A DNA stretch of 64,000 nt from Candidatus Omnitrophota bacterium. GTDB lineage: Bacteria; Omnitrophota; Omnitrophia; Omnitrophales; Aquincolibacteriaceae. How positions within the stretch are numbered: the stretch's first letter is position 1; each line of letters opens with the position of its first letter. This document shows positions 1 through 64,000 of the stretch, piece by piece. The notes beneath the pieces were generated by a model. That model did no database searches. It had not been told where the DNA came from and saw only the letters and a program-made list of their open reading frames with translations. Made by a program: the position numbers and the translations under genes. Location of the stretch: assembly GCA_043732705.1 (NCBI GenBank), contig JAYTHE010000025.1, forward strand, positions 315 through 64,314. Reading direction: 5' to 3'.

Positions 1-1238
1 CCTGTGAACAATTCATCTTTTGGATCTTTGCCCGCCAGCTGCGCAAGCTGAGCTTCACTGCGGTGAATGACAGGAATAACGGGCAGGCTAAATTTTTTGG
101 CAAATTCAAAATCCCGCTCATCATGCGCAGGCACAGCCATAATCGCGCCGGTGCCATAACTGGCGAGAACATAATCCGCGATCCAAATCGGAACCGGCTT
201 TTTATTAACCGGGTTGACCGCATAAGCACCCGTAAAAACTCCGGTTTTAGTTTTGGCTAAATCTGTTCTTTCAAGATCGGATTTATGCTGCGCTTGAGTT
301 TGATACTCCGTCACGGCCGATTTTTTAGAACCTGTTGCAATTTTTGAAACAAGCGCATGTTCCGGCGATAAGACTAAATAAGTCGCGCCGAAAAGCGTGT
401 CGGGGCGGGTTGTGTAAACTTTGACAGCCAGATCATTTTGGCTGTCATTCCCGCGAAAGCGAGAATCTAGTCCTGGATCCCCGCCTTCGCGGGGATGACC
501 TTCTCCTTCAATTTGAAAGGTCACCTCAGCGCCGGTTGATTTCCCGATCCAATTACGCTGCATTTCCTTAATGGATTCGGGCCAATCCAACAACTCCAAA
601 TCTTCCAAAAGCCGGTCCGCATAAGCCGTGATTTTCAAAACCCATTGCCGCATCGGCTTGCGAATTACAGGGTGATTACCGCGTTCACTTTTCCCGTCGA
701 TGACTTCTTCATTCGCGAGAACGGTTCCGAGTGCCGGACACCAATTAACAGCAATCGAAGCTTCATAAGCCAAGCCTCTTTCATAAAGTTTCATAAAAAT
801 CCACTGGGTCCATTTGAAATAACCGGGATCTGTCGTATTCACTTCGCGATCCCAGTCATAACTGAAACCGATGCGTTGGATTTGGCGGCGAAAAGTATTA
901 ATATTTTTTTCGGTGGTTGCGCGCGGATGCGTTCCGGTTTCAATTGCGTATTGTTCGGCCGGCAAACCGAATGCGTCCCAACCGATCGGATGCATGACAT
1001 TGAAACCGCGCATACGTTTGTAACGCGCGAGAATATCAGTGGCGGTGTAGCCTTCTAAATGACCGACATGCAAACCCGACCCCGAAGGATAAGGAAACAT
1101 ATCAAGAATATAGTATTTAGGTTTGCTAGCGTTTTCACCGGTGGGATCAGGTGTGCGAAAAGTTTTATTTTTAACCCAATAGTCCTGCCATTTGGGTTCG
1201 ATTTCGGGGAATGGATATTGCTTAAAGCCGGATGCCAT
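1..1238 (-). CDS. leuS: Leucyl-tRNA synthetase, N-terminal part. The gene continues past the window start. ATG at 1236-1238.
   Basis: Manual reverse-strand translation gives [21 protein letters not shown]...[21 protein letters not shown] (HIGH motif), then [21 protein letters not shown] and [16 protein letters not shown] (CP1/editing region). The ORF track misses it because it runs off the window edge. Confidence 0.85.
444..499. repeat. Family-1 GC-rich palindromic element, copy A, lying inside the leuS coding sequence.
   Basis: gtcattcccgcgaaagcgagaatctagtcctggatccccgccttcgcggggatgac. Two hairpins (attcccgc-gaaa-gcgagaat and atccccgc-cttc-gcggggat). Related copies at 21906, 45652 and 47827. 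Read through in-frame as [19 protein letters not shown]. Confidence 0.75.
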
Positions 1239-1245
1239 AAAACTA

Positions 1246-1266
1246 GACCGGAGACCGGAGACCGGA
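1246..1266. repeat. Tandem heptamer (accggag)x3 immediately upstream of the leuS start codon.
   Basis: accggagaccggagaccggag. On the coding strand this reads GGTCTCC x3 about 10 nt before the ATG. Confidence 0.6.
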
Positions 1267-1365
1267 GACTATAGACTGAAGACAAAAAACCATAAATTAC
1301 TTTTTGTTTAAGCTGCGAAAAATTTTGCGCAAATCACTTCAACACCCATAATTTCAAATGATTTT

Positions 1366-1476
1366 TATCAAAAGGTGTTAGATGCTAGGCGAAAATGAGC
1401 GCCCGCGGAGGCGTAGTGGAAACCTACGCCGCACAAGGAAGCGAAATTTTCAACGACGCAGATGACGCCTTTTCAT
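1366..1476. repeat. Family-2 element of about 113 nt, copy 1. Candidate MITE or structured RNA.
   Basis: Core cgcccgcggaggcgtagtggaaacctacgccgcacaaggaag with flanking ttcaaaaag / ctttttca near-inverted termini. Shares this with copies at 1674, 17458 and 54187. Directly abuts the tRNA-Leu 3' end. Confidence 0.7.
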
Positions 1477-1488
1477 AAAAATCAAGAA

Positions 1489-1573
1489 TGCGAGAGGGGG
1501 GGGTCGAACCCCCACGCCTTTAGAGGGCGCTGGATTTTGAGTCCAGTGCGTCTGCCAGTTCCGCCACTCTCGC
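1489..1573 (-). tRNA. tRNA-Leu, anticodon CAA, type II with a long variable arm.
   Basis: GCGAGAGTGGCGGAACTGGCAGACGCACTGGACTCAAAATCCAGCGCCCTCTAAAGGCGTGGGGGTTCGACCCCCCCCTCTCGCA. Anticodon loop CTCAAAA, T-loop GTTCGACC. No CCA encoded. Confidence 0.85.
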
Positions 1574-1673
1574 AAGAAAAAATATTGTTACGCTACTCTA
1601 TTAAAGAGAGTTGGCGCCCTTCGTTCATGTGCGCTAGTCGCGCCATTCACTGCGGGCCGGCCACTCATTTTTT

Positions 1674-1783
1674 TTCAAAAAGTGCTGGATGCAAGGCGAA
1701 TGCAAACGACCGCGGAGGCGTAGTGAAACCTACGCCGCACAAGGAAGTGCAGTATTCAACGATGCAGACGGCGACTTTTCAAA
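1674..1783. repeat. Family-2 element, copy 2.
   Basis: gaccgcggaggcgtagtgaaacctacgccgcacaaggaag core. Ends 7 nt from the tRNA-Ala CCA end. Confidence 0.7.
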
Positions 1784-1790
1784 AAAAATT

Positions 1791-1866
1791 TGGTGGACCT
1801 GAGGAGAGTTGAACTCCTTACCCTCTGCATGCCATGCAGATGCTCTACCAAATGAGCTACAGGCCC
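1791..1866 (-). tRNA. tRNA-Ala, anticodon GGC.
   Basis: GGGCCTGTAGCTCATTTGGTAGAGCATCTGCATGGCATGCAGAGGGTAAGGAGTTCAACTCTCCTCAGGTCCACCA. G3:U70 alanine identity pair, anticodon loop ATGGCAT, CCA encoded. Confidence 0.9.
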
Positions 1867-2011
1867 AAGAAAGTGAATTGTGAATCGTGATTAGTGATTC
1901 GCATCAACTTTTTCTTATATATCAAACTGCTTTATCCCATTCGCGTGTCGAGTTGACTTTGTCAACTGCACGCCAAAAACAACTGTGCACCTGCTATCGC
2001 AGGATGCGGGC

Positions 2012-2028
2012 AAATGAGCTACAGGCCC
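2012..2028. repeat. 17-nt direct duplicate of the tRNA-Ala 5' end.
   Basis: aaatgagctacaggccc is identical to 1850-1866. Confidence 0.7.
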
Positions 2029-2129
2029 GAAAAATATTTAAAAGATCAGCCGGTGCAAGAGTGCAGCCGGAGACGAGGAGTCTAGTTGAAAAAATGATTT
2101 TTTCAAGAAGAACCCGATTTTCGAAAAGG

Positions 2130-2510
2130 TCACTCTTTAGCGAAAAGAGTATCAGGTTTAATGATGGCCCCTTCCTGATCCCCCGGTACAAAGCCGGTCA
2201 CTAAATCCCAAATACCCGCAGTACCGCGCATCAATGTCCGAACAATTCCATCCGTAAAACCCGCGACTTCGCGAATACCGGGCTGGCTTTTGTCTTCTTT
2301 GTGATACTTCATCACGGTGACCGGAATTTCTAATGGGCAAGTCACTAAGTTTGTAAGCCCACGCCCCCAATCATGCGCCAGATTTTTAAAATAGCCAGGC
2401 TGAGTGCGCGTATTGGTTCCAAACCTCGCATCATACTCTGCCTCCAAGGCAAAAGCCGGGAGTTGGGAGAAAATGAGTCCGATAAAAAACAGAGTTGCAA
2501 CTTTTTTCAT
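2130..2510 (-). CDS. Small secreted hypothetical protein. Likely start is at MKKVATLFF, with a signal peptide.
   Basis: The ORF gives MKKVATLFFIGLIFSQLPAFALEA followed by a soluble roughly 100-aa domain. No confident family call. Confidence 0.5.
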   Translation of the reverse strand: MKKVATLFFIGLIFSQLPAFALEAEYDARFGTNTRTQPGYFKNLAHDWGRGLTNLVTCPLEIPVTVMKYHKEDKSQPGIREVAGFTDGIVRTLMRGTAGIWDLVTGFVPGDQEGAIIKPDTLFAKE

Positions 2511-2722
2511 ATATTTTTCCTCATAATTTTTGACCAGGAATTGTATCAATCTTTAACCAAGACGACTACACCTAGATAAGTTTGAATAACTAAACCTGTT
2601 TTCTTTAAACCGGCCTAAATTCCTTATTAAAGTTTTAAGTGGGTCCGCCGAAACCTGTTATTACCTCGGAACCTTTCGGTTTCAAGTCAATATGCTGAGT
2701 CAAAATCAGCTAAGGAGCGACT

Positions 2723-2914
2723 GTGAAAGCAAATTATCAGTGTCAATCATGCAGCTACTCGGGCGACGAGGCCCATTTTGACACTAAAATTCTTTCTATC
2801 ATGTATCGCCCTAAGCATGACAATGTTCAGGCTTTTAAACAGATCAAATGTCCGCAATGCCATAATCTCGTGACCATTATCTTCGAAACACTTGACGGCA
2901 GCATCGCTAAGTAA
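2723..2914 (+). CDS. Putative small zinc-ribbon protein of 63 aa.
   Basis: Two CxxC pairs (CQSC...CPQC). It sits alone in an intergenic gap and is not well supported. Confidence 0.3.
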   Translation: MKANYQCQSCSYSGDEAHFDTKILSIMYRPKHDNVQAFKQIKCPQCHNLVTIIFETLDGSIAK

Positions 2915-2965
2915 TTTTTTGCTCTGAGCGCTTCGCGCACAACCGCCCAGCATCGCACCCAGCTT

Positions 2966-3748
2966 TTAAAACCTAAATTTTTCTTTTTCGAAAACTTTTC
3001 GCAAAGAATCAAGCTGGTTATAATCCGTCTGATCAATTGAAAGCGGCGTTAAAGCTGCCCAGCCTGAACGCATCAGTTCTTCATCGCTTGTTCCGTCAGG
3101 AGCAAGCAAGTGAATGCCGCCAGCGAGTTGATAGAGGCGGGTTTTACTCTCTTTTTCCAACTGACTAGGCTCAAAATGCAAAAACTCTTCGACGAAGCGC
3201 GAGTAGGCTTGTTTCGCCAATTTAAAACCTTTGATTTCGTTCAACGGAAGCGGTGGCACAGAAACGTTCAACAGTAACGGAACGATCCCTTCCCTTTTCC
3301 CAAAGTAATTCAACAATTTCGCTGTCAATTCCGTAGCAGGCTCGAAATCCTCAAATGTCTTACTGCAAAGCGATACGGCGAGCGACGGAATGCCATTAAT
3401 AACGCCTTCCCGCGCGGCGGCCACGGTTCCTGAATAATAAACGCTAATTCCGGTATTCGCTCCGCGGTTCACACCTGAAACAATCCAATCCGGTTTGAAC
3501 CCCGATTCGGTAACCGCCCATTTCACACAATCCGCAGGTGTTCCTTCAACTTCATAAATGGCTAAATTTTTCTGAATTTTTTCTTCACGCACTAAAATAC
3601 GCTCATGAATCGTCACGGAATGGCTTGTCGCGGAACGTTCCCGATGCGGCCCCGCCACTAGAATTTCATGATCCCGGCTCAGCCGCGCCACCAACTTTGT
3701 AAGTCCGGGCGCAAAAAGCCCATCATCGTTTGTAATGATAATTTTCAC
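2966..3748 (-). CDS. surE: 5'/3'-nucleotidase SurE.
   Basis: MKIIITNDDGLFAPGL...VAGPHRERSATSHSVT, the conserved SurE N-terminal signature. Confidence 0.85.
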   Translation of the reverse strand: MKIIITNDDGLFAPGLTKLVARLSRDHEILVAGPHRERSATSHSVTIHERILVREEKIQKNLAIYEVEGTPADCVKWAVTESGFKPDWIVSGVNRGANTGISVYYSGTVAAAREGVINGIPSLAVSLCSKTFEDFEPATELTAKLLNYFGKREGIVPLLLNVSVPPLPLNEIKGFKLAKQAYSRFVEEFLHFEPSQLEKESKTRLYQLAGGIHLLAPDGTSDEELMRSGWAALTPLSIDQTDYNQLDSLRKVFEKEKFRF

Positions 3749-4509
3749 GATATTTCTCCGAAATGAATAAGACGGATACTATGTTTTTCCAGCAGTTTTT
3801 TCAAGTATGGTAAAGAAAAAAGTGCATGTTCTTTTTCGCGTGGGACCGTCATAGAAGTTAAACCCTGCAACTCTTCATCCCAAATTCCGGGATGGCACAT
3901 CACCTCAGCCCTTCCGGGTAAAAGAGCGGCCAAGTTTTTTTCTAGCTTTTCGGCAGTCCAATAAGCATGCGCGTCCAAGTTGCCTAAAAGGGTCTGCGTT
4001 GTCACGAGTCCGGGATACTTTTTAAAAAAATCGGGCTCACGCATAAGGGCAGATCTTCGTATCGGAAGTTTTCTTTCGCGGGCAACATGCAAGATTGCCT
4101 GAAAAAAAACGGGCTCATCATGCATTTGATGATGTGTGTCCAGGTGTGTCGGCGTCCGTCCAAAATATTTCTCAAAAAGCGCGATTTGCCTGCCGTACTC
4201 CCGGACGAGATCGGAAAGCATCGGAGGCGATTTTAAATAATCTTTTTTCTTTTTAAAAAGCCGCGAATCATCAACCAGCGAAACAATATCACCGGGACTT
4301 GATACCGGAATACCCGATGTGACGTTCAAATGTAATCCTACGCCCAAACCGCTTTTTGCCACGCGTGAAACCATTTCCAAATCAGTCGGACGATTTACCA
4401 TCCAAGTCGTACTGCTGACAATTCCTGTTTCATGACATTCTAAAATAGCCCGAGTAACGCCGTTGGTTAAATTGCAATCATCCGCATTGACGATCAGTTC
4501 ACGCAGCAT
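3745..4509 (-). CDS. YdjC/ChbG-family carbohydrate deacetylase-like protein.
   Basis: MLRELIVNADDCNLTNGVTRAILECHETGIVSSTTWMVN fits the YdjC N-terminal pattern. The ATG at 4509 is preferred over the GTG at 4533. Overlaps surE by 4 nt. Confidence 0.6.
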   Translation of the reverse strand: MLRELIVNADDCNLTNGVTRAILECHETGIVSSTTWMVNRPTDLEMVSRVAKSGLGVGLHLNVTSGIPVSSPGDIVSLVDDSRLFKKKKDYLKSPPMLSDLVREYGRQIALFEKYFGRTPTHLDTHHQMHDEPVFFQAILHVARERKLPIRRSALMREPDFFKKYPGLVTTQTLLGNLDAHAYWTAEKLEKNLAALLPGRAEVMCHPGIWDEELQGLTSMTVPREKEHALFSLPYLKKLLEKHSIRLIHFGEIS

Positions 4510-4948
4510 TTTTTGCACCGGACGCCATCCCACGGGGAGGTGTTAGCTTTCTAACGCTTCCCCGTGGGACGGTGTCCGTTAAAGCAACCCAGGCGATTGC
4601 TTGTTTGCGTTCATGCGCGAGCGAAAGCAATAATGTTTGATTTCGTTTGATCCCTAATTCGCGGTTCAAATTTGGAGATAAAAGCAAGCAAGGCTTTCCG
4701 CTGCTCTTTTTTTTAATTTGAATTTGAAGCATTCGCTTGGCCCATTGCTTTGCGGGAATTCGAAAAAGGGCAAGACAAGCCTGCTTTGCGGCAATACGCG
4801 CGGCAGCCGGTTCGGCAAAATGGCGTTTTGATTTACAGTAACGAATTTCACCGGCGTTTAAAAAACGGGCAAGAAAATCGGGATGGGTTTCGGTCTTCTT
4901 TTTAACGGTAGAAACTGAAATTTGTACAATTTTCTGGCGCAAAATCAC
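4499..4948 (-). CDS. acpS: Holo-ACP synthase (4'-phosphopantetheinyl transferase), a divergent member. Possible GTG start.
   Basis: IVQISVSTVKKK...AARIAAKQACLALF...SLAHERKQAIAWVALTD aligns with the AcpS layout (EAxxKA and SLSHE-like motifs). The start codon is uncertain. Confidence 0.5.
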   Translation of the reverse strand: MILRQKIVQISVSTVKKKTETHPDFLARFLNAGEIRYCKSKRHFAEPAAARIAAKQACLALFRIPAKQWAKRMLQIQIKKKSSGKPCLLLSPNLNRELGIKRNQTLLLSLAHERKQAIAWVALTDTVPRGSVRKLTPPRGMASGAKNAA

Positions 4949-4958
4949 AAAGCAAGTT

Positions 4959-5270
4959 TTAAAGCGGGCTCAAATAACCACGCGTCAGCCAATACACTAA
5001 CCCTGCCGCGATCAAAATACCAATGATATAGAAATTATTAAATTTCCAAAAATCTCGCAACCGGCCCCAAACCGTATTTTGTTTGACGGGATTTTCACGG
5101 TTGGCAAAAACAGTTTCTTTGAGATGCAGAACGTCTTCTTTGCGAAAACGCAAATATTGTCCGCTAATTTTATAGGCCTGGAGCTTCCCGTTTTTGACGA
5201 ACGCATCCAAATCTTCGGAACTGATGCGTAAAAACTGGCGTGTCTCCTCAGGAGAAAGAAGGTTGTTCAT
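4959..5270 (-). CDS. Membrane-anchored protein with an N-terminal excisionase-family HTH.
   Basis: LLSPEETRQFLRISSEDLDAFVKNGKLQAYKISGQYLRFRKEDVLHL is HTH_17-like. C-terminal TM segment FYIIGILIAAGLVYWL. The start (5270 or 5306) is uncertain. Confidence 0.55.
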   Translation of the reverse strand: MNNLLSPEETRQFLRISSEDLDAFVKNGKLQAYKISGQYLRFRKEDVLHLKETVFANRENPVKQNTVWGRLRDFWKFNNFYIIGILIAAGLVYWLTRGYLSPL

Positions 5271-5334
5271 ACTTTTATACTTTTGTTCTGCACCGAAAAG
5301 CAACAACGCTTGCGATCAACCTGTAACTCCAAAA

Positions 5335-5847
5335 TTAAGCTTTTTGCTTTTGAAGCCAGCCATCTACTGCTGTTTTGGAAAAAACTGTGTTACCATTTTC
5401 GCGGCGCACAGGAATTTGATTGTTCTTAACAAGATCTTCCACAACGCGCGATTCAAGATCAAGATATTGTGCAACATCCCGTAAAGTCAGAGAAACATCT
5501 TGTCCTGAAATTGCGGAGGCTTTCATGGTCACATGTCCCTCAATCACGGCGCCTTCCCCGACCGAAAGACGCGGGGTCACAATGTCGCCTTCAATGGAAG
5601 CGGGAGAAACAACAGAGAGACTTTGCAAAGCGGTTATATTTCCGACAACCTTTCCGGCAATAATAATATTATCACCATGAATACTGGCGCGAACCTTCGC
5701 GTTTTCACCGATAGTCAGTGTGCCGCGAGTATCAAGTTTACCTTCAAAAGTACCATTGATGCGTAAATTGACAGGATCTTTAAATGTGATCGTGCCTTGC
5801 ATGCTTGCGTCGACATCGAGAATTTTTTCTTCGATTTTTTTTGCCAT
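5335..5847 (-). CDS. Bactofilin-family protein fused to a C-terminal excisionase-type HTH.
   Basis: Bactofilin beta-helical repeats (GTFEGKLDTRGTLTIGENAKVRASIHGDNIIIAGKVVGNI...). C-terminus LTLRDVAQYLDLESRVVEDLVKNNQIPVRRENGNTVFSKTAVDGWL is HTH_17-like. Confidence 0.7.
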   Translation of the reverse strand: MAKKIEEKILDVDASMQGTITFKDPVNLRINGTFEGKLDTRGTLTIGENAKVRASIHGDNIIIAGKVVGNITALQSLSVVSPASIEGDIVTPRLSVGEGAVIEGHVTMKASAISGQDVSLTLRDVAQYLDLESRVVEDLVKNNQIPVRRENGNTVFSKTAVDGWLQKQKA

Positions 5848-5922
5848 GAATTTTTTCCCCTCACTTTAAGAAACCCTGCGAATCCGTCCCTACTAATGGA
5901 TAGCGGATTATACTCGGGGACC

Positions 5923-6609
5923 ATGACCTCGGACAAGAAATGCTTGAATCTTTTTCCGACCCTCGCTATGCTTCCCACCATGATTGAGATATTGAAAGAA
6001 TTTTTCTCGCAGCTTCACCACCTCCCCGAGCTGATCCGTTGGGGCGGATATACCGTCTTATTCGTGATCATCTTCGCGGAAACAGGCCTTCTAGCGGGCT
6101 TTTTCCTGCCCGGCGACTCATTGCTCGTAACCGCCGGACTTGTTTGCGCCTTGGACGGGCAAATGAAAATCGAAATTCTCTTGGCATTGCTATCCGCAGC
6201 GGCAATTCTTGGCGACAGCACAGGTTACGCGATTGGAAGGTTTCTCGGGCCCCGACTTTTTAGCAAACCCAACTCCTTTTTCTTCCGCAAAAGCCATCTT
6301 GAAAAAACGCATGCTTTTTATGAGAAGCATGGCCCCAAGACAATCATTCTCGCCCGTTTCGTCCCAATTATCCGTACTTTTGCTCCGACAGTAGCGGGTG
6401 TGGGCGGAATGAGCTACGGAAAGTTCCTGACCTATAACGTTTTGGGTGGAATTTTGTGGGTTATCAGCATGACTTCCATCGGTTATTTTCTCGCCCGCAC
6501 CATCCCCGGCATTGAAAAAAAGATCCACTATGTTATTTTGATCGTGATCTTTCTTTCAATCCTCCCGATTGTGAAAGAAGTTTGGTCCGCTCGCAAAAAG
6601 AAAAGTTAG
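5923..6609 (+). CDS. DedA/VTT-family membrane protein.
   Basis: GYTVLFVIIFAETGLLAGFFLPGDSLLVTAGL...ILARFVPIIRTFAPTVAGVGGMSY. The start (5896, 5923 or 5968) is uncertain. The ORF 5' end overlaps the bactofilin gene. Confidence 0.75.
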   Translation: MTSDKKCLNLFPTLAMLPTMIEILKEFFSQLHHLPELIRWGGYTVLFVIIFAETGLLAGFFLPGDSLLVTAGLVCALDGQMKIEILLALLSAAAILGDSTGYAIGRFLGPRLFSKPNSFFFRKSHLEKTHAFYEKHGPKTIILARFVPIIRTFAPTVAGVGGMSYGKFLTYNVLGGILWVISMTSIGYFLARTIPGIEKKIHYVILIVIFLSILPIVKEVWSARKKKS

Positions 6610-6684
6610 TTTTCTTTTCCGCCCAAGTTATTCCCTAAAACTTTATTTAAGAGTAGAATTAAACCTCGTCTAAACGGAGGTCTT

Positions 6685-7239
6685 ATGAATAAAATATTTT
6701 TTTCTTTTCTGCTTTGTTTGATCCTTTTTGTTTCCGGCTGCGCGCACAAAAAAACAATTATTCTTCCGGAGGAAGACGCTGTCTTTAGCTGGGTTCAATC
6801 TACACAACCCGATTCAGCCATGACAGGCAAAGCCACTCTTTGGCGCCTGGACAATGCGGTCAAAATTCGCGTGGTCGTTACCGGCGCAACCCCCGGCTTG
6901 CATGGAATCCATATCCATGAAATCGGTGATTGTAGTGATCATGGCAATGCCGCGGGCAGTCATTTTAACCCCGACAAAGTTCAACATGGCAATGTTATCA
7001 AGGATGGAATGAAACACGCCCATCCGGGTGATCTTGGAAACATTAAAGTGGATTCCACCGGCATGGGCTCAATTGAAGTGATTGTCCCGGGCTTAACTTT
7101 GGATAAAGGCCCTTACGGAATTGCGAATCGCTCGATTGTCATTCATGAAAAGGTGGATGATTTTGGCCAGCCTACCGGTAATGCCGGCGGACGCGTTGCC
7201 TGTGCGGTGATTCCCAATCCCTTAAAGTGTGACTGCTAA
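6685..7239 (+). CDS. sodC: Cu/Zn superoxide dismutase, lipoprotein.
   Basis: Lipobox LFVSGC. GLHGIHIHEIGDC...GNAGGRVACAVI are SodC copper and zinc ligand motifs. Confidence 0.85.
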   Translation: MNKIFFSFLLCLILFVSGCAHKKTIILPEEDAVFSWVQSTQPDSAMTGKATLWRLDNAVKIRVVVTGATPGLHGIHIHEIGDCSDHGNAAGSHFNPDKVQHGNVIKDGMKHAHPGDLGNIKVDSTGMGSIEVIVPGLTLDKGPYGIANRSIVIHEKVDDFGQPTGNAGGRVACAVIPNPLKCDC

Positions 7240-7249
7240 CTTTTAGAGG

Positions 7250-8227
7250 CTATTCAAAAGTAGCGGCGGCCTTTCGCAGTCGATCCATGATCGCAAGCCC
7301 TACCCCGCTCTCCGGCACAGGCTCAGAAAAAATAATTTTCGCTTTACTTTTGTCCAACCGATGCAGCGCTGAAAAAAAATTCGTGGCGGCCTCTTTCAAA
7401 TCTCCTTTTTCGGACAAGACTTCAACCGCTATTGCTGCAATCGGCGGTTGCGCCTTCAATGCAGAGCCTGAAAATAATAGTAGTCCAGCTTCCGACAGTT
7501 CCGGATGGCGCCGCATTTCTTCGATCGATAATATTCTTAATGGCTTGCGCGGTGAATAATGTTGTTTTAACTGTCCCGGAGACATGAGCTTTGCGTCGGA
7601 AGTTTGTTTTTCAACCGGGCCGATAATTTTTTCAAGGTCGTCCACAGAAATTCCGCCCGGTCGTAAAAGCTTTGGTTTATTACCTGAAAGATCAATAATG
7701 GTCGACTCCACTCCCGTCAAACAAGGGCCGCCATCCAAAATAAAATCGATTTTTTCGCCTAGCTGCTCGGAAACATGCTGTGCTGTCGTCGGGCTCAAGT
7801 AGCCAAAAGGATTCGCGCTGGGCGCAGCAATCGGAGTTTTCGCCGCACGAATCAAATCGAGCGCCGCATGATGGTTTGGCATTCTGACCGCGATTGTTTC
7901 TAACCCTGAAACAACAAGATCCGGAATACCCGGCTTTTTCTTTAAAACCAAAGTCAAAGGTCCCGGCCAAAAAGCGCGCGCTAAATCCCGGGCAGCTTGA
8001 GTGACATGCGCAAGCTTTTCAAGTTCATCATCATCGGCGATATGCACAATCAGCGGATCAAAATGCGGGCGGTTTTTAATTTCAAAAATTTTGGCTACAG
8101 CAATATCATTGAATGCATCGGCACCCAAACCATAAACTGTTTCTGTCGGAAATGCCACAACACCGCCATCGCGTATGACGGTCGCGGCCATATGAATCGT
8201 TGTCGAATTGATAAAATGAATCGTCAT
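7250..8227 (-). CDS. tsaC: L-threonylcarbamoyladenylate synthase (Sua5/YrdC type) with a Sua5 C-terminal domain.
   Basis: GGVVAFPTETVYGLGADAF...RPHFDPLIVHIAD. The ATG at 8227 is preferred over the upstream TTG. Confidence 0.8.
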   Translation of the reverse strand: MTIHFINSTTIHMAATVIRDGGVVAFPTETVYGLGADAFNDIAVAKIFEIKNRPHFDPLIVHIADDDELEKLAHVTQAARDLARAFWPGPLTLVLKKKPGIPDLVVSGLETIAVRMPNHHAALDLIRAAKTPIAAPSANPFGYLSPTTAQHVSEQLGEKIDFILDGGPCLTGVESTIIDLSGNKPKLLRPGGISVDDLEKIIGPVEKQTSDAKLMSPGQLKQHYSPRKPLRILSIEEMRRHPELSEAGLLLFSGSALKAQPPIAAIAVEVLSEKGDLKEAATNFFSALHRLDKSKAKIIFSEPVPESGVGLAIMDRLRKAAATFE

Positions 8228-8326
8228 CGTGAGACAAATTTTGATGCCAAAGCGGATCGTTAGCAATCAAATTCTTAAATTAAAACAGGGTGTTTACAAT
8301 CAAGCATACTTACTCTATAAATACTC

Positions 8327-9583
8327 ATGCAAAACTCAGGCCGGCGCCATTTCTTGGATGCCTTAAAACTAGTCAATGTCAGGCTTTATATCGGAGCTGT
8401 TGGCTTTTTTACGCTAGCCAGCCGCGCGCTGGCGGTGGTCATTGGCTTTCAAATTTACCAACTGACACACAGCACCCTTGCTATCGGACTTTTAGGGCTT
8501 GTTGAGGCTTTCCCGGTCATTGGATTGGTTCTTTTTGGAGGCTATGCTGCGGACCATTTTGACCGCAAAAAAATACTGCTGCTTACCGGCGCAGTTTCCT
8601 GCGTTTGCGGCCTGGCTTTAGCATTTTTATCTTGGGAAAATCATCACTCTGTTCCCGTTTTTGGTTTATATATTGTTATTTTTTTAGCAGGCATTGCTCG
8701 GGGTTTTGCGGACCCCGCTAGCACAGCTTTTGAAACACAAGTGATTCCCAAGCATTTGACCGTAAGCGGCGGTTCATGGATCGGAAGCACTTGGATTGGC
8801 TGTTCGATTTTAGGTCCGGCGGCAATCGGCTTTATTTTCGCAGCCGGGGGTGCCGTAGCGTCTTACCTTGTGATCGCATGCTGTTTTATCATTTCATGGT
8901 TTTGTACGCTCGCGATCCAACCAATGCCGCAAGCGGTTCAAGAACAAACCGAATCTGTTTTTAAGAGTATCGGAACAGGTTGGAAATTTGTTTTTGGAAA
9001 TCAACCTTTGCTCGGCGCGCTGGCGCTTGATTTATTCGCGGTTCTTTTTGGTGGAGCAATGGCGCTTTTACCCGTATACGCTAATGACATTTTGCATGTC
9101 GGAGTCAAAGGTTTGGGATTATTAAATGCTGCGCCTTCGCTTGGCGCGATTTTAATCACGCTTTTAGCCACTCACAAACCGCCGATTGAAAAAGCCGGCC
9201 GAAATCTACTTCTCACGGTCGCGGGATTCGGCGCGAGTATCCTTGTTTTCGCGTTTTCAAAAAATTTTTGGCTATCCATGGCGGCATTATTTTTTAGCGG
9301 AATTTTTGACGGCATCAGTGTCGTGATCCGGCGCGCCATGATTCGCCTCTTGTCTCCCGAACATCTCCGCGGCCGTGTTGCGGCGGCAAGCTGGATTTTT
9401 ATCTGCTCATCCAATGAATTGGGTGCTTTTGAAAGCGGTATGCTAGCAAGCTTAATTGGAACCATTCCCTGTGTCGCGGTCGGAGGAGCGCTGACCTTTG
9501 TCGTGGTAGGATTGATCGCTGTTTCGATGCCAAAATTAAGGCAGCTTCGATTTAACCTTCAAACTTTTGAGCAAGAGACGTAG
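8327..9583 (+). CDS. MFS transporter.
   Basis: 418 aa with about 12 predicted TM helices and MFS-like motifs (GxxADHFDRKK). Confidence 0.7.
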   Translation: MQNSGRRHFLDALKLVNVRLYIGAVGFFTLASRALAVVIGFQIYQLTHSTLAIGLLGLVEAFPVIGLVLFGGYAADHFDRKKILLLTGAVSCVCGLALAFLSWENHHSVPVFGLYIVIFLAGIARGFADPASTAFETQVIPKHLTVSGGSWIGSTWIGCSILGPAAIGFIFAAGGAVASYLVIACCFIISWFCTLAIQPMPQAVQEQTESVFKSIGTGWKFVFGNQPLLGALALDLFAVLFGGAMALLPVYANDILHVGVKGLGLLNAAPSLGAILITLLATHKPPIEKAGRNLLLTVAGFGASILVFAFSKNFWLSMAALFFSGIFDGISVVIRRAMIRLLSPEHLRGRVAAASWIFICSSNELGAFESGMLASLIGTIPCVAVGGALTFVVVGLIAVSMPKLRQLRFNLQTFEQET

Positions 9584-9594
9584 ATAGAATCTCA

Positions 9595-9861
9595 TCATTC
9601 GTAATGAGTCCAAAGACGAATGACTTTAACCACTTTCTCTTTGGTAAGAACCTGATAAACAATACGGTGCTGAATATTAATTCGGCGAGAGTACGTCCCG
9701 GATAAATCACCCACTAATTTCTCGTAAGGCGGAGGATTCTGGAAAGGGTTTTTCTCAAGAATAGAAAGAAGGTCTTCAGCCTTAGATTTTAAACCAGACT
9801 TGGAAAGTTTCTTAGCGTCTTTCTGTGCCTGATTGGTATAAACAACCGTCCACATTACCAA
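9595..9861 (-). CDS. yoeB: YoeB/Txe-family type II toxin.
   Basis: WTVVYTNQAQKDAKKL...GDLSGTYSRRINIQHRIVYQVLTKEKVVKVIRLWTHYE is the YoeB signature. Confidence 0.85.
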   Translation of the reverse strand: MVMWTVVYTNQAQKDAKKLSKSGLKSKAEDLLSILEKNPFQNPPPYEKLVGDLSGTYSRRINIQHRIVYQVLTKEKVVKVIRLWTHYE

Positions 9862-10097
9862 TTAAGCTTTTTGTCGCACTTCTTGATAGGAGTCTTGAGA
9901 CCTTCGCGAATCGATTCCCGCATTCCGGGAATGGACAAAAGGTGAAGCGTTTCTTGAATAGCACTCCAATCCTCTTGCGAAACAAGAACAGCGTCTGCGT
10001 CTTTACCAGTAATTTGTACCGGCGTATGGTTTTTAGCCACACTGCGCAATAAACCATACAAACTTGCCCGAGCTTTACTCACTGTCATTGTTGTCAT
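9855..10097 (-). CDS. yefM: YefM/Phd-family antitoxin.
   Basis: MTTMTVSKARASLYGLL...QITGKDADAVLVSQEDWSAIQETLHLL. Overlaps yoeB by 7 nt. AGAGGTG RBS upstream of the ATG at 10097. Confidence 0.8.
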   Translation of the reverse strand: MTTMTVSKARASLYGLLRSVAKNHTPVQITGKDADAVLVSQEDWSAIQETLHLLSIPGMRESIREGLKTPIKKCDKKLNW

Positions 10098-10102
10098 ATT
10101 GC

Positions 10103-10140
10103 ACCTCTGGCTAAAGCGTACCATTTTACGTACGATCTGT
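10103..10140 (-). promoter_or_regulatory. Candidate yefM-yoeB operator/promoter with a GTAC-N8-GTAC repeat.
   Basis: gcGTACcattttacGTACgatc lies immediately upstream of yefM, resembling YefM operator half-sites. Confidence 0.3.
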
Positions 10141-10458
10141 CAAACTCTCGCTTCTCTCCTAAAACTAGAGATAAGTTCGTTATAAGAATTTTAGATATTT
10201 ACTCTTATTGCAGTTTCAGCAAATTACAACTTGCTGACAAGTCGATTCTCTTGAAGAAATTCTTCGAAACTAAGCGACAGGCAAAATCAGCCCATTCAGA
10301 GATAAATCGAGATATCTGCCTTAAAATCTCCTGACTTATTCATCCCAGTTTCAAACTAAAAATTATTTAAAAAAATTGGAATTTCACGCGATCGCGTAAG
10401 TGTTTGAAACGTGCGGACATGTGCGAGGCAAAAAATTATTTTTGGAATTATTGAAAGG

Positions 10459-10489
10459 ATTTCTATCTCTGACGCGCAGAGATAGAAAT
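10459..10489 (-). terminator. Hairpin terminator candidate downstream of tRNA-Glu.
   Basis: atttctatctctg-acgcg-cagagatagaaat is a perfect 13-bp stem, followed on the minus strand by an A/T-rich tract. Confidence 0.5.
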
Positions 10490-10492
10490 GAA

Positions 10493-10570
10493 TGGCGTCC
10501 CCAAGCGGATTTGAACCGCTGTTACCGAGATGAAAACCCGGTGTCCTAGACCGACCTAGACGATGGGGAC
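10493..10570 (-). tRNA. tRNA-Glu, anticodon TTC.
   Basis: GTCCCCATCGTCTAGGTCGGTCTAGGACACCGGGTTTTCATCTCGGTAACAGCGGTTCAAATCCGCTTGGGGACGCCA. Close to E. coli tRNA-Glu. CCA encoded. Confidence 0.9.
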
Positions 10571-10615
10571 GCGAAAAACCTAATTGTAAATCTCTTACTT
10601 CACTCGGACAACTAT

Positions 10616-10674
10616 GGTGTCCTAGACCGCCGTCACATTGATAACAGCCTGATGGCTGTGGACGATGGCGACGC
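10616..10674 (-). pseudogene. Truncated or rearranged tRNA-Glu 5' fragment (pseudo-tRNA).
   Basis: GCGTCGCCATCGTC...GGTCTAGGACACC matches the tRNA-Glu 5' acceptor and D-arm but carries a 32-nt palindromic insert (ACAGCC-ATCA-GGCTGT) and has no T-arm. Confidence 0.45.
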
Positions 10675-10760
10675 AAAAGAGACCAAATTATACTGAATTT
10701 TTATTGCGCGTCGAGCAAACTTTGTTTGCTGCGCGTAAAAAGAATCGCGAACTCTCTTGG

Positions 10761-10790
10761 CGGTTGCGCTTTGCGCAGAGCCAAAATAAA
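10761..10790. repeat. Direct repeat flanking tRNA-Lys, copy 1.
   Basis: cggttgcgctttgcgcagagccaaaataaa versus cagttgcgctttgcgcagagctaaaataaa at 10914-10944. Confidence 0.7.
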
Positions 10791-10794
10791 ACCG

Positions 10795-10866
10795 TGAGGC
10801 CGGATGGGATCGAACCATCGACACCATCCTTAAAAGGGATGTGCTCTACCAACTGAGCTACGGCCT
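10795..10866 (-). tRNA. tRNA-Lys, anticodon TTT.
   Basis: GAGGCCGTAGCTCAGTTGGTAGAGCACATCCCTTTTAAGGATGGTGTCGATGGTTCGATCCCATCCGGCCTCA. No CCA encoded. Confidence 0.9.
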
Positions 10867-10913
10867 CGAAAAAACTACCGCTAAACAAACCAAAGAAACT
10901 TTAAAAACTTTTC

Positions 10914-10944
10914 CGCAGTTGCGCTTTGCGCAGAGCTAAAATAA
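10914..10944. repeat. Direct repeat flanking tRNA-Lys, copy 2, between frr and tRNA-Lys.
   Basis: See copy 1. Contains a short GCGC-TTT-GCGC hairpin. Confidence 0.7.
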
Positions 10945-10951
10945 ATCAGAA

Positions 10952-11518
10952 CTAGATTTCGTGAAGCTCGACTTCTTTTTGTTTCGATGCTTCATCAATC
11001 TTTGCAGTAAATTCGTCAGTCACTTTTTGAATTTCTTTTTGTACGGTACGAGATTCGTCTTCTGAAATTTCTTTGGATTTTTCACCTTTTTTAATCACTT
11101 CAATCGACTCATGACGCGAAGCGCGGATCGCAACCCGGCCTTCTTCGGCGCCTTTTTTAACCATTTTTGTCAATTCATTGCGGCGTTCATCCGTTAACTG
11201 TGGAACCGTAATGCGGATAATTTTTCCGTCATTCATTGGTGTTAATCCCACTTCGGATTTCAAAATCGCTTTTTCAATTTCAGCCAAGCCGGTCGCGTCC
11301 CACGGTGTAATCGTTAAAGTCTTCGCATCGGCGGTTGAAATCGCAGCCATCTGTTTCATCGGTGTCATCGTCCCGTAATAATCCACCATAATATTATCCA
11401 CAAGCGAAACCGCCGCGCGGCCTGTACGCAAACTTTGAAATTCTTTTTTCGTAGAATCAAAAGTCTTTTCCATTTTTGCGCGCATTTGCTTGACTAAATC
11501 TTTTGAATTGATCGGCAT
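10952..11518 (-). CDS. frr: Ribosome recycling factor.
   Basis: MPINSKDLVKQMRAKMEKTFDSTKKEFQSLRTGRA...RNELTKMVKK is canonical Frr. Confidence 0.9.
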   Translation of the reverse strand: MPINSKDLVKQMRAKMEKTFDSTKKEFQSLRTGRAAVSLVDNIMVDYYGTMTPMKQMAAISTADAKTLTITPWDATGLAEIEKAILKSEVGLTPMNDGKIIRITVPQLTDERRNELTKMVKKGAEEGRVAIRASRHESIEVIKKGEKSKEISEDESRTVQKEIQKVTDEFTAKIDEASKQKEVELHEI

Positions 11519-11527
11519 AAATTTTCC

Positions 11528-12247
<720 letters not shown>

Positions 12248-12307
12248 CTATTGTCTTTGAAACAGATGTCGAGCTGAGGAGCTTAGCTCCTCCGCTGCAT
12301 CAAAATG

Positions 12308-12967
12308 TTAGACCCCGCCGACTTCGAAACGGACAAAACGGCGAATCACGATGTTTTCACCGATGACCGCAATCGTTTCGGAAACATAATCCTGAATCGT
12401 TTGCGAATCATTCTTAATGAACTTCTGGTTCAAAAGGCAAATATCTTCGTACCGCTTCGCAAGCTTGCCTTCCAAAATCTTTTCGCGTACAGGCTCAGGT
12501 TTGTCTTTTACAGAATCAAGAAAAACCGCTTTTTCACGTTCAATCACATCAGCCGGAATTTGATCCGCGCTAACATAAAGCGGGAAAGCGGCAGCGATAT
12601 GCATTGCGATGTTGCGCGCAAACTCTTGGAATCTGTCATTCTTAGCCACGAAATCGGTTTCGCAATTAATTTCAAGCAATACACCCAATTTCCCGCCGGC
12701 GTGAATATAAGAAATAATTTGCCCTTCACGAACTTCGCGTGAAGATTTTTTCTTCGCGGAGTCGAGCCCCTTTTTACGGATAACATCTTTAGCAGCTTCA
12801 AAGTTGCCGTTCGCTTCAACAAGCGCCTTCTTAACGTCCATCATTCCCGCGCCGGTCAATTCACGGAGTTTAACGATATCTTCTTTTGTAAAATTTTCTG
12901 TGTTCACGGTCATAAACCCTCTATCGTTTTCATCGGCGTCGAGCAGAGCCAAGCTCTGCTGCGCCAA
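12308..12967 (-). CDS. tsf: Elongation factor Ts.
   Basis: EDIVKLRELTGAGMMDVKKALVEANGNFEAAKDVIRKKGL. Confidence 0.9.
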   Translation of the reverse strand: MAQQSLALLDADENDRGFMTVNTENFTKEDIVKLRELTGAGMMDVKKALVEANGNFEAAKDVIRKKGLDSAKKKSSREVREGQIISYIHAGGKLGVLLEINCETDFVAKNDRFQEFARNIAMHIAAAFPLYVSADQIPADVIEREKAVFLDSVKDKPEPVREKILEGKLAKRYEDICLLNQKFIKNDSQTIQDYVSETIAVIGENIVIRRFVRFEVGGV

Positions 12968-12977
12968 AAATATTTCG

Positions 12978-13760
12978 TTACTGTTTTGCGGCGGATGAGT
13001 TCAGCGCTTCTTCGGCTGCGGCGTCAATTCCTGCGTCAGCCTCAGGCTTTGCTTCAGCGTTCTGATGCATCCGAAATTCATTGTTACCTTCCAAGGCCAC
13101 GCCCGCGATCGCATCACAAAAAAGCGTAATCGCTTTGATCGCGTCGTCATTGCCTGGAATCGCGATATTCACAAGCTCAGGATCCGCGTTTGTATCCGCG
13201 ATTGCAACGATGGGGATCCCCAATTTTCTTGCTTCCAATACGGCGATCTTTTCTTTTTCAAGATCGATGATAAATAGCGCTCCGGGAAGTTTTTTCATTT
13301 CGCGGATACCGGAAAGATTTTTTACAAGCTTTTCACGTTCTTTGCAAAGCGAAGAAGCTTCTTTCTTGGTGACGTACGCGAATTCGCCATTCTTTTCCAT
13401 CGTATCGATATCTTCAATTTTTTTGATGGATTTACGGACAGTTTCAAAATTGGTCAACATACCACCAAGCCAACGTTCATTTACGAAAGGCATATTGCTG
13501 CCCTGTGCTGCTTTCATCAAAGGGTCTTGCGCTTGTTTTTTTGTTCCGACAAACAAGATCGTCTCGCCCTTCTTCGTGATTTCACGGACAAACTTCAAAG
13601 CTTTGTCGAGAATCTTGGCGGTGATTTCAAGATTAATAATATGAATTCCGTTACGGTCGCCAAAAATGAACGGTTTCATTTTCGGATTCCAACGCTGCGT
13701 TTGATGCCCAAAATGTGCACCGGAATCTAAAAGCTGTTTAATGGTAACTTTCTCTGACAC
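12978..13760 (-). CDS. rpsB: 30S ribosomal protein S2.
   Basis: VTIKQLLDSGAHFGHQTQRWNPKMKPFIFGDRNGIHIINLE. Confidence 0.9.
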   Translation of the reverse strand: MSEKVTIKQLLDSGAHFGHQTQRWNPKMKPFIFGDRNGIHIINLEITAKILDKALKFVREITKKGETILFVGTKKQAQDPLMKAAQGSNMPFVNERWLGGMLTNFETVRKSIKKIEDIDTMEKNGEFAYVTKKEASSLCKEREKLVKNLSGIREMKKLPGALFIIDLEKEKIAVLEARKLGIPIVAIADTNADPELVNIAIPGNDDAIKAITLFCDAIAGVALEGNNEFRMHQNAEAKPEADAGIDAAAEEALNSSAAKQ

Positions 13761-14173
13761 TGGATTTCCCCTTTTTTCTTTTTTATTTTGCCTCTGAGCT
13801 TTTGCTCAACCGGCAGTTACAAATATGCTCGTATGCGTTTTCTCGCCGGTTGCGCCATGGGCGCAGAGGCTATAAAAAAAGAAAACCTCCGTCGCATTGA
13901 GAGCTTGCTCTAAGATTTTTCGCCCTCGCGAAAAATTAAAACAACTCCGGCTTCGGAGGATCCGCCTAACACCAAACTCGGAAACCCTTGCATCAAGAGC
14001 GCAATATGCATGTTCAGTTAAAGCACCGAACTCTCTTTTTACATGGATGACGGTAAGCCTATTGCTTACCGCAATGGTTGCGAATACACAAACTTGCGAA
14101 CAGGTGGAGCATTATAGCTAAAACTCTCCCTAGGGCAAGTGAAAACTGGGGGTATTTTCTCTCTACAAACAGG

Positions 14174-15061
14174 CTAAGAAACCCGAAAAAGGCCCAAATT
14201 CTGATAGATTTCAGCGGTGGCGCGCGATTTATTAAGCGTATAGAAGTGAATACCGGCAATACCATGCTTAATGAGCTCTTCGCATTGCCGGGAAGCATAG
14301 TCCACCCCAAACTTGGTAATGGATTCATTATCATCGCCATACTTTTCAATAGCAGAAAGCATCGCTTGCGGAATAGCCGCTCCGCACATCTGGGAAAAAC
14401 GCGCGATTTGTTTGCCGTTGGTGACGGGCATAATTCCCGCAACGATCGGCACGCGAATTCCCCGCTTACGGCATGCTTCTTCAAACCGGAAAAAATCCCC
14501 ATTATTAAAAAAAAGCTGCGTAATCACGGAGTCCGCGCCTTCTTTAACTTTGGAAAAAAGATGATCCCAATCAGACTCCAGCGTTTTGGATTCCGGATGT
14601 CCTTCGGGGTAGCCCGCAACAGCGATGGAAAACCAATCCCTGAAATCGGGATGCGATCGAATATACCCGACAAGTTCCGCCGCATAACGGAAACCTCCCG
14701 CAACGGGCTTAAATTCGGTTTCACCTTTCGGCGGATCGCCGCGTAAAGCCACTAAATTTTGAATCCCTTTGGACTTAAGCTCTCGCAGCACCGCTTCGAT
14801 TTCTACGCGTGTGTTTCCGACACAGGTTAAATGCGACGCGACTTCTAAACCCAATTTCGTTTTGATATGTTCGGCAATTCGAATCGAAGTCGAGCTGGTC
14901 GACCCCATCGCGCCATACGTGACGGAAACAAAAGTCGGTTTCAAGCTTTTCAGCTCAGCAACCGCGGAATAAAGCTGCTCTTCCGCTTCTGGCGTTTTGG
15001 GCGGAAAAAACTCAAACGAGAAGGACTGTTTTTTATTTGAAAATATTTCTGTCAGTTTCAT
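14174..15061 (-). CDS. metF: 5,10-methylenetetrahydrofolate reductase.
   Basis: MKLTEIFSNKKQSFSFEFFPPKT...FVSVTYGAMGST...LRGDPPKG. ATG at 15059-15061. The longer ORF-track start is an upstream extension. Confidence 0.85.
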   Translation of the reverse strand: MKLTEIFSNKKQSFSFEFFPPKTPEAEEQLYSAVAELKSLKPTFVSVTYGAMGSTSSTSIRIAEHIKTKLGLEVASHLTCVGNTRVEIEAVLRELKSKGIQNLVALRGDPPKGETEFKPVAGGFRYAAELVGYIRSHPDFRDWFSIAVAGYPEGHPESKTLESDWDHLFSKVKEGADSVITQLFFNNGDFFRFEEACRKRGIRVPIVAGIMPVTNGKQIARFSQMCGAAIPQAMLSAIEKYGDDNESITKFGVDYASRQCEELIKHGIAGIHFYTLNKSRATAEIYQNLGLFRVS

Positions 15062-15065
15062 ATTT

Positions 15066-15329
15066 TTAATGATGGATAAAAATCCGGGCTCCAAAAAGAA
15101 ACAATACAATCAATAAACCGACCGCGGTTGCCGCGGCCCATAAACGGCTCGGCATCCCCACAGGCTCACCACAATAAGCGCAAAACGAACTTGCCGCAAG
15201 AATTTGCTTTTGACAGCTGCGGCAGCGTATGACCCCTTCGCGCTTTTCTTGTTCTTCCCATTTCTTCGCGAGACTGGCCGGAACTTCTTCTTCCTTCGGC
15301 GGCAAGAATTCATTTTCGTCTTCAAACAT
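15066..15329 (-). CDS. Zinc-ribbon membrane protein, hypothetical.
   Basis: CRSCQKQILAASSFCAYCGEPV followed by a TM segment AAATAVGLLIVLFLFGA. Confidence 0.45.
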   Translation of the reverse strand: MFEDENEFLPPKEEEVPASLAKKWEEQEKREGVIRCRSCQKQILAASSFCAYCGEPVGMPSRLWAAATAVGLLIVLFLFGARIFIHH

Positions 15330-15339
15330 TCTTTATCTC

Positions 15340-16095
15340 CTAACCAACGATCCTCGCAACCTTAAGAAAGTTCAGCAGCACTTTGCGGCAATAATAATGC
15401 AGTTCCTTTTCAGCACGAAACCAATCTTTAAGCAATTTGTCCGCGTCCTCATGCACCAAATCTTCATCGCTGTTCAGCCAATCGGCAAGCAGTCGGGTGG
15501 TCATTTCTAAATGGCCTTGAAAACCATAAGCCTTATGACTTACCTTAACAATTTGGTTATGACACCATTTTCCTTTTGCCATAAGCTTCATGGAATCGGT
15601 CAACTCGACGGTTTCTCCATGAAGCTGAAAAATCGGAAATCTCTTTTGGAAACGCTGAAAAAGCGGGTCATTGCGTCCGTCTTCCGTAAGATCACAAGTA
15701 AAAGGCGCGCGGCCGTTCATCTTCAATCCCACTTCTTTTACGGGGCTTTTAACCACTTTCCCGCCAGCGGCTTTCACCAGAATTTGCAAACCTAAACAGA
15801 TTCCCAGATACGGGACATTCTTTTCAAGCATCACGCGCGACCAACGCACAGTATCAAGCATCGAATCCGTTTGGTCATTTGCGCTCATCGGTCCTCCGAG
15901 CACAATCACTGCATCTTGAAGGCCCACTTCGGGCAGGACATCACCGCGCTGAAGGCTGCAAATTTGATATTTTATTTTCCAATGCTTTAACAATTCCGCC
16001 AAATATCCGGGGCCTTCCGTGGTGGTATTCTTAATAAACCAAATCGTGCTGTCCGGCGAGATAATGGGATTAACTTTTTGAAGTACCACGCTCAA
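15340..16095 (-). CDS. Class I glutamine amidotransferase-like protein.
   Basis: VIVLGGPMSAND...PYLGICLGLQILVKAAGG matches the GATase1 catalytic Cys context. Confidence 0.65.
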   Translation of the reverse strand: MSVVLQKVNPIISPDSTIWFIKNTTTEGPGYLAELLKHWKIKYQICSLQRGDVLPEVGLQDAVIVLGGPMSANDQTDSMLDTVRWSRVMLEKNVPYLGICLGLQILVKAAGGKVVKSPVKEVGLKMNGRAPFTCDLTEDGRNDPLFQRFQKRFPIFQLHGETVELTDSMKLMAKGKWCHNQIVKVSHKAYGFQGHLEMTTRLLADWLNSDEDLVHEDADKLLKDWFRAEKELHYYCRKVLLNFLKVARIVG

Positions 16096-16129
16096 ACCTT
16101 ACGATTGAAATATTTCAAAATGAGGAAGG

Positions 16130-17434
16130 TCATTTCATTTTTGCCGGCTCGGAAGAAACAATCCGGGGCTCGGGAAGCGGCACAATAAATTTCGTTCCCC
16201 GGCTCTCTAGATGGCCGAGTTTACCGATAATTTCTTTGGCAAAATTCCACGCAAAAATCAAAACATAGTCGGCAGGGCTTGCCTCAAGCCGCGTACTTGG
16301 AACAATCGGGATACCGCTGGTTGCGCTATCAGGCGCAGAAGCAAAATAAGTTGGTACAAGACGCCCCTGCTTAAGAGGATTATCGTCCACGATACTTTCG
16401 ATTTCTTTGGCCGTCAATCCGCAAAAATTAATAATGGTTGTCGCTTTGGCGGGCGCGCCATAACCGCAAATCGTTTTACCTTCCGCGCGGATTTTACCGA
16501 TCAATGAATTAAGCGTTTGCTTAAAATCCATCACGCGCGCGGCAAATTTTTCATAAACCGCATTTTCCAAACATCCCTTGCTCTTTTCAAGAGCAAGCAA
16601 TTCTCCTACAACCGGCCGAATCACAAAGGAGCTTTTTTGTTTGGATATAAAAACGCGCAAGGAGCCGCCATGCGAACTGACTTTTTGAATATCAAAGATA
16701 TGCGCCCCATATCTCTGCATTAAAAAACTGAGTGACGTGATTCCGATATAAGAGACATGCTCATGATAAATCATGTCAAAAAGCATTTCATCGAGCATCG
16801 TCACGAGATAAGGAAATTCAATCACAAAAAAACCTTCATCATCGAGCAGATTAAAAACATTTTTGCAGACGGATTGGATGTCATCGATATGCGCGAAAAC
16901 ATTATTAGCGCTGATCGCATGCGCTTTGCCGTACTTTTGAATAATTTCCTTAACGCAAACTTCATCAAAATAACGGTTCAATGTCGGGCGTCCTTCGGCA
17001 TTAGCTTGTTTTGCTAAATTATCCGCCGGGTCAACGCCCACCGCCTTCATACCTTCGTTCATGTAGCAGGCAACTAAAAGGCCGTCGTTACTGCCGATAT
17101 CCACCGCCACGGGATTTTTAACATGCGCCAGCTTGCTTTTGACCGTACGCGCGTACTCCGCGAAATGCTCACGGAAAGTTTTGGTGGTGGAACTGACATA
17201 GAGATAATCTTTAAACATCAAATCGGCCGGAACCGCGTGCGCAAGTTGAACTAAATGGCAATGTTGGCATTTCACGAGTTGAAGCGGACAGGTAAAAAGA
17301 GGTTTATTTAAATCTTCGGGGCGCGGCAGTGAATTCGCAAGCGGATGCTTTTCGCCCAAATCCAAAAATGGTTTCCCGAGCGCAGAATCACAATAGCGGC
17401 ATGTTGTTTTTTTATACTGATCTGTCATTTTCAA
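16130..17434 (-). CDS. Sugar C-methyltransferase (NDP-hexose C-methyltransferase type): Zn-binding N-domain, SAM methyltransferase domain and C-terminal domain.
   Basis: CRYCDSALGKPFLDLGEKHPLANS...LFTCPLQLVKCQHCHLVQL is a Zn-finger N-domain. VDIGSNDGLLVACY is a SAM motif. 434 aa. Confidence 0.7.
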   Translation of the reverse strand: MKMTDQYKKTTCRYCDSALGKPFLDLGEKHPLANSLPRPEDLNKPLFTCPLQLVKCQHCHLVQLAHAVPADLMFKDYLYVSSTTKTFREHFAEYARTVKSKLAHVKNPVAVDIGSNDGLLVACYMNEGMKAVGVDPADNLAKQANAEGRPTLNRYFDEVCVKEIIQKYGKAHAISANNVFAHIDDIQSVCKNVFNLLDDEGFFVIEFPYLVTMLDEMLFDMIYHEHVSYIGITSLSFLMQRYGAHIFDIQKVSSHGGSLRVFISKQKSSFVIRPVVGELLALEKSKGCLENAVYEKFAARVMDFKQTLNSLIGKIRAEGKTICGYGAPAKATTIINFCGLTAKEIESIVDDNPLKQGRLVPTYFASAPDSATSGIPIVPSTRLEASPADYVLIFAWNFAKEIIGKLGHLESRGTKFIVPLPEPRIVSSEPAKMK

Positions 17435-17457
17435 CTTATCTTTATATTTTGTTTAAC

Positions 17458-17570
17458 CGTTCAAAAAGGGTTAGATGCGAGGCGCAAGCAAACGCCCGCG
17501 GAGGCGTAGAAGAACCTACGCCGCACAAGGAAGAGTAGCCTGCAACGAAGCAGATGACCTTTTTCAACGG
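17458..17570. repeat. Family-2 element, copy 3, between the C-methyltransferase and SDR genes.
   Basis: ccgttcaaaaagggttagatgcgaggcgcaagcaaacgcccgcggaggcgtagaagaacctacgccgcacaaggaag...gcagatgacctttttcaacgg. Confidence 0.7.
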
Positions 17571-18302
17571 TTAACTATTTGGTGGAACAATAATTTGGGT
17601 AATTTTTCCGTGCCTAATCACAATATGACTCGCCGTCAAAACCGGAATTTCTTCGTTCAAGATCTGCAGCATTTTACCGGCGACAAAGGCCGCTGTTTGC
17701 TGGCGCGCGGCATCCGCTTTGCCGAATAAATCAGAACGCATTTTGGTATTCATGCCTCCCGGACAAATAGTGACCACTTTGAGCCACTCAAGATTTTCTT
17801 TCGCGAGCGCTTCGGTCATCGCCAAAACTCCGAACTTGCTCGCGGAATAGCCCGCAATGCGCGGTACGGCGCGCACACCAGCCATGGACGAAACATTCAT
17901 CACAAGCGGTTGTTTGCTTTTTTTCAAAAATGGAAATGCCGCGCGGCACATCAAAAACACTGAAAATAAATTCCCGCGTAAATGCGCTTCGAATTCTTCG
18001 GGGGCCGTATCTTCAATCCGCTCCAGTTTACCGCCGTAAGCGGCGCTGTTCACGAGCAAATCAATTTTTGGCGTGCTTTTTTTTATCTCATGAAAGAGGC
18101 CTGCGACGGAATTAACGGAAGAAACATTAGCCTCGATCAACCGGAAATTTTTGGAAGGAATTTTTTTTCTGGCGGCGGACCAATGCTCGCTCGTACGGCT
18201 AACTCCAAAAACCTGCCAGCCGCTTTCAATCAAACGTTTGGAAAGCTCAAGCCCAAGTCCCCGTGAAGCTCCGGTAATCAGCGCAAACTTGCCGCTTGCC
18301 AT
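17571..18302 (-). CDS. SDR-family oxidoreductase.
   Basis: ALITGASRGLGLELSKRL...NSAAYGG...YSASKFGVLAMTEAL matches the TGxxxGxG and YxxxK SDR motifs. Confidence 0.8.
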   Translation of the reverse strand: MASGKFALITGASRGLGLELSKRLIESGWQVFGVSRTSEHWSAARKKIPSKNFRLIEANVSSVNSVAGLFHEIKKSTPKIDLLVNSAAYGGKLERIEDTAPEEFEAHLRGNLFSVFLMCRAAFPFLKKSKQPLVMNVSSMAGVRAVPRIAGYSASKFGVLAMTEALAKENLEWLKVVTICPGGMNTKMRSDLFGKADAARQQTAAFVAGKMLQILNEEIPVLTASHIVIRHGKITQIIVPPNS

Positions 18303-18722
18303 TTACTTCGCTTGCTTCAGCTTTTGATTAAGGTATCCGCCCTGAATCACCGGATAAGCAATGGTATCGCTCTCGTATTTACCTTCTTCACGCATGCGTG
18401 TCGTGATCGCGAGAAAAACGGAATCTTCGGTAAATTTTTGCGCATGCGCAACAAGCGGCGGGGTTTTGACGATATCACCCGGCTTCACATGGATAATTAG
18501 CATCTCTTCAGGCTTATCCAAAGGATGCGAATAGCTGTCATAAGCTCCGCTGACCAAATAGATATATTGCAAATCTTCTTTGTGATAATGATTCGCACGC
18601 ACGGAACCTTTTTTGGAAGTTATCAAAGCAATATGACGCGACTCGCCTTCGAAAACATTATAAATATCACCGCGGTCATCATGAAAAGCTGAGCCAATAT
18701 GTTTAACAGTTTCCAATTCCAT
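18303..18722 (-). CDS. Cupin-fold protein, likely an FdtA/WxcM-like sugar 3,4-ketoisomerase.
   Basis: 139 aa. RANHYHKEDLQYIYLVSGAY...HVKPGDIV are cupin motifs. Sits in a sugar-modification context. Confidence 0.5.
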   Translation of the reverse strand: MELETVKHIGSAFHDDRGDIYNVFEGESRHIALITSKKGSVRANHYHKEDLQYIYLVSGAYDSYSHPLDKPEEMLIIHVKPGDIVKTPPLVAHAQKFTEDSVFLAITTRMREEGKYESDTIAYPVIQGGYLNQKLKQAK

Positions 18723-18765
18723 TTTTACTCCTGTTTTGAGTCGTGTGTCGTGAGTCTTGAGAAAA

Positions 18766-19119
18766 TCACAATTTTTTGACCAATGTTTGAATCATTTTGC
18801 ACAAATATTCGATTTCAGTCATAACAAGCTGATAATCAGAGACATTTAAATAGTTTTGCCGCTTACATATTTCAATTTGCGTTTCAACTTCACCGCTTGA
18901 GCCAAGTGCGATGCTCAGAAAATTCCTGTACTCTTTCCTATGCTTGCGTCTAAAACCTTCGGCTATATTACTTGGAATTGAAACTGCGGCACGACGTAAC
19001 TGCGATATTAAATTAAAATTTTCATGTGAAGGAAATTTTTCTGTGACTTTATAAATAAGATCAACTACGTCCATTGCCTTTTGCCAAATCCGTAAATCGC
19101 GAAACGATTGAATGCTCAA
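18766..19119 (-). CDS. Four-helix-bundle protein (TIGR02436, 23S rRNA intervening-sequence protein family).
   Basis: FRDLRIWQKAMDVVDLIYKVTEKFP...QLRRAAVSIPSNIAEGF. Confidence 0.75.
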   Translation of the reverse strand: MSIQSFRDLRIWQKAMDVVDLIYKVTEKFPSHENFNLISQLRRAAVSIPSNIAEGFRRKHRKEYRNFLSIALGSSGEVETQIEICKRQNYLNVSDYQLVMTEIEYLCKMIQTLVKKL

Positions 19120-19136
19120 GACTCATCCCTCCCGAC

Positions 19137-20198
19137 TCACGACTTCTCTTGAAACCAGGTGATCGTGCGCTTCAATCCCGTATCAAGATCATATTTAGGT
19201 TTAAAGCCGGTGATTTTTGTAATTTTTGAAATATCCGGACAGCGGCGCTTCGGATCGCTGTTTGCATACACTTCATGCGGCGGATCGATGTTGACGATGT
19301 CCACCTTAAACGGCATGTTCTGCACAACCTTCTTAGCGAGTTCTTTAACCGAAATTTCAGGATCGGGATTACCGATATTAAAAGGTTCGCCGTTTTCTTC
19401 ACAAAAGAGCACCCGGAAAATACCTTCAATTTGATCGTTGATATAACAGAAAGAGCGGGTATTGCGGCCCTCACCATGAATCGGCAGCGGCTCCTTGCGT
19501 AAAGCATGCTCAATAAAGTTCGGCAGCACGCGGTAATCATCGGGACGAATACCGGGACCGTAAACGTTGAAAGGCCGCACCATTTTGGCCGGAACACCGT
19601 AAACTTTCCAATAAGCTTCGCACATGGTTTCACCGAAGCGCTTCGATTCATCGTAACAAGCGCGGGCGCCTAAAACCGAGACATTACCGCGATAACCTTC
19701 TGCGGTCGGAACATGTTTGGGATCGGGATCGCCATAAACTTCGCTGGAACTCATAAAAACAAAGCTCTTCACCTCTTTCGCACGCGCGAGATCAAGCATC
19801 TGGCGTGTGCCGACAGTGCCGACATCCATGGTTTCAATCGGAAACTTGGTGTAATAGGCGGGCGATGCAATGCCTGCGGCATGAATAATATAGTCAATTT
19901 TTTCATCCGTCTTAAAAGGCTCAATGACGTTATGCTTAATAAATTTGATATTTTGGTCGGAAATAATTTCCTGCTCATAACCGGTAATAAAGTTGTCGAG
20001 TAAAATAGCTTTAAGGGGTTCGGTTAAAACGCGTTCGTTCAGATGCTTGAGGAGCAGAACCACATACTTCCCGAGAAAACCACCCGCGCCCGTCAGCAGA
20101 AAAGTCTTACCGGAAAAAAACTTGTGGTGATCTTTTAAAGATTTGGCGAGCAGCTCAATATCTTCCTGAATGATTTTGGACTTAATCGATCGCTTCAT
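19137..20198 (-). CDS. NAD-dependent epimerase/dehydratase, UDP-glucuronate decarboxylase (UXS)-like.
   Basis: FLLTGAGGFLGKYVV...YDESKRFGETMCEAY. Rossmann GxxGxxG motif and YxxxK catalytic dyad. Confidence 0.7.
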   Translation of the reverse strand: MKRSIKSKIIQEDIELLAKSLKDHHKFFSGKTFLLTGAGGFLGKYVVLLLKHLNERVLTEPLKAILLDNFITGYEQEIISDQNIKFIKHNVIEPFKTDEKIDYIIHAAGIASPAYYTKFPIETMDVGTVGTRQMLDLARAKEVKSFVFMSSSEVYGDPDPKHVPTAEGYRGNVSVLGARACYDESKRFGETMCEAYWKVYGVPAKMVRPFNVYGPGIRPDDYRVLPNFIEHALRKEPLPIHGEGRNTRSFCYINDQIEGIFRVLFCEENGEPFNIGNPDPEISVKELAKKVVQNMPFKVDIVNIDPPHEVYANSDPKRRCPDISKITKITGFKPKYDLDTGLKRTITWFQEKS

Positions 20199-20340
20199 GG
20201 AACCCCTTTTAATAAGACCTTGGAAGGACGCATTATATCGATACCTATCTCGGAACGCAATCCTAGGGTTTCCTACTCACTCTTAATTATTCTTGGAAGC
20301 TCTAATTTTCATAAAACAGAAACTGAGGTTTTATTTTTAC

Positions 20341-20526
20341 AGTATCCCTCGCTGACGCGAGTTTTGAGCGAAGCATCAACTGTTTGAGCGTCAGTGAGGG
20401 ATACTCGGCCCGTCCGGCTGCGGAGGACAGAAGGCATGCGCCGATTGAGCTAAGTCTCATCCGATTTGTTTCTGAGATGAGACACAGCGCTGAGCCTTAT
20501 TTTAAAATGTCGCACCCCGACATTTT
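20341..20526 (+). promoter_or_regulatory. Hairpin-rich leader/intergenic region: three strong stem-loops plus a possible TTGACA -35 at 20549.
   Basis: H1 gtatccctcgctgacgc...gcgtcagtgagggatac (16 bp, one mismatch). H2 gtctcatc-N14-gatgagac. H3 aaaatgtcg-caccc-cgacatttt. Then ccTTGACAgg-N17-taaaaa-N6-ATG. Confidence 0.4.
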
Positions 20527-20583
20527 AACCTTGCCGAAGCACTAGTCCTTGACAGGGTGAAAGACGTCGTCTAAAAAGAACCC

Positions 20584-21843
20584 ATGCAATTCTTAAAAAA
20601 TCCCGCGAATTTAAAGAAAGCCGCCCTTTTCGCCTTGGCGGTGTTTCTCCTGATTCTGGGCGTTGTCACCGTTTTTCGCGCGGCTTTGTTTGCCGTTTCA
20701 CGAACGGACCTTACTGTTTATCTTCGTGCAAGCGAAGCTGTTTATACGGGCGCGGGCATTTACGATGTGCCCAATGCCCGGCAATGGCATTATGTTTATC
20801 TTCCTTTGCTTGCGCTTCTGCTCACTCCCCTGACAGTTTTACCGCTTTGGCTGAGCGCCGCAATTTGGTATTTAACCTCCGTCGCCGCATTCATCGGAAC
20901 TTTCCTGGGCTTGCAAAGTTTGTTTCCCAAACAACCTAAGTACTTCTGGATTATTTTATGCGCTTTTATCTTGGCCCTTCCACCGATACTCAACACCCTC
21001 ACACGCGGACAACTCGGCGGAATCAGTCTTTATCTGACCTTGCTTGTTTTCTTGCTCGATTATCGCGGCAAAAAATTTTGGGCGGGATTCGTGCTTGGGT
21101 TTGCCATTATTCTCAAAATGAGCCCGCTGTTAATTCTACCGTTTTATTTCCTTTTGCACCGGAACTGGCGCGCGCTGTGGGGCTGCTTTTGGGGCGGTTT
21201 GGTTTTCGGAATTCTCTTTCCTTCGGTTATTTTAACTCCCCAGCGCAACTGGGAATTTTTACTGCATTATTTCAAAATTTTATCCGAAGGCTCAAGTGAT
21301 CTCGGCTGGAAACATTATTTATGGCATGAACTTTTTACGCCTTTTGCGGAAGATAATCAGTCTTTTTACGCGGTCATCACCCGTCTTGTTTGGAAAAACC
21401 AGGAAAATATCGCAAATCATTCCAATACTTTGATTCGCGGCCTCAACCTCGGTTTGTTATTGGCTCTTCTGGGACTCGTAACTTGGGCTGTCACCCGCGG
21501 AAAAAATTTCGCAACTTTTCAGTTTTCGGCTTTTAAAGGCAAGGCTTGGACTCATGTCAGCAAGTTCACGGAATTCAGTTTACTATCCATGGTCATGCTT
21601 TTTGCTTCACCTGTTACTCAGCCCCACCATTACACACCACTCGTATTGCTCGGCACCGCTGCTTTTTTAAATATGGAAACTCATCCGTCACTCAAAAAAA
21701 TGCTTTGGAGTTGCATGATTATTTGTTTGATTTGTTTCGCGTTGGGAATGCTACTCGAGCCGCTGGGGGTCCTAGGTTTTCCGCTTTGGGGCAGTCTTCT
21801 GCTTTGGCTTGCGGTCCTCGGCACACGCTTCAAAACTGCCTGA
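20584..21843 (+). CDS. Polytopic membrane protein, GT87/DUF2029-like GT-C glycosyltransferase.
   Basis: 419 aa with more than 10 TM helices. N-terminal loop YTGAGIYDVPNARQWHYVYLPLLALLL is typical of the DUF2029 family. Confidence 0.55.
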   Translation: MQFLKNPANLKKAALFALAVFLLILGVVTVFRAALFAVSRTDLTVYLRASEAVYTGAGIYDVPNARQWHYVYLPLLALLLTPLTVLPLWLSAAIWYLTSVAAFIGTFLGLQSLFPKQPKYFWIILCAFILALPPILNTLTRGQLGGISLYLTLLVFLLDYRGKKFWAGFVLGFAIILKMSPLLILPFYFLLHRNWRALWGCFWGGLVFGILFPSVILTPQRNWEFLLHYFKILSEGSSDLGWKHYLWHELFTPFAEDNQSFYAVITRLVWKNQENIANHSNTLIRGLNLGLLLALLGLVTWAVTRGKNFATFQFSAFKGKAWTHVSKFTEFSLLSMVMLFASPVTQPHHYTPLVLLGTAAFLNMETHPSLKKMLWSCMIICLICFALGMLLEPLGVLGFPLWGSLLLWLAVLGTRFKTA

Positions 21844-21905
21844 CTTCTAAACTCTTTTGTGCAATGTCATTGCGAGCCGTAAGGCGAAGCAATCTGACGC
21901 TTTTT

Positions 21906-21963
21906 GTCATTCCCGCGAAGGCGGGAATCTAGGCTGGATCCCCCCGATCAAGTCGGGGATGAC
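21906..21963. repeat. Family-1 palindromic element, copy B, between convergent genes.
   Basis: gtcattcccgcgaaggcgggaatctaggctggatccccccgatcaagtcggggatgac. First hairpin is a perfect 8-bp stem. Confidence 0.75.
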
Positions 21964-22027
21964 ACTTCGTGTCAGATCGCCGCGTCGCCCAAAAAGGGCT
22001 CCTCGCGATGACGAAAATTTTAGGACG

Positions 22028-25000
22028 CTATGCGGAAAACGCGATCACTAATTCCGCCATCAATTGCTGCGCGAACTCTGCCATCACTCTAAATTCTTTT
22101 TCTCCGAAAAACTCTTCACGCGACTTAATTTTATCTTCGGGAACTAAAAGCGCTAATGTCGGCAGCCCGGCATTTTTTGTGCTGTAAGCCGCGCGAATAA
22201 TTTTTTTATTTCCGGGCAATTTATTCAAAAACTCGGAGTAGCCGGCAATGCGGTCATGCTGCCCAAAAAAGATAACGCGTTTGTAATTTCCGCGCAAACC
22301 ACTAAAAAAATCAACCCTGTTTTCGTCCGTAAATTGCCTTTTCAATAAGTCGAAACGTTTTTGAGCTTGGGCGCTCAAAATTTTCGTTCGATTTACGCGC
22401 AAATTAATTTTGGAATTAAGCCCAAGCAATGCCACGTACTCATTAAATTGAGCTTCCGTCATTGCTCCGAGCGTTTCATCGTCTAAAATCAAAAGTGCGG
22501 AATCACTGATTTGGGTTTGTTTGAATAAACTTAAAATCATTGCGGCATGATCTTCGGACGTGAGTGGCGCGGATGTATCGCGTAACTCCGACCTTGCGAT
22601 GCCAGACTTCTCTTGATGATTTTTATAGCGCTTGGAAAACACTTCAAAAGCCCCTGCCATTCCGCGTAAACGGAACATCTCCTTGACTTGCGCCATCACG
22701 GCTTCGCGCCGTTCCGGCGGAACCATACCCAGAACAAAATCCACCGTTTCAAAATCAAATATTTCTTCTTTTGGCGGCAATGCTTCGACTGTTACTGGGT
22801 GATTACGCGAAACCATAATCAATTTATTTGATTCCTGCGATGGGAATGTAATTGTCTTTTCAAGACCCGGGCCGTTATTAATCCTGCCGCCCTTTTGGGA
22901 TACCCAAACGGCAAACATACTGGTGTCTGATATTTCCGAACTTTGAAAAACGATTTTTTCCAATTGTGGCGCTTGTTCTAAAATTGTTAGAATATTGGCG
23001 GTCTCTACCTGCCGATTGATAATCATTTCTTTCAGATTTCTGGCGGCGCTCAAATCAAACGGTATTTCATCCCATCTGCTGCCTTCGCGAATGACAAAGC
23101 GCTCCATATTTTGAGCACCATTGATCAATTTTTGAATTGCCGAAAAATCACTGCTGTCACTCCTTGCTACATAATCAAACTCTAATTCAAAATTTCTGAC
23201 TTGCGCCATATGCGGTTCAAATTCCGCTAAAAATGCGTGATCCAAATCAGCCCAATTATCAATTCTCAGGGCTAAGCTTTGTAATTCTCGGCCGCTTTTA
23301 CCCAATTGCGGCAAAATAAATTGCGCTGAACCCTGATCGACGTCTAATTTTTCTAAAAGCGGCAAATCCACAGGATTGCGTAGCACTCTAGAACTAGAGG
23401 GTTTATCTATAACTAATTCGGTTAGAGTATTCGCAAACTCATGAATCCACATCCGGCCAAAAACATTTGTTTTCTCTGTCGTCCTTATAATCAATCGTTT
23501 AATGGGAAATCGTAAATTTTGAATGAGTTTTTCAACCACATCGGTAAAATTTCCGCCTAAATTGGTCTTATCAAATCCCAATGAATGAATCTTACGGCCT
23601 CTTACCGCATCAAATACTCCACGCAAAAATTTTGCATCGTATGATTGTTCGCCGAAATAAAGCGAATCAAGATTGGGCATAACATCTATAATTTTTTTAA
23701 TTTTATCGATTGTTTTCTGAGTTGTCTCGGTCATGTCTAGCTTAATGGCGCGCAACTGAGAATTTTTTATAGCATCTAACAGAAAAGAAACTGCTTTCGG
23801 ATTTTCTTGGGCGGAATAATCAAAATGATCCTCCAAAACCAGCCCCTCTACCATTGGAAATTGTCTTTTTAAGTCTGGAAGAAACTTAGAGGCAAGATAC
23901 ATCTGCCAAATTGTTAAAAAAACTTTTCCGTCTTCAGCTTTAAATAAAGCTACACCGCTAAGCTGCATTTTTGCTAGTTTTTCGTTGTACTCAGCCGCGA
24001 TTTCTTTGGCGGATTTTTCGGATACCGAAGCTGAAGATGCGACCGACGGCGGTGAAGCCGGTTTAGTTTCGGAAAATACTATTGTAACTTCATGCAATCC
24101 AAAGGCATTCGCAACGAGATCAATGAGTATTTTAAACTGTCTGCCATGAGAAAGAAGAGACTGTTTGAGTTGCTGTGCATCGGAGATATCATTAACTTTG
24201 AATGCGATTTTTTTCAAACCGGGTAAATAGTCATTGATATCGTCAATACGCTCAATTCCAATACGGTTGTCGATCGTAAGTTCTTTGAGCTGCCGGAGTT
24301 TATGCAGACCCAAAGATTCAATATCCGCTAAGCTATCGAGATGAATATCGACCAAGGTTATTTTTTCAGCGTTTGGCACGCTCTTAATGTTGAATCGAAA
24401 ACCTTCAAGATCATCGGGGCGTGTCTGAACCGTGAGTTCCTGGATACCCCCAAAATAAGCGTTCAAAGTTCTCAATAAACCCCGGGCATTGGCATTCGAC
24501 GACACAAACGATAATTCTAGTTTCTTCAAGCTTGGCGTAATCGATTCAAAAAATTTCTCCGTATTGTCTACCACCGTATCGCCTGCGGCGGCGTTTAGAA
24601 AACTGCTGGATAGCGAAAGAGTTTGGATGGGGCGGCCCTTGATTGCATTCAAAACAATTTGCACAAATGCAGGGCTGTAGTCTGCTCCTCCAAAATAAAG
24701 CGCCTTTGTTTGGGACAGCTTTTCTAAGACCGTAATTAAATAATCGCGTCCAATCGTATCACTTTCATAAGCACGGCCCGTAAAATCACTGTCTTCTAAA
24801 TAAATTGCATCAAAATCTTGACGCAAACCCAAGATAAGAGTTCCTGCTGAAAAATCCAGATTGTCATCAAAGACAATACCGTCAATCTTTGGAAACTCTT
24901 TAAGAAAATCCAGATTGTATCGTTGACTATGCACATATAACGCTTGTTGAGCTTTTAAAAATACTCGGCCGTCATGCGCCCAAAAAATAAAATGGTCGGC

Positions 25001-28000
25001 GGAAGAATCGGGCGATTTTGTCTTAATTGTCTTGAGCTGTGCATTGTATACCGCCGCGCGATCTTCGGCAGATAATGCGGACGTCGAATCTGAGGTCGAC
25101 GCCGATGTCGGTGCGGGCTTCGGCAGCTCCGAAGGTGCTGCTTCCCTCATGGCTTTTACATTTACGGTGATTTCATAAAGGTTGCCCTTAATTACAGCTG
25201 CGTTCCAAGCATTATTAATTTCTCCAAATTTTGCGGTGATCGCGTTTTGATCGAATCGATCGTGAATCGTTTTTGCAAATTGAAGCGCATCTAAGTCAGG
25301 CAATCGCTCGATTACTTTTACGGCAAGGTCAATATCGATTTCATCGGCAATGACAAGGTCAATATCGACTTCCTCGGCAATGACAAGCTCCCGCAGTTTT
25401 GGCGTCGCGGTAGCATTCAACATATTTTTCTCCATAAATATTCCAAGATTGTGCGCGCTCACCGTCAAGCTTTCAACTTGCACAAGGTTAGTTCCGATAG
25501 GCTTCAGCAACTCTGTATGAGCTGTCATAGATAGCGTCCTCAACTGGCCGCTAAACATATTGATAAACTGAGACTCAACCTTCATCGTCCCGCTAATGAT
25601 CAAATGCTCAAGGGGCCAGCGGGAATAGGCTATTTTTTCTAAAAAAGCACGGCTATAAGCGTCACGCCACTCATATAACTCAAGTGTCGTGATACGACTC
25701 GCGTTAAAATGAGGAATAATTTCAGATAAATCCCCGTCACCACCCACATCTTTATGGAAATAAACGGAATTTAATTGTTTAAGGTGATCAATGACCCATA
25801 CTAGTTTTTTCTTTGCGTCCGGGATGGAATCGTACTGCTCCTCTTCTTGAATTTCAATCGCCGTAAAATCAGATTTTACTTGGAGTATTTTTTGAACCTC
25901 ATCCAATCCAGAGGCACGATCAATAAAAATACCTTCCACATCTTCAAATTTATTTAAAAAATCGTAGGAAGCAACACGAGTGACCCCGCTCCCAACTTGC
26001 AAAAATACTTTGTCGTCGCGACTCATAAAAAAACTTTGCCCTGTCTCAACACCCTCCGTATTTAATAGCTTCAAGCGCTCATTGTATGCCGCCGCACGGG
26101 CTCGCGCATCCATTTGCGGCGCGGCGGCAGATTCAGAGGAAGCTCCCTCAGTTTTTCGAATCCAATACCTAACGCCAACAAGTTCGCTTTTTTTATCTTC
26201 CAGAAACACAGTCAAATCATTGGGTTGCTGGGCTGCACCCTCCGCTCTTTCAACAAAGTGCCGCTGTATCATCGAGTCATCCAGCAAACCATGGTCAATA
26301 AAAAGCATTCGCAAATGGGGTAATTGTGCGAGCGCATCAGGAACTTTGGTTAAGTCAAATCCAAACGCCAGCTGGATGCCACTTAAATTGAGACTTTTTA
26401 AATTTTTAAAACGCGCCAATAAAAACGTCATGTCGTCGGTATTAGAAAAACCTAAACCTTGCAAATTGAGGTCAATTATTTTTTCGGAATGCGGTATCGT
26501 TTCCAGGATATGACCGGCACCCATTTGACTATTTTCAAAAGACCAATGCGTCACATGCGGCGATCCAAACCTGCTGAGCTCTATATTCTCTTTGCTTTTT
26601 ACTTTTCTAAAGGAAACGCGAATCTCACCCTCCGGAAGCTTTTCAGCAGTGATGTCTCCGCTAATGTAATCCCCTGAACCTTTATATGAATCAATTTCTC
26701 TTTTAATTCTTGCTAACGCCTGGTTAACGTCTTCTTTTTGTGGGGTTGCTGGAATTCGATGCGCGGCTTCCGCCTCCGCATCAAGCTCAAGATAAACCTG
26801 CAGATCAGGACGCGATTTGAGTTTCATAAGAACGTCCGAATCAGCTCCATCAAAACGGACGCGAAAAACTTGAGCCGTATCTGTCTTATCAGCTCGTTCC
26901 AATTGCTCTTTAATTTCTTGTCTAGGGCCGAAAAGCTCCTTCAAATGAGAAAAACCACCAAGCGCAAGCGATAAATTACTCGTGACTTGCGGAGAATGAC
27001 TAATGGAAATATTTTCAAGTCCAGGGTTTCGTAAAGTTAAAAGCGCAACATCTTCAGCAATAACTGTTTTCTCATACACCTCGGCAATATCACATCCTTC
27101 AAAGTAACGAATAAATGACCAGTCCGTGACTCCGTCAGCCCCGAGATTGATTCTCAGCCACCCGTCTTCTTCATTTGCATCAAAAAGATTCTTTGGCATG
27201 AAGTCGGGCGCGGAAACAAACGCCGGTAAAATATTTTTCATTCGGCCTGCTGCGATTTCAGATTTTATTTTAGCGATAATTTGCAAGTTGCGTTCAAGGC
27301 GTTTCGCCGGAGTTAATTGATAAACCTCTTCAATCGGCTTGCCATCAAGCCAAGACACCGCCGCTGGAAGATGCGGGGCTTGGGCTCCGGCCAAGTTGTC
27401 CTTCAGCGGCGGCTTTTGCGCATTGCCGCCAAATGTAAAAAGCTTGCTGCCTGTGGAGCCTTGCGTGAAATTAATTCTTATAAATTTCTCTTCTCCCGCG
27501 CCTTCCTTGTAAGGCTTAATGTGGCCCAAATAATCCCGTTCTTCGCCCGGCAAACTTAATGACCGAAGCGGATTTTGAATAAAGGCTGCCAGGTAATTTA
27601 TCGCGACCGGCGGGAAATAATTATTGTTCGACACTCCCTGAATTTTAAGCGACTCCGTATATTTTAAATTCGCGAGCCAGCTCCATTCATGCGCTGGAAA
27701 AGCCTGATTAACCGCGTAAGTTATATTTGCAAGCTGCGGATTATTTTGAACAAAAGTCTGCATATCACGCGGCGTAATCGACTGGCTCAAAAATATTATT
27801 TGGCCAATCCCGCGCAATTGCATTAGCAGCTGCAGCTGTTCATCAGATAGTGCCTGCGATATTGCAAGTGCAAAACCAGCACGATCAACATGCTTGCCGC
27901 CGGCACCGCCACCGAGAGGAGCGGGTACTATATATTGGCTCATGATAAAAGTTGGCGAACCACCGCTTGGTTCAAGTTTCATTTGATTAATAATTCTTTG

Positions 28001-31000
28001 ATTGTAAGCTTCCAATTCACCGGTATCCATCTTGTAGGCCTGCTCAGGATCAAGCTGAGCAGTTGGCGGAGACGGTTGCTTTTCCTCTTTTGCGCTTTCC
28101 TCATCATCCGTCCGCATCACTTTTTTCACACGCGGATTATTGGCAAGCAAAAACCTCTCGCCCTCGGAACCTTTTTTAAGGGAATCATCCGCGAAAATAG
28201 TTGAAATTCCGCGCAAGAAAGGCAAAGCAGCTTTTTCACGTGGCCCAATACTTGTAATAAAAAGTTTCAACCCCTTCGCACCTGGTCCGTGATCGTTTGT
28301 AAATATTAAGCTCATCTCAGATGCCATCGAAGAAGACATTACGTGCATGTTGTATTGATAGAGCTCTTGCTGACTATAAGCATAAAAATCTTCCGGCTTG
28401 GTAACAGAATCAATTGGCGGTTTAGCGGCCGGTGTTGGAGATTGAGGCGACAAATGTTTCAAAACAAAATGTCCGCCGGAATACGAACCTCTAAAGCCGC
28501 CTTCATTTCTATATTCAAGCTCGAACGCTCCCGGATGTCCTTGCTCAGATTTTTCAGCATACGGCCCCAATTCTGCCACCGTTGGCATCTCAAATAGCGA
28601 TAATCCAGTTAACCGTGGCGATTGAATGAAACGCAAATTACCAAGCGGTACGTCTTGTCCGAACATGACAGTTTGCAGTTCTTTCCATTCGGCCAACCAG
28701 GGCATTTCCGGCCAAGATCTAACGTTCACTGGTCTGGGTACATATTCCAATATTCTCATTCCCGGATTGTTTTTGGCGAAAACCGCTAAACTTTCACTAT
28801 CCTGGGGTGATTCAAAAAGAACGCCATCGATTCCGCGAAACAACGGCATCATTTTTTTAATTTCTGAAGGTGTCGCGTCACGACCCACAGTCAACATGAT
28901 GATTCCATCGCCACCGTAACTGATCAGGAGATGCCCCCCCTGATTATTTCCGGTAAGAATGTTCGCGTTATAGTCAGATCGCTCTACGGTGGAATACTCA
29001 TAATAAGCATTCGGATCAGCAAGCGGCTTTGCAGTATCCAATACCGGTTTCCCATTTTGTTTAGCGGGTTGCTTGGACGCAGCAGATTTAAGTTTGTATC
29101 GCCCGCGAATAGTATCACTAATATACTCAAAACCTTCCCCGTCTCCCGCCGGCTCAATATACTGCGCAACGGTGTCGTTTTGTGGTTCAAGGTTCGAATG
29201 AAATTTTTCAAGCGGCATGTCCTTGATCCAATCGAAAACGTCTTCTAAAATTGCCCCGTACTGAATAAGCCCAAAGTCCGTTACATTGCGAAGCTCTCTG
29301 ACCCATGACAATGTTTGTATGATTTCAAAATCTTTAAAGTTAGTTGCCGTTTTAGGAGCTACATACATAAATGACTCAATGCGCGGATTATTTCGAGCAA
29401 CTTGGGTCATGGTTTCGTGCGGAAGCGCATGCGCGCTAGTATTTTTAATTGACAATAGTTCCAAGCCGCGCAATTGCTTTAAAAGTTCCAATTGTCCGTC
29501 ACTTATCGCTTTGGCGGATTCATGCAAGATAATTGATAAATTGTTTCCGGAAGTTACAAAAACCTGTCGGTCTCTTTCCGATATCACATTGAGTTGGTGG
29601 ATGATCGCCGCGTTATAAGCCGTTATTTCCGCCGCAGACATTTGATAAGCCTTTACAGGATCCGGCGCGGTGAATTGATTAGATGGCTTGGGTGTGGCAG
29701 GTTTGAATTTCTTCCAACCTAATGGACTAGTTTTGCTGTTAACTCCCTTTCCATGAACCATCGCAATATGAATTGAGCCTGGGTCTGCCACATCTGCATT
29801 TTCAAAAAAGAGAGGTTCCACTTCACCCATCTTTTCCAACTGCGTATCCGTAAAAATAAATTGTCGCGCGCCGGCTAATTGCTCCAAAGCCCAGCGCCAT
29901 CTAGAAGGATCCCGTATTTCTGCATCTTGAAAACTGACTGATGCGCGCGCAAAGATTCCACTTACATGAATGTCGCCATAAAAAATATTCATTGCAAGAA
30001 ACTCTTTAACAATCTTTTGAATCGCGGCGGGCGAGCCAGGCTGCGGCGCTTCTAGCTTCGCTTCTTGTGGCGCAATTGCAGGTTTAAGCTTCATCCACTT
30101 GAGAAATGGATCACCCTGACTAAACTCGACAACTAAAACTGCTCCTGGCTCACCTTCGTTCGCAGGCTCGAAATAGTCAAACGCTTCGGATGAGCTATCA
30201 AACGCAAATCGTCTCGCGGCCGGCAACGCCCTCAAAACGAATATCCAATCTTCGGGGTGTCTTATTTTAAAACCCACAAAGTTCACTGTCACAGTCGCGG
30301 GATCAAACATAATCTTTCGATTATCCGCAAAGAAAGCTCTGCCGTTCAATTCTTTCAATTCCCGTTCCGTCAATCTGCGATCTTCTTCCAGCCTCGCATC
30401 TTCCAACGAATGAATTTTATATTTCTCGGTTTTTCCGTCGCTGAATGTGATCAGCACCGCATCTACTGCGTCAGACCTCTGTAAATACGGTAAGCATTCG
30501 CTTTGTGTAAGCGGAACCGTTAATTTTTTTAGACCCATGGACGCAAAAGCCTTTATCGACCCCGCATCTAAACTTAACGACCGTGATTTTTTTTCTAGGC
30601 CAATTTCTTCGACATGTCTCAATTTATCAAACCAAAAGAGATTTTTGGAACCGGGAACGGCCTTAGATACATCATGGAGAATGATTGCAATGCGCGGATT
30701 GTTAACGGCAAACTCATCAAAGCCGGCAACATCACTGCGAACGTTAACCGCATGGACACCACGAAACTCTGCGAGAAGCGCAACCTGTCCCAGTGACAAA
30801 ACCCCCTCAACTTCAAGATAAACTTTACCGCCGACTAGATCAACTTTCACGCGTGTAAAATCACTCTTTCGCTTGCCATTCAAAGCTAAAATTTTATCGC
30901 GAACATCATGGTTCCATTCCATCAAAGCCGTTTTATCCATCGTATACGCCGCTTCCGGATCGGGCGCTTGGGATGGCTCGGACTGTGTTTTTTTTGCGAT

Positions 31001-34000
31001 AATTTTAAACTTGCCTTCTCGATGACCAACGCTGAAAGTAATTTTTATGGCATCGTCGTCATTCGATGGCTGCAGGTCACGCTCATAATCTTTAAATAAG
31101 CCCGGTAACACCAATTGCTTAAGCGGCAGATCCGCTAAACTCGGAAGATAGTCCGCAAAATTATCCGCATCCGGTTGATTCGATCTAATGGTGAGATCCC
31201 TCAAATTTTTAAAGTGGTTAAACAACCCTAAGTCTTGACCAAAACCAATAACAGATAAGAGGCAATCGACTACTATTATGCGAGGATTGTTTTTTGCAAA
31301 TTCAGCCAAAGCGTTTGTTTTATTAAGCTCAATATGAACGCTCATTATGCCGCGAAAATCTTTTAAGAGAGCCGCTTGCTCAGCAGACCAAGAGCCACGA
31401 AGCAAGATGGTTCTCGGCGAACTCGAAAAAAACTCAGGAACCTCCGCACTATTTCCCGTACCGTTCAATTCCAGAATTTTATTTCGCACACCATTGTTCC
31501 AAGCAAGCAATTCCTGCGACGACATTTCATACGCCGCTTCAGGATCAGGCGCTTGGGATGGCTCGGGTGAAGCAGGCGGGCTCGCCGTGTCTGACAGCAC
31601 AACGCTCATGGTTTCATCGCCAACACCAAACGAGACTTCCACGACATTATCAGCTCCCGCCGGCGCCGATTTTAATGCCGGATAATCTTTTTTATTGCCG
31701 GGTAATTCCACTGTTCTGAGCTTAGGCAGCTGCGATAAATATTTTAAATTCGCACCCAAATTAAATAATGCGCGCCCCTTCGACATCCCCAAAATATTGA
31801 GCCGCTCCAAATGTTTGAGCGACGCAAGCCAGGGCCGCGTTAGATTCGCGCTATCGCTCTCATGAAGATGAAAAACCAAATGATATAATCGCGGGTTATT
31901 CGTGACTAAGCTTTCAATACCCTGCATGTCTTTTGCATCCATATGAATTGACTCAATGCCACGGAAGCTCGCAAGGAGTTCGATTTGCGCCAAAGTCGGA
32001 TTACCGTAAACGGATAAAACTAATTTGCCCTCAAAAGATTCAGATAAAGAAGCTCCTGACGTTGTTGCCAAAGCATTCAACCTGTCGATAACGGTTTTGT
32101 TATAGGCGAGGCGGTCAGCAAAACTTAAGTCGTATGCGGCTTCAGGATCGAGCACTTGGGATACATGCGGCTGAGTTTCTTTCGGTGCGGGCTTTGCTTG
32201 TAAATGCGCTAAAACTGCAAAACCCTCGTTCTCTTGTCCCGTAAACTCGCCGGCACGATTACTCATAAAGTGCACAAAATGAAACGCTCCGGGTTCATTT
32301 GCAACTGTTCGTAATAGATAAGGCTTACACTTTTCCTGAACTTCAAAGAGTGACAAACTTTCAAGTTTGCGGGATGAGATGAATTTTAAAACTTCTACCC
32401 CTACATTCGCAAGCGGCGGAAGCGAAAGATGAACGACATTGGTTAAATTCTCAAGCCATTGCCAGCCATCAACATGCGTTGTCGGCGAAAGGTCAGCCGC
32501 ATAATCAAATTGGCGAATTTGAGGGTTGTTTTTGGTCAGTTGATCCAAATCGTAATCCGAAACTTCCGGTGAATTGATGTACACTTCCCCGATTCCCCGA
32601 AGCTGCGGCAGCACATTTCGATCTAACTTAGTTAAGCCCGAACTAATATGCAAAAACAGGTGCCCATCATCCGATAATTTAGTATTAATCTTCGCTTCTG
32701 GAATTCCATTCGCCGCCAAAATTTTCTGGTTGTATCTCCAAAGCTTGATTATGTCGAGGCCATAATAATCATTCGGATCTGCGAGCGGCTTTTGCGGATC
32801 GAGCGGCAGTTGAGCCTTTGGCGCGGCAGCGGTTTCTTTGACACGATGTTTTTCGGGCCACTGATTACCATTGTTAAAAATCTCAAAACCAAATCCTCCG
32901 TCAGTAACCGTTTGAAATACTGCGAGGGCTTGCGCTTGTGACTCGGCGCCTTTTCCATCAGGAGGAAAACGAATGAATAATTTTTCTAATTTACGAAATC
33001 TTTGAATGCTTTGCCAATCTGTAAAATTGGGCGCGTTTTCTATCGATAAAACTTTGAGTTCAGTCGGCAATGCGTTTACAGCCTCATTTGTGATATTCGT
33101 CCGAGACACACTGATTTCATCAGCGCCGGCTGTGGCCTGGGCAATTTGAATCCATTCCTGTTGATTTTCAGGGGACCCCATGAACAGAGAGACGTTGACC
33201 CGCCCGTCCTTGAGAAAAACACTATCTTTAAGGTCTGTTTTTTTCCATGGAAGCACACCGGCATCCATGAGGCTCTGCAATGCTCGCTGAACCTTCTCGA
33301 GTCGGGCTTGAGCGGGTTCGTTCACTGTGGACGGCGCGGCGGCTTTGATGCGGTATTTCCTCATTAACAAACTGCCGTCAAAATCAATTTTAAAACCTTG
33401 CTCATCATCGCGAACGGATTCCAATTCAGCACGGGCTTGCATTGATGCAGGTCCCCCGGCATCAACAAATGCGATATGCAATTCTTCAAGCTGATGGAAT
33501 CTTCGAATAATTTGCCAGTCCGTAAACTGGCGGGTATGATTGAGTATCAAGACCTTAACTCCGGCCGGTAATTCGCTTACGGCTTCGTTCGTGATATCTC
33601 CCGCCGCCGCGTAAATTTCATCCGCTCCTTCAACAGCGCGGACAATTTGAATCCAATGTTGGGGATTCTTTAAAGTCATATTGCTCAAGCTCACTGTTAC
33701 CCTGTCGCCGTCTTTTAACTTAACACCGAAGGGAATAAATTCTTCTGTCCATGGCAATACGCCGTCCGCCATCAGCTTTCTTAAATTGCGCGAAATGGTC
33801 TCTAATCGGGCTTGAGGAGAATTGTCCGCTGCTTGCGAAGTTTTAGGTGAGGCATCGGCCGCAGGCGAAGAGGAGCGATTGACATGCGGATTGTTGCGAT
33901 GAAATTGCGCCATCACATCCGCAGGGGGCAAAGATTGGCCATGGGCTTCAAAAGAACTAACGCCGCGCAGCAACATAAGCGCCGCAGTCTCTTCTGCACT

Positions 34001-37000
34001 TAACGGTTGTCCTATTTCAACGCCCAGAATAGTTCCCTGGTTCTCAGTCACTGCCGAATAGCGATTAATTCTTTGCTGTGAAATTCCCGCTTCCTGCAAA
34101 ATCCGATTATTGTATTCAAACAAAATTGACGCATCGAGTTGGTAATAAAGATTCGGATCCGCGAGCGGATGCGCGGGATCAAGGACAAGCACATTTATGC
34201 GCCATTCTTTAGGTGCCGCGGGTGCGGGCGCAAAATATAAATCAAGTCCAGGCGCGTCCAGAGGAGCATTCACAATCAACACATCTTCTTCCAAATGATC
34301 CAGCTCAACAATCGTTTTGCGTCCGTTAAAAACAGCTAAAATGGAATTTTCCAACTCAAAAATATTTATTTTTTTGACTTGAGAACGGTGCAATCGACTC
34401 GCATCTTGAGAATCAAGCGTAAGCGAAAGATAACTGCGCAAATTAGGAAAATTCGGCAAAGGCATATTTGTCGCTGTGTCTTTAAGCGGCCACCATTCAA
34501 GCACAACCAACTCCGGGTTATTTTGGGCGAGCACTCCCAGCTCGGCTTTTGGCAGACCAAAGTTCGTCGCATCAAATGAATAAAAGTTTTTGATGTGCGG
34601 CATTAATTGGGTCCATTGTTCCGGTGATAGTTTATTGACAAAATAAAAATGCCAAAGCCCGTCTTTTTGATAAACCGTTTCTTCCTGCGCTTCACGTTTA
34701 AAACCTAATTTGGAAAGCTTGTCTTTAAGCACGGTTTTATCGGCAGGCTCTTGTGTTGCTGGATCGGAAGCGGCGTATTGAACCTGATAATAAACATTAT
34801 CCGGTTTGCCTTCGCCGTTTTGAATCGTGACTTTGTAGCCGTGTTCACTCGGCTCCGTGACGCGAAAATGATAATCAAGTTTGTTGCCCGTAATCGGCTG
34901 ATTTCGCGGCGCAATCAAATGGTCAATATCTGTTAACGAGGGCAGCACTTGTTTTGCAAGACTGCCTGCATGGATTCCAGCGGCAGTCAAATCTAAAACA
35001 ATTTCACCTTGATCGATTTTTAGAAAATGTTTTCCCAAAAGTCCGCGCATCTTTGCGTCATCAGACGTTAGCGCGTCAAATTGCTTAATCGCGTTTTGTA
35101 AGCGCTGTTCAATTCCATGCTTCGCGCCGGGGGGAGCTGGAACAGCCTCATCATCAAAAGGCACTTTCTGATTTTTAAAAATTTTTTCTTGCCCGTCAGC
35201 AAAATAAATCAAATCAAATCCATTACCTGAGGGATCCTCCCCCATAGTGGCATCTTCGCTCAAACGATTATTGCCGATTTGGACAACCAATCCTTTGCGG
35301 CCGTTCAGTACGGCTAAATCTGAAACATTGATTGGCAACGCTTTCTTACCTGGAATAATGAAAATTTTTTCAACCGATGGGGGTAAAGTCAATATGTCCG
35401 GCAGTCCATACTCAATAGCATGCTCATAGACAATCTTGCGAAGGCGCGGCATTTTTTGAAGCGCAACAGCAACTTGTTCTGACTTTACAGCGGTAGCGTC
35501 AAAGTGCGCAAGAGTCAGCATTTCCAAACGCTCAAGCGGCAACGCATTAAATTCTGCTGGTGTCAAATGCCGGGCGCTATAACCACGCAAATTAGGAAAT
35601 AATTTACCGAAATCGGGCCAAAATCCTTCTTTCTCTGGAAAAGGCGGTTCAAGAATAAATAAATCTGGATTTTGATCAGCGAGAAAGCTCCACATCTCAA
35701 CCGGGAAATTATCCGCGTTTTCAAATTCGAGAACCGCGACGCCTCGAACGAGCATAATAAGACTGATCCAATCCACAAATTCAAGACGGCCCGGGTATTC
35801 CACGTTAACCCGGCAATAAATAAAGCCATCTTGATAGTTAATAGAAAAATACTCGCCGCCTTTCAACGCTTTGAGATCCGTGTTTAAACTTGCGGCATGT
35901 TCTCGCACAGCCTCGATTTTCGCGTTGTCCGGCTCATAAACAACATTCGAATAATTAACTTCTTTAGTGCCCAACTCACCTTGACTGTAAACCGTCACAA
36001 GATATCCCTTTTCAGAAACCGCGGCCGGCCGGAAACTATAATTTTTCGGAGATGGAGGATAGGGTGCTTGCGACATTGGATCCGAAGGAGACGGAAACCG
36101 GGCATGGCCAATAAACCGCGGAAGAAGTACATGATCAAATCCGTGAATATTTTTCAAAATTTCATTCACGACATCCATACCATGCTTTTCGTACGACGTT
36201 AAATCCAAAACTACTTCATCGTGATCAATGGAAACAATACTCGGGGCAAATGGATACTTTTGTATTGATTCCAAATGCAATAGCTGGTCGATTACAGCTC
36301 TTTGACGCTGCTTGAGGTCTTCGATTGATTTATTTTCAGAAAAATCTGCAAGGAGTTCGTAAACTTGATTGAATTGATTCGTGGCATAAGTTCTAACTCG
36401 GGCGATGTTTTCAGGCAGAAGCGCATCGGATTCGGTCCAATATTCTACAAAGTCGTCTGTGGGGTACTTTGAAAAATCCGTCCCATCTTTTACGATGATG
36501 ATAGTTTTTAACTTTGCTCCTGCCAGCGCAAATGAATTGACAATATATTGTTTAACAGCCCCGCCCCTTTCGTGAATGAATCTTTGAACCAAAAAAGTTA
36601 AACCTATTTGTGAAAAAGGCTTCGCTTTGATTTTATATTTCGGGGACACGCCTTCCACGACGGCGGCTGCGGCAGCTTCCGGCTTCACTTCTTCATCCAT
36701 TTTTTGATGTTGAATCGCGGCATGCACAGCGGCATAGGCGTAACCGGAAAAAAGCAAAGTTTGAATGTCATCCAGAGTTGCCAGCCATGGGCTTTTTAAA
36801 TTAAATTCGCGCGCAAGATTTCGCGCTGTTTCGTCACGGTCAATCAAGGTTGCGTTTTGGCCCGCCATGCCTAAGGCCGCCATCAATTCCTGCAAAGACA
36901 AAATTCGCGGCGAGATTTGCCCAGAATTCATCAAAACCCGGACGGAATAGCCGCGCTCAAACAGAAAACGGAAAAGGTCTGCCTGCAATGCCGTCAATTT

Positions 37001-40000
37001 GCCGCCACCATAAATCACGAGATCACGCGGCAAACGCTTCAGTACCGCGCCCGAAGTTTGGCGCGCTAAATCCCAATTGCCCGTTTTAAGCAAAATTGAT
37101 AAATCCAGTTTATGTCCGCCTGTTCTTCTTCCCGTGTCCATCAGCCAGTTAAAAAAAGCCCGGAATAAATTCTCAAAAATTTCGGGCTCCTGATCGCGAA
37201 GTTTGGCGAGCTGAGGATCTTCAGGCGGTTTTTCAACCGTCGGCGTAATCGATACTGTTTTAAAATTCACAGCTTCCACCCGGACCAGCGCCTCATCGGG
37301 CGGTTTGATGATTTCGCCGCGCGGCCCATCAACATCCCAGGCATTTTTGCCGCCCCGCGCCTCAGGACTGTAGATGTCACCTTGCGGCTCAAATTTTTCA
37401 CCACTGTTTCTTCCGTCCAGGTTCAACAAGGACATGAAGCGACTCAACGCGTCCATTTCGCGCTGCTTCTTCTCGTTCGGCGGCGGTGACTCCGGCTCGG
37501 GCTCTCCTGCTTTTTCGCGCGCTGCCTTTTCCTCTAAAAACTGCTGATACCGGCGTGCCATCTCTTCTAATTTCTTATATCTTTGCCAGACGCGCTCATA
37601 TTTCTTAAGAGCGTTTTGAAACCTTTTATTTAATTTTTCCAGTTTTTGCTGCTCATCGGGATTTTGAAACTCCTGTCTTAAATTTTGCAGCATAACCAGC
37701 ACCGCGCCCGGAAGCCTGCGCGCGGGATTTTTAATTTGATCTTCAATTTCATCCAAACGTTTAAAAGTCACCATCCCCGGTGTTTTGAGCGCCAAAGCCA
37801 AATGCTTTTCGATCAGCGTCATCGCTTCGTCAAAATCCGCTACTTTTTCATTAAAGTTTTTCTGACGTTTAGCGCGTAAACGTTCCTGCGTTTGACGGTC
37901 GGCCTCTGCTTTCGCCTGTGCGTCCATTTCAGCGCGCATAGCAAGTGCCTGGCTGATATCCGGGACGGCTATCTGAGGTGCATTTTTTTCCTTAGGTATA
38001 TCGCCCTCCTGAACTTCGGGAACAGGATGATTTGTATTTTGAACAATGCTTTCAACCCAATCTACAATTTGAGATTGTAAAAATTGGATTTGGAGTTCGC
38101 TTAAAACCAACTCGCCGCCATTGATATCCGGATCTAATTGGGTAGTTAAGCTTTCCCATACATTCGATTGAGGCATTCCGACATATGAATCACCCTTCAA
38201 ATGTTCAAGCAAAGCAGGAAAAGGATTTTCACCCAGCAGCGAGAAAAAGTCGCCGTCACCATTCTGCGCTCCGGTAAGCCCCATTAAAGCGGCCTGAAAT
38301 TTTTCTAAATCCGCGATCGTAACCTGGCCAAACAAATAGGCCATAAGCGAGTAACGGTAAAGTTTGCGCGGTGTCAGCGTATTATTTGCATTTTCAATCC
38401 ACTCAAAAAGTACTGCGACCGCGTCCTGGTTCAAAGCTCCTTCGGGAGTGCGAATGTTTTGAATCACATGCGCCAATTGAATCGCGGAGTTGGGCGGGCG
38501 GCGCGGTTCCCGGCTAAAAATCCGTCCGGCTAAAAATTCAACCCAGGCCAATTGCACATCATCAAACAAATCCGCGGCAAGTCCTTTATTGGCATCCGAC
38601 GACCAGGAGCGTTCATTGAAAAGAGAATCCATGATTTGCATAAATAATTTTTCGGATTGTTCCCCCTGCACACGGAAATATTCACCGCGCGTAAAAGCAT
38701 GCATACCCAAAGTCATACTGATAAAAAACCAGTCCCTTCCTGTCGCAATATCCGCCGTGCTAATTACAAGCGCATTGTCCTTATGCTCAAAATAAGAATG
38801 TTGATTGGTTCGATTGATTTTGACGTGAATTTTATTAATGACAGGCGGACTTAAGACATCCACGATTTTTTGATAAATCGCGACTTGCTTCACCGAAGCT
38901 GTGTCAGGCTGATTTTCGGTAAGCTGCGACACGGCATAAAGCCGCTCAAAATCAGCGGAATGCTCCGCAAGTTGCCAGCGTTCGTATGTCGGCCCATAAA
39001 CAAAACGCGCGGCATCCGCCCAACCAGCTTGCGGATGCTTGACTAAATATTGAATGGCTCGGGTCAGTTCACGAATGGTAGGAATAAACTCTTCGTTTTG
39101 GACTTGAGCGGTAATCCAAGCCTGAAAATGCGCAATGCTGGCCACTCTAGTATCATCTTCCGCCAGCCCTGCGGTTTGCGCCAATTTTGCGGTGATTAAA
39201 AGCAAACTCGGCTCATCATAAGGCCGCGCCATAAACACCGATGAGCGGCTCATCAAAGGCGATGAGACTTTATTGCGGCCTGAAAAATGCGCGCCATTTA
39301 AAGTTCCGATGAAAAGAAAACCCGGATGCGGCTTTTTCCCGCCGGCCAAAATATCATTCAACTTCCCTTCCAGCACGCCCGATTTCAAAAAATTCATTTC
39401 GCGCAAAGCAATGATGGAACCATCCGCTTTCGCAGTTTGAATCGTCGCTTCAAGTTCATCATCACTCATCGAACCGTTCAAATAATGAATGGCCTGGGAA
39501 GCGCTCGAAACCGGGTTGCGTTTTTGCCATTCCGCTAAAAAGTTTTCGAGTACAAAATCTTTGCCCCAACCCGAAGGACCCAGAACAAGCGATGACACCT
39601 TGCCGGGCTCAACAAATTGGCCCTCCGCGCGCGCTTGACGCAAGCGCATCAAATCCCATAAATACGCAAGATAGGAAAGCGTTTGGCCGGTCAACGCTAC
39701 GTCATTCAAAGTCGCATAGTCTGCAAATTGCGCGCGCGTTGCTTCCAGCCGCTTCGCTTCAAGCGCCTTAAAATCAAGCAGCGGCCTTCCCTGTTCGTCA
39801 TTGCCCATTTTTTTCTGAAATATGAACTGTACCGCGCTTTGTTCGACTTCGCTGAAACGGTCGCGGTAAACAAGCCAGATTTGATAAATCAATTCGCTTT
39901 TTTTGTCCTGGTCCGATGCGCTGAGGCCGAATGCTTTGACGCGATTGCTGGCTTCTTGAATTTCGCGGATCGAAAACTCATATTGCGGGCCGATTAATTT

Positions 40001-43000
40001 CGCGATTTCATGCATATTCATCAAAATCGGAATGATTTCTTCGGCATCCTTCACGCCCGCTAAATATCGCTCGGCCTGCGCTTCATAAAAAGCCCGGTCA
40101 AAGTCATCAAAAACAACCGTGACACCTCTTTCCTGCGCGACGCGCAAGACATTGCGGTCTTCCGTTGTTTCATCATTGCCGGTCATCACAATGGGTTTGT
40201 TTTTGCCGGCATTATCTAATAAAAAATAATGAAAATCAGCCGGAGCGGTATTGGCTTCATCCCAAAGCAAAATACCGCGTAGGCTTTTACGCCAATTGCC
40301 CACAAAGCCGCGCGGGCCGGTACCGGTCAATTCACTTTCTTCGACATTAGAACCCGTTGTAAAAGGCCCGAATCTTTCTTCCGCGGAATAGCCAAGCGCT
40401 TGCGCTAAATCGGGCAACAATTTACTTTTGCCCGTACCGGGCGCGCCCTGCAAAAAAACAATCGGAACCGCCTGCGTAATTTTTTTCACCAGTGCCAGAC
40501 GTTCATCGGCTGTTAAATAATCAAGTTCAAGTTCATCGTCGATGAGAGGAACTGTTAGATTGCCAACACCGGCGTGATTTAAAGTGTCTCTTAAAAAACT
40601 TCGAAAACCCGTGCGGTCATTCTTGTATTTTAAAACCACGGCCTCTTTAATGACGGCAAGCGGCTGCTCGGACAAATCTCCTTTCCAAGACTTTTCGGCG
40701 AGCTCATCCCTTAAGGCCTCGAGCGTGTCCCAGCTCAAAGTATTCACCATTTGCCAATAAAATTTATGCCAATCTTCCGCAGACCGAATGTGACTTAGAA
40801 TTTTGTTCAGCCTTCGCCCGGCAATCGCCGAGTTCATGCTTCCGGACACACCACGTTTGGCTTCCTGCGCGCCCAACATGATTTTGGCCTGAACCTGAAT
40901 GTAATTCGCGATGACCGCGTCGCGGCGATAATGCACGCCCCAAGTATGCTGAAAAGCCTCGAAAGGATTTTGTAACTCTTGCAGCAACGCGAAATAAACC
41001 TTTAGCCGCGCATAACTCCAATCAAATTCGCTCGGAAACAGTTCGTTGGTCAAGCCGCGATTTGACGGCAAAGGCAGATTTTTAAAGAGGTCGCGCAATT
41101 GCTTGAGCTGATTCCATTTTTCATTCAGCTTGCCGCTTGCCGCAAGAGTTGGAAATTCTTTTTTTAACTGCTCGAAATAAAGCGCGTCTTGATCTTCAGA
41201 TTTTGCGATGCGCGTGGAATATTCGTAGCGCGACCGGCCTTCATTTAAACCAGTCGCCGTTAAAATCAACTTCCCTTTGAATTCGGAGAGATTCTTTCGT
41301 TCGCCATTCACAATCAAATAAGGCACGTCGGAGAAAAGCGACTCAAGTTCTTTCATCAAACGCGGACTGCGTTCGACGCCCTCAAGAATAACTGTTTCAC
41401 CCGCCTCAAGCGCGGCCAATACTTTTTGTTTCACGTTGCGAATTTCAAAATATTTGTCATGTACGCTCATGAGCTCGCCCGTATCAATCATCGCGCTCGC
41501 GCTTGATCCTAAGCTCATATGTTGGACCGTTACTTTTTGGGCGGGATTTGCGGCACGGATTCTCTCGGTCAGAAAAGGCAAATCATCAGCCTCGAGCAAA
41601 TGCACACTGCCTGCTTCCATCTCCGGTAAATCCGAAGTTGCCTCTTCCGGTTCCGCAACAGCCGCGGGCTTCATCGCAACGAAATGCGAATAAACGAACG
41701 GCACTTCCACTCCCGCGGCAACTTCCACTTGAACGCCTGGCGTATGCATAATCGCGTTCCAAATACCTTCATCTTCGAGATTTTCCGTGATTCTGATTTT
41801 GACATTCTTTTGCGCCAAAATCCCGGGCAAAGGCCGCAAACGGTTTGTGCGGGCATCAATCTCAACTCGTTGAAAGAGAATATCTTTGGTAACTTGATTG
41901 ATCATCCAAACGTCACCTTCCAACGCATGTCCCAAATGAATGGTTTTCGGCTCGGATAAACGTGAATAATCTTTTTGCTGAAAGACAATTTCAAAATCAG
42001 GCGGCACCTGAATCACTTGGCCGTTCACAATCAAGGTGCGGTAAACCAAAATTTGATCGATAAAATAGCGGAAATCCGGGTCGTTGCGCGGCCCCTGAAT
42101 TACAAGCCGTTTCTTGCCGTTCATCGCTTTCACGAGCGGGCCTTCCTGATACTCCCATTCACCCTGACCATTAATGCCGATATGCTCAACTAAAATATCC
42201 TGAAAATCGGACCTCTTCATAAGATCAATCACCGCGTCATTTGGTCCCAACACGGCATCTTCACGAAGCTGATTGTGGTCCTGCATGAGCCGGTCGAACT
42301 CTGAATGAAAAGCTCCCGTATCAAGTCCGGTGCTTTGATCATCCGTTTGCAGCGCGCGCGAATAAACTGTGATCGAAAAATGGTCCGCTTCTTTCGGATG
42401 AATTCCGACAAAGACCTGCAAACGTGGATCCGCGGGCGTGGCCGAGCTTCCTAAAAACGGTTTAGCATCGAAGAGCGCGTTAAACTGCTCCAAGGCCCGC
42501 GCGTCCGCGCCTTCGGTATCAAAAAATAAAATTCCGCCCCCCCTCACTACGCGTTCAATGAGCCCCATTTGTGGGACACGCGTTCCGTCCGGCTGAACCG
42601 TAGCCAAATATTGAACCTCAATCCGGTGACGGTCATCACGGAGACGGACACGCAGATATGGGACATCGCGGTTTTCTTTTGACGACCGCTGCTTGGCGAG
42701 GTTATGCAATTCAAAATCCAGCGCGTCCATCGCTTCGGTTTTGTCAATGACGCGCGGCTCGCCTTCAATATCCCGCATTTCGGAACGCACGGTTTCGACA
42801 TCTACAGAAAGCGATGAATCTTTTTTTGTATAATTCCAAACAATATGACCGCCGCCCTTTGTAATTGAGGCTACAATTGATGAGGTGTAATCACTGTCGA
42901 ATTGCCCACGTAGTTCATGAGTGGACACTTTTATGAATCGTGAAATCATTGCAAAGGCAACTACGGCTGACAACATACTGAAAACGCCGGCCGGGAGAAT

Positions 43001-44695
43001 ATATTCCGCTTCATTCAAAGTGAAAGCGATACTCATGCCCTGCTCAGGAGATTCTGCTTTGATTGGCTTGACAATAATTTGAGTGATGGGAAGCTGAGGA
43101 TTTTTCTTTAGAAGTGCCCTTACTTTATCACCAACGGTTTCAATATCCGTCATAGCTAGCCGCATTTCGGAGCGATTAAAAACCATAGGGGTCAGTCCCA
43201 CTGCGGAGGACAGACCCCCGTCGCGCATTTTGGAGCGCCGCGTTTCGCCGCGCAAGGCCGGCAAAACTTGGGTTAAGAAATCACGAACTTCGTTGCGTGG
43301 AAAATCAAAGATGGGCTCGGGACGCGAACCACTATGCGCAAAACCCAGTGGTTCACCAGGCAGGCGACGCGCGGTCATCAGCGTTTCATAAATTTTTTGA
43401 TGTTTAGGGGAAACATTTTTAATCGAAGGCGTTACGACTGAATAGCTATATCCAAGCCGGCGCAGTAATTCACAAATTCGTTTACGGTGAAAGCCGCCAT
43501 AAACCAATACTTGCGGCGCGGAAGACGGGTTAGATTCTAAGATCCGAGCAAGCTTGGCATCGCGTTTTTCGGCGGTGAGATAAAACTCCATGGCTGGGTC
43601 GATCAGCTTTTCCCAAGCCGCGAGATACACAACCGGCTTTTTTAAAACTGAAGCCGCATCCGCGGCCGCGCGTTGTGAAAAACCGGAAAGAGCAATGCTT
43701 GCCGGTTGAGCCGCAGGCTCAGAGGCAAAAACATAACGGCTCACCCATTCAAACTCTTCGGGCGCAGCTTTGAGCGCGGCGACTTTTTTAATCGATTGCA
43801 ATAATTGGTAATTCGTAAAAATGCGGCGGTCGGTTTCCGAAGCCAGCTGCCGTGCTACAAAGTCACGCTCGCTACTTTTAATTTCCGCAAATAAAACCGC
43901 GGGTTGAATGTTACGTTTTACGTTTGATTGCGGCGACTCAAGCAGGCTTAATAAAGCTGCGAATTGCGGATAGGATTCGAAAGGATTTTTACCCGGAAAT
44001 GCGGCACGCATTTTTTTCGCGAGCCGCAAACAATACTGATCAAACGAAAGTTGTCCATCCTGTGCGCGCTGCCATTCCTTCAGCCACTCGCTCACAGCGC
44101 GCGGATAATTTATATTCATGATCTTTTGATATTCCGCGTCAATTTGCCGCAGCTCATCCTGAATGACCGGTTCTATTTTTTTGCTTTCGCCGTAACGGCG
44201 GATATTTTCATGATGTAATTTAAAATTATCCGCGCCGATTAAATCAAAGGCTTGAGGATTCAATACATGCAAAAATTCGGCGCCGCCCAACCGCAAATGA
44301 TCCATGAGGTAAAATGCGGCTTTCTTTTTCAACTGTTTATCTCTGATGAAGCCAAAGTAATCTTCGGTCGGAACTTGTCCTTCATAACCTTCTTCATAAA
44401 CAGTTTTTACGCCGGACTTGCGAATGAGCTGCGAAATAATTCTAGCGGTATTGAGCTGTGCTTCAAGTGAATCATGCGCGTCTTGAATAAAAATAATCTT
44501 TTTCGCCGCATCCGCTGATTGATACGTCTCTTCCACTCGTCCCCATGGGGCTAAATTAGGCAGTATTGAACCGGAATACAGTCTTGAAGATTGTGAGGGG
44601 AAAGAAGTTGTTGGACAGACCATAAGAAAGACAAGGCCGAGAGCAACCCCTCTTCTTGTAAGCAGACTCCATGACTGATTTTTGTAGGTAAACAT
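22028..44695 (-). CDS. Giant 7,555-aa secreted or membrane-anchored multidomain protein: signal peptide, TraB/TIKI-like domain, multi-AAA_5 (dynein/midasin-like) ATPase core, coiled coil, and a long array of repeated modules.
   Basis: A single uninterrupted 22,668-nt ORF with an ATG at 44693-44695. N-terminus MFTYKNQSWSLLTRRGVALGLVFLMVCPTTSF. Internal motifs are listed in the sub-features below. Confidence 0.8.
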   Translation of the reverse strand: MFTYKNQSWSLLTRRGVALGLVFLMVCPTTSFPSQSSRLYSGSILPNLAPWGRVEETYQSADAAKKIIFIQDAHDSLEAQLNTARIISQLIRKSGVKTVYEEGYEGQVPTEDYFGFIRDKQLKKKAAFYLMDHLRLGGAEFLHVLNPQAFDLIGADNFKLHHENIRRYGESKKIEPVIQDELRQIDAEYQKIMNINYPRAVSEWLKEWQRAQDGQLSFDQYCLRLAKKMRAAFPGKNPFESYPQFAALLSLLESPQSNVKRNIQPAVLFAEIKSSERDFVARQLASETDRRIFTNYQLLQSIKKVAALKAAPEEFEWVSRYVFASEPAAQPASIALSGFSQRAAADAASVLKKPVVYLAAWEKLIDPAMEFYLTAEKRDAKLARILESNPSSAPQVLVYGGFHRKRICELLRRLGYSYSVVTPSIKNVSPKHQKIYETLMTARRLPGEPLGFAHSGSRPEPIFDFPRNEVRDFLTQVLPALRGETRRSKMRDGGLSSAVGLTPMVFNRSEMRLAMTDIETVGDKVRALLKKNPQLPITQIIVKPIKAESPEQGMSIAFTLNEAEYILPAGVFSMLSAVVAFAMISRFIKVSTHELRGQFDSDYTSSIVASITKGGGHIVWNYTKKDSSLSVDVETVRSEMRDIEGEPRVIDKTEAMDALDFELHNLAKQRSSKENRDVPYLRVRLRDDRHRIEVQYLATVQPDGTRVPQMGLIERVVRGGGILFFDTEGADARALEQFNALFDAKPFLGSSATPADPRLQVFVGIHPKEADHFSITVYSRALQTDDQSTGLDTGAFHSEFDRLMQDHNQLREDAVLGPNDAVIDLMKRSDFQDILVEHIGINGQGEWEYQEGPLVKAMNGKKRLVIQGPRNDPDFRYFIDQILVYRTLIVNGQVIQVPPDFEIVFQQKDYSRLSEPKTIHLGHALEGDVWMINQVTKDILFQRVEIDARTNRLRPLPGILAQKNVKIRITENLEDEGIWNAIMHTPGVQVEVAAGVEVPFVYSHFVAMKPAAVAEPEEATSDLPEMEAGSVHLLEADDLPFLTERIRAANPAQKVTVQHMSLGSSASAMIDTGELMSVHDKYFEIRNVKQKVLAALEAGETVILEGVERSPRLMKELESLFSDVPYLIVNGERKNLSEFKGKLILTATGLNEGRSRYEYSTRIAKSEDQDALYFEQLKKEFPTLAASGKLNEKWNQLKQLRDLFKNLPLPSNRGLTNELFPSEFDWSYARLKVYFALLQELQNPFEAFQHTWGVHYRRDAVIANYIQVQAKIMLGAQEAKRGVSGSMNSAIAGRRLNKILSHIRSAEDWHKFYWQMVNTLSWDTLEALRDELAEKSWKGDLSEQPLAVIKEAVVLKYKNDRTGFRSFLRDTLNHAGVGNLTVPLIDDELELDYLTADERLALVKKITQAVPIVFLQGAPGTGKSKLLPDLAQALGYSAEERFGPFTTGSNVEESELTGTGPRGFVGNWRKSLRGILLWDEANTAPADFHYFLLDNAGKNKPIVMTGNDETTEDRNVLRVAQERGVTVVFDDFDRAFYEAQAERYLAGVKDAEEIIPILMNMHEIAKLIGPQYEFSIREIQEASNRVKAFGLSASDQDKKSELIYQIWLVYRDRFSEVEQSAVQFIFQKKMGNDEQGRPLLDFKALEAKRLEATRAQFADYATLNDVALTGQTLSYLAYLWDLMRLRQARAEGQFVEPGKVSSLVLGPSGWGKDFVLENFLAEWQKRNPVSSASQAIHYLNGSMSDDELEATIQTAKADGSIIALREMNFLKSGVLEGKLNDILAGGKKPHPGFLFIGTLNGAHFSGRNKVSSPLMSRSSVFMARPYDEPSLLLITAKLAQTAGLAEDDTRVASIAHFQAWITAQVQNEEFIPTIRELTRAIQYLVKHPQAGWADAARFVYGPTYERWQLAEHSADFERLYAVSQLTENQPDTASVKQVAIYQKIVDVLSPPVINKIHVKINRTNQHSYFEHKDNALVISTADIATGRDWFFISMTLGMHAFTRGEYFRVQGEQSEKLFMQIMDSLFNERSWSSDANKGLAADLFDDVQLAWVEFLAGRIFSREPRRPPNSAIQLAHVIQNIRTPEGALNQDAVAVLFEWIENANNTLTPRKLYRYSLMAYLFGQVTIADLEKFQAALMGLTGAQNGDGDFFSLLGENPFPALLEHLKGDSYVGMPQSNVWESLTTQLDPDINGGELVLSELQIQFLQSQIVDWVESIVQNTNHPVPEVQEGDIPKEKNAPQIAVPDISQALAMRAEMDAQAKAEADRQTQERLRAKRQKNFNEKVADFDEAMTLIEKHLALALKTPGMVTFKRLDEIEDQIKNPARRLPGAVLVMLQNLRQEFQNPDEQQKLEKLNKRFQNALKKYERVWQRYKKLEEMARRYQQFLEEKAAREKAGEPEPESPPPNEKKQREMDALSRFMSLLNLDGRNSGEKFEPQGDIYSPEARGGKNAWDVDGPRGEIIKPPDEALVRVEAVNFKTVSITPTVEKPPEDPQLAKLRDQEPEIFENLFRAFFNWLMDTGRRTGGHKLDLSILLKTGNWDLARQTSGAVLKRLPRDLVIYGGGKLTALQADLFRFLFERGYSVRVLMNSGQISPRILSLQELMAALGMAGQNATLIDRDETARNLAREFNLKSPWLATLDDIQTLLFSGYAYAAVHAAIQHQKMDEEVKPEAAAAAVVEGVSPKYKIKAKPFSQIGLTFLVQRFIHERGGAVKQYIVNSFALAGAKLKTIIIVKDGTDFSKYPTDDFVEYWTESDALLPENIARVRTYATNQFNQVYELLADFSENKSIEDLKQRQRAVIDQLLHLESIQKYPFAPSIVSIDHDEVVLDLTSYEKHGMDVVNEILKNIHGFDHVLLPRFIGHARFPSPSDPMSQAPYPPSPKNYSFRPAAVSEKGYLVTVYSQGELGTKEVNYSNVVYEPDNAKIEAVREHAASLNTDLKALKGGEYFSINYQDGFIYCRVNVEYPGRLEFVDWISLIMLVRGVAVLEFENADNFPVEMWSFLADQNPDLFILEPPFPEKEGFWPDFGKLFPNLRGYSARHLTPAEFNALPLERLEMLTLAHFDATAVKSEQVAVALQKMPRLRKIVYEHAIEYGLPDILTLPPSVEKIFIIPGKKALPINVSDLAVLNGRKGLVVQIGNNRLSEDATMGEDPSGNGFDLIYFADGQEKIFKNQKVPFDDEAVPAPPGAKHGIEQRLQNAIKQFDALTSDDAKMRGLLGKHFLKIDQGEIVLDLTAAGIHAGSLAKQVLPSLTDIDHLIAPRNQPITGNKLDYHFRVTEPSEHGYKVTIQNGEGKPDNVYYQVQYAASDPATQEPADKTVLKDKLSKLGFKREAQEETVYQKDGLWHFYFVNKLSPEQWTQLMPHIKNFYSFDATNFGLPKAELGVLAQNNPELVVLEWWPLKDTATNMPLPNFPNLRSYLSLTLDSQDASRLHRSQVKKINIFELENSILAVFNGRKTIVELDHLEEDVLIVNAPLDAPGLDLYFAPAPAAPKEWRINVLVLDPAHPLADPNLYYQLDASILFEYNNRILQEAGISQQRINRYSAVTENQGTILGVEIGQPLSAEETAALMLLRGVSSFEAHGQSLPPADVMAQFHRNNPHVNRSSSPAADASPKTSQAADNSPQARLETISRNLRKLMADGVLPWTEEFIPFGVKLKDGDRVTVSLSNMTLKNPQHWIQIVRAVEGADEIYAAAGDITNEAVSELPAGVKVLILNHTRQFTDWQIIRRFHQLEELHIAFVDAGGPASMQARAELESVRDDEQGFKIDFDGSLLMRKYRIKAAAPSTVNEPAQARLEKVQRALQSLMDAGVLPWKKTDLKDSVFLKDGRVNVSLFMGSPENQQEWIQIAQATAGADEISVSRTNITNEAVNALPTELKVLSIENAPNFTDWQSIQRFRKLEKLFIRFPPDGKGAESQAQALAVFQTVTDGGFGFEIFNNGNQWPEKHRVKETAAAPKAQLPLDPQKPLADPNDYYGLDIIKLWRYNQKILAANGIPEAKINTKLSDDGHLFLHISSGLTKLDRNVLPQLRGIGEVYINSPEVSDYDLDQLTKNNPQIRQFDYAADLSPTTHVDGWQWLENLTNVVHLSLPPLANVGVEVLKFISSRKLESLSLFEVQEKCKPYLLRTVANEPGAFHFVHFMSNRAGEFTGQENEGFAVLAHLQAKPAPKETQPHVSQVLDPEAAYDLSFADRLAYNKTVIDRLNALATTSGASLSESFEGKLVLSVYGNPTLAQIELLASFRGIESIHMDAKDMQGIESLVTNNPRLYHLVFHLHESDSANLTRPWLASLKHLERLNILGMSKGRALFNLGANLKYLSQLPKLRTVELPGNKKDYPALKSAPAGADNVVEVSFGVGDETMSVVLSDTASPPASPEPSQAPDPEAAYEMSSQELLAWNNGVRNKILELNGTGNSAEVPEFFSSSPRTILLRGSWSAEQAALLKDFRGIMSVHIELNKTNALAEFAKNNPRIIVVDCLLSVIGFGQDLGLFNHFKNLRDLTIRSNQPDADNFADYLPSLADLPLKQLVLPGLFKDYERDLQPSNDDDAIKITFSVGHREGKFKIIAKKTQSEPSQAPDPEAAYTMDKTALMEWNHDVRDKILALNGKRKSDFTRVKVDLVGGKVYLEVEGVLSLGQVALLAEFRGVHAVNVRSDVAGFDEFAVNNPRIAIILHDVSKAVPGSKNLFWFDKLRHVEEIGLEKKSRSLSLDAGSIKAFASMGLKKLTVPLTQSECLPYLQRSDAVDAVLITFSDGKTEKYKIHSLEDARLEEDRRLTERELKELNGRAFFADNRKIMFDPATVTVNFVGFKIRHPEDWIFVLRALPAARRFAFDSSSEAFDYFEPANEGEPGAVLVVEFSQGDPFLKWMKLKPAIAPQEAKLEAPQPGSPAAIQKIVKEFLAMNIFYGDIHVSGIFARASVSFQDAEIRDPSRWRWALEQLAGARQFIFTDTQLEKMGEVEPLFFENADVADPGSIHIAMVHGKGVNSKTSPLGWKKFKPATPKPSNQFTAPDPVKAYQMSAAEITAYNAAIIHQLNVISERDRQVFVTSGNNLSIILHESAKAISDGQLELLKQLRGLELLSIKNTSAHALPHETMTQVARNNPRIESFMYVAPKTATNFKDFEIIQTLSWVRELRNVTDFGLIQYGAILEDVFDWIKDMPLEKFHSNLEPQNDTVAQYIEPAGDGEGFEYISDTIRGRYKLKSAASKQPAKQNGKPVLDTAKPLADPNAYYEYSTVERSDYNANILTGNNQGGHLLISYGGDGIIMLTVGRDATPSEIKKMMPLFRGIDGVLFESPQDSESLAVFAKNNPGMRILEYVPRPVNVRSWPEMPWLAEWKELQTVMFGQDVPLGNLRFIQSPRLTGLSLFEMPTVAELGPYAEKSEQGHPGAFELEYRNEGGFRGSYSGGHFVLKHLSPQSPTPAAKPPIDSVTKPEDFYAYSQQELYQYNMHVMSSSMASEMSLIFTNDHGPGAKGLKLFITSIGPREKAALPFLRGISTIFADDSLKKGSEGERFLLANNPRVKKVMRTDDEESAKEEKQPSPPTAQLDPEQAYKMDTGELEAYNQRIINQMKLEPSGGSPTFIMSQYIVPAPLGGGAGGKHVDRAGFALAISQALSDEQLQLLMQLRGIGQIIFLSQSITPRDMQTFVQNNPQLANITYAVNQAFPAHEWSWLANLKYTESLKIQGVSNNNYFPPVAINYLAAFIQNPLRSLSLPGEERDYLGHIKPYKEGAGEEKFIRINFTQGSTGSKLFTFGGNAQKPPLKDNLAGAQAPHLPAAVSWLDGKPIEEVYQLTPAKRLERNLQIIAKIKSEIAAGRMKNILPAFVSAPDFMPKNLFDANEEDGWLRINLGADGVTDWSFIRYFEGCDIAEVYEKTVIAEDVALLTLRNPGLENISISHSPQVTSNLSLALGGFSHLKELFGPRQEIKEQLERADKTDTAQVFRVRFDGADSDVLMKLKSRPDLQVYLELDAEAEAAHRIPATPQKEDVNQALARIKREIDSYKGSGDYISGDITAEKLPEGEIRVSFRKVKSKENIELSRFGSPHVTHWSFENSQMGAGHILETIPHSEKIIDLNLQGLGFSNTDDMTFLLARFKNLKSLNLSGIQLAFGFDLTKVPDALAQLPHLRMLFIDHGLLDDSMIQRHFVERAEGAAQQPNDLTVFLEDKKSELVGVRYWIRKTEGASSESAAAPQMDARARAAAYNERLKLLNTEGVETGQSFFMSRDDKVFLQVGSGVTRVASYDFLNKFEDVEGIFIDRASGLDEVQKILQVKSDFTAIEIQEEEQYDSIPDAKKKLVWVIDHLKQLNSVYFHKDVGGDGDLSEIIPHFNASRITTLELYEWRDAYSRAFLEKIAYSRWPLEHLIISGTMKVESQFINMFSGQLRTLSMTAHTELLKPIGTNLVQVESLTVSAHNLGIFMEKNMLNATATPKLRELVIAEEVDIDLVIADEIDIDLAVKVIERLPDLDALQFAKTIHDRFDQNAITAKFGEINNAWNAAVIKGNLYEITVNVKAMREAAPSELPKPAPTSASTSDSTSALSAEDRAAVYNAQLKTIKTKSPDSSADHFIFWAHDGRVFLKAQQALYVHSQRYNLDFLKEFPKIDGIVFDDNLDFSAGTLILGLRQDFDAIYLEDSDFTGRAYESDTIGRDYLITVLEKLSQTKALYFGGADYSPAFVQIVLNAIKGRPIQTLSLSSSFLNAAAGDTVVDNTEKFFESITPSLKKLELSFVSSNANARGLLRTLNAYFGGIQELTVQTRPDDLEGFRFNIKSVPNAEKITLVDIHLDSLADIESLGLHKLRQLKELTIDNRIGIERIDDINDYLPGLKKIAFKVNDISDAQQLKQSLLSHGRQFKILIDLVANAFGLHEVTIVFSETKPASPPSVASSASVSEKSAKEIAAEYNEKLAKMQLSGVALFKAEDGKVFLTIWQMYLASKFLPDLKRQFPMVEGLVLEDHFDYSAQENPKAVSFLLDAIKNSQLRAIKLDMTETTQKTIDKIKKIIDVMPNLDSLYFGEQSYDAKFLRGVFDAVRGRKIHSLGFDKTNLGGNFTDVVEKLIQNLRFPIKRLIIRTTEKTNVFGRMWIHEFANTLTELVIDKPSSSRVLRNPVDLPLLEKLDVDQGSAQFILPQLGKSGRELQSLALRIDNWADLDHAFLAEFEPHMAQVRNFELEFDYVARSDSSDFSAIQKLINGAQNMERFVIREGSRWDEIPFDLSAARNLKEMIINRQVETANILTILEQAPQLEKIVFQSSEISDTSMFAVWVSQKGGRINNGPGLEKTITFPSQESNKLIMVSRNHPVTVEALPPKEEIFDFETVDFVLGMVPPERREAVMAQVKEMFRLRGMAGAFEVFSKRYKNHQEKSGIARSELRDTSAPLTSEDHAAMILSLFKQTQISDSALLILDDETLGAMTEAQFNEYVALLGLNSKINLRVNRTKILSAQAQKRFDLLKRQFTDENRVDFFSGLRGNYKRVIFFGQHDRIAGYSEFLNKLPGNKKIIRAAYSTKNAGLPTLALLVPEDKIKSREEFFGEKEFRVMAEFAQQLMAELVIAFSA
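25321..25390 (-). repeat. In-frame 30-nt tandem DNA repeat (about 2.5 copies) within the giant ORF.
   Basis: cggcaatgacaaggtcaatatcgacttcct repeats, encoding ELVIAEEVDIDLVIADEIDIDLAV. Confidence 0.8.
32800..33840 (-). repeat. Two tandem LRR-like protein repeats of about 165 aa in the giant ORF (about 495-nt units).
   Basis: PQARLETISRNLRKLMADGVLPWTEEF...ITNEAVSELPAGVKVLILNHTRQFTDWQIIRRFHQLEELHI versus AQARLEKVQRALQSLMDAGVLPWKKTD...ITNEAVNALPTELKVLSIENAPNFTDWQSIQRFRKLEKLFI. Confidence 0.75.
37400..37950 (-). other. Charged K/E/R-rich predicted coiled-coil linker in the giant protein.
   Basis: AKAEADRQTQERLRAKRQKNF...KLEKLNKRFQNALKKYERVWQRYKKLEEMARRYQQFLEEKAAREKAGEPEPESPPPNEKKQREM. Confidence 0.55.
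38995..43195 (-). other. AAA+ ATPase region of the giant protein with several AAA_5 (MoxR/dynein/midasin-type) modules. Approximate limits.
   Basis: Walker A VFLQGAPGTGKSKLL (DNA 40424-40447). Walker B GILLWDEANTA. Second Walker A LVLGPSGWGKDFV (DNA 39559-39585). AAA_5 sensor-like GFLFIGTLNGAHFSGRNKVSSPLMSRSSVF. Two degenerate modules (GGGILFFDTEGADARALEQFNALFD; GETVILEGVERSPRLMKELESLF). Confidence 0.6.
43375..44518 (-). other. N-terminal domain of the giant protein with tentative TraB/GumN/TIKI-like features. Approximate limits.
   Basis: IIFIQDAHDSLEAQLN...VKTVYEEG and later VLVYGGFHRKRICELLRRLGY resemble the two conserved His-containing boxes of the TraB/TIKI fold. Weak call. Confidence 0.3.
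44597..44695 (-). other. Signal peptide or N-terminal TM anchor of the giant protein.
   Basis: Positively charged n-region (TRRG) followed by a hydrophobic core VALGLVFLMVC. Confidence 0.6.
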
Positions 44696-44897
44696 AAATT
44701 TTCTAAAATAAATTTAACCTCAATCCTTCGTATAAGCAAAATTATGTTATATTTTACTATATAATGCTATATATTAACTTCGCAGAACGTCCTTTATTTT
44801 AACAAAACTTTATAAATATGTTTTTTATGAAATATTGCAAGCTCTCTCTTACACTACTTATCTAAATATTTGTCTGTTATAATGCGCTTCGTTTTTC
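44696..44897. promoter_or_regulatory. AT-rich divergent intergenic region between the giant gene (-) and sdhC (+). Extended -10 for the sdh operon at 44875-44883.
   Basis: tgTtataat (TGn-TATAAT) about 15 nt upstream of the sdhC ATG. About 200 nt of more than 70% AT upstream of the giant gene. Confidence 0.4.
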
Positions 44898-45599
44898 ATG
44901 CTTCTGAATTTTGGAGCTTTTGTGAACCGCGACTGTCCTTCTCAAACATCCATCGGAAAAAAAGTTCTCATGGCGCTAACCGGGCTCATGTTGTCCGGCT
45001 TTATCGTGGGCCATCTTCTCGGCAATCTGACGATTTTCGGCGGCCGGACCATGATTAACTCTTATGCCTATCATCTTGAAGAGCTCAAACCCCTGCTGTG
45101 GATCGCGCGCATTTCACTTTTAGCTTTGATTATCATTCATATTCTTTCCGCGATTTGCGTGACGATTAAAAATAGAGTGGCCCGCCCCATCGGCTACGCC
45201 AAGAAAGAACATCAAAGCACCTCCGTCGGCGCACGCACGATGGCTGTTACAGGGACAGTCATTCTCGCTTTTATTATTTTCCATCTGATGCATTTCACTT
45301 GGCGTATCACTCACCCTGAACTTTCAAACGGTATTGATGTTAATGGACACCGTGATGTTTTCCGTTTAGTTGTTTTAAGTTTTCAGCGCCCCGAACTTGC
45401 TTTTACCTATGTCGCCGCTTTAACGCTGTTGTTTTTACATTTAAGCCACGGGCTTTGGAGTTTATTTCAATCCTTGGGGCTGCTCGGCGAAAGAAGTTTA
45501 CCGGTTGCGAAAAAAATTTCATGTACGATTTCATTTATTCTTTATTTGGCTTATATTTCTATTCCCCTTTCCTGTTATTTTGGATTGGTAAAAATTTAA
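44898..45599 (+). CDS. sdhC: Succinate dehydrogenase/fumarate reductase cytochrome b subunit (single-subunit, five-TM, type-B anchor).
   Basis: Multi-TM with conserved His residues (GHLLGNL, IIHIL, FHLMHF, LHLSHGLWS). First gene of the sdhCAB order. Confidence 0.7.
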   Translation: MLLNFGAFVNRDCPSQTSIGKKVLMALTGLMLSGFIVGHLLGNLTIFGGRTMINSYAYHLEELKPLLWIARISLLALIIIHILSAICVTIKNRVARPIGYAKKEHQSTSVGARTMAVTGTVILAFIIFHLMHFTWRITHPELSNGIDVNGHRDVFRLVVLSFQRPELAFTYVAALTLLFLHLSHGLWSLFQSLGLLGERSLPVAKKISCTISFILYLAYISIPLSCYFGLVKI

Positions 45600-45651
45600 T
45601 GACGACATTTTTTATGGAACAAAGTGAATATAAAAAATCTGTCGGAATTAA

Positions 45652-45727
45652 ATCCCCGCGAAAGCGGGGATCTAGGATTAAAAATTTGAATAATTTAGAA
45701 CTAGATTCCCGCCTGCGCGGGAATGAC
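45652..45727. repeat. Family-1 palindromic element, copy C, ending 5 nt before the sdhA ATG.
   Basis: aatccccgcgaaagcggggatctaggatt-(A/T-rich 21 nt)-ctagattcccgcctgcgcgggaatgac. Confidence 0.75.
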
Positions 45728-45732
45728 AAAAA

Positions 45733-47646
45733 ATGAAAAAAATTAATTCCAATATTCCCGCGGGAGACCTCAAAGACAAATGGCAAAACCGTCTTGCCGA
45801 ATACAAGCTCGTTAATCCCGCGAACAAGCGCAAACATAAAATTATTATTGTCGGAACCGGTTTAGCCGGTGCTTCTGCGGCCGCAACTCTCGCCGAGCTT
45901 GGGTATAACGTCGAATCCTTTTGCTATCAGGACTCGCCCCGCCGCGCGCACAGTATTGCCGCCCAAGGCGGAATTAATGCCGCGAAAAACTATCGTGGCG
46001 ACAATGACAGTGTTTACCGTTTGTTTTATGACACAATCAAAGGCGGCGATTTTCGTGCGCGGGAAGCGAATGTTTACCGTTTGGCGCAAGTCAGCGGCAG
46101 TATTATTGATCAATGCGCGGCACAGGGCGTTCCTTTCGCGCGTGAATACAGCGGCTATCTCGCGAACCGTTCTTTCGGCGGTGCGCAGGTTTCGCGCACT
46201 TTTTACGCTCGCGGACAAACCGGCCAACAGCTTCTTTTAGGCGCTTATCAAGCGCTTGAACGTCAAATTGCCGCAAAAAAAGTGACTATGCATGAACGTA
46301 CCGAAATGCTTGATCTGGTGCTTGTGAACGGCCAGGCCCGCGGAATTATTTCACGCGATATGGTCACGGGCGAAATCACAAAGCATGTTGCGGATTGCGT
46401 CATTCTCGCGACCGGCGGATACAGTAATGTGTTTTATCTTTCGACCAATGCCAAAGGCTGTAATGCATCCGCTATTTACCGCGCCCATAAACGCGGTGCC
46501 TTACTTGCGAATCCCTGCTATACCCAAATTCATCCGACATGCATTCCTGTCAGCGGCGAGTATCAATCCAAATTGACATTGATGTCCGAATCTTTGCGCA
46601 ATGACGGGCGCATTTGGGCGCCAAAAGCTAAAGGCGATAAACGCGCTCCGGCTCAAATTCCTGAAAACGAACGCGATTACTTTCTTGAAAGAAAATATCC
46701 GAGCTACGGCAATCTTGCGCCGCGTGATATCGCTTCCCGTGCCGCGAAAGAAGCTTGTGATGAAGGCCGCGGAGTCGGGCCAACGGGTTTAGGCGTTTAT
46801 CTCGATTTGGCGGATGCAATTAAACGTCTTGGCAAAGAAACAATCAAAGAAAAATACGGCAATCTTTTGGATATGTATAACCGTATTACCGGTGAAGATC
46901 CTTATTCCGAACCGATGCGCATTTACCCCGCCGTGCATTACACCATGGGTGGTTTGTGGGTGGACTATGATTTGATGAGCAATATTCCCGGACTTTTTGT
47001 TGTGGGTGAAGCCAATTTTTCCGATCACGGTGCCAATCGTTTAGGCGCCAGCGCATTGATGCAGGGTTTGGCCGATGGTTATTTTGTCGTTCCCCACTCC
47101 GTGTCGAATTATATCGCAAGCGTGAAACCCGCAAAAGTTACAACAGATGCACCGGAATTCAATACGGTTCAAAAGGAAACTCAAGATAAAATTAAAAAAA
47201 TGCTTTCCGTCAACGGCAGCACAACCGTCGATGAATATCACCGCCGCCTCGGAAAAATTGTTTGGGATAAATGCGGCATGGCCCGCTCCAAAGCCGGCTT
47301 GGAACAAGCGATCAAAGAAATTCAATTGCTGCGTGCCGATTTTTGGAAAAATGTCAAAGTTTTGGGGACTAATGAAGAGCTCAACCAATCGCTCGAAAAA
47401 GCCGGCCGCGTCGCGGACTTTCTCGAATTCGGCGAACTCATGTGCATTGACGCTCTCACCCGCGAAGAATCCTGCGGCGGCCATTTCCGCGTGGAATATC
47501 AGGAAGAAGGCGAAGCAAAACGTAATGATGAAAAATTTACTTATGCCGCGGCGTGGGAATATAAAGGCGAGGGCGTAAAACCCGAATTACACAAAGAAGA
47601 ATTAAAATTCGAATCGATTCATCTTCAAACCAGGTCTTATAAATAG
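45733..47646 (+). CDS. sdhA: Succinate dehydrogenase/fumarate reductase flavoprotein subunit.
   Basis: [22 protein letters not shown] is the FAD-binding motif. [14 protein letters not shown] carries the covalent-FAD His. 637 aa. Confidence 0.9.
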
Positions 47647-47708
47647 CACCCAGGCTCACATCGGATGTGTATAACCCTGTACACATCCGATGTGTACGAG
47701 GTTACACA

Positions 47709-47785
47709 AATGAAGCTCACTTTAAAAGTTTGGCGGCAGAAAAATGAAATAAGTGCACAATTTACGGAACGCAGTGAAAGTAAAT
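47709..47785 (+). pseudogene. Degenerate duplicate of the sdhB 5' end (about 75 nt) upstream of authentic sdhB.
   Basis: atgaagctcactttaaaagtttggcggcag... versus sdhB atgaaattaatactaaaagtatggcggcaa... (MKLTLKVWRQ versus [10 protein letters not shown]). This frame terminates in a TGA overlapping the sdhB ATG. Confidence 0.6.
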
Positions 47786-47826
47786 TGTTTGCACGAATTT
47801 CATCCCAGAAACGCGAAGCGTTATCA

Positions 47827-47864
47827 GGGATCCAGAACTGGATCCCCGCCTGCGCGGGGATGAC
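47827..47864. repeat. Family-1 palindromic element, copy D (half element), 12 nt upstream of the sdhB ATG.
   Basis: gggatccagaactggatccccgcctgcgcggggatgac. Confidence 0.7.
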
Positions 47865-47876
47865 AAGGTTGAAAAT

Positions 47877-48641
47877 ATGAAATTAATACTAAAAGTATGG
47901 CGGCAACCAAACCAAAGCACTAAAGGTAAATTCGAAACTTACCACACCGACGCTGACGAACACATGTCCTTCCTTGAAATGCTGGATGTTGTGAATGAAA
48001 AACTCATTCACGAAGGCAAAGACCCTATCGCGTTTGACCATGATTGCCGCGAAGGTATTTGCGGCGCCTGCTCGATGGTCATTAACGGACTGCCCCACGG
48101 CCCGCAAAAAGCGACAACAACTTGCCAGTTACATATGCGCCACTTTAAAGACGGTGAAATCGTGGTGATTGAGCCCTGGCGCGCGGCAGCCTTCCCTGTT
48201 TTAAAAGACTTAGTCGTCGATCGCGGTTCCTTCGACCGCATCATTCAAGCCGGCGGATATACATCTGCGGCAACCGGCGGTGTTCCGGATGCGAATTCGA
48301 TTTTGATTCCGAAGGAAAGAGCGGATGAAGCCATGGACGCTGCGCAATGTATCGGCTGCGGCGCTTGTGTCGCGGCTTGCCCTAATGCTTCCGCGATGCT
48401 CTTCGTTGCGGCTAAAGTATCCCATCTTGCGAATCTTCCTCAAGGACAAATCGAAGCTAAAACCCGCGTGCAAAATATGGTGAATCGTATGGATGCAGAA
48501 GGTTTTGGAAATTGTACCAATCATGGCGAATGCCAAAGTTCATGCCCGAAGGAAATCTCAATTAAGTTTATCGCCAAGATGAATCGTGAATTTTTAGGCA
48601 GTTTGACCCACGAACAAAAAACCTCCAACGAATCTGCCTAG
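47877..48641 (+). CDS. sdhB: Succinate dehydrogenase/fumarate reductase iron-sulfur subunit.
   Basis: [16 protein letters not shown] (2Fe-2S), [21 protein letters not shown] (4Fe-4S/3Fe-4S) cysteine clusters. Confidence 0.9.
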
Positions 48642-48691
48642 GCCTCGCCACGACTTATTTTTCAGCAGACTCGGCACAGCGCTGAGTATTG

Positions 48692-48717
48692 TTTTAAATG
48701 ACGACTCGTCATTTAAA
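48692..48717. terminator. Bidirectional terminator candidate between convergent sdhB and the CPXCG gene. Also part of the family-3 motif.
   Basis: ttttaaatgacg-act-cgtcatttaaa is a perfect 11-bp inverted repeat, preceded by cacagcgctgag (48676-48687). Confidence 0.5.
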
Positions 48718-48730
48718 TCTTCAAGAAGCG

Positions 48731-48919
48731 CTAGTCGCTAGCCTCAGCTGAAAAGCTGGAAATTTCGTCGTCTTCGAATTCGACGGTGATTTGAATCGGG
48801 CGGCAGCAGGTTTCACAATCTTGAATAAATCTTTGGAAACTTCCGCCTGTAATATCGAGGCGCGCGTTGAGTTCAACGCCGCAATGTGGGCACGAAAAAG
48901 CGTAGTCTGGTTCGACCAT
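48731..48919 (-). CDS. CPXCG-motif cysteine-rich small protein of 62 aa.
   Basis: MVEPDYAFSCPHCGVELNARLDITGGSFQRFIQDCETCCRPIQITVEF. ATG at 48917-48919, abutting the arfB stop. Confidence 0.6.
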   Translation of the reverse strand: MVEPDYAFSCPHCGVELNARLDITGGSFQRFIQDCETCCRPIQITVEFEDDEISSFSAEASD

Positions 48920-48920
48920 G

Positions 48921-49331
48921 TCAGTCTCCGAAGGGTCTAGAACGCATTTTCTTTTTTTGACCCTGATGCTTTTTTGCATCCAGCATCTTATTCTTTGCAC
49001 GTTTAGACCGTTTCTGTTTTTGCTTCTTAATTTTAAAAATACGCTTAGCTTCGGAACTTTGCTCACCAAGAATCTGCGTTTCGATTTTTTGAACGAGCAA
49101 AACACGCGCAAAGTAACGGTTCATCGCCTGTGAGCGTGTTTCCTGGCATTTCACAATCAAGCCTGTTGGATGATATTTAAGCATCACGCAAGTCGAAACT
49201 TTATTCACATGCTGGCCGCCTGCCCCGCCCGAACGTGCGAAGATTTCTTCGATATCATTTTCACGAATACCGAACTTTTCCATCTTTTGCTTAAGCGCAT
49301 CAACCTTGGCTTGGGAAACTAAAAAACTCAT
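48921..49331 (-). CDS. arfB: Alternative ribosome-rescue factor ArfB (peptidyl-tRNA hydrolase, RF-1 domain).
   Basis: GGQ motif in [19 protein letters not shown]. Basic C-terminal tail [16 protein letters not shown]. Confidence 0.85.
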
Positions 49332-49354
49332 GGAGGCATTCTACTTGCACAGCA

Positions 49355-49851
49355 CTAAGGATGAAACCCAATTTTAGGTTTGGGTTTTTCTTCTTGGGCA
49401 ACCATTTTCCGAATCACTTCAAAGACCGCTTGAAATTGCCCGTCGTATTTTCCTTCCATCTCCCTCAATTTTTTCAAAATTACTTCATGGCTGCGAATCA
49501 TCTCCCTTAGCCGGGTAAAAGTCCGCATGATTTGGATATTCACCTGTATCGCCTGTTTGGATCGAAGAACGCTCGAGAGCATGGCAACTCCATTTTCGGT
49601 AAAAACATAGGGCAAATAGCGTCTTCCTCATATTTCAAACTTGAGGTTGCAAATTGCAACCTCAAGTTTTCCATTTCTTTTTCAGTTAACCGAAACATAA
49701 AGTCATCGGGAAAGCGGTCTTTATTACGGCGAACCGCTAAGTTCACATATTTTGTCTCAACGCCATAAAGGGCAGAGAGATCATGATCCAACATAACTTT
49801 CTTGCCTTGTATCAGGTAGATTTTACTCTCGATAATATCCAAGTCTTTCAT
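49355..49851 (-). pseudogene. ORF6N (KilA-N-related) domain gene disrupted by a frameshift near 49615-49640.
   Basis: N-terminal frame IYLIQGKKVMLDHDLSALYGVETKYVNLAVRRNKDRFPDDFMFRLTEKEMENLRLQFATSS. The other frame continues [37 protein letters not shown]. The family consensus runs ...SQFVTSSWGGRRYLPY... across the break. Confidence 0.6.
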
Positions 49852-49934
49852 ATTTAAATTTATTATATATCATATTTTAATGAAATAAAAGCATAATCCC
49901 TGAGGTCACAAATTGCGCCCTCAAGTTAGAATCG

Positions 49935-51794
49935 TTAAGAAAAAAGTTGCCTTAGGGAAGGTTCGGATTGGCTCAGGAAATCTACTTTGCGGGCAACTTC
50001 AGAGTTTTCAATAAGCGGCGGTGCATGATGCGGCTTAAGACGCGCATCCAAGATTACCGGGCCGACACAGCCCCAATGTTTGAATTGCGTGAATTCGCCC
50101 AAACCATAAATATCATGCGAAGGATTAGAACGAGTAAAAGTGGCCCACAGAAAATTATCCGTATTTTTTGCCACAAAATCGGCGTCATCGCAAAGAACAA
50201 TCAGCGGAAATTCTTTTACAGGTTCGTTGTGATCAATCTGCGCAATGACAGCCAAAATTTCATTACGCGCCTTTTCATAACTGTGAAACTTTGTCATTTG
50301 AACCGCTAAAATACCCGGCATCACGAAGCGCATTTCGCCTAAATTAGGATCGGCTGCGGGAGCTTTTTCAGGCAATTTACGAATCAGCTCCCCCGCGGCA
50401 GCAATGACAACTTTAGAACCTTGATTCAGGCCTGTTCCCGAATAATCCAAAGTATCAATCGTCGTCATAGTTTGAAAATGTAAATCTTTGCGCGGATCGA
50501 AACGCTCCAAAATATGTTTAAAAAAAGCGGGAATGTCATGCGTATCTAATTTTAAATCATCTTCACTCGCGGACAGAAAAATAAATTTCGCAAGTGACAG
50601 CGGGCCATATCCCAGAATCGCATTCGCTAATTGCAGCAGCTCCTGTGGCTTGCGCTTTTGATACGGCGCATAGCGCTCACTGCCGATGGCCAATAAAAGC
50701 GGGTGGACGCCGGCGGCATCAACCGCATTCACTTCTTTAACGCCCGGGATCACACTTTGAATCACGGTACCGGCCATATCATGAATTAATTTTCCGAATT
50801 GGGAATCTTCCTGCGGCGGGCGGCCCACCACCGTAAACGGCCAAACCGCGTCTTTGCGGTGATAAACTTTGTGAACTTTCATAAACGGAAAATCATGCTT
50901 CAATGAGTAATATCCCAAATGATCGCCGAATGGCCCTTCGGATTTCAGCGCTTTCGGATCGACTGTACCTGTGATACAAAAATCAGCATCAACTGAAATG
51001 ACAAAACCATCACGGATCGCATAACGAAAACCCCGTCCATTCAATGCACCCGCAAATAAAACTTCGGGAATACCTTCCGGACAATACATCACTGCGGCAA
51101 AAGCATGCGAAGGTGGGCCTCCGACAAAGATGCTTACCTTAAGCGGTTCGCCGCGTTCGAGCGCGGCTTGGTGATGTATGCCAATATCGCGGCGAATTTG
51201 ATAATGCAAACCGATTTCTTTGTTGGGCTCGTATTCGTTACCAGAAAGTTGAATGCGGTACATTCCCAGATTGGAATTCATAATGCCGGGCTTATTTTGA
51301 TTTTCGGTATAGACCTGCGGCAAAAGAATAAATGCCCCACCGTCTTTTTCCCAACAGCGGATTTGAGGCAGTTGATCGATTGTCGTTTCACATTCGAGGC
51401 ATGGCCCGTGCAAAACTTTTTGCGGTAATGCCGAAAGCGCAAAAAGCGGCATATCTAACAAATAGCGAAGAGGGCTTTTAAAGAAGTTTTTGGAATCTGC
51501 TTTCAATTCAAAGGCTTTCTTAACCCGCGTCCAAGTACCGCGAAAAAGAAATTGCGTGCGTTCTTCCGTACCGTAAAGATTCGAAACACATGGAAACGGC
51601 GAACCTTTGACCTTCTCAAACAAAATCGCTGGGCCGCCCAATTGAGCAGTTACATTTTTTCCGCTGCCGCCGGAACGGATACGTCGATGAATTTCCGCCA
51701 TTTCCAAATCCGGATCGACTTCCTGTTTAATCCGGATCAGCTGCCCGTTTTTTTCAAGATCATCCAAACATGCGCGCAGCGAAGAGTAATGCAT
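49935..51794 (-). CDS. UbiD-family decarboxylase with a C-terminal extension.
   Basis: MHYSSLRACLDDLEKNGQLIRIKQEVDPDLEMAEIHRRI...GGPAILFEKVKG is a canonical UbiD N-terminus. 619 aa. Confidence 0.8.
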   Translation of the reverse strand: MHYSSLRACLDDLEKNGQLIRIKQEVDPDLEMAEIHRRIRSGGSGKNVTAQLGGPAILFEKVKGSPFPCVSNLYGTEERTQFLFRGTWTRVKKAFELKADSKNFFKSPLRYLLDMPLFALSALPQKVLHGPCLECETTIDQLPQIRCWEKDGGAFILLPQVYTENQNKPGIMNSNLGMYRIQLSGNEYEPNKEIGLHYQIRRDIGIHHQAALERGEPLKVSIFVGGPPSHAFAAVMYCPEGIPEVLFAGALNGRGFRYAIRDGFVISVDADFCITGTVDPKALKSEGPFGDHLGYYSLKHDFPFMKVHKVYHRKDAVWPFTVVGRPPQEDSQFGKLIHDMAGTVIQSVIPGVKEVNAVDAAGVHPLLLAIGSERYAPYQKRKPQELLQLANAILGYGPLSLAKFIFLSASEDDLKLDTHDIPAFFKHILERFDPRKDLHFQTMTTIDTLDYSGTGLNQGSKVVIAAAGELIRKLPEKAPAADPNLGEMRFVMPGILAVQMTKFHSYEKARNEILAVIAQIDHNEPVKEFPLIVLCDDADFVAKNTDNFLWATFTRSNPSHDIYGLGEFTQFKHWGCVGPVILDARLKPHHAPPLIENSEVARKVDFLSQSEPSLRQLFS

Positions 51795-51797
51795 GTT

Positions 51798-52481
51798 TTA
51801 CTTTTTCTTTTCGATCTCTTTAACTTTCTCGAGGCTGATTCTGCGTAAAGGGCAATATGGCTTGTCCTTCCATTGGTTTTTGAGAAAAGATTTACGGCCG
51901 GAGCCCATGCTGTACATGTTGTAATGTGTGGCGTTTTTCTTGTAATAGTCTTGATGGTATTCTTCCGCGCGCGTCCAATTCTTCAAAGGCTGAACATCCA
52001 CCGTGATGGGCGATTTAAAGATTTTGCTTTCATTTAAAATCTTCTTGGATTCAGCCGCGATCATTTTTTCTTCGTCATTCTGAAAAAAAATCGCGGATAA
52101 ATACTGCGGACCATGATCGGCGAATTGGCCGCCTGCCTGCGTGGGATTGATCGTTGTCCAATAAACATTCAGCAAGTCTTCATACGTCACTTTTGCGGGG
52201 GCATAAATGACTTCAATCGCTTCATAAGCTCCGGTATTACCCTCCGAAACCTGGTCATAGTTCGGATTCGGAACTTTGGAGTTGGCATAACCGGAATCAA
52301 CGCTGATCACGCCCGCAGTTTTTTCAAACGGCGCTTCCATGCACCAGAAACATCCGCCCGCGAAATAAGCTTTTTGAGTATTCGCCACAACCGGCTCCTT
52401 TGTTCTTTTAAAATAAATCTGTGCCGATAGATACCCCGGCAGCAAAACCATCAATCCCAAAATCAGAAATAATTTTTTCAT
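51798..52481 (-). CDS. msrA: Peptide methionine sulfoxide reductase MsrA, secreted form.
   Basis: Signal peptide. GGCFWCMEAPFEK active-site motif. Confidence 0.85.
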   Translation of the reverse strand: MKKLFLILGLMVLLPGYLSAQIYFKRTKEPVVANTQKAYFAGGCFWCMEAPFEKTAGVISVDSGYANSKVPNPNYDQVSEGNTGAYEAIEVIYAPAKVTYEDLLNVYWTTINPTQAGGQFADHGPQYLSAIFFQNDEEKMIAAESKKILNESKIFKSPITVDVQPLKNWTRAEEYHQDYYKKNATHYNMYSMGSGRKSFLKNQWKDKPYCPLRRISLEKVKEIEKKK

Positions 52482-52789
52482 TAATAAGTTTTTCCGTGCA
52501 GTTTCTCACGTGTTTTATTAAACGACATTTTCCATTCAATTTGCTTTTCAAGGTCAATTCCCAATCCGCCGCACATATCAAATAGACGAATGGCAGTATC
52601 AGCTAATTCATCTTCAAACGTATCTTTTTGGCCGGTGCCGAATTTTCCGTGGCGATGCGCTTCAATTGCTTCACCAAGCTCAGATGTGATCAGCATGAGC
52701 ATTTCGCCAACATTGCGGTCTTTTTCCCAAAAGCCCTTGGCTTTGGCATTTCCGTGACATTGATTAATCCATTCAGTAATACTAGGCAT
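52481..52789 (-). CDS. Small MazG-like nucleotide pyrophosphohydrolase.
   Basis: EWINQCHGNAKAKGFWE...MLITSELGEAIEAHRHGK...DELADTAIRLFD. GGAGG RBS before the ATG at 52789. Confidence 0.65.
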   Translation of the reverse strand: MPSITEWINQCHGNAKAKGFWEKDRNVGEMLMLITSELGEAIEAHRHGKFGTGQKDTFEDELADTAIRLFDMCGGLGIDLEKQIEWKMSFNKTREKLHGKTY

Positions 52790-52911
52790 GAAACCTCCAT
52801 AAAAAAAGACCATAGACAATCGACTATGGACTATAAACTTAAAGAAAATAACTAAAGATGTGGCTATAGTCTATGGTCAATTGTCTATAGTCGGCAACAC
52901 GATTATTGCGG

Positions 52912-54150
52912 CTATTCAAGCAGGGAGTAGAAATTGGAGACAGCGGGATCGGCAAAGATCGAGGAAGGCGTCCAACCGGACAAAGTCAGCCCCTGCTTGG
53001 TACGGACGCGGCTCAATGCTACATAAGCCTGTCCGGGCTCCCAAAGCGACCTTAAATCCACATGCGCACGGTCCAGGGTCGCCCCCTGAATTTTATGAAT
53101 CGTGGAGGCATAAGCGAGGTTCACGGGAAAATTCATGGCATGCGCGACTTCATCGCCTTCCGCATTATGAATCGAAAAACCAAAGGTCGTGACTTCGATT
53201 TGTTCGCCGTCGACTTCAACCGCCAAACTCTCTTCCGAAAAATCAACGACTTTGCCGACCGTACCGTTTACAAACCGCTGTTTGGGGTCATTAATGCGAA
53301 ACATTACAAGCGCGCCTTTTTTTAATTCGAGAACTTCTGGAATGGGCGCGTCTTTTTTAATTTGAGTGAGATACGGCTCTGCACCCAAATATTCTGTAGG
53401 AAAGGATTGCGAATCACTCGTGAGGCGTTTGAGGCAAATTAGATTATATTTTTCGGTTTGCTCACGGCGCGGAAAAAGGCGCGGCACACCGTCTTCCACC
53501 TCTTCATCAGAAATAACGAGCGAATCCAGAAAATCTTTGACCTCAAGATCCAATTTTCCAATGCGAATCTTATTCAGCACTTCCAAAAACGAGCTGTCTT
53601 TCGTACGGACTTGATCCTTCAAAACACAAATTTGAAAATCCGAACGCTGCCAGGCGGGAGAATCAAAGCACCAGCGTTTTTCCTGTCCGCGCGAAATCGG
53701 CGGCAGCTGCGCAAAATCCCCTACGGCCACGACACGAATACCGCCCCAGGGCGCGTTATTTTTTCTTACAATGCGCGCGACTTGCTCGGCACAATCAAGC
53801 GCATCGGCGGGAATCATGGAAACTTCGTCGATGACGATACAATCGCACTTTTTGATGCGTTTTTTAACGCGCGCGTTGGACGCGGCTTTTTCTAAAATCG
53901 CGGCCACGGGGCCTTGCATAATTCCGAGGCCAAAAAAACTGTGGAAGGTTCGTCCGCCAATCACAATCGCCGCGGCACCCGTCGAAGCAAGAATATCAAT
54001 CGCTACGGGAGATTCATTGAAAAAACGCCGGATAAGAAAACTTTTTCCCGTACCGGGGCCGCCGGTGAGAAAAACATTGCGTGCGGAATTGAGCAATGAC
54101 TCCCATGCAATTGTTTGCGAGCCAGTTAGCTCAATTTTTTTAGAAGTCAT
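52912..54150 (-). CDS. Pif1/RecD-like SF1 DNA helicase.
   Basis: Walker A FLTGGPGTGKSF. Walker B IVIDEVSMI. VAVGDFAQLPP. C-terminal YASTIHKIQGATLD and ALSRVRT. Confidence 0.8.
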   Translation of the reverse strand: MTSKKIELTGSQTIAWESLLNSARNVFLTGGPGTGKSFLIRRFFNESPVAIDILASTGAAAIVIGGRTFHSFFGLGIMQGPVAAILEKAASNARVKKRIKKCDCIVIDEVSMIPADALDCAEQVARIVRKNNAPWGGIRVVAVGDFAQLPPISRGQEKRWCFDSPAWQRSDFQICVLKDQVRTKDSSFLEVLNKIRIGKLDLEVKDFLDSLVISDEEVEDGVPRLFPRREQTEKYNLICLKRLTSDSQSFPTEYLGAEPYLTQIKKDAPIPEVLELKKGALVMFRINDPKQRFVNGTVGKVVDFSEESLAVEVDGEQIEVTTFGFSIHNAEGDEVAHAMNFPVNLAYASTIHKIQGATLDRAHVDLRSLWEPGQAYVALSRVRTKQGLTLSGWTPSSIFADPAVSNFYSLLE

Positions 54151-54186
54151 GCGATTTTTTTGAGCTCATATACTTTTTCCCATGTT

Positions 54187-54331
54187 CGTTCAAAAAGCTT
54201 TAGATGCAAGGCGCAAACAAGTGCCCGCGGAGGCGTAGTAAAACCTACGCCTCACAAGCTGCAAATCGTTTGGCGATTTGCTAAAGCAAATCACTGGCAG
54301 TTTGCAACGCAGCAGATGAAACTTTTTCAAC
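54187..54331. repeat. Family-2 element, copy 4, with a roughly 35-nt internal insertion carrying a hairpin.
   Basis: cgttcaaaaagctttagatgcaaggcgcaaacaagtgcccgcggaggcgtagtaaaacctacgcctcacaag...gcagatgaaactttttcaacg. Insert gcaaatcg-tttgg-cgatttgc. Confidence 0.65.
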
Positions 54332-54338
54332 GAGCATG

Positions 54339-55724
54339 TTAGTCGGCTTCGTTCATGGAGACAATGCGGAGAAACAAAGAGCCAATGCGGGATTTACCGT
54401 TCAAAGTTAAATCCGACACCACAACTTGATTGATGCGGTTTTTGCTATCATCGGTCATGGAATAACGCTCAGCCCAAGTGCAATGAATCACATAATGTAA
54501 ACCATTGATTTGCCCCAGATAAAGCATGATGTGATGCGGCATGCGGATCAACGTGATGCCTTCGCGTGCAATCGCTAAAGTAGCAATTTTCTGGCCTTCG
54601 GCGGTAAAGGGCTCAAAGCTGTTCAAAAAAGTTCCGATCACACCCTGTTCTTTGGAATTGCGCGGCACTTCAATCCCCATACTCATAAATACGTCGAAAG
54701 TAAAACCGGAGCAATCACGGCCTCCCCAAAAATTTCCCCAGCCATAACGCGCGCCTAGCAACTTAAACGCCTGGCGGATCATATTGCGCTGGGTATAAGG
54801 CAAGCGTCCCTTGGAGACGTCGCTTGATTTACCGATATAAACTTTCTCCAGAGAAACATCGCCGCCCTTACCACGCACCGGCAAAAGTGATTCATAATAA
54901 TTGGCCGTTTCGCCTTGAATCGGAAAATGCGTACCCATGCTTGCTTCCGTGCGTACTTCCGTTAAACCGGGATTCGCAAAAACCGGAATTTCAGAACCGG
55001 TCGCAATTAAATAGTCATGCTTGCGAATAACATAAGACTTCAGCTTTTCCTGTGAATCAAAAACAGCAAGATCACGGGTCTTCACCCAACCGCGCACATA
55101 CGGCGCCTGAACATAAGACCATGCGCCATCTTTCGTCGTGTGATAAATCGCGACAGGCGACCATGTTTTTATTTTGCTGTATTGCACCATATCAAATTCA
55201 ACATCGCCTTTTTCCTCGAGCATGCCGACATCCGTCGGAATCGCGCGTGCGGAAGCGTATTTAACTGCCGCAGCCCAACGCACTTTGATTTTTAAAGGAA
55301 TGCTATCAAGCCGCATATTGGGTTTGATGTCATCTTCAAAAAAACTTTTGGGAATATATTTATCATCTTTGTTAAATAATTTGCGGTTCGCGATGGCCCC
55401 ATATTCACTTTTCGCGAGCGCTTTTACTTCGGAGCCGGACACAGTGTTTTTAATTTTGAAAACATTTATGCGGTCATCCGAAAACCGGACGATTTCATCG
55501 TTGAAGCTTTCAACCTGAGCGTCGGTCTTGATTACTTTATCCGGGGTTTTGAGACGATTGATCCAAAAATCAGCCTTAAACATTTCAGGCGTGTCGCTTG
55601 TCAAAAGCAAAGGTCCTTTCGGAAGCGGCGGCAATGTTTTTTCCAGCTCCTGAGCGCGAACGGGAGAAGTAATTAAAAGAATGGCGATAAATAACGCGGA
55701 AATTTTTCGAATTTTAAAACTCAT
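54339..55724 (-). CDS. Secreted NlpC/P60 (C40) peptidase with N-terminal SH3-like domains.
   Basis: Signal peptide. C-terminus YGWGNFWGGRDCSGFTFDVF...IMLYLGQ...HCTW carries the catalytic Cys/His. Confidence 0.75.
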   Translation of the reverse strand: MSFKIRKISALFIAILLITSPVRAQELEKTLPPLPKGPLLLTSDTPEMFKADFWINRLKTPDKVIKTDAQVESFNDEIVRFSDDRINVFKIKNTVSGSEVKALAKSEYGAIANRKLFNKDDKYIPKSFFEDDIKPNMRLDSIPLKIKVRWAAAVKYASARAIPTDVGMLEEKGDVEFDMVQYSKIKTWSPVAIYHTTKDGAWSYVQAPYVRGWVKTRDLAVFDSQEKLKSYVIRKHDYLIATGSEIPVFANPGLTEVRTEASMGTHFPIQGETANYYESLLPVRGKGGDVSLEKVYIGKSSDVSKGRLPYTQRNMIRQAFKLLGARYGWGNFWGGRDCSGFTFDVFMSMGIEVPRNSKEQGVIGTFLNSFEPFTAEGQKIATLAIAREGITLIRMPHHIMLYLGQINGLHYVIHCTWAERYSMTDDSKNRINQVVVSDLTLNGKSRIGSLFLRIVSMNEAD

Positions 55725-55829
55725 GCTGCTCCTGAAAAAAATGATGAAATACGACTATATAATTACGAACTATTTTATAAATTCTTAACGAAAGATAAGG
55801 ATAGAGTGTACAAACTTCAACCATGCCCG

Positions 55830-56357
55830 TCATCCCTTTTTTAGCAGAGAATCATTGCCCACCCAAGCAGCGTCTTCGACCCGGATCATTGAGCTTAAGA
55901 TCGCCGGGCCCCGGAAAGCCGTGTCGATTTCCAAAGTGCATAAAGTTCCGGTGCCCATGTCCAGGGCAATCGGCACATCCTTGCCCGTCAAAAGGCAGGA
56001 AATACACTCGCTTACAAACGGCTGATGCGTCACGATGAGAATCGACTTGAACTGAGCCCAGGAAGTCAGCAGTTCTTTGCGGAATTTATGGAATAAAGCG
56101 TCGGGAGTGAGATTATCGGTAAGAGCAATCTCCCGTTCAAATTGGAAGACATCTGCGACAATTTGGGCCGATTCCAAAGCACGAGGATAAGAACTAGAGA
56201 GAATACGGTCAAATTCCAGTCCCATTTTCAGATAACCTTTGGCCGCGCTCCGCAGGGTTTCGCGGCCTTCGCGGGTTAAAACCCGCGAACGATCATCATG
56301 ATGATTGTTCGAATGAATCGGTTCAGCCTGAGCATGCCTAAGAAAGTGCAATATCAT
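55830..56357 (-). CDS. sixA: Phosphohistidine phosphatase SixA-like (histidine phosphatase superfamily).
   Basis: MILHFLRHAQAEP is the RHG motif, and IVTHQPF follows. 175 aa. Confidence 0.7.
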   Translation of the reverse strand: MILHFLRHAQAEPIHSNNHHDDRSRVLTREGRETLRSAAKGYLKMGLEFDRILSSSYPRALESAQIVADVFQFEREIALTDNLTPDALFHKFRKELLTSWAQFKSILIVTHQPFVSECISCLLTGKDVPIALDMGTGTLCTLEIDTAFRGPAILSSMIRVEDAAWVGNDSLLKKG

Positions 56358-56367
56358 CTTATGTCCG

Positions 56368-57231
56368 TTATGGAATTAGCTTTTTAAGTTTCCCAAGGGT
56401 TTGTTTGGCCTCGCCCAACCCTGACGAAACGGCTTTTACCGGATTTAAAAGTGACTTTTCGGGGCAAGGCAGCGCCATCAGTTCACAGCGCATTTGCAAA
56501 TCATTACCATGCGGCGAAAGCCAAATCCCAAAAAAAGCCTGTTCAAAATCACGCCCCGAAATCCGGATCATAATGTTATGAGCCTTAATCATGGCAGTTC
56601 CTCTCCCAGGAATGTACGGAAATTCATACCGATCACCCTTTTGAGGTGAATCAAATGCCGCGCTTAATTTTTGAAAATCAGCCTCAACCGTGGGAATGCT
56701 CACATCCGGATTAGCATAAACACTTTCGCGGATCGCATTCACTACTTTTTCTTTAGGAACATCTAAGCGATACTCCAAAATCAAAACTTTTTCCACATCT
56801 GGAATATCCCCTGAAATATCCACACCTTCAGGAACATAAAGCGCAATGGAATAAATAGTCAGCAGCGAAATTGCGCTCATTTCAAATTTACGAATAGTTA
56901 CGCCGCGCAACGTTAAAATTTTTCCGTTCAATTCGATCGCGTGCTCAAACTGCGCGCCAGCTTTTTCTGTAGGTGCTTCCGCGGTGGCATGCGACTTAAT
57001 AAAGAAAATGGCATTCGGATCGACCGCAACGGTTGCGAGCTTGGCAGCAGGATTTGCCTGGGATGAAATTATATCCATTGTTTTGGGAGATGGAACAATG
57101 AGATGAGGATCGTGGGCGGGCGGTACTTGTTCAATTTTCGGAGAGACCTTTTCTTTTTGAGGCCCGCAACCGGTCATGCCCCAAGCACAGGCCATACAGC
57201 CCCAAATAAACATAATCTTCACGTGTTTCAT
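56368..57231 (-). CDS. Lipoprotein with a chalcone-isomerase-like domain.
   Basis: Lipobox GMTGC. YSIALYVPEG...FFGIWLSP is chalcone_isomerase-like. Confidence 0.5.
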   Translation of the reverse strand: MKHVKIMFIWGCMACAWGMTGCGPQKEKVSPKIEQVPPAHDPHLIVPSPKTMDIISSQANPAAKLATVAVDPNAIFFIKSHATAEAPTEKAGAQFEHAIELNGKILTLRGVTIRKFEMSAISLLTIYSIALYVPEGVDISGDIPDVEKVLILEYRLDVPKEKVVNAIRESVYANPDVSIPTVEADFQKLSAAFDSPQKGDRYEFPYIPGRGTAMIKAHNIMIRISGRDFEQAFFGIWLSPHGNDLQMRCELMALPCPEKSLLNPVKAVSSGLGEAKQTLGKLKKLIP

Positions 57232-57734
57232 GCTTGATTCAACCCCAAATATTCCGCGTAGGCCTGCGTAATATCATTGCTTTGTTGAGAACTGATCTGT
57301 TTCCCCGAAAGATTACTCTTTGCATTTCGCCTTTTCCCCTGAGAAGTCTCTTTCCGCGACAAGCCTAAAAAATTTGCTACAGACGTTGATTTTACCTTAA
57401 AAGCGCGTGCACTGTTACAAACATAATTATCATCTGAAACAATCGATGCAAAACGCGGCTGAGTTTGACGCAGATAATCAACGATACGATCATCAGCTTC
57501 CTCGCCTGTCATCGTATAAATGACTTCAAGTCGCCCGACAGATTCATCTGGAGAAAAGACATCGGACTTACCGTCAAAAACTATTGTAATTTTCGCAACA
57601 TCTCCGCGGGTTTGCAATAACGTTTTACAAAAACCGATTAACCCCCGCCGTGCTTCCTCCAAACTGCGAGAAAGCAGCTTTTCAAATGCCGGAGATTTGT
57701 GAATGATGTTATAACCATCTAAAATGTAATGCAT
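57228..57734 (-). CDS. NYN-domain protein (YacP-like).
   Basis: MHYILDGYNIIHKSPAF...TIVFDG...ADDRIVDY. Confidence 0.65.
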   Translation of the reverse strand: MHYILDGYNIIHKSPAFEKLLSRSLEEARRGLIGFCKTLLQTRGDVAKITIVFDGKSDVFSPDESVGRLEVIYTMTGEEADDRIVDYLRQTQPRFASIVSDDNYVCNSARAFKVKSTSVANFLGLSRKETSQGKRRNAKSNLSGKQISSQQSNDITQAYAEYLGLNQA

Positions 57735-57735
57735 G

Positions 57736-58281
57736 TTACATCATCCCCAAATGAAGTTTCGCGGCCTCGGTCATTTTGCCGCGGTCCCAGGCCGGCTCCC
57801 AAACGATTTCAACTTTGGCTTCCGTTACGCCGGGAATGCGTTTTAATTTACTTTCGGCTTCAACTTTTAATACATCGCCCATTCCGCAGCCTGGCGCGGT
57901 CAAAGTCATTTTAACTTCGACTCGGCTTTTTTCATTTTCAAGCGCATAAACTTTGCAGTCATAAACCAAGCCCAGCTCGACAATATTTACCGGAATTTCC
58001 GGGTCAAAAATAGTTTTCAGCCAATCCCAAGCCTGCTCTTCAATCGTTCTTGATTTTCCGTCCACTTCGGTCGGAATCGGCGGTAAAGCTTCTTTTCCGA
58101 GCGCATCCGCATCCTGTCCGGCAATGCGAAGCATTTGCCCGTTTTGCGCGATAATCGTATAACTGCCGCCCAAAGCCTGGGTAATACGTACTTCCATGCC
58201 TTCCGGCAGAGAAACTTCCTCCCCGCTTGGAACCTGTGCCGCAATCACATCACGCGTAAGTTTGATTAATTCATACTTCAT
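57736..58281 (-). CDS. SUF-system Fe-S assembly protein, SufT/DUF59 (MIP18) family.
   Basis: DPEIPVNIVELGLVYD...TAPGCGMG. Adjacent to sufS. Confidence 0.7.
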   Translation of the reverse strand: MKYELIKLTRDVIAAQVPSGEEVSLPEGMEVRITQALGGSYTIIAQNGQMLRIAGQDADALGKEALPPIPTEVDGKSRTIEEQAWDWLKTIFDPEIPVNIVELGLVYDCKVYALENEKSRVEVKMTLTAPGCGMGDVLKVEAESKLKRIPGVTEAKVEIVWEPAWDRGKMTEAAKLHLGMM

Positions 58282-59510
58282 CGGAATAATTCTATAACCT
58301 TGTAAAGCGCATCCACAAAATGATCAATTTCCTGTTTCGTATTATAAAAAGAAAAAGAAGCACGCGCCGTTCCGGCAACGCCCATGATTTCCATGAGAGG
58401 CATGGCGCAATGATGGCCCGTGCGAATCGCGATACCTTCACGGTCTAAAATGGTTCCAATATCCTGCGGATGCGCCTGGCTCAGCGTAAAAGAAATAATT
58501 GCCGAACGTTCCTGCGGTTCACCAATGAACCGTAAACTTAGAATTGCTTTCATTTTTTCGAAAGCGTAGCTCGTGATTTCTTTTTCATAAGCATGAATAT
58601 TTTCAAGCCCTATGCCGGATAAATAATCAAGCGCCGCACCCAGACCAATTACGCCGGCGATATGCGGCGTGCCGGCTTCAAATTTATACGGTAATTGATT
58701 ATAAGTTGTTTTTTCAAACGTCACTTTTTCAATCATGTCACCGCCGCCTTGATATGGCGGCATGGCTTCTAAATATTCTGTTTTGCCGTACAAAACACCG
58801 ATTCCCGTCGGCGATAAAACTTTGTGCCCTGAAAAAACATAAAAATCAGCATCCAACTCGCGTACATCCACTGGCATATGCCCCACGGCCTGGGCGCCAT
58901 CCACTAAAACCAGAATTTCCTTGGCATGCGCGCGCCTGATCATTTCCCGTACGGGATTCACGGTTCCGATTGCATTTGAAATATGGTTGAAAGCAAAAAG
59001 CTTGGTACGGCTTGTTAACAGCTGATCCAATTCCTGTAAATTTAAATCGCCTTTGGCATTCACCGGCAGCACTTTCAAAGTTGCGCCTTTTTCAGCGCAA
59101 ATCATTTGCCATGGCACAATATTGGAATGATGCTCAAGCGCCGTAATCAAAATTTCATCACCCGTTTTCAGATTAGCGCGGCCAAACGTCTGCGCGACAA
59201 GATTAATGGCTTCGGTCGCGCCTCTCGTAAAAATAATTTCCTTTTCAGAAGCGGCATTCAGAAATTTTTTAATTTTAATGCGCGCGTTTTCATAAGCCAT
59301 GGTGGCTTTTTCACTCAAACAAAAAACACCGCGGTGAATATTCGCGTTTTGAGTTTCGTAATACCAGCGTACGGCATCAATGACAGCACGCGGTTTTTGC
59401 GAAGTTGCGGCATTATCAAAGTAAATCAAAGGTTTACCGTGGGCTTTCTCCGCAAGAATCGGAAAATCGCGGCGATAAGTTTCAGGGTTAAACCCCGGGA
59501 TAGTTGTCAT
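58278..59510 (-). CDS. sufS: Cysteine desulfurase SufS.
   Basis: FDNAATSQKP...class-V aminotransferase...SGHKVLSPTGIGVLY (PLP Lys)...RTGHHCA. ATG at 59508-59510. Confidence 0.9.
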   Translation of the reverse strand: MTTIPGFNPETYRRDFPILAEKAHGKPLIYFDNAATSQKPRAVIDAVRWYYETQNANIHRGVFCLSEKATMAYENARIKIKKFLNAASEKEIIFTRGATEAINLVAQTFGRANLKTGDEILITALEHHSNIVPWQMICAEKGATLKVLPVNAKGDLNLQELDQLLTSRTKLFAFNHISNAIGTVNPVREMIRRAHAKEILVLVDGAQAVGHMPVDVRELDADFYVFSGHKVLSPTGIGVLYGKTEYLEAMPPYQGGGDMIEKVTFEKTTYNQLPYKFEAGTPHIAGVIGLGAALDYLSGIGLENIHAYEKEITSYAFEKMKAILSLRFIGEPQERSAIISFTLSQAHPQDIGTILDREGIAIRTGHHCAMPLMEIMGVAGTARASFSFYNTKQEIDHFVDALYKVIELFR

Positions 59511-59514
59511 AGGA

Positions 59515-60834
59515 TCAGCTCCGCGGCTCAGAGCTAGAACTAAACAGCCCAATCAAAGTAATTTTGAGCTGTTCTTGAAAAAAAGAACGCAAAGATCCGC
59601 ATGCAATTGAATCTAAAATTTTTTCCACGAATCCCGCCGCAAGCATTTTTTCGGCATTCGCGCGGCTGATCCCACGCGACCTTAAATAAAACAAACTGTC
59701 TTCATCCAATTGGCCGATGGCCGCGCCATGCGAACACTGCACGTCATCCGCGTCAATTTCAAGCTGGGGCTTGGTATCCGCGCGCGCTTCATCGGAAAGT
59801 AAAAGCGTCTTATGAACCTGGCGCGCGTCGGTTTTTTGAGCTTCGCGGCAAACACGCACCCGTCCGCCAAAAACCGCACGCGACTTACCTGAAAGTAAAT
59901 TCCGGTAGGATTGATCGCTCGCGGCCGCAGGCACAGCATGATTCACCATAACCTGCGTGTCGAGATGGCGCTCGCCTGCTCCAAGGCCGATACCTTTGAG
60001 CGAGCAAACGGCTCCGCTGCCGGCAAATTCAACGTTAATCTCATTTCTCGAAACCTTGGCGCCAGAATCCAAATCAAGACGGTGATAATTAGTTTTTCCT
60101 TCCAATCGAATCTCAGAAGCGGAACGCAGCCAAGTACCCTTGCCCGCCTGCTGAAGACGCAAATGTTCAAGCTGCGCGGACGGCGCCAAGCTGATCTGCA
60201 TCTCCTGATTTAAAAATAAATCCGTATCGCTTAAGTGGTCATGCCACTCCACGATTTTCAACACCGCTTGTTCACCTAAAGAAATCACATGCCGAAGCTG
60301 GGCTGTCCGGTTTGATTCCGTGGAATTCTGCAAAAAATAAATCAAAAGCGGCGCCTCCGGTTTGGCCCCCGGATGAACATGCAGCCAAACCCCGTCTTGA
60401 AAAAGCGCGGCATTCATCGCCGCAAGGCCGGTTAGTTTTTCCGGCGCAATCGCAAGTGCGTTGGGACGATTCGCCGCCAATTCACGCATGCTTGAAAAAT
60501 CAACTGTGTCCGCCAGAGGCTTAATATCCGAAAGCATGGGCATAAACCAGCCGTCGATAAAAACCAGCCGTGCCGAGCTCTTAAAAGATTCGAAACGAAT
60601 ACGCAAATGCTCCAGCGTATGGGCATCTATTTTTGATAAGCCCGAAAAATGAAACTCGCGCGAAGCAATAAATGCAGTTGAGGTATAACGCCAAGCTTCA
60701 TCTTTTTGAGTTGGGAATCCGGATTCCTCAAAATTCTTGAGCGCGTGCAGGCGAATTTCTTTTAAAGAATCCCGTGCCTGAGCTTCCTTCCCTAAGTTCT
60801 CATTCCATGTTTTCTTGTCTGTGCTAGGAATCAT
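59515..60834 (-). CDS. sufD: Fe-S cluster assembly protein SufD.
   Basis: C-terminal beta-helix region (LLLSDEARADTKPQLEIDADDVQCSHGAAIGQLDEDSLFYLRSRGIS). Operon position between sufC and sufS. Confidence 0.8.
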   Translation of the reverse strand: MIPSTDKKTWNENLGKEAQARDSLKEIRLHALKNFEESGFPTQKDEAWRYTSTAFIASREFHFSGLSKIDAHTLEHLRIRFESFKSSARLVFIDGWFMPMLSDIKPLADTVDFSSMRELAANRPNALAIAPEKLTGLAAMNAALFQDGVWLHVHPGAKPEAPLLIYFLQNSTESNRTAQLRHVISLGEQAVLKIVEWHDHLSDTDLFLNQEMQISLAPSAQLEHLRLQQAGKGTWLRSASEIRLEGKTNYHRLDLDSGAKVSRNEINVEFAGSGAVCSLKGIGLGAGERHLDTQVMVNHAVPAAASDQSYRNLLSGKSRAVFGGRVRVCREAQKTDARQVHKTLLLSDEARADTKPQLEIDADDVQCSHGAAIGQLDEDSLFYLRSRGISRANAEKMLAAGFVEKILDSIACGSLRSFFQEQLKITLIGLFSSSSEPRS

Positions 60835-60838
60835 AAAT

Positions 60839-61594
60839 TTAATTTTTGGCTGCAGCCTCGCGGACCCAGTCATAACCTCTTTCTTCCAACTCTAATGCCA
60901 GAGACTTGTCGCCTGATTTCACAATTTTCCCGTCCATCAAGACATGCACAAAGTCAGGCTGAATATAACCGAGCAGCCTTTGATAATGCGTCACCAAAAC
61001 AAAAGCGCGTTCTTTGGATCTTAAGCGGTTCACGCCTTCCGAAATAATTTTCAGCGCATCAATATCAAGTCCTGAGTCTGTCTCATCCAACAGTCCGAGC
61101 TTTGGTTTTAGCATCGCCATTTGTAAAATTTCATTACGCTTCTTTTCACCGCCCGAAAAGCCTTCGTTCACGGGACGGTTTAAAAACCCTGCGTCCATTT
61201 CCACTGCTTTCATTTCTTCACGCGCTTGCTTTAAAAACTCCGCAGCATCTAATTCTTTTCCGCCTTGCGATAAACGCAATTCATTTACCGCTGTGCGCAG
61301 AAAATAGGAGTTGCTCACGCCCGGAACATCGACAGGATATTGAAATGCAAGAAACACGCCCGCACGCGAACGTTCCTCGACACTCATATCAAACAAATTT
61401 TTCCCCAGAAAAACGGCGGTCCCCTGTGTCACGGTATAGGCCGGATGTCCCGCAAGCGCGCGAGCCAGCGTACTTTTTCCGGAACCATTCGGCCCCATAA
61501 TCGCATGCACTTCCCCCGCTTTGACGGAGAGGTTAATCCCTTTCAAGATTTCAATACCATTCACAGACACATGTAAATTTTTAATTTCGAGCAT
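60839..61594 (-). CDS. sufC: Fe-S cluster assembly ATPase SufC.
   Basis: [46 protein letters not shown] signature [11 protein letters not shown]. Confidence 0.9.
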
Positions 61595-61718
61595 AATTTC
61601 CTTTAGGCCAAATCTGAAAGCTTAAAGCTCAAAACCATAACTTAAAACCCTCTAACTGTTCGGACACTTTCAGTTTTGATCTGTAACTTTGAGCTTTTAG
61701 ATTTAACCCTTAACCTTT

Positions 61719-63158
61719 TTATCCCACACTGCCTTCTAAACTGACATTCAATAACTTGGATGCTTCCACGGCGAATTCCATGGGCAATTCCTTAAATACC
61801 TGCTTACAAAAACCATTCACAATCATGGAAACTGCGTTTTCGGCGCCGATGCCGCGCGACCGGCAATAAAAAAGCTGATCTTCACTGATCTTCGATGTAG
61901 TCGCTTCATGTTCCACACGCGCCGTTTTATTTTCAACTTCAATATACGGAAAAGTATTCGCTGAACATTGCGAACCGATTAAAAGCGAGTCGCATTGGGT
62001 GTAATTCCGCGCGCCCTGCGCCTTGGGTAAAATTTTGACCAGCCCGCGGTAGGTGTTTTTTCCGAGGCGCGCTGAAATCCCTTTGGAAATAATCGTGCTC
62101 TTCGTATTTTTTCCGATATGAATCATTTTTGTGCCCGTATCCGCCTGCTGATGATGATTCGTCAGCGCCACGGAATAAAATTCACCGACTGAATGATCAC
62201 CCTGCAAAATCACGCTCGGATATTTCCATGTGATGGCCGATCCGGTTTCAACCTGCGTCCAGGAAATTTTAGAATTTTCGCCCGCGCATTTGCCACGTTT
62301 CGTCACAAAATTATAAATTCCGCCTTTGCCTTCGCGCCCGCCGGTATACCAATTCTGAACCGTAGAATATTTAATTTGCGCGTTTTTGTGGGCAACCAGC
62401 TCAACCACGGCGGCATGCAGCTGATTGCGGTCACGCATCGGGGCCGTGCAACCTTCAAGATAAGAAACATGCGAGTCTTCTTCGGCCACAATCAGTGTTC
62501 TTTCAAACTGCCCTGTTTCAGCGGCATTGATGCGGAAATAAGTCGAAAGCTCCATCGGGCAACGCACACCTTTTGGAATATAAACAAAAGAACCGTCGCT
62601 GAAAACAGCAGCATTTAATGCCGCAAAAAAATTGTCGCTGACCGGCACGACTGACCCGAGATATTTTTTAATCAAATCCGGATGTTCTTTAACAGCTTCC
62701 GAAAAGGAACAAAAAATCACGCCGGCTTTTTTAAGCGAATCTTTGAATGTCGTTGCAACCGAAACACTGTCAAATACGGCATCCACCGCGATACCTGCTA
62801 GACGGCTTTGTTCTTCAAGAGGAATACCCAGCTTTTTATAAGTTTCGAGCAGTTCGGGGTCAACCTCGTCCAAACTTTTGGGGCCGTCTTTGGAAGACTT
62901 TGGCGCAGAATAATAAATGACGTCCTGATAATCAATTTTCGGATAACTGACATTCTGCCAATGCGGCTCTTCCATGCGTAGCCACGTTTGATAAGCTTTG
63001 AGACGCAACTCCAACATCCATGCCGGTTCATTTTTTTTGGCAGAAATCGCGCGAACAACGTCCTCGCTCAAGCCTTTAGGCAAAGCATCTGCGTCAATCT
63101 TGGTTACAAAACCATATTGATAATCTTGATTAATAAAATCTTTGGCAGTTTTCTTCAT
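61719..63158 (-). CDS. sufB: Fe-S cluster assembly protein SufB.
   Basis: DYQYGFVT...conserved SufB C-terminal beta-helix ([10 protein letters not shown]...[21 protein letters not shown]). 479 aa. Confidence 0.9.
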
Positions 63159-63682
63159 AGAGAGATTTTCTCGGTAGATTTAAACTGCGGCTGAGCCTGT
63201 GGCTCAGAGCGATTAAGTTGCAGTGCCGAAGCCGCAGAGCTTGAATGTAACTGCACCTCGAAAGCTTCCAGCTGGTTTTCCGCAATCATCCGCAAAGTCA
63301 CTTTTTCGTAAAGCTGCGCGAGTGTATTTTTTGTTAAATTCCAAACCGGCTTTAAGCCACAAAGTTCATGATGCGTGCAGGTAATGTTCTTACGAACATC
63401 CGGTTCGCAAAAGACATCAAACAAACCGCCTTCCAAAGCGCTGACAATTTCTTTAAGTGTAATTGTTTCGGGCGTACGCGTTAAAGCGTAGCCACCCTGA
63501 GCGCCCTGTCTGGAAGACACAATGCCTGCCGCACGCAAAGACTGTAGAATTTTTTCGATATAGGCGGAGGGATATTGTTCGTCACGCACAATATCCTTGA
63601 CCGTAACCGGGTTCAAAGAACCATGGCGAACCATATATACAAGACAAACCAGACCATATTCTGTTTTAGTGGTAAAGCGCAT
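63155..63682 (-). CDS. Rrf2-family transcriptional regulator (IscR/SufR-like) preceding the SUF operon.
   Basis: [17 protein letters not shown]...[41 protein letters not shown]. Three Cys ([17 protein letters not shown]) for a possible Fe-S cluster. Confidence 0.8.
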
Positions 63683-63779
63683 AAGTTAGATATTCTATCA
63701 TTTTATCTCGGACTAAAATAGTCCGAGATAGGCATAAAAAAACACCGCCCTCTCTTGGAAAGGGCGGTGTTTGAGAAGC

Positions 63780-64000
63780 TTAAACCGCGGCCGGAACTGC
63801 CTTTTTAGCAGCCGGTACCGGCTTTTTAATGAAGTCTTCGGTCATTTGATAAGCTTCATCGTCCGTATACTGAATCGGAGGATGCTTCTTAAAATAAGCC
63901 GAGGGGCCATATAAAATTCCGCCCTCACCGCGCATTAAAGCAACTTTGCAGCAGCGAATCGAATCAATTGCCACGCCCGCAGAATTCGGGGAATCTTCTA
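63780..64000 (-). CDS. C-terminal end of an unidentified gene that starts beyond the window.
   Basis: Open frame reaching the window edge. ...[52 protein letters not shown]. The apparent M in the ORF track is a GTG. Confidence 0.4.

Follow-up and report, generated by a model that had tools for sequence, protein, structure and literature searches.

A palindromic repeat of the CGTC-1 REP class lies in frame within leuS, the gene of the essential leucyl-tRNA synthetase (LeuRS), of a Candidatus Omnitrophota bacterium, near the start of a stretch of 64,000 nucleotides that we analysed as a whole and refer to as the window. One close relative carries the same insert at the same place and another has an uninterrupted gene. 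From these sequence comparisons we put at roughly 0.85 the probability that a CGTC-1-type dimer was inserted in frame in leuS of an ancestor, was translated and tolerated there, and has since been inherited while drifting. The kind of element is not new, as palindromes of the CGTC-1 REP/RPE-6 class were already known to be translated inside essential genes, and the leuS insert reveals no new mechanism. What is new, and modestly so, is the host phylum Omnitrophota, the host gene leuS, and the recurrence of such inserts in two LeuRS loops. The range of selfish palindromes translated in essential proteins would thereby extend from Rickettsia and a few Proteobacteria to an uncultivated phylum.

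A CGTC-1 dimer in the reading frame of leuS

Translation of leuS on the minus strand, from 1238 to 3, yields 412 codons with zero stops; the 3' half of the gene lies beyond the window. The product matches the Pfam family tRNA-synt_1, LeuRS homologues with E-values down to 1e-236, and LeuRS entries of the PDB. All catalytic and editing motifs are kept in the visible part of the protein, where a HIGH-type HVGH (aa 57–60), the editing-site TTRPDT (aa 276–281) and D373 occupy invariant columns. The first-pass annotation had placed a GC-rich palindrome of its family 1 at 444–499, in frame within the CP1/editing region of LeuS, and the sequence, the coordinates and the minus-strand translation agree with that description, which gave no strand for leuS. 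The palindrome measures 56 nt, or extends over 443–500 when its 4-nt tags are counted. The gene and the parts of the element are as follows.

1 to 1238, minus strand: 5' part of leuS, codons 1–412, running off the window start, with the ATG at 1238
443 to 500, minus strand: CGTC-1 REP head-head heterodimer, in frame in leuS; codons 247–265 are read from base 500 to base 444
443 to 469, plus strand: module A, with tag TGTC (443–446), stem ATTCCCGC (447–454), loop GAAA (455–458), stem GCGAGAAT (459–466) and tail CTA (467–469)
470 to 473, no strand assigned: spacer GTCC between the two tails, 4 nt; the sister lineage L166 is 6 nt shorter here
474 to 500, minus strand: module B, in minus-strand reading with tag GGTC, stem ATCCCCGC, loop GAAG, stem GCGGGGAT and tail CCA; perfect 8-bp stem

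The dimer joins two hairpin modules (8-bp stem, 4-nt loop) in opposed orientation with their tags outermost. The element starts GTCAT and finishes ATGAC. On the plus strand, module B reads TGG, ATCCCCGC, CTTC, GCGGGGAT, GACC. The module scan recorded one mismatch in the 8-bp stem of module A (4-nt loop), namely the A at 462 on the plus strand; on the mRNA strand this position forms a G-U wobble. The RNA of the whole element can fold as a single 23-bp hairpin (-40 kcal/mol, z = -7.1). Counted from 444 to 500, the element is exactly 19 codons long (57 nt) and corresponds to LeuRS aa 247–265. In either orientation the whole dimer can be read through in just one of the three frames, and this is the frame used in leuS; the other two are closed by a stop, either the TAG within the central CTAG or the TGA within the terminal ATGAC. 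Against Rfam the intragenic element gave zero family matches, and only the four tRNAs were found in the window.

To which class of repeat does this architecture belong? According to Di Nocera et al. (2013, PMC3733652), the tag of CGTC-tagged REPs is unpaired and reads CGTC or, in many cases, TGTC. Their stems of 8–9 bp open with two A-T pairs, their loops have 4–5 nt and their 3-nt tail is near CCA; they form mostly head-head dimers with the tags outside and have no associated transposase. In that source, family 1 (CGTC-1) is defined by an 8-bp stem and a 4-nt loop, with TGTC or CCTC also allowed as tag. Judged by its sequence, the leuS element fits a CGTC-1 REP dimer, a class that includes Rickettsia RPE-6, because its tag, its 8-bp AT-initial stem, its 4-nt loop, its CCA/CTA tail and the tags-outside dimer match this definition. 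The 19-aa insert peptide, too, matches published CGTC-1 peptides, namely DSRFRGND (R. conorii, S. wittichii) and RHPREGGDP...DPRLRGG, the latter encoded by a CGTC-1 dimer in truB of E. litoralis; other intragenic CGTC-1 peptides given in this source are SFPRKRES and those of the CHSRESGNP type (PMC3733652 and its Additional file 3).

Where would these residues lie in the protein? In an AlphaFold2 model based on 62 aligned sequences (mean pLDDT 73.5), strands 237–244 and 271–276 form a beta-hairpin, residues 245–270 are coil, and pLDDT falls below 50 at 251–267. The first-pass annotation had proposed such a model as a way to see whether the insert is a surface loop. The low-confidence coil at the hairpin tip suggests that it is, and that the insert loops out in disordered form at the entrance of the editing domain, a short way upstream of the threonine-rich editing motif. 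We infer that LeuRS is made with the insert and accommodates it as a surface loop.

The module is dispersed in the window. The motif GTCATYCCCGCGnnnGCGRGRAT has 6 matches against 0.04 expected, a number that 0 of 100 shuffles reach. Five modules have at most one stem mismatch, with loops GAAA, GAAG and GCAG and stems ATTCCCGC/GCGGGAAT and ATCCCCGC/GCGGGGAT. In all, there are four module loci in the 64 kb. The three besides leuS are intergenic, between convergent or co-directional genes:

21905 to 21964, no strand assigned: CGTC-1 head-head dimer between the convergent GT87 gene and the gene for a 7555-aa product, nested in a palindrome at 21866–22016
45649 to 45728, no strand assigned: dimer with a 25-nt spacer, ending 5 nt before the ATG (45733) of a succinate dehydrogenase/fumarate reductase flavoprotein gene
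47830 to 47865, minus strand: CGTC-1 module that has a variant partner upstream; the flavoprotein gene lies on one side and the iron-sulfur subunit gene on the other

TGTC tags are found at 443–446 and 21905–21908 and, on the minus strand, at 45728 and 47865. The tail is CCA in module B and in the 47865 copy, and CTA in module A and in the copies at 21905 and 45728. The three dimers (443–500, 21905–21964 and 45649–45728) all carry their tags outside. The exact module pattern was absent from 83 compared loci, and a Pfam scan of 40 window ORFs detected neither Y1_Tnp/RAYT nor any other transposase domain. An intein, an intron and translational bypass were weighed as explanations of the leuS insert and rejected: it shows neither a stop nor a change of frame, splicing and homing-endonuclease motifs are absent, and a dispersed 56-nt repeat makes up its sequence.

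Other palindromes occur in the window. The composite at 21866–22016 consists of an outer pair of hairpins of the GTCATTGCGAG... type around the CGTC-1 dimer, and this outer family encodes peptides of the VIASEAKQS type, as seen in LeuRS loops of other Omnitrophota. The nested cluster lies within 12 nt of the stop of a single ORF of 7,555 codons (22028–44695, minus strand), giant genes being a reported trait of Omnitrophota (bioRxiv 10.1101/2023.11.21.568195). The spacer between the flavoprotein and iron-sulfur genes (47647–47876) is full of palindromes (47657–47711, 47800–47865), which create a 71-aa ORF at 47665–47880 that is probably spurious. A second repeat family of about 95–120 nt, with a GGCGTAG...CTACGCC hairpin, occurs at 1362–1481, 1669–1787, 17455–17573 and 54184–54283; two of its copies flank tRNA-Leu(CAA) (1488–1574) and tRNA-Ala(GGC) (1791–1866) just upstream of leuS. 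Finally, a 60-nt palindrome (4519–4578, 86% complementary) overlaps the annotated start of a YdjC-like gene, and a perfect 16+16-nt palindrome lies inside an ORF6N-domain gene (49637–49669).

Empty and filled sites in close relatives

Is the extra stretch an insertion, or a native loop that happens to resemble a repeat? From the xxF motif of the W-G-S-GA-x-F strand to V[FY]TTRPDT the loop has 10 aa in most homologues, in line with the figure of about 10 residues given at first pass for E. coli LeuS, and 32 aa in the window. Of the 22 extra residues, 19 are the element and the other 3 are specific to the lineage, arising from GAAGGA, duplicated in tandem at the left junction, and from two codons after the element, the latter common to the sister lineage. 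The first-pass annotation had counted about 31 aa in the loop and equated about 21 extra aa exactly with the repeat; the expansion by the element stands, but the figures have to be corrected to 32 aa and 19 codons, with 3 residues in addition. It had also called for an orthologue alignment to fix the insertion point, and in such an alignment T. thermophilus LeuRS matches query aa 9–246 and 270–396 and skips aa 247–269 between its residues 239 and 241.

Homologues were retrieved in two protein searches. The first, with the 412-aa fragment, matched only truncated LeuRS of up to about 1.75 times the query length (721 aa; the ratio is inferred from hit lengths) and missed close relatives of full length. 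For the second we used a chimeric full-length query, composed of window residues 1–412 and the C-terminal portion of the top GTDB match, and took the best 120 full-length matches. Named entries among these are almost all Candidatus Omnitrophota/Omnitrophica, most entries being nameless; taken with the gene order in common with Omnitrophota contigs, this assigns the window to that phylum. LeuS scans of genome and metagenome contigs gave nothing closer than 72–73% identity. The window sequence falls in a tight clade of four with the following three proteins, for which identities to the window refer to gap-free columns:

P0122 (locus L166): 92% identity; loop of 28 aa, filled
P0123 (loci L167/L168): 91% identity; loop of 10 aa, empty
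P0001: 91% identity; loop of 19 aa, with a different insert

P0123, a protein of 821 aa, has the loop AIEDSAEKIR, coded by GCAATTGAAGACTCAGCCGAAAAAATAAGA, and thus represents the empty site. Gene order in L167/L168 is that of the window (Sod_Cu, bactofilin/HTH, HTH, YdjC, SurE, x, leuS). A native loop of the same length in close relatives lacking the repeat, which the first-pass annotation had named as a possible objection, is contradicted by the plain 10-aa loop of this close relative. P0122 is intact, with 840 aa, and contains the same dimer as the window at an equal place and in the same orientation and frame. Apart from the shorter spacer, its right module is identical to that of the window at 26 of 27 nt, and in its left stem one pair is compensated (G-C to A-T) and another is broken. 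The insert of P0001 has 9 aa and is non-palindromic. Neighbour-joining gave the tree ((window, P0122), (P0001, P0123)), in which the differences in distance are small (92.1 vs 91.0–92.4%). The simplest history compatible with these sequences would be that the element was inserted once, on the common stem of the window and P0122. Since the site is empty in P0123 and P0122 carries the same insert, partly diverged, the insertion appears to be old, inherited and tolerated. Together with the inherited copy, the pair of empty and filled sites dates the insertion relative to speciation.

The host gene is constrained: between the window and L166 the LeuRS protein is 92% identical while third codon positions are 59% identical, which indicates that leuS is under purifying selection. 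In the shared element (444–500 of the window, 1595–1646 of L166), 13 of 16 third codon positions are identical vs 59% gene-wide. This excess is statistically weak and would hint faintly at constraint on the DNA or RNA, or at gene conversion from other copies, rather than pure drift. At its left end the insert interrupts GAAGA^C of the ancestral loop, and any target duplication amounts to at most 2–3 nt (GA/GAY), the boundaries being ambiguous.

We propose that a CGTC-1 dimer entered leuS of the ancestor of this Omnitrophota lineage at the tip of the beta-hairpin that opens the CP1/editing domain, within or beside the GAC codon between ...IED and SAEKIR of the ancestral loop. Because its length would by chance have been a multiple of three and it would have landed in the sole stop-free frame, the dimer would be transcribed and translated within LeuRS, to which it would add about 19 hydrophilic residues, rich in Gly, Pro, Asp and Arg, as a disordered surface loop. 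The insert would have been tolerated, presumably as a neutral passenger, and passed through at least one speciation, and it would now be drifting via small in-frame indels and stem substitutions.

Could the insert instead be an artefact, a repeat placed in leuS by mis-assembly, or could this leuS be a dead gene, a pseudogene copy? Repeats can mislead assemblers, and three related metagenome contigs do have in-frame stops in the 3' half of leuS. We nevertheless find such an explanation scarcely credible. The insert keeps the frame and is stop-free, the element is short enough to fit within one sequencing read, and the catalytic and editing motifs are all conserved; in the independently assembled L166, moreover, an intact leuS of full length contains this insert at the corresponding place. 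A pseudogene had been raised in the first-pass annotation as a finding that would overturn its reading; the intact sister allele P0122, insert included, speaks against it.

The stops in the related contigs are single, in frame and at conserved positions: L081 2456–2458, L082 3628–3630, and the E codon in VSTKEPFQ of L084. They represent TAG or TGA for Trp and a stop for Glu; sequencing errors or pseudogenes may account for them. A split or recoded LeuRS was considered for these three and dismissed as sampling bias. The stop-bearing relatives surfaced because the first search returned no target above its length ratio, and the chimeric full-length query returned intact relatives as a rule.

Expanded LeuRS loops in Omnitrophota

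How exceptional is the LeuRS loop of the window? We surveyed loop length in 116 full-length LeuRS with an extractable loop, from the best 120 retrieved, a set dominated by Omnitrophota-named sequences. The loop has 8–13 residues in 78 of the 116 (exactly 10 in 68) and 17–55 residues in the other 38 (33%). In LeuRS from outside Omnitrophota such expansion is rare, with about 3 cases in about 68 GTDB representatives and 3 in 67 metagenome loci. The first-pass annotation had considered in-frame tolerance of such an element unusual outside Rickettsia. This view finds no support, given that a third of the retrieved full-length LeuRS, mostly Omnitrophota-named, have an expanded loop, and that one survey counts about a hundred intragenic GTAG/CGTC REPs across many species, with GlyRS-beta and IleRS among the hosts (PMC3733652).

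Many of the long loops contain peptides of the type expected from translated REPs, such as HPERSEGS...PQDD, SSPRNDVIASEAKQS, SSPN..VGD..FPPKACGND and YPREGGDP. For annotators this means that odd Gly/Pro/Arg-rich stretches in MAG proteins may derive from repeats. Where DNA was examined, six sequences showed palindromic loop inserts, which represent five separate insertions as the window and L166 share one; a seventh has a simple repeat:

Window: CGTC-1 dimer
L166: as in the window, partly diverged
L082: CGTC-like dimer with 9-nt loops
L083: palindrome of the GTCATCCTGAGCGAAGCGAAGGATC type, -38.9 kcal/mol
L084: palindrome in a 46-aa loop, -88 kcal/mol
L086: palindrome of the GGGTGAGGG/CCCTCTCC type, -65 kcal/mol
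L085: simple repeat, recurring elsewhere on its contig

The junctions of the inserts vary by a few codons among lineages. We considered whether the dimer of L082 might descend from the same ancient insertion as that of the window and judged it independent: both its modules have 9-nt loops of a subtype of its own genome, and closer relatives are empty.

Insertions are concentrated at few places in the protein. At internal LeuRS sites we counted 64 insertion runs of at least 8 aa, 38 of them in the loop discussed so far (after P0121 residues 243–249). A second hot spot follows P0121 residues 375–376, where 26 of 120 sequences are expanded, often with REP-type peptides; a few minor sites exist besides. 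The second hot spot is about 130 residues downstream of the first, and the two lie near the entry and the exit of the editing domain. At the second (about 3–75 in the window, leuS aa about 392–412) the window itself has 8 extra residues, and its coding strand there, starting GTCATTCACCGCAGTGAA, may be a decayed module.

The best explanation for the recurrence at this loop is that Omnitrophota genomes bear a high repeat load and that selection keeps only those insertions that hit permissive loops. The two LeuRS loops are then naturally permissive insertion sites, a property useful for protein engineering or tagging. REP-type palindromes would on this view be a main source of LeuRS length variation in Omnitrophota, both loops having been colonised many times independently by different repeat families. 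A bolder reading would be that this exceeds passive tolerance, either because the REP machinery targets these sites (for example, with target GAC/GTC serving as a tag) or because the mRNA hairpin or the peptide is selected (for example, for pausing at a domain boundary). We regard this as unlikely.

Selection on the insert of the window would mean that it has been co-opted, acting in cis as an mRNA hairpin (through a translational pause at the boundary between catalytic core and CP1, or through mRNA stability) or as an extra loop with a new interaction. Such a role would account for the repeated occupation of the loop and for retention of the insert, which persists, its right module almost unchanged, in two lineages that are close to saturation at synonymous sites. 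The compensatory change in the left stem of L166, the wobble of module A on the mRNA strand and the position of both hot spots close to the ends of the editing domain point the same way. Yet the occupants of the loop are unrelated in sequence, in length (17–55 aa) and in exact position, and 68 of the 116 retrieved LeuRS, very close relatives included, do without any insert. In addition, another pair of the L166 left stem is broken, the excess of third-position conservation is statistically weak, and the peptide is modelled as disordered. Weighing these points, we consider co-option of the insert improbable.

The other route to more than passive filtering is a target-site preference of the mobilising enzyme, for instance for hairpin-prone or GAC/GTC DNA exposed on the lagging strand. 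IS200/IS605-type single-strand transposons insert beside a short motif that resembles their own end, and the empty site here reads GAAGAC followed by TCA, so that the target could supply one of the terminal GAC/GTC tags of the element; the share of internal insertion runs found in one loop (38 of 64) would also agree with targeting. We hold it to be very improbable, however, since junctions differ by several codons among lineages, the elements come from different families, and zero transposases were found among the 40 scanned ORFs. Insertions elsewhere in LeuRS would usually be lethal and hence unseen, so that a filter suffices.

Relation to known palindromic elements

A literature search on palindromic inserts in LeuRS and on REPs in Omnitrophota returned nothing specific to either. 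The leuS element is set here against the four closest known systems. The REPIN/RAYT system, reportedly described by Bertels and Rainey in 2011, resembles it in that two inverted REP hairpins make one larger hairpin acting as a unit. REPINs are GTAG-tagged and go with the RAYT tyrosine transposase, whereas the leuS element has an xGTC tag and the 40 scanned window ORFs contain no RAYT/Y1.

MITEs such as Nezha, Correia and ERIC share with the leuS element that they are small, non-autonomous palindromic repeats fused to or within ORFs; they differ in being typically 100–400 bp long, with IS-derived terminal inverted repeats and clear target-site duplications, as against 56–58 nt for the leuS element (Delihas 2011, PMC3184786). 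The leuS element is a palindrome throughout, its overlap with the empty site is at most 2–3 nt, GA(Y), and no parent IS was seen in the window.

Another parallel is offered by the Rickettsia palindromic elements, reportedly described by Ogata and colleagues in 2000 and 2002. Like RPE-6, RPE-4 and RPE-7, the leuS element is an in-frame palindrome in an essential gene, aminoacyl-tRNA synthetases being among the hosts on both sides (RPE-7 inserts are found in Rickettsia PheRS-beta and IleRS), and it shares the ATGAC signature of RPE-4/6/7 (Matsutani et al. 2013, PMC3767692). The resemblance to RPEs pointed out at first pass is borne out in this respect, with GTCAT...ATGAC at the ends of the element, as well as by its match to CGTC-1, since Di Nocera et al. 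equate CGTC-1 of R. conorii with RPE-6 and CGTC-4 with RPE-4 (PMC3733652). RPEs are likewise surface inserts present at the same site in related species, which corresponds here to the coil of low pLDDT and the copy in L166. The host, in contrast, is a member of Omnitrophota, with a gene order common to Omnitrophota contigs, and neither a Rickettsia nor an obligate intracellular alphaproteobacterium; and the leuS element is much shorter than RPE-1-type elements, which measure about 105–146 bp. Because its host is not Rickettsia, the element is not an RPE by name, though it and RPE-6 fall in one REP class.

From CGTC-1 REPs as published the leuS element differs in its GGTC tag on module B, a variant missing from the tags listed in the defining article, and in the very short spacer of 4 nt between the tails. 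The article names hosts from five phyla, mostly Alphaproteobacteria, with Omnitrophota unmentioned in the sections consulted, and LeuRS is absent from the host genes it gives (PMC3733652). The four loci within the 64 kb, three of them intergenic, would be in keeping with what this source reports for CGTC-1, which has no linked transposase and whose copies are dispersed, mostly between convergent or co-directional genes and occasionally in frame within a gene.

Follow-up and report, generated by a model that had tools for sequence, protein, structure and literature searches.

A family of rod-shaped hairpin elements with a shared tip at gene ends in Omnitrophota and other bacterial phyla

Knowledge of interspersed hairpin repeats such as REP, ERIC and Correia elements comes chiefly from a small number of proteobacterial lineages, with each type restricted to its own lineage. 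A REP is 20–40 nt long and carries GTAG (or CGTC) at one terminus, while in a REPIN two REPs face each other as an inverted pair and the arms carry the conserved sequence. In E. coli, REPs have been shown to act as barriers to 3' decay. REPs and REPINs are non-coding, multi-copy and extragenic, are mostly found behind ORFs and in the gaps of tandem or convergent gene pairs, and form hairpins with GTAG/CTAC. In the model proposed for the REP/REPIN–RAYT system, the single-stranded hairpin is handled by an enzyme encoded elsewhere, the tyrosine (Y1) HUH transposase RAYT (TnpA-REP), with no target duplication; the RAYT gene usually has REPs on its flanks. REP ends sometimes supply or touch a stop codon (PMC3733652). 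Bacterial MITEs (Correia/NEMIS, ERIC, RUP, Nezha, Chunjie) are 100–200 bp in length, with inverted termini, no ORF and a long RNA or DNA hairpin. They insert in or beside operons and are polymorphic for presence or absence, conserving their terminal inverted repeats (TIRs) and leaving fixed duplications.

Integron attC sites (57–141 nt) are likewise imperfect palindromes with conserved mismatches, in which structure is conserved over sequence. Each begins immediately behind the stop codon that closes the ORF before it, the folded strand is antisense to that ORF, and the sites lie in cassette arrays next to intI. PATEs derived from IS200/IS605 have two different subterminal hairpins and insert 3' of a fixed tetra- or pentanucleotide, without duplication. 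MRSC-65-2 consists of one long stem whose covariation is striking; it is present in dozens of copies per genome across many phyla, and Narunsky et al. (2024; PMC11109978) proposed that it is selfish and may act as DNA.

Features of several of these systems recur in an element present four times in a 64 kb stretch of Omnitrophota DNA, hereafter the window. The original prediction described four co-oriented repeat copies; all are found where it placed them, on the + strand (Table 1), and every gene flanking them is on the − strand, as it also held. A covariance model built from three copies recovered exactly four copies over the 64 kb, at 137, 135, 131 and 40–54 bits; the next-best matches (20–23 bits) were only the reverse strands of the same four sites. 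The core pattern matched six times in the window against 0.04 expected by chance. The tRNA-Leu and tRNA-Ala genes reported beside copies 1 and 2 are both present, their 3' ends 1–4 nt away, and at copy 3 the right-hand TTAA includes the TAA stop of the SDR gene.

Table 1. Rod elements of the window and their neighbours
Feature	Position	Strand	Remarks
Copy 1	1359–1484	+	conserved part 1366–1476; apical core 1404–1437; 131.3 bits; outer stem GATTTTTAT/ATAAAAATC
tRNA-Leu(CAA)	1488–1574	−	3' end 3–4 nt from 3' end of copy 1
Copy 2	1669–1789	+	core 1711–1743; 136.7 bits; outer stem T-run/A-run
tRNA-Ala(GGC)	1791–1866	−	3' end (CCA) 1–2 nt from 3' end of copy 2
Methyltransferase gene	16130–17434	−	downstream gene at copy 3
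Flanks of copy 3	17453–17456, 17571–17574		TTAA on both sides
Copy 3	17457–17570	+	core 17497–17529; 134.6 bits
SDR gene	17571–18302	−	adjoins copy 3
PIF1-like helicase gene	52912–54150	−	its start on one side of copy 4
Copy 4	54187–54334	+	core 54226–54258; 40–54 bits (53.8 in one scan)
Flanks of copy 4			CATG on both sides
Extra hairpin of copy 4	54259–54296	+	38 nt, inserted just 3' of the core, after CACAAG
NlpC/P60-SH3 gene	54339–55724	−	its stop on the other side of copy 4

Each window copy is a rod of 110–150 nt, an imperfect palindrome whose arms are paired end to end, with the tip CGCGGAGGCGTAG-loop-CTACGCCGCACAAG. This tip is a 7–8 bp hairpin, GGCGTAG-loop-CTACGCC, set in an asymmetric internal loop, CGCGGA/GCACAAG, which in the core of copy 4 reads TCACAAG in place of GCACAAG. 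Mismatches are also conserved, a C.C near the base and a tandem G.A within AGAT/AGAT. The folds of the window copies are far better than those of shuffled sequence (z −4.6 to −8; for copy 1, −51.5 kcal/mol and z −7.1). The extra internal hairpin claimed for copy 4 is present and is missing in its ortholog in a relative (L129); unrelated extra hairpins occupy the same position in three other family members (L077, L078, L094).

Across the family the sequences of the arms differ while their pairing is kept. The original prediction had asked about compensatory changes and named a lack of covariation in its refuting condition; the covariation is massive, with 33 of 39 pairs changed on both sides. 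Paired cells make up 90.6% of the alignment, against 60.5% when shuffled and 35–46% when slid. Even the top pair of the core stem covaries (GTAG/CTAC, GTAC/GTAC, GTAT/ATAC). By contrast with the termini, which are the least conserved part, the 34-nt tip sequence is nearly invariant across phyla. The tip is the constrained part, and the arms need only stay paired. Loop lengths vary between 4 and 8 nt, breaking any reading frame, so the element has no conserved reading frame; it is non-coding and non-autonomous.

The four window copies are members of a large non-coding family outside Rfam 15. The core pattern occurs at a minimum of 120 loci, in at least eight phylum-level groups, and among the matches listed the same tip is found in Geobacteraceae, Acidobacteriota, Polyangiaceae, Planctomycetia, Omnitrophota, Gemmatimonadota, Nitrospirae and Desulfobacterales. 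Separate covariance-model searches gave 116, 28 and 1 matches, some of them copies without the exact core. A lack of copies elsewhere was also to have counted against the original prediction; there are many, in the phylum of the window and in others. Rfam 15 at the gathering threshold, searched with the window and 14 loci covering all sub-types, returned only tRNAs and one unrelated c-di-GMP-I riboswitch, and permissive thresholds (E-value up to 10) gave nothing relevant to the element, so that the Rfam comparison it had recommended assigns the element to no family. A likeness to SRP 4.5S RNA (GCAGAUGACGC) was dismissed for want of any SRP match in Rfam. No match was obtained by blastn of three sub-types against plasmid and phage collections or by scanning viral contigs with the core pattern. 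The core sequence was not found in text supplements of Geobacteraceae genome papers, nor the family, by sequence, in the literature searched.

The two strands of the element are not equivalent. Wobble pairs outnumber A.C mismatches by about 4–6:1 on the core strand: the ratio of G.T to A.C was 168:29 when folding was done without G.U pairs, 246:86 on the alignment, 111:29 in 43 representatives of less than 75% identity (23 against 4 counted by pairs) and 9:2 in the window-like subset. Of 122 copies, 102 had the better minimum free energy when the core strand was folded. The wobble excess indicates that the core strand folds as a single strand. The superior folding of the + strand does not hold for every individual window copy, copy 3 folding worse on this strand (−48.6 versus −54.4 kcal/mol). 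The folding strand is usually antisense to the neighbouring gene or operon, and the mean fold of the gene-sense strand is still about −58 kcal/mol. In the window, the + strand is both the C-rich and the transcribed strand, so that known mutation bias would favour the opposite asymmetry.

The elements are placed with great precision at gene ends. Of 94 cases, 58 have a stop codon on the opposite strand between −5 and +12 relative to the element 3' end, peaking at −1/0, and the same tally revealed no matching stop-codon peak at the 5' end. Five different tRNAs adjoin elements within −3 to +4 nt. In one Geobacter (L058), five genes of the arg operon are each followed by an element at 0 nt, and elements also occur after groEL, nifH, nifD, arg genes and tRNAs. 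The gene-side flank may be TAA, TAG, TGA or a tRNA end, and the gene contexts comprise 30 convergent and 35 tandem arrangements. Within tight housekeeping operons, 28–58 nt separate the element from the next start codon. About a quarter of the copies, including that of L122 (same contig as L129), lie in the other orientation.

The rod element is mobile: relatives have gained or lost copies. Three of them (L121, L122, L124) have an empty copy 3 site with a spacer of 40–54 nt; copy 4 has an orthologous copy in L129, its site being empty in L130 and L131. L122 carries an element where the window and L121 have an empty site, and neither G. pickeringii nor Geotalea uraniireducens has an element at any of the five arg-operon sites of L058. 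The empty sites hold a single tetranucleotide where copies 3 and 4 are flanked by two, TTAA and CATG respectively. The copy-specific outer stems would be explained had the element entered the loop of a palindrome already in place, a route rejected for copy 4, whose empty site holds only CATG. In the metagenome-assembled genome MFD05684, a sub-family with 19-bp TIRs shows clean 5-bp duplications (AACTA, ACCTA, AGCTA, AAATA), and some L058 copies are flanked by TAA/TAA or TAG/TAG. Target-site duplications showed no family-wide excess over controls in any of three designs, one taking hairpin boundaries from minimum-free-energy folds and the others comparing in-register with shifted register and the identity of the outermost pair. 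The proposal of a mobile miniature element is borne out by presence and absence at orthologous sites; the variable ends with a conserved centre, the failure to find a known IS with these ends and the lack of general duplications speak against an ordinary MITE.

The element differs in some respect from each of the systems described above. It differs from a REPIN in conserving a single asymmetric tip and leaving the arms free, and from a REP in that GTAG/CTAC tops the apical stem, not a terminus, and varies to GTAC and GTAT; furthermore, each class of REP is confined to one lineage whereas the rod element spans many phyla. Where MITEs conserve their TIRs, the rod element has variable termini, an invariant centre and a biased orientation. 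Chunjie of Geobacter uraniireducens is a different element by its 21-bp TIRs, 9-bp direct repeats, A+T-rich composition and length of 178–235 bp. The likeness to attC extends to overlapping length, imperfect palindromy, conserved mismatches and position behind a stop codon on the antisense strand. An attC identity was nevertheless rejected, since the R''/R' consensus (RYYYAAC...GTTRRRY) is not in the attC arrangement, being reversed and incomplete in the window type, and the centre is conserved instead of variable; GTTAGAT occurs at the 5' side of the folding strand in the window sub-type only and is absent in the Geobacter types. Rod elements lie in arg and nif operons and after groEL and tRNAs instead of in cassette arrays, and no integrase was seen. 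The IS200/IS605-derived PATEs share the lack of general duplication, and were set aside because the rod has one central hairpin in place of two different subterminal ones and its gene-side flank is not fixed. The UYCCGG sequence repeat that defines MRSC-65-2 is not present here, and neither the paper nor its supplement contained the core sequence, although the rod element could be one of its 250 unnamed candidates (PMC11109978).

A mobilising enzyme or parent IS was sought around the copies. No recurrent neighbouring protein family emerged from 685 ORFs at 120 loci, only housekeeping families, and no transposase was found among the 20 window ORFs. An approximate IS200 TnpA query had no tblastn match in 1 Mb of loci, and no RAYT was found near any copy; the test is a weak one, as a gene acting in trans may lie elsewhere. 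The same 1 Mb held no solo half-elements or half-cores that would mark a full-length parent IS, and no full-length IS with the same ends, a relative that the original prediction had suggested looking for. A link to a nearby four-helix-bundle gene was discarded, as 1 Mb of other loci contained no such gene.

These elements probably constitute a new REP/MITE-like family of non-autonomous elements, the tip of which is recognised by a putative trans-acting enzyme. The invariant tip would be the handle for this enzyme, presumably encoded elsewhere, and the long arms would drift by compensatory changes, pairing alone being required of them. Elements are placed immediately after gene 3' ends, a stop codon or a tRNA end, and are preferentially oriented so that the folding strand is antisense to the gene they follow. 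Transposition is envisaged to proceed via a folded single strand, as for REP/REPIN–RAYT, IS200/IS605 ends and integron attC, and not by a cut-and-paste DDE transposase binding the termini. After insertion, the gene-sense transcript would carry a strong hairpin right behind the cistron, and by analogy with the REPs of E. coli this may serve as a 3' decay barrier.

An ordinary MITE would be an internally deleted IS, mobilised by a DDE transposase which binds the TIRs and cuts the target with a short stagger; the rod would then be two long TIRs and its 'covariation' the result of both ends co-evolving with the transposase. Size, the missing ORF and mobility are all consistent with such an origin, as are the paired TTAA and CATG at copies 3 and 4 with one copy in the empty sites, the duplications and TIRs of MFD05684, and the TAA/TAA or TAG/TAG flanks in L058. 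We consider it unlikely, however, since a model based on TIR binding predicts the reverse of variable termini and a centre invariant across phyla, and recognition of double-stranded DNA does not predict a 4–6 fold excess of G.T over A.C. Flanking direct repeats are not in excess family-wide, TTAA and CATG are palindromes which may equally just lengthen the stem, neither solo half-elements nor a full-length parent occur in 1 Mb of loci, and the bias in orientation and toward gene ends is strong. The strength of the covariation and the use of G.U on one strand fit a structured RNA family expressed from the core strand, either as antisense sRNAs over gene 3' ends or as protein-binding RNAs, the spread of copies being secondary. 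Conserved internal loops and tandem G.A, an expansion hairpin of variable length at one fixed position, as in many RNAs, and an invariant tip suggestive of a conserved binding partner point the same way, and A/T-rich sequence with −10-like hexamers, read by eye, lies upstream of several window-type copies. This reading is nonetheless quite unlikely: no window copy has a sigma-70-type promoter consensus or a terminator consensus at its end, Rfam offers no match up to an E-value of 10, the copies lie antisense within tight housekeeping operons close to the next start codon, and sites come and go between close relatives instead of being kept.

Alternatively, the functional strand might be that of the gene, the element being a host-selected 3'-end module, either an intercistronic decay barrier or a bidirectional terminator, kept for tuning operon stoichiometry as the E. 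coli REPs are in malEFG. The hairpin begins 0–5 nt past a stop codon or tRNA end, follows groEL, nifH, nifD, arg genes and tRNAs, is enriched between convergent genes and folds strongly on the gene-sense strand; window-type copies have A-run/T-run bases on both strands. Selection for this role is very unlikely to be the explanation, because the gene-sense strand folds worse, with C.A mismatches in place of G.U pairs, no terminator consensus was found, and the invariance of the tip across phyla is left unexplained. Furthermore, the abundant Geobacter operon sub-type has no 3' U-run after the stem on either strand and sits in operons that need read-through, so an intrinsic (rho-independent) terminator was rejected. 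The processed small RNA or terminator module of the original prediction gains no direct support from promoter or terminator consensus or from Rfam, and the better-folding strand is antisense to the operons that hold the elements. A last possibility, which we hold to be highly doubtful, is that the elements are substrates of an unrecognised single-strand-specific recombination system, the enzyme of which would place them at gene 3' boundaries in many phyla, recognising the invariant hairpin at the apex of the folded antisense strand and targeting the stop codon or tRNA end. If true, this would amount to a general 'gene-end tagging' with the same geometry as attC behind integron cassettes, and could bear on how genes acquire attC-like recombination sites.

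The family has one 34-nt tip common to Geobacter, myxobacteria, Acidobacteriota, Planctomycetia, Omnitrophota, Gemmatimonadota and Nitrospirae. Its arms have accumulated compensatory changes by the hundred, its single-strand signature is clear, and it is positioned very precisely where genes end. Together these features point to a partner protein that is conserved and to insertion by a strand-specific mechanism; to our knowledge, neither has been described so far. In bacteria that matter for the environment and are for the most part uncultured, the elements fill numerous intergenic spacers, and unless modelled they will mislead predictions of sRNAs, terminators and operons.

A number of observations do not sit easily with the preferred reading of a tip-recognised, REP/MITE-like family. 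The TTAA and CATG pairs at copies 3 and 4, the quarter of copies that are reversed, the weaker fold of copy 3 on the + strand and the failure of the searches to identify a mobilising enzyme are counted against it, and the 5-bp duplications of MFD05684 are what a DDE transposase would leave, which speaks against the single-strand model. So does the folding strand of the window copies being the leading-strand template, the opposite of the IS200/IS605 rule. In large chromosomal integrons, the folded strand of attC has been reported on the leading-strand template, as in the window elements. When GC skew was compared with orientation across loci, the element strand was C-rich in 63–67%, a preference inseparable from gene orientation.

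The four repeats of the original prediction, which we term rod elements (hairpin repeats of ~115 nt), are genuine and all co-oriented on the + strand. They share an invariant block (CCGCGGAGGCGTAG, 6–7 nt, then CCTACGCC-g/t-CACAAG), two boxes (GATGCnAGGCG and CAACGnnGCAGA) and the termini TCAAAAAG...CTTTTTCA. With filters off, a covariance model made from three of the copies found copies 1–4 and no other copy in the 64-kb window, and the core pattern, taken from the conserved tip sequence, gave six matches there against 0.04 expected by chance. Every gene adjoining the copies is on the - strand as claimed, and the two copies said to follow tRNA genes lie 1–4 nt from the tRNA 3' ends. The extra internal hairpin attributed to copy 4 is also real, spanning 38 nt (54259-54296) immediately 3' of CACAAG. 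The gap preceding copy 1 holds the heptamer GGAGACC three times in tandem (~1248-1270; ccggagaccggagaccggagac), and a third of the window is a single unbroken ORF of 7,555 codons (22.7 kb; 22028-44695, - strand).

Rod elements and adjoining tRNA genes in the window
Feature	Position	Strand	Basis
Copy 1	~1359-1484	+	sequence reading, alignment
Copy 2	~1669-1789	+	sequence reading, alignment
Copy 3	~17457-17570	+	sequence reading, alignment
Copy 4	~54187-54334	+	sequence reading, alignment
tRNA-Leu(CAA)	1488-1574	-	ARAGORN + Rfam
tRNA-Ala(GGC)	1791-1866	-	ARAGORN + Rfam

The search for copies elsewhere, proposed with the original prediction, was productive. A scan for CGCGGAGGCGTAG-N4-8-CTACGCC, with each species represented by a single genome, yielded at least 120 loci. 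Among the matches listed, Geobacteraceae or Desulfuromonadales are the majority, alongside Acidobacteriota, Polyangiaceae, Planctomycetia, Omnitrophica, Gemmatimonadota, Nitrospirae and Desulfobacterales; the copies closest to those of the window organism, an Omnitrophota relative, are from Omnitrophica, Planctomycetia and unclassified MAGs. Nearly all matches listed have GCACAAG, absent from the search pattern, directly 3' of the core, and in each the core forms the tip of a 110–170 nt hairpin whose arms vary by lineage. On three sets of collected loci the window covariance model recovered 116, 28 and 1 copies, some of them without an exact core and at most five per 8 kb. We place the rod family among interspersed hairpin repeats of the REP/MITE type, as a new form that crosses phyla and is distinguished by its unusual conserved tip, its single-strand signature and its placement at gene ends.

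Compensatory base changes are plentiful. In an alignment of 116 sequences 90.6% of cells pair, compared with 60.5% after shuffling and 35–46% with partner columns slid, and both sides have changed at 33 of 39 pairs. Covariation reaches the top of the apical stem (GTAG/CTAC, GTAC/GTAC, GTAT/ATAC), while GGCGTA/TACGCC and the flanking CGCGGA and GCACAAG are essentially fixed. Non-canonical features that recur are C.C close to the base and tandem G.A within AGAT/AGAT. An optional, variable extra hairpin is inserted just 3' of the core in window copy 4 and in three loci from other genomes (L077, L078, L094).

Since covariation is also expected of inverted repeats in duplex DNA, G.T and A.C were compared at paired positions. 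The ratio is 168:29 in folds with G.U forbidden, 246:86 in the alignment, 111:29 among 43 representatives of <75% identity (G.U excess at 23 pairs versus 4) and 9:2 for the window-like subset. Minimum free energy likewise favours the core strand, which folds better in 102 of 122 copies. The window + strand is C-rich along its whole length and is also the transcribed strand. Deamination bias acts on the G-rich, non-transcribed strand, which would place G.T on the other strand. The excess on the core strand runs contrary to this, and the asymmetry thus reflects selection for the core strand to fold single-stranded, whether as RNA or as DNA.

With elements oriented by the core, ~73% of cases have an opposite-strand gene on the 3' side. 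The stop codon of that gene falls at -5 to +12 of the element 3' end in 58 of 94, with a maximum at -1/0, and a like search at the 5' end gave no stop-codon peak. TAG is the commonest stop codon at element 3' ends (43; TAA 27, TGA 24). Elements also abut five different tRNA genes, at -3 to +4 nt: two in the window (Leu, Ala) and three at other loci (Gly, Lys, Ser). In the arg operon of Geobacter sp. AOG1, five genes have an element at 0 nt from the native stop codon, all antisense, and nif genes and groEL are similarly arranged. As these sites lie in operons, gene-sense transcription has to continue across the element, and the resulting RNA carries a weaker, C.A-mismatched form of the hairpin.

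Copies have been gained and lost. At the copy 3 site, between an SDR gene and a methyltransferase gene, three relatives (71–84% protein identity) have an element-free spacer of 40–54 nt. Copy 4 has an orthologue in one related MAG (L129, 120.6 bits), which lacks the 38-nt hairpin; in two further relatives the site is empty and the NlpC/P60 stop and PIF1 start overlap or are 2 nt apart, so that insertion of copy 4 broke a tightly coupled gene pair. In the window, PIF1 denotes the PIF1-like SF1 helicase gene immediately downstream of copy 4 (52912-54150, - strand). The MAG bearing L129 has an additional copy (L122), in sense orientation, at a site element-free in the window and in a second relative, L121. 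G. pickeringii and Geotalea uraniireducens lack the element at all five arg-operon sites of AOG1. The filled AOG1 spacers (L058, 4792-4848 and 6130-6187) carry 40–50 nt of extra A+T-rich sequence from the element 5' end to the next ribosome-binding site, the matching spacers in the empty species being only 10–31 nt; extra sequence 5' of the element is also found in the window, with 32 nt at copy 4, and in L129, with 12 nt. A spacer between an epimerase gene and a 139-aa gene holds a 117-aa ORF in the window (18745-19140, - strand; ORF 18766-19119), a rod element in L122 and neither in L121 (32 nt), which makes it an insertion hot spot. A perfect 10-bp inverted repeat (GAGTCTTGAG / CTCAAGACTC) borders the ORF, whose product, judged from sequence alone, presumably resembles the four-helix-bundle '23S rRNA intervening-sequence' proteins; the other 1 Mb of loci contains no gene like it.

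We favour, with moderate confidence, mobilisation in trans by way of a folded single strand whose tip is recognised, with a logic that may be REP/RAYT-like, IS200/IS605-like or attC-like, because there are no general duplications, the termini vary, no parent IS was found, and both a single-strand signature and an orientation bias are present. The main alternative is an ordinary MITE moved by a staggered-cut transposase. TTAA stands on both flanks of copy 3 and once, at the stop codon, in the nearest empty site; CATG stands on both flanks of copy 4 (CATG/CATA in L129) and once in the empty site; and in one MAG (MFD05684) a composite sub-family of 200 nt shows 19-bp TIRs together with clean 5-bp duplications. 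TTAA and CATG are, however, palindromes and could equally be mere stem extensions, flanking direct repeats were not in excess in any of three family-wide tests, and conservation within the element is lowest at the termini. Furthermore, the window and 1 Mb of loci yielded no parent IS and the loci no solo half-elements, no transposase was found among 20 window ORFs or, by tblastn with an approximate IS200 TnpA query, in the loci, and no neighbouring ORF recurs (685 ORFs, 120 loci). Only one member of the family, the element of L075 (1457-1578, - strand), was seen with a long duplication at its flanks, a ~22 bp direct repeat (CACG-AGATAGTCCTTGACACAC).

The reading as a MITE or small structured RNA was partly right: a REP/MITE-like mobile repeat stands, but an independent RNA gene is unlikely given the absence of promoter or terminator consensus at the window copies, the antisense position within tight operons and the rapid turnover of sites. 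In gene-sense RNA the element may plausibly serve the host as a by-product, by protecting against 3' decay or by acting as a bidirectional terminator, although such a role would leave both the invariant tip and the strand asymmetry unexplained.

No Rfam family matches the element in the window or in 14 loci of all sub-types, and there was no match in plasmid and phage collections (blastn, three sub-types) or viral contigs (core pattern). Chunjie, a described Geobacter MITE, differs in being longer and A+T-rich with 9-bp direct repeats. GTAG-tagged REPs likewise lie downstream of ORFs, sometimes supplying the TAG stop, but are short and tagged terminally (PMC3733652). MRSC-65-2, a very abundant motif, is also a covarying rod, but is defined by UYCCGG repeats (PMC11109978). 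Identity with attC was rejected, as its defining sequence features are lacking, although the geometry is alike: a position after the stop codon and folding on the antisense strand.

Several distinct long-hairpin repeat families occupy Geobacter intercistronic spacers. In the argB-argD spacer of a Geobacteraceae MAG (L126, 1374-1525), a hairpin beginning immediately after the stop codon has the Geobacter sub-type outer arm (GGAACGCGAATTTTTCCCAATCCCGGCGTTGG) and another G/C-rich palindrome in place of the conserved core, which suggests that arms and tip are exchangeable modules. An argF-argG spacer (L125, 4250-4501) holds an unrelated near-perfect palindrome of ~200 nt (MFE -116 kcal/mol). In L073 (3261-3360 and upstream) the element 3' half, comprising the core 3' side and 3' arm, is tandemly duplicated with the matching 5' arm missing, and looks like a rearrangement product.

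Follow-up and report, generated by a model that had tools for sequence, protein, structure and literature searches.

The 64,000-nucleotide stretch of Omnitrophota DNA analysed here (the window) carries on its minus strand two adjacent genes whose products join a bactofilin to a pair of related winged helix-turn-helix (wHTH) domains, and this pair is conserved across the phylum Omnitrophota, in every related genome examined. The first gene (A) encodes a bactofilin with a wHTH domain fused to its C-terminus, and the second (B) a small protein in which a homologous wHTH precedes what looks like a C-terminal membrane anchor. In the reading we favour, to which we assign a probability of roughly 40%, A and B make up a bactofilin scaffold that is anchored in the membrane and coupled via the paralogous wHTH domains, any contact with DNA being made by B. 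The relevant features, in window coordinates, are the following.

5335–5847, minus strand: gene A, bactofilin–wHTH fusion, 170 aa (open reading frame, Pfam Bactofilin and HTH_17, AlphaFold2 model)
5530–5823, minus strand: bactofilin β-helix domain of A, residues 9–106 (Pfam, conserved columns, Foldseek)
5341–5493, minus strand: C-terminal MerR/excisionase-type winged HTH of A, residues 119–169 (HTH_17, model, Foldseek)
4959–5270, minus strand: gene B, putative tail-anchored wHTH protein, 103 aa (HTH_17; start corrected to ATG 5270)
5112–5261, minus strand: wHTH of B, residues 4–53, with the invariant wing AYKI(G/S)GxYxRFRKE (profile matches)
4983–5054, minus strand: juxtamembrane motif DFWKFNNFY of B (residues 73–81) running into a predicted C-terminal transmembrane helix (residues ~79–96; conservation, hydrophobicity)
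2966–4948, minus strand: genes downstream of the pair that usually travel with it, AcpS-like (4499–4948), YdjC (3745–4533) and SurE (2966–3748)
5907–5936, minus strand: candidate sigma-70-like promoter 60–90 bases upstream of A (TTGTCC, 18 nt spacer, TATAAT; consensus match only)

Both halves of A are identified by profile and by fold. Residues 9–106 match Pfam Bactofilin (PF04519; 83.7 bits, where the gathering score is 27.9; E 1.1e-23) and residues 120–168 match HTH_17 (PF12728, E 3.9e-7, 30.6 bits against a threshold of 27), bearing out the first-pass annotation of this gene as a bactofilin β-helix with an excisionase-like C-terminal HTH. The N-terminal turns of the bactofilin domain are near-invariant (EKILDVDASMQGTIxFKDPVNLRINGxFEG). 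An AlphaFold2 model of A built on 18 homologues (mean pLDDT 84.8) consists of a β-helix at residues 16–108 (pLDDT about 85–97 over residues 21–110), a low-confidence linker at residues ~109–118, and the winged HTH at residues 119–169, formed by helices 122–128 and 133–141, a hairpin at 148–157 and a helix at 158–169 (pLDDT 85–91). Foldseek aligned the core with BacA (2n3d) and the Thermus bactofilin (6rib) at target TM-scores of 0.84 and 0.90, and the C-terminal domain with RdfS, BldC, RacA, NmlR, Pukovnik Xis and pSK1 Par, at probability 1.0 for RdfS, BldC, RacA and Xis. The hydrophobic residue at the C-terminal end-on polymerisation interface, F105 in TtBac and F130 in BacA, corresponds in the alignment to I102 of A, where the whole family has Ile or Leu.

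The product of the next gene had been described from the outset as the same kind of HTH followed by a transmembrane helix, a description that stands: B matches PF12728 at 31.2 bits (threshold 27), ends in a hydrophobic stretch, and carries a wHTH homologous to that of A (hhalign probability 97.4%, E 1e-11, 23% identity). Since B homologues all open with MNN(L/M)L, the start was placed at ATG 5270 and not at TTG 5306. From its N-terminus the protein comprises the wHTH, a Lys/Arg-rich linker, a near-invariant DFW(R/K)FNNFY motif and a hydrophobic helix with which the chain ends. A motif of this type is kept, with small variations, in all 66 homologues of B, and it also appears in distant partners. 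The best 19-residue Kyte-Doolittle window averages 2.13 over these homologues and is followed by a median of two residues, and Lys/Arg residues average 3.4 in the 20 residues before the hydrophobic helix versus 0.3 after it. This terminal hydrophobic helix, together with the basic bias preceding it, makes B look like a tail-anchored membrane protein with a cytoplasmic wHTH. The AlphaFold2 model of B has the wHTH topology as well as helices at residues 67–77 and 79–100, but at a wHTH pLDDT of only ~60 (mean pLDDT 65), and owing to this low confidence it was left out of fold searching; the weakly modelled wHTH fold is backed by a profile match to BldC (E 2e-6).

The pair is widespread within the phylum. 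A protein search returned 1293 relatives of the fusion, the best 120 of which all contain both Pfam domains within 169–199 aa; every organism-named protein among those best 120 belongs to Candidatus Omnitrophota/Omnitrophica. PF12728 is precomputed on nearly all homologues, and automated pipelines already tag the two domains. Scanning one genome per species located a fusion relative in at least 404 genomes, and the 80 loci listed from these come from Omnitrophota or unnamed metagenome-assembled genomes (MAGs), plus one labelled Planctomycetia. Members of a divergent branch, about 45–50% identical, are Omnitrophota by name except for one MAG labelled Elusimicrobia. Among 18,209 bactofilin matches from an exhaustive profile search, the full-length architecture is represented by ~25 clusters (at 50% identity). 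The close matches also include other unusual bactofilin architectures: of two such representatives (P0149 and P0154), one has a C-terminal region that by eye looks like PilZ and the other C-terminal hydrophobic helices, and several other bactofilin matches look like frameshifted fragments.

The first-pass annotation had proposed examining synteny in related genomes, and here fusion and partner proved to be conserved together. When six proteins from the window were compared by tblastn with the 80 loci listed of the at least 404 genomes, B lay directly downstream of A in 79 of the 79 loci that reach past A. AcpS follows B in 76 of these 79, YdjC is found in ~67, and SurE often; the A–B pair also occurs without AcpS, YdjC and SurE. 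In two divergent relatives with different flanks (AIR carboxylase in one, SNase and a TilS-like gene in the other) the fusion is still followed by an HTH_17 protein of 101–105 aa that has the same juxtamembrane motif and C-terminal helix, and in some genomes the stop codon of A overlaps the start codon of B. Because the pair is kept where flanking genes differ, the conserved unit is the pair itself and not the wider neighbourhood.

Other neighbours of the pair include DedA/VTT, Cu/Zn superoxide dismutase and Sua5, with rpsB-tsf-pyrH-frr further upstream. The latter cluster (window 10952–13760, minus strand; positions 1–1865 of L081/L082) lies a few kb from the pair, in a placement common to the window and a relative only 63% identical, while the intervening genes differ. 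The neighbours examined, in the window and in L081/L082, include no integrase, ParA/ParB or defence gene, and PADLOC returned no defence matches. Membership of the MADS defence system was considered and rejected: MAD1 is the top NCBIfam match of the A wHTH, at 25 bits against a cut-off of 80, and, as stated, there are no PADLOC matches. Elsewhere in the window, a single open reading frame at 22028–44695 (minus strand) encodes 7,555 aa, for which Pfam gave only weak P-loop matches (AAA_5/AAA_16/AAA) at residues ~1408–1537 and nothing in the remaining ~6,000 residues. A PIF1-like helicase gene (52912–54150, minus strand) adjoins an SH3b-NlpC/P60 cell-wall hydrolase gene (54339–55724, minus strand); both are unrelated to the pair.

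This context bears on whether the wHTH could belong to a mobile element, as its excisionase or recombination directionality factor, and stand beside a bactofilin by chance, or whether the fusion is an artefact of assembly or gene calling that joins two genes. HTH_17 is indeed an excisionase-type family, and many homologues have been named 'excisionase family DNA binding protein' by JGI. Both proteins, however, score below the cut-off of the TIGR01764 'excise' model (22.3 and 21.2 versus 28.8), the neighbours are housekeeping genes with no integrase or recombinase nearby, and the same in-frame fusion recurs in at least 404 species-level genomes and in more than 1000 protein clusters from independent assemblies. 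Gene context and recurrence in hundreds of independent genomes exclude this explanation, the probability of which we regard as negligible.

Canonical bactofilins attach to the membrane by means of a short peptide at their N-terminus, and in BacA this peptide, MFSKQAKS, needs F2 and K4/K7 (PMC12448750). An MFSK-like targeting peptide, typical of bactofilins though not defining for them, is absent from the 66 members of the A family. At residue 2, 57 of the 66 have Ala and none has Phe, 46 have no hydrophobic residue at positions 2–8, and the N-terminus reads MAKK followed by acidic residues. Nor does A contain, on average over these members, any segment of transmembrane-strength hydrophobicity. 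The only evident membrane route for A would be B, and bitopic membrane proteins with cytoplasmic tails, such as PbpC, are known bactofilin clients (PMC12448750). The relationship is not one of simple substitution, since a distant fusion with a targeting-like N-terminus (MFKRK) has a B partner. A distant fusion of Bactofilin and HTH_17 domains in locus L083 (positions 290–5567; JGI 3300009777, contig Ga0105164_10002154), the 188-aa protein P0281, begins with MKFFSQKKRN, which resembles a membrane-targeting peptide, and no wHTH-TM partner lies downstream of it; its gene run also holds a Volactin-family gene (PF25216) and a 465-aa ParA/MinD-like ATPase. The idea of B as a plain replacement of the targeting peptide, which meets a mixed pattern in these distant proteins (the MKFF fusion lacks B, the MFKRK fusion has it), was consequently not used as evidence.

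The two winged helices differ in their resemblance to DNA binders, although the close structural relatives of both are all DNA-binding proteins. For the B wHTH, profile comparison points to BldC and to Pukovnik Xis (E 4e-5). B has invariant Arg residues at the positions of BldC Arg48 and Arg50, and R41, R43 and K44 are invariant in its wing. In BldC, Thr29 makes a phosphate contact and Arg30 a base-reading contact (PMC5859096); the Arg30 position of B is basic in 44 of 66 sequences, whereas the Thr29 position of B is occupied by Glu in 54 of 66 and by one or other acidic residue, Glu or Asp, in 59, and B is without equivalents of Lys26 and Arg47. Its wHTH is near-neutral in charge on average. 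Canonical DNA binding by B is plausible.

For the A wHTH the best solved sequence match is RacA, a weak one (E 0.068). The wings are similar (PARF-ENGxWxF in A, PAER-NELGHYSF in RacA, in common PAxR..G.[WY].F), and A keeps equivalents of RacA Lys15, Trp20, Gly34 and Tyr36, with Arg or Lys at the Lys15 position in 57 of 66 sequences and Trp at the Tyr36 position in 60 of 66. However, RacA Arg19, which is described as completely conserved and as contacting DNA in a specific as well as a non-specific manner (PMC4914108), and with it BldC Arg30, represents the key base and phosphate contact of these proteins (PMC4914108, PMC5859096), and this position in A is Glu or Asp in 64 of 66 sequences, preceded by Glu in 62 of 66. 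The recognition helix of A reads E-x-[RK]-V-V-E-[ED]-[WL]. Basic counterparts of BldC wing residues Arg47, Arg48 and Arg50 are missing from A, its wHTH has a pI of 4.5–6.3 and a net charge of 0 to -4, and acidic residues make up at least 85% of each of eight of its columns, among them E132, E137 and E/D138 of the recognition helix. The change from Arg to Glu/Asp and the acidic charge render canonical DNA binding by the fused wHTH doubtful, and they weaken the earlier suggestion that the polymer itself binds DNA directly.

A different arrangement is one in which the polymer displays DNA-binding winged helices and the tail-anchored partner binds DNA too, so that a chromosomal region would be held at the membrane in the manner of RacA–DivIVA. 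Several features would suit it, among them the RacA match of A with its similar wing and conserved Lys, the kinship of B with BldC and Xis, which form head-to-tail multimers on DNA (PMC5859096), and the fact that both domains adopt folds of DNA binders. In RacA the oligomerising domain lifts DNA affinity from 9.2 µM to 58 nM, about 150-fold (PMC4914108), and a bactofilin polymer could do likewise; a phylum-wide, highly conserved pair is also what would be expected of a core cell-biology function. Against this stand the altered recognition residues and acidity of A, its lack of a basic wing, and the near-invariant Glu of B at a phosphate-contact position. No common DNA motif was found upstream of the operon in 65 loci, and A would have no link to the membrane unless an A–B contact or DNA itself bridged the two. 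On balance we consider this tether possible but somewhat unlikely. Its more specific form, a nucleotide-independent device for chromosome anchoring or segregation, in which a filament with one DNA-binding domain per subunit and a tail-anchored DNA-binding partner would zip part of the chromosome to the membrane of the very small Omnitrophota cells, appears unlikely. The original proposal of a DNA-positioning or anchoring module thus retains some footing in the weak RacA match of A and in the BldC/Xis match and basic wing of B, while the recognition residues and charge of A speak against it.

The region upstream of A was inspected for sites at which either wHTH might act. Besides the promoter candidate of the window, inspection by eye of the sequence directly upstream of A shows, in most related loci, an AAGGAG ribosome-binding site and a pair of hexamers resembling TTGACA/TATAAT. 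The first-pass annotation had suggested looking for nearby repeated motifs as binding sites; over 65 loci, the 110 bases upstream of A share no operator-like motif and no inverted or direct repeat beyond close relatives. One subclade (L020, L023, L024, L027, L029, L031, L035, L036, L038, L039, L042, L044 and L046) has a near-identical leader before the start of A, TTTTTTACCCCACAATGTCTCCAAAGGAGA, preceded in some members by TTGACA, 17 nt and GATAATAAT; close relatedness alone might account for this leader, or it may be a conserved 5' UTR element.

A regulatory role would follow a direct precedent. BacR (YhbD, DUF4004) of Bacillus subtilis is an HTH protein encoded in one operon with the bactofilins BacE and BacF; it binds DNA in vitro, the bactofilins bind near its HTH and displace it from DNA, and it is located at the membrane only when they are present (PMC13649987). 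By analogy, one or both wHTH domains of the Omnitrophota pair might constitute a transcription factor, acting for instance in autoregulation of the operon, whose access to DNA is switched by capture on the polymer or at the membrane. That A has a promoter-like site of its own in the window and in most loci agrees with such sequestration, as does the regulatory function of BldC, a transcription regulator and the closest solved relative of B. Yet upstream of A the 65 loci conserve no repeat beyond promoter and ribosome-binding elements, neither A nor B matches DUF4004 at E values up to 0.1, B has no sensor domain beyond its membrane helix, and a permanently tethered, tail-anchored factor would reach few targets. 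We therefore view this regulatory role as distinctly improbable. The BacR system shares with the Omnitrophota pair only an HTH gene in one operon with a bactofilin, and differs in that here one HTH is covalently fused to the bactofilin while the other HTH protein is, by prediction, integral to the membrane. For the statement in the first-pass annotation that bactofilins normally recruit ParB/PadC through protein contacts, BacR, encoded with bactofilins and bound by them, offers a partial precedent.

We return to the membrane-anchored scaffold, which is favoured by the strict pairing of the genes, the paralogy of their wHTH domains, the lack of a targeting peptide in A, the tail anchor of B, and the contrast between the acidic surface of the A wHTH and the basic wing of the B wHTH. 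In this mechanism A would polymerise via its β-helix as canonical bactofilins do, and the winged helix, borne on a flexible linker of ~10 residues, takes the place of the usual disordered C-terminal tail. The A wHTH, which has lost the DNA-contacting Tyr-Arg pair of its family and presents a conserved acidic surface, would dock on the paralogous, more basic wHTH of B. B, in turn, would be held in the inner membrane by its C-terminal anchor with its wHTH in the cytoplasm, and may by recruiting A stand in for the missing membrane-targeting peptide of A. Any DNA contact there may be would more likely be made by the BldC/Xis-like wHTH of B, and B might switch between DNA and A in the way described for BacR and its bactofilin partners in Bacillus. 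Weighing against the scaffold are the close structural relatives of both wHTH domains, all of them DNA binders, the retention in A of equivalents of RacA Lys15, Trp20, Gly34 and Tyr36, and the distant MFKRK fusion that has a B partner despite its targeting-like N-terminus. A search for coevolution between the domains, using inter-protein mutual information with average-product correction over 66 A/B pairs (effective number ~41), gave wHTH–wHTH column pairs that score like control regions, a result that is uninformative at such depth. The scaffold, tether and regulatory models are not mutually exclusive.

Comparison with known systems places the pair between several of them. With canonical bactofilins such as Caulobacter BacA and Thermus TtBac, A has in common the Pfam domain, a right-handed β-helix of ~100 residues and the hydrophobic interface residue, and it departs from them in having no MFSK-type peptide, a folded wHTH in place of the disordered tail, and an always-adjacent partner predicted to reside in the membrane. 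RacA, the chromosome anchor of Bacillus subtilis, resembles A in combining a MerR-like wHTH, a flexible linker and a self-associating domain, with equivalents of its wing, Lys15 and Trp20 kept in A, but the order of the domains is reversed, the oligomeriser is a coiled coil in RacA and a bactofilin in A, the invariant Arg19 is Glu/Asp in A, and no DivIVA link is known for A. BldC, Xis and RdfS, small MerR-like wHTH proteins that form head-to-tail oligomers on DNA, resemble B by profile match, by the Arg48/Arg50 equivalents and by the frequently basic Arg30 position, whereas B appears to be tail-anchored in the membrane, bears Glu at Thr29, lacks Lys26 and Arg47, and has neither a recombinase nearby nor known target repeats. 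In Myxococcus xanthus the bactofilin scaffold BacNOP positions DNA-bound complexes through PadC and ParB/ParA (PMC5703909); the link to DNA is indirect there, running via the adaptor PadC and ParB, and no ParA/ParB gene accompanies the Omnitrophota pair.

No description of a bactofilin–wHTH architecture or of the A–B pair turned up in full-text literature searches that combined bactofilin with helix-turn-helix, excisionase or Omnitroph*, in line with the first-pass view that the arrangement had not been described for bactofilins. The pair appears unstudied, and A appears to be a bactofilin, conserved throughout a phylum, to which a folded domain of client type is fused and which has an obligatory membrane partner. 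Bactofilins are widespread, but only in a handful of species is it known which clients they have and how they are attached. The pair would offer a ready-made bactofilin client, consisting of a fused folded domain and an obligatory membrane partner that are both small and soluble enough for in vitro work. It is also a conserved marker of how cells are organised, in a phylum whose cell biology has hardly been approached by experiment. Should the two wHTH domains pair with each other, they would provide a clear case of a DNA-binding fold turned into a protein–protein connector, and HTH proteins would, after BacR, be tied to bactofilins in a second, independent way; should they bind DNA, A would be the first bactofilin to contact DNA directly, without ParB-type adaptors.

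Follow-up and report, generated by a model that had tools for sequence, protein, structure and literature searches.

Giant genes are a recognised and unexplained hallmark of Omnitrophota, in which ORFs of more than 20 kb are common (PMC10066038), and it is obscure what their products do and unknown whether these act as whole or as cut proteins (PMC10066038; West-Roberts et al.). The 64-kb window analysed here (i.e., the whole stretch of DNA under study) contains such a gene and raises the question of how a single bacterial chain of 7,555 aa is built and where and on what it could act. The ORF lies on the minus strand at positions 22028-44695, as do all parts of the gene described below, starts with ATG and ends after 22,668 nt in a single terminal stop codon; no second ORF of comparable size is found within the window. 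The single 22.7-kb ORF of the original prediction was thereby reproduced exactly, and its length is that of the giant ORFs (>20 kb) described for Omnitrophota (Seymour et al. 2023). The reading that we favour, with modest confidence, is that the giant represents a complete gene of a capped protein family and consists of an N-terminal hydrolase (N-cap), an AAA_5-LRR machine, linkers with the motif RSExR, and a conserved C-terminal domain (C-cap). The locus thus shows a simple plan for at least one large subfamily of Omnitrophota giants.

Caps, linkers, and the capped protein family

The protein begins with a signal-peptide-like segment (aa 1-33, nt 44597-44695), which on reading of the sequence comprises K5, R14, and R15, followed by the 12-residue hydrophobic stretch GVALGLVFLMVC and then PTTSFPS. 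Its hydropathy of 1.52 and the presence of an N-terminal hydrophobic segment in 106 of 116 family members support the signal peptide that had been predicted. The N-cap follows at aa ~50-460 (nt 43316-44548) and resembles hydrolases of the TIKI/TraB/Ere/ChaN superfamily, with which it shares an alpha/beta fold built around a parallel beta-sheet. Its candidate catalytic residues, D72, H74, E102, and H403, match the 2His/2Glu set that serves as the catalytic reference for TIKI-superfamily proteins (PMC6254334), i.e., E-x-H, a Glu 28 residues further on and a distal His, except that the first acid is Asp instead of Glu. D72-x-H74, E102 (H+28), and H403 (within GGFH) are invariant in 17 sequences, and the set is also retained in a diverged clade at 22-28% identity. 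In Foldseek searches, the match to TIKI/Ere stayed below significance (best E=0.07), and the N-cap matched neither TraB, TIKI, Erythro_esteras, or Cofac_haem_bdg in Pfam nor any NCBIfam model (E<=0.1 or 0.01), nor did its profile match PDB sequences. The possible TraB/TIKI-like domain of the original prediction is supported by the fold and the D-x-H…E…H set and not by a Pfam model. Among the organism-labelled relatives of the N-cap, 17 of 19 are Omnitrophota. The N-cap would be a hydrolase, probably a peptidase.

At the opposite end, an HMM built from 92 relatives matches the C-cap (aa 7346-7555, nt 22031-22660), a family-conserved domain of ~190 aa that ends in …ELVIAFSA-COOH; [S/A]A is the terminal dipeptide in 92 of 119 relatives. 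Searches of PDB, Pfam, and NCBIfam with the C-cap gave no match, apart from PDB profile matches to Rab5 at chance level. The earlier statement that no vWA/MIDAS or known adhesin domain is recognisable at the C-terminus holds, since the Pfam scan of protein tiles revealed no known adhesin domain and no vWA/MIDAS match on any tile, but it has to be supplemented by the conserved C-cap.

A motif scan identified three RSExR motifs: RSEMR at aa 508-512 (nt 43160-43174), RSEMR at aa 637-641 (nt 42773-42787), and RSELR at aa 7368-7372 (nt 22580-22594), which opens the C-cap. All three are located at predicted module boundaries and none occurs elsewhere in the protein. The second motif, whose aligned counterpart in the orthologue MSR77457.1 is AHRSELRV, where the core begins, also starts the cargo of the giant, so that the residues from this motif to the third form one unit of 6,731 aa. 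Across 120 family proteins, RSE[LMIVAF]R occurs 406 times, compared to 2.5±1.4 times in shuffled sequences, and 0 occurrences were found in the other ORFs of the window. The motif is placed strictly at module boundaries, in linkers of small residues and with acidic residues after it, and all 6 Pfam domains that were checked (6/6) fall within single inter-motif segments. Since R, S, and E are encoded by freely varying codons across the family, selection acts on the peptide, and a nucleotide-level element (e.g., a recombination site) was rejected for the same reason.

Most capped relatives have single enzymes of 200-600 aa as their modules, including methyltransferase, GNAT, HAD, NUDIX, and PPDK domains as well as SAM-, ATP-, and NDP-sugar-dependent types, a repertoire that is the same as that of described Omnitrophota giants. 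A further shared property is a near-total exclusion of cysteine: the giant contains 8 Cys in 7,555 residues (0.106%) compared to 1.38% in 33 neighbouring ORFs (P=7e-35), and the median of the capped family is 0.10%, compared to 1.3% in the Legionella-type relatives of the core discussed below. With its signal peptide and N-cap, RSE[LVM]R at module boundaries, a C-cap ending in [S/A]A, and ~0.1% Cys, the giant is a member of this lineage-specific modular family. The host of the gene is placed as a relative of Ca. Taenariivivens and as an Omnitrophota-type bacterium on the basis of the orthologue described next, the synteny with its locus, and the organism labels of the N-cap relatives.

The closest counterpart is MSR77457.1 (EXS63_04440; P0119) from Ca. 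Taenariivivens baikalensis (Omnitrophota), an uncharacterised positional orthologue of 3,222 aa annotated as hypothetical. It likewise comprises a signal peptide, N-cap, RSELR, five-module AAA_5 core, LRRs, and a C-cap ending in …FASSA, and is 33% identical to the giant in the N-cap, 38.5% over ~2,000 aa in the core, and 24.5% in the C-cap. However, MSR77457.1 is devoid of a TM module behind the N-cap, and its LRR region spans ~540 aa compared to ~4,500 aa in the giant. The same plan was found in dozens of metagenomic relatives besides MSR77457.1. The architecture had been considered as not described in bacteria; given these relatives, and the combination of the AAA core with LRRs in Legionella, this is not supported. 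Described giant and long proteins of Omnitrophota comprise Archaeovorin as well as dockerin-type, multi-enzyme, and tandem-repeat classes, and the giant resembles them in its ORF of >20 kb and in the signal peptide and TM layout that is common there. The papers on Omnitrophota giant proteins that were consulted contain no mention of a TIKI-like N-cap, C-cap, RSExR, Cys exclusion, or an AAA_5+LRR class, and the caps, the RSE[LVM]R linker, and the near-total Cys exclusion appear to be three family-wide features that were previously undescribed. With this plan (caps, RSExR, few Cys), a gene can be recognised as complete even where assemblies are fragmented, and the RSExR boundaries allow giants to be divided into modules for structure prediction.

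According to West-Roberts et al., the cleavage points of giant proteins are unknown. RSExR may be a cleavage site, and the three motifs would be the best candidate cut points in the giant, at which N-cap, TM module, cargo, and C-cap would come apart. A tenable, if tentative, alternative is that RSExR serves as a docking or modification motif (e.g., for a kinase or chaperone) or as a plain linker, and that the protein works as an intact chain of 7,555 aa. This would be in line with the dissimilarity of the motif to known substrate sites of TIKI or RRSP and with the diverged clade mentioned above, which has an AAA core, retains the catalytic residues of the N-cap, and ends similarly at the C-terminus, yet contains zero RSExR; motif and N-cap are thus not obligatorily linked. 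On the other hand, the strict confinement of RSExR to boundaries, where the linkers consist of small residues and acidic ones come after the motif, recalls the processing of polyproteins or of MARTX-type toxins, and the same chains bear a conserved domain of a peptidase class. By analogy only, MARTX multi-effector toxins are giant secreted proteins with constant ends and variable effectors that are freed by an internal protease, and one of their effectors, RRSP, belongs to the TIKI-family endopeptidases and shares this 2His/2Glu set (PMC6254334). Unlike MARTX, the giant lacks RTX-type repeats and a cysteine protease domain (neither the RTX-type glycine-rich repeats that MARTX toxins have at both ends nor their inositol-phosphate-activated cysteine protease domain had a Pfam match on any tile), and it carries a Sec signal peptide and not the layout of a type I substrate. 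One could speculate, although we regard this as unlikely, that capped giants are polyproteins cut at RSE[L/V/M]R by the N-cap or a partner protease, which would free Cys-free modules outside the producer, possibly in a host or prey cell. If so, the freed module here would be a 6,731-aa AAA_5-LRR machine, the family would represent a Sec-dependent equivalent of the multi-effector MARTX toxins, and RSExR would provide the cleavage map that is currently missing for giant bacterial proteins. The plan yields a cleavage hypothesis that is testable with existing metaproteomes and a simple peptide assay.

Membrane topology and cellular location

The module between the two RSEMR motifs comprises 129 aa and contains a TM-like hydrophobic segment, ILPAGVFSMLSAVVAFAMI (aa 566-584, nt 42944-43000). 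Its Kyte-Doolittle value of 2.22 is the highest hydropathy in the whole protein, and it is followed by basic residues. A similar segment is found at the same position in ~29 of 116 relatives and is absent from MSR77457.1 and P0001. The segment had not been part of the original prediction.

The topology cues conflict with each other. A signal peptide together with one TM segment predicts a cytoplasmic cargo, which would suit an ATPase; however, the cargo is nearly Cys-free like the rest of the family, and the orthologue lacks the TM segment. The giant could thus be a membrane-tethered cytoplasmic machine, in which the N-cap is exported as a periplasmic sensor or enzyme, the TM segment stops transfer, and residues 590-7555 form an intracellular scaffold or remodeller. 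We consider this to be somewhat unlikely, although several observations speak for it: the position of the strongest hydrophobic segment behind the N-cap with basic residues next to it, the occurrence of a TM segment at the same place in about a quarter of the relatives, and the dependence of AAA+ ATPases and of the SAM-, ATP-, and NDP-sugar-dependent enzymes of the relatives on cytoplasmic cofactors. Moreover, many long Omnitrophota proteins have been interpreted as membrane-anchored in a 2026 preprint. Against this stand the 5 Cys in ~6,970 aa after the TM segment, which is unexpected for a cytoplasmic protein, as well as MSR77457.1 and P0001, which have a signal peptide but no TM segment, so that their AAA+LRR unit would be located on the opposite side of the membrane. 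For the family as a whole, the signal peptide and the family-wide exclusion of Cys suggest an action outside the producer cytoplasm, which could be at its own surface or in a host or prey cell, whereas for the giant itself the TM segment at aa 566-584 would also allow a cytoplasmic location.

The AAA_5 core and the repeat scaffold

The cargo starts with a core in which five AAA_5 modules (M1-M5) are recognisable, one of them with intact Walker A and B motifs. The latter is M4 (aa 1401-1690, nt 39626-40495), an AAA_5 module with lid, whose motifs are canonical: Walker A GAPGTGKS (G1417-S1424) and Walker B ILLWDE (1475-1480, with D1479/E1480). It gave the single AAA_5 match above cut-off in the Pfam scan of the protein tiles (PF07728, 35.2 bits vs a cut-off of 22), which spans aa ~1413-1440 and aligns profile positions 2-30 only; its equivalents in P0001, P0124, and P0126 match AAA_5 positions 2-129 of 139 with E-values from 2e-15 to 4e-19. 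M5 (aa 1691-1836, nt 39188-39625), identified by hhalign (98.3% for M4 vs M5, E=1e-14) and a motif scan, carries the second P-loop with degenerate motifs, i.e., GPSGWGKD (1706-1713) and ALREMN in place of hhDEIN. The P-loops at aa 1417 and aa 1706 are the only two in the protein, and GPSGWGKD and REMN are also present in MSR77457.1. In Legionella-type relatives, M5 contains a canonical DEIN and matches Pfam AAA_5 positions 2-139.

The three modules upstream, M1-M3 (aa 655-1165, nt 41201-42733), are degenerate, AAA_5-like, and devoid of Walker A, with pseudo-Walker-B segments at ~719-745, 861-905, and 1099-1135. Their assignment is moderately supported, as the statistics are marginal (E from 1e-4 to 0.8): hhalign relates M2 to M3 (94.6%, E=7e-8), M1 to M2 or M3 (E~6e-4), and M3 to M5 (E=3e-4), and the only PDB matches are to NorQ, a MoxR-class AAA_5 protein (E=1.5e-4 for profile A1, E=0.4-0.8 for profile A5). 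A helical linker region (aa 1166-1400, nt 40496-41200), assigned from the secondary structure of a low-confidence model and conserved in alignment A1, connects M3 to M4. Behind M5 lie a region without recognised domain that is conserved in MSR77457.1 and other capped relatives (aa 1837-2239, nt 37979-39187) and a mixed-charge helical region (aa 2240-2480, nt 37256-37978), defined by composition (E 11.6%, K 9.5%, R 8.7%) and a hydrophobic periodicity of 3.4-3.7 residues. A phmmer search of aa 1-2450 against PDB and an NCBIfam search with the core gave no match. An AF2 model of aa 640-1839, based on a four-sequence alignment, is poor (pLDDT 54, pTM 0.27) and lends no support to a closed AAA ring. 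The PADLOC output was limited to one generic and weak P-loop match (mad8, E=5e-4), and a defence system was rejected. Taken together, the multi-module AAA_5-class core of the original prediction is supported by the Pfam match in M4 and the homology among modules, as is the absence of vWA/MIDAS, while the two intact Walker A/B sets that it had assumed are reduced to one.

Further along the chain lies a repeat scaffold of ~4,500 aa (aa ~2800-7345, nt 22661-36298), delimited by self-BLAST, iterated HMMs, and PDB profile matches. Iterated HMMs revealed 13 copies of an LRR-like module of ~169 aa (aa 3326-7040), which accounts for the repeat array of ~11 kb that had been predicted. Further duplicated units were found at 3634-3788/3802-3956 (46% identity), 2821-2960/3226-3265, and 6761-6849/7041-7300, and self-BLAST identities among the repeats range from 22 to 46%. 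While matches of the giant to Pfam LRR models are sub-threshold only (E 0.0035-0.8), the top 17 PDB matches of the repeat-module profile are all LRR proteins (best E=0.002), and the orthologue MSR77457.1 reaches 62 bits with Pfam LRR_4; these profile matches support the proposed diverged LRR-like repeats. The gene has probably grown to 7,555 aa, compared to the 3,222 aa of its orthologue, through old duplications of LRR modules. The array would provide a long multivalent scaffold for protein binding, and the AAA_5 core, by binding and hydrolysing ATP at one site (K1423, D1479/E1480), could drive conformational work on a target held by this scaffold.

It might be argued that the giant is a passive surface coat or adhesin, in which the LRR array is functional and the AAA_5 core a largely vestigial hub without ATP turnover. 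This is improbable in our view, even though 4 of 5 AAA-like modules are degenerate, adhesion roles have been proposed for Omnitrophota giant ORFs (PMC10066038), and the signal peptide and Cys exclusion are compatible with an extracellular protein. In 5/5 aligned relatives, down to 19% identity, both Walker motifs of M4 and the AAA_5 motifs downstream of them show strict conservation, as they do across the core family with its more than 1,400 members (2,832 at E<1e-3, 1,469 at E<1e-30), which argues for a selected nucleotide site; furthermore, the Pfam scan provided no known adhesin domain.

An active machine with mostly degenerate modules would not be without parallel. In midasin, dynein, and RNF213, rings that are mostly degenerate still work, and long helical or repeat regions carry the substrate-binding part. 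Like the giant, midasin/Rea1, dynein, and RNF213 combine several AAA_5-class modules in one chain, most of which are catalytically degenerate. In contrast to them, the giant lacks a MIDAS/vWA domain, a D/E-rich region, a microtubule-binding stalk, and an E3 module, and has features of its own, namely the signal peptide, TIKI-like N-cap, LRR array, and C-cap. While midasin/Rea1 forms a six-module ring, five modules are recognisable in the giant, for which the core model is poor (pLDDT 54). Where midasin ends in a MIDAS/vWA domain after a D/E-rich region, the charged region of the giant is a mixture of E, K, and R and its C-terminus is the C-cap. MoxR-type proteins, which have ~300 aa and one AAA_5 module plus lid and are usually encoded beside a vWA gene, differ likewise from this multi-module chain of 7,555 aa, and no vWA gene was found among the scanned neighbour genes.

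AAA_5 is among the top-20 domains of Omnitrophota giant ORFs, and outside this lineage the core is also seen in uncharacterised Legionella proteins of 2,000-2,700 aa, annotated as 'AAA family ATPase / AAA domain (dynein-related subfamily)' (e.g., WP_040535094.1, STX50350.1). They share the AAA core of ~1,150 aa (matched by the profile from end to end, E<1e-175) and also contain LRR domains. However, they are only 21-23% identical to the giant, their core is located in the C-terminal half with the LRRs N-terminal to it, the second Walker B is canonical (DEIN), Cys amounts to 1.3%, and the N-cap, RSExR, and C-cap are absent. In two unrelated host-associated lineages, Omnitrophota and Legionella, LRR scaffolds are thus tied by the locus to a single-chain AAA_5 core that is uncharacterised and counts more than 1,400 representatives, and this link points to a widespread and unstudied class of bacterial ATPases.

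Integrity of the gene and its genomic neighbourhood

The gene is confirmed to be real, with one uninterrupted ORF encoding 7,555 aa plus stop codon. The family HMM of the N-cap matches the start of the protein with E=5e-158 and that of the C-cap its end with 48.9 bits (E=3.6e-17), which argues for an ORF that is complete and does not represent a fusion of two genes. The GC content along the ORF (41-49%) matches that of its flanks, and the identical 7,555-aa product is recorded in both NCBI and Logan sources. Concerns about an assembly collapse had been raised earlier; the longest DNA-level repeat inside the ORF is <=38 nt, and the sole tandem repeat consists of a 30-nt unit in 2.1 copies (25324-25387), rendering a repeat-driven collapse or misjoin unlikely. 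Although the contig is metagenome-derived, an assembly chimera or a decaying pseudogene kept open by chance can be dismissed almost entirely, since 7,555 stop-free codons are impossible by chance, long DNA repeats able to mediate misassembly are absent, both caps are present and correct, the catalytic motifs are kept, and the protein is collinear with MSR77457.1 over ~2,500 aa.

No rRNA gene was found in the 64-kb window. A search for related loci with a two-sequence alignment retrieved the contig of MSR77457.1 only, the search with a single core protein led to no confirmed locus, and alignment A1 offered no stretch of sufficient conservation for such a search. Both the gene for MSR77457.1 and that for the giant are located upstream of rpsB-tsf-pyrH-frr, the products of which are 57-74% identical between the two loci. 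The glycan-modification cluster and the GT87 gene next to the giant, which had been suggested to decorate it, are absent from the orthologue locus at this same position; the decoration idea is therefore unsupported, and a functional link was rejected, as these neighbours are not conserved. Directly upstream of the MSR77457.1 gene lies another giant gene of the cap family.

Family plan: terminal caps, RSExR motifs and cysteine content

The most useful result of our analysis is a family plan, consisting of conserved N- and C-terminal domains (N-cap and C-cap), an RSExR motif and an exclusion of cysteine, which makes the processing of Omnitrophota giant proteins a directly testable question. The giant, the 7,555-aa product of window ORF 22028..44695 (minus strand), begins with a stretch (aa 1-33) that, read by eye, resembles a Sec signal, with K5, R14 and R15 preceding a 12-residue hydrophobic core and small residues. 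The following N-cap (aa ~50-460) recurs with 31-38% identity at the N-terminus in the majority of 118 large proteins (1,300-3,900 aa). The remaining domains of these N-cap relatives are diverse (NUDIX, methyltransferases, GNAT, HAD, PPDK, kinases, sigma-70 regions), and 17 of the 19 that are labelled by organism belong to the Omnitrophota. In an alignment of 17 sequences, Q71-D72-A73-H74-D75-S76, E102, E105, E140, H143, H161, R378, G400-G401-F402-H403 and H432 were invariant. Active TIKI enzymes employ a catalytic 2His/2Glu set, corresponding to E3900, H3902, E3930 and H4030 in RRSP and including H85 and E113 in Bcr135 (PMC6254334). The N-cap counterparts of this set are D72-x-H74, E102 (exactly 28 residues past the His) and H403, and these positions are retained in a clade at just 22-28% identity. 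This match supports the TraB/TIKI-like domain guessed at in the original prediction, and the N-cap looks catalytically competent from its sequence.

RSE[LMIVAF]R was found in 406 copies in 120 family proteins, compared to 2.5±1.4 in shuffled sequences, and is set in linkers with an abundance of small residues and with acidic residues thereafter. The first copy typically lies ~125 aa past the N-cap and the last ~200 aa short of the C-terminus, with a median spacing of 340 aa, and all 6 enzyme domains detected by a Pfam scan of three relatives fall inside single inter-RSExR segments. Since the codons of the motif vary, selection acts on the peptide. Neither the remaining window ORFs nor 147 relatives of the AAA core outside the capped family contain RSExR. 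The giant contains exactly three copies of the form RSE[LVM]R, at aa 508, 637 and 7368 (43160-43174, 42773-42787 and 22580-22594, minus strand), and the motif also occurs in L002 and L004, the shorter and longer versions of the locus of its closest relative, P0119. These copies divide the giant into aa 1-507 (signal peptide and N-cap), a 129-aa module carrying the hydrophobicity maximum of the protein (aa 566-584, KD 2.22), a 6,731-aa unit and the C-cap, while the longest inter-RSExR segment among relatives comprises 2,551 aa (P0119).

At the other end, 92 of 119 relatives terminate in …[S/A]A-COOH after a conserved domain of ~190 aa, the terminal Ala being invariant. The HMM of this C-cap matched aa 7346-7555 of the giant (22031-22660, minus strand; 48.9 bits, E=3.6e-17), which ends in …ELVIAFSA, and searches of PDB, Pfam and NCBIfam with the C-cap gave no match. 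Furthermore, only 8 of the 7,555 residues are Cys (0.106%, compared to 1.38% in 33 other window ORFs; binomial P=7e-35). As the median Cys content of the N-cap family is 0.10%, whereas Legionella-type relatives with the same AAA core reach 1.3%, this depletion is a trait of the family and not of the fold. The C-cap, RSExR, the Cys exclusion and the motif positions in the giant extend beyond the original prediction and are not mentioned in two giant-gene preprints or by Seymour et al. (PMC10066038); missing information on cleavage points was given as a limitation by West-Roberts et al.

Integrity and genomic setting of the gene

ORF calling delimited a gene of 22,668 nt with an ATG start, the translation of which contains one stop, the terminal one, and the GC content of which (41-49% along its length) is the same as in the flanks. 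The longest near-identical DNA repeat within the ORF is 38 nt, and, therefore, the protein repeats are old and diverged. Tandem repetition is confined to one 30-nt unit (25324-25387; 2.1 copies, 94% identical). Collapse or misjoining through repeats thus appears unlikely. The exact 7,555-aa product, on a 65-kb contig, is recorded in NCBI as well as in Logan, and we infer that the region is correctly assembled. The ORF is real, and the anatomy originally proposed for it holds in most respects.

Upstream of the ATG, the reading frame extends by just 6 codons, so that the start is well bounded; in the stretch 44696-44760 (minus strand), the sole GAGG-like sequence lies ~22-26 nt from the ATG, which is far for a Shine-Dalgarno sequence. 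The duplication at 25324-25387, encoding …DIDLVIADEIDIDL…, is the sole recent one of the gene. A 177-aa ORF (25980-26513, plus strand) wholly within the gene on the opposite strand is most likely open by chance, and a 233-aa ORF lacking Pfam matches (44898-45599, plus strand) is divergent from the giant over an AT-rich 200-bp spacer.

P0119 (MSR77457.1) is a 3,222-aa hypothetical protein encoded on contig SICL01000013.1 of the omnitrophotan Ca. Taenariivivens baikalensis. It is collinear with the giant, with 33% identity between the N-terminal domains, 38.5% between giant aa 631-2673 and P0119 aa 481-2475, and 24.5% over the last ~190 aa. Both genes are followed on their own strand by rpsB-tsf-pyrH-frr (window 10952-13760, minus strand; L004 24992-28057), at a distance of 8.3 kb for the giant and 5.3 kb for P0119. 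This common position, together with 57-74% identity of the rpsB-tsf-pyrH-frr proteins, identifies the giant and P0119 as positional orthologues and, in turn, places the window in a related Omnitrophota-type genome; no rRNA genes were found in the window. The interval between the giant and rpsB holds a sugar-modification gene set and a convergent GT87 gene. The genes in the corresponding interval of the P0119 genome are unrelated to these, and the neighbourhood of another relative, P0001, differs from both, leaving the suggestion that glycan genes decorate the giant without comparative support. The gene directly upstream of P0119 (L004 1-9858, also L002 241-8391) is likewise very large: its product comprises at least 3,881 aa, ends in …RTSQSA and, as far as it was read, contains seven RSExR motifs; cap-family genes can thus stand in tandem.

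AAA core and repeat scaffold

We count five putative AAA_5-like modules (M1-M5) in the core of the giant. Pfam AAA_5 gave one match above cut-off (aa ~1413-1440), and homologous modules in P0001, P0124 and P0126 cover almost the entire model. P-loops are restricted to aa 1417 (GAPGTGKS) and aa 1706 (GPSGWGKD), and the only canonical Walker B is ILLWDE at 1475-1480, which leaves one competent site (M4) and one conserved but degenerate site (M5). M5 carries REMN or SEMN in capped proteins such as the giant, P0119 and P0001, and DEIN in Legionella-type relatives. Instead of the two intact Walker A/B sets originally predicted there is, therefore, just one, the second module being degenerate (GPSGWGKD, REMN). 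M4 and M5 are homologous (hhalign 98.3%, E=1e-14), as are M2 and M3 (94.6%, E=7e-8), with weak links from M1 to M2/M3 (E~6e-4) and from M3 to M5 (E=3e-4); M1-M3 lack Walker A and keep the AAA_5 succession of beta-hairpin, Walker B and next strand. The only PDB match of profiles of the M1-M5 region was the MoxR-class protein NorQ (E=1.5e-4 with the whole-core profile; E=0.4-0.8 with M1-M3, of which M1 and M2 align to the overlapping NorQ residues 53-106 and 75-150).

Among 1.84 billion entries, the AAA-core profile retrieved 2,832 representatives (E<1e-3; 1,469 when E<1e-30 was required), including proteins of Legionella drancourtii and L. busanensis annotated as 'AAA family ATPase' or 'AAA domain (dynein-related subfamily)', with LRRs present too. 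At least 20 core relatives comprise about 3,000-7,700 aa (one has 7,722 aa), several of which also possess an N-cap-like domain or an …[S/Q/N/A]A ending. A distant second clade (P0124-P0133, with P0125 at 7,722 aa, P0153, P0196, P0215, P0221, P0250 and others) combines a signal peptide, an N-cap-like domain with D-x-H…E…H, the same AAA core (GPSGRGKD, SEMN) and …QA/NA/SA/AA endings; RSExR was not found in this clade. Many of its members have a conserved FW[A/Q/E]ERR directly past the signal peptide. The architecture of AAA core and repeats is thus not unique to the giant but shared with P0119 and other long relatives, though these are uncharacterised.

In a self-comparison of the giant, diverged repeats (22-46% identity) extended between aa ~2820 and ~7260. 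An iterated HMM delimited 13 copies of a ~169-aa module (aa 3326-7040), built from a short helical cap (DPEAAY…YN) and four to five L-x-x-L-type turns, besides which the scaffold holds other duplicated units. The best 17 PDB matches of a ten-copy module profile were all LRR proteins (top E 0.002), among them VLRs, internalin-derived repebodies, ANP32A and ZYG11B. The Pfam LRR matches of the giant itself are sub-threshold; P0119 has LRR_4 (62 bits) and LRR_8 between core and C-terminal domain. The PDB matches and the clear LRRs of P0119 and P0126 justify the earlier designation 'LRR-like', but not 'canonical LRR'. Moreover, aa 2240-2480 are of mixed charge with helical periodicity.

Possible mode of action and compartment

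Midasin, dynein and RNF213 are single-chain AAA_5 machines working with mostly degenerate modules. By analogy, ATP turnover at one site of the giant core could be converted into movement; the midasin comparison of the original prediction holds for this possible working mode, but not for membership, as the giant lacks a MIDAS domain and a demonstrated hexameric ring. The LRR array would serve as an extended, multivalent surface for binding. The N-cap is probably a hydrolase of the class that includes the sequence-specific endopeptidases TIKI and RRSP, and RSExR, standing at every module boundary, would be its obvious candidate substrate. The organisation, in which constant ends enclose variable modules and a protease (in the giant putative) lies within the chain, is reminiscent of MARTX toxins, whereas the defining MARTX domains are absent from the giant (Pfam).

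We lean towards the giant acting outside the cytoplasm of its producer. The combination of signal peptide and one TM segment would predict a tethered protein, with the N-cap in the periplasm and the cargo in the cytoplasm, an arrangement that we consider rather unlikely; while a cytoplasmic cargo would suit an ATPase, this cargo is as Cys-free as the remaining family, and the orthologue P0119 is devoid of a TM segment.

Elsewhere in the window, genes for an NlpC/P60 cell-wall hydrolase with an SH3b domain (54339-55724, minus strand) and a PIF1-like helicase (52912-54150, minus strand) adjoin the suf Fe-S assembly operon (57736-63682), and the hydrolase could be relevant to a predatory or epibiotic lifestyle.
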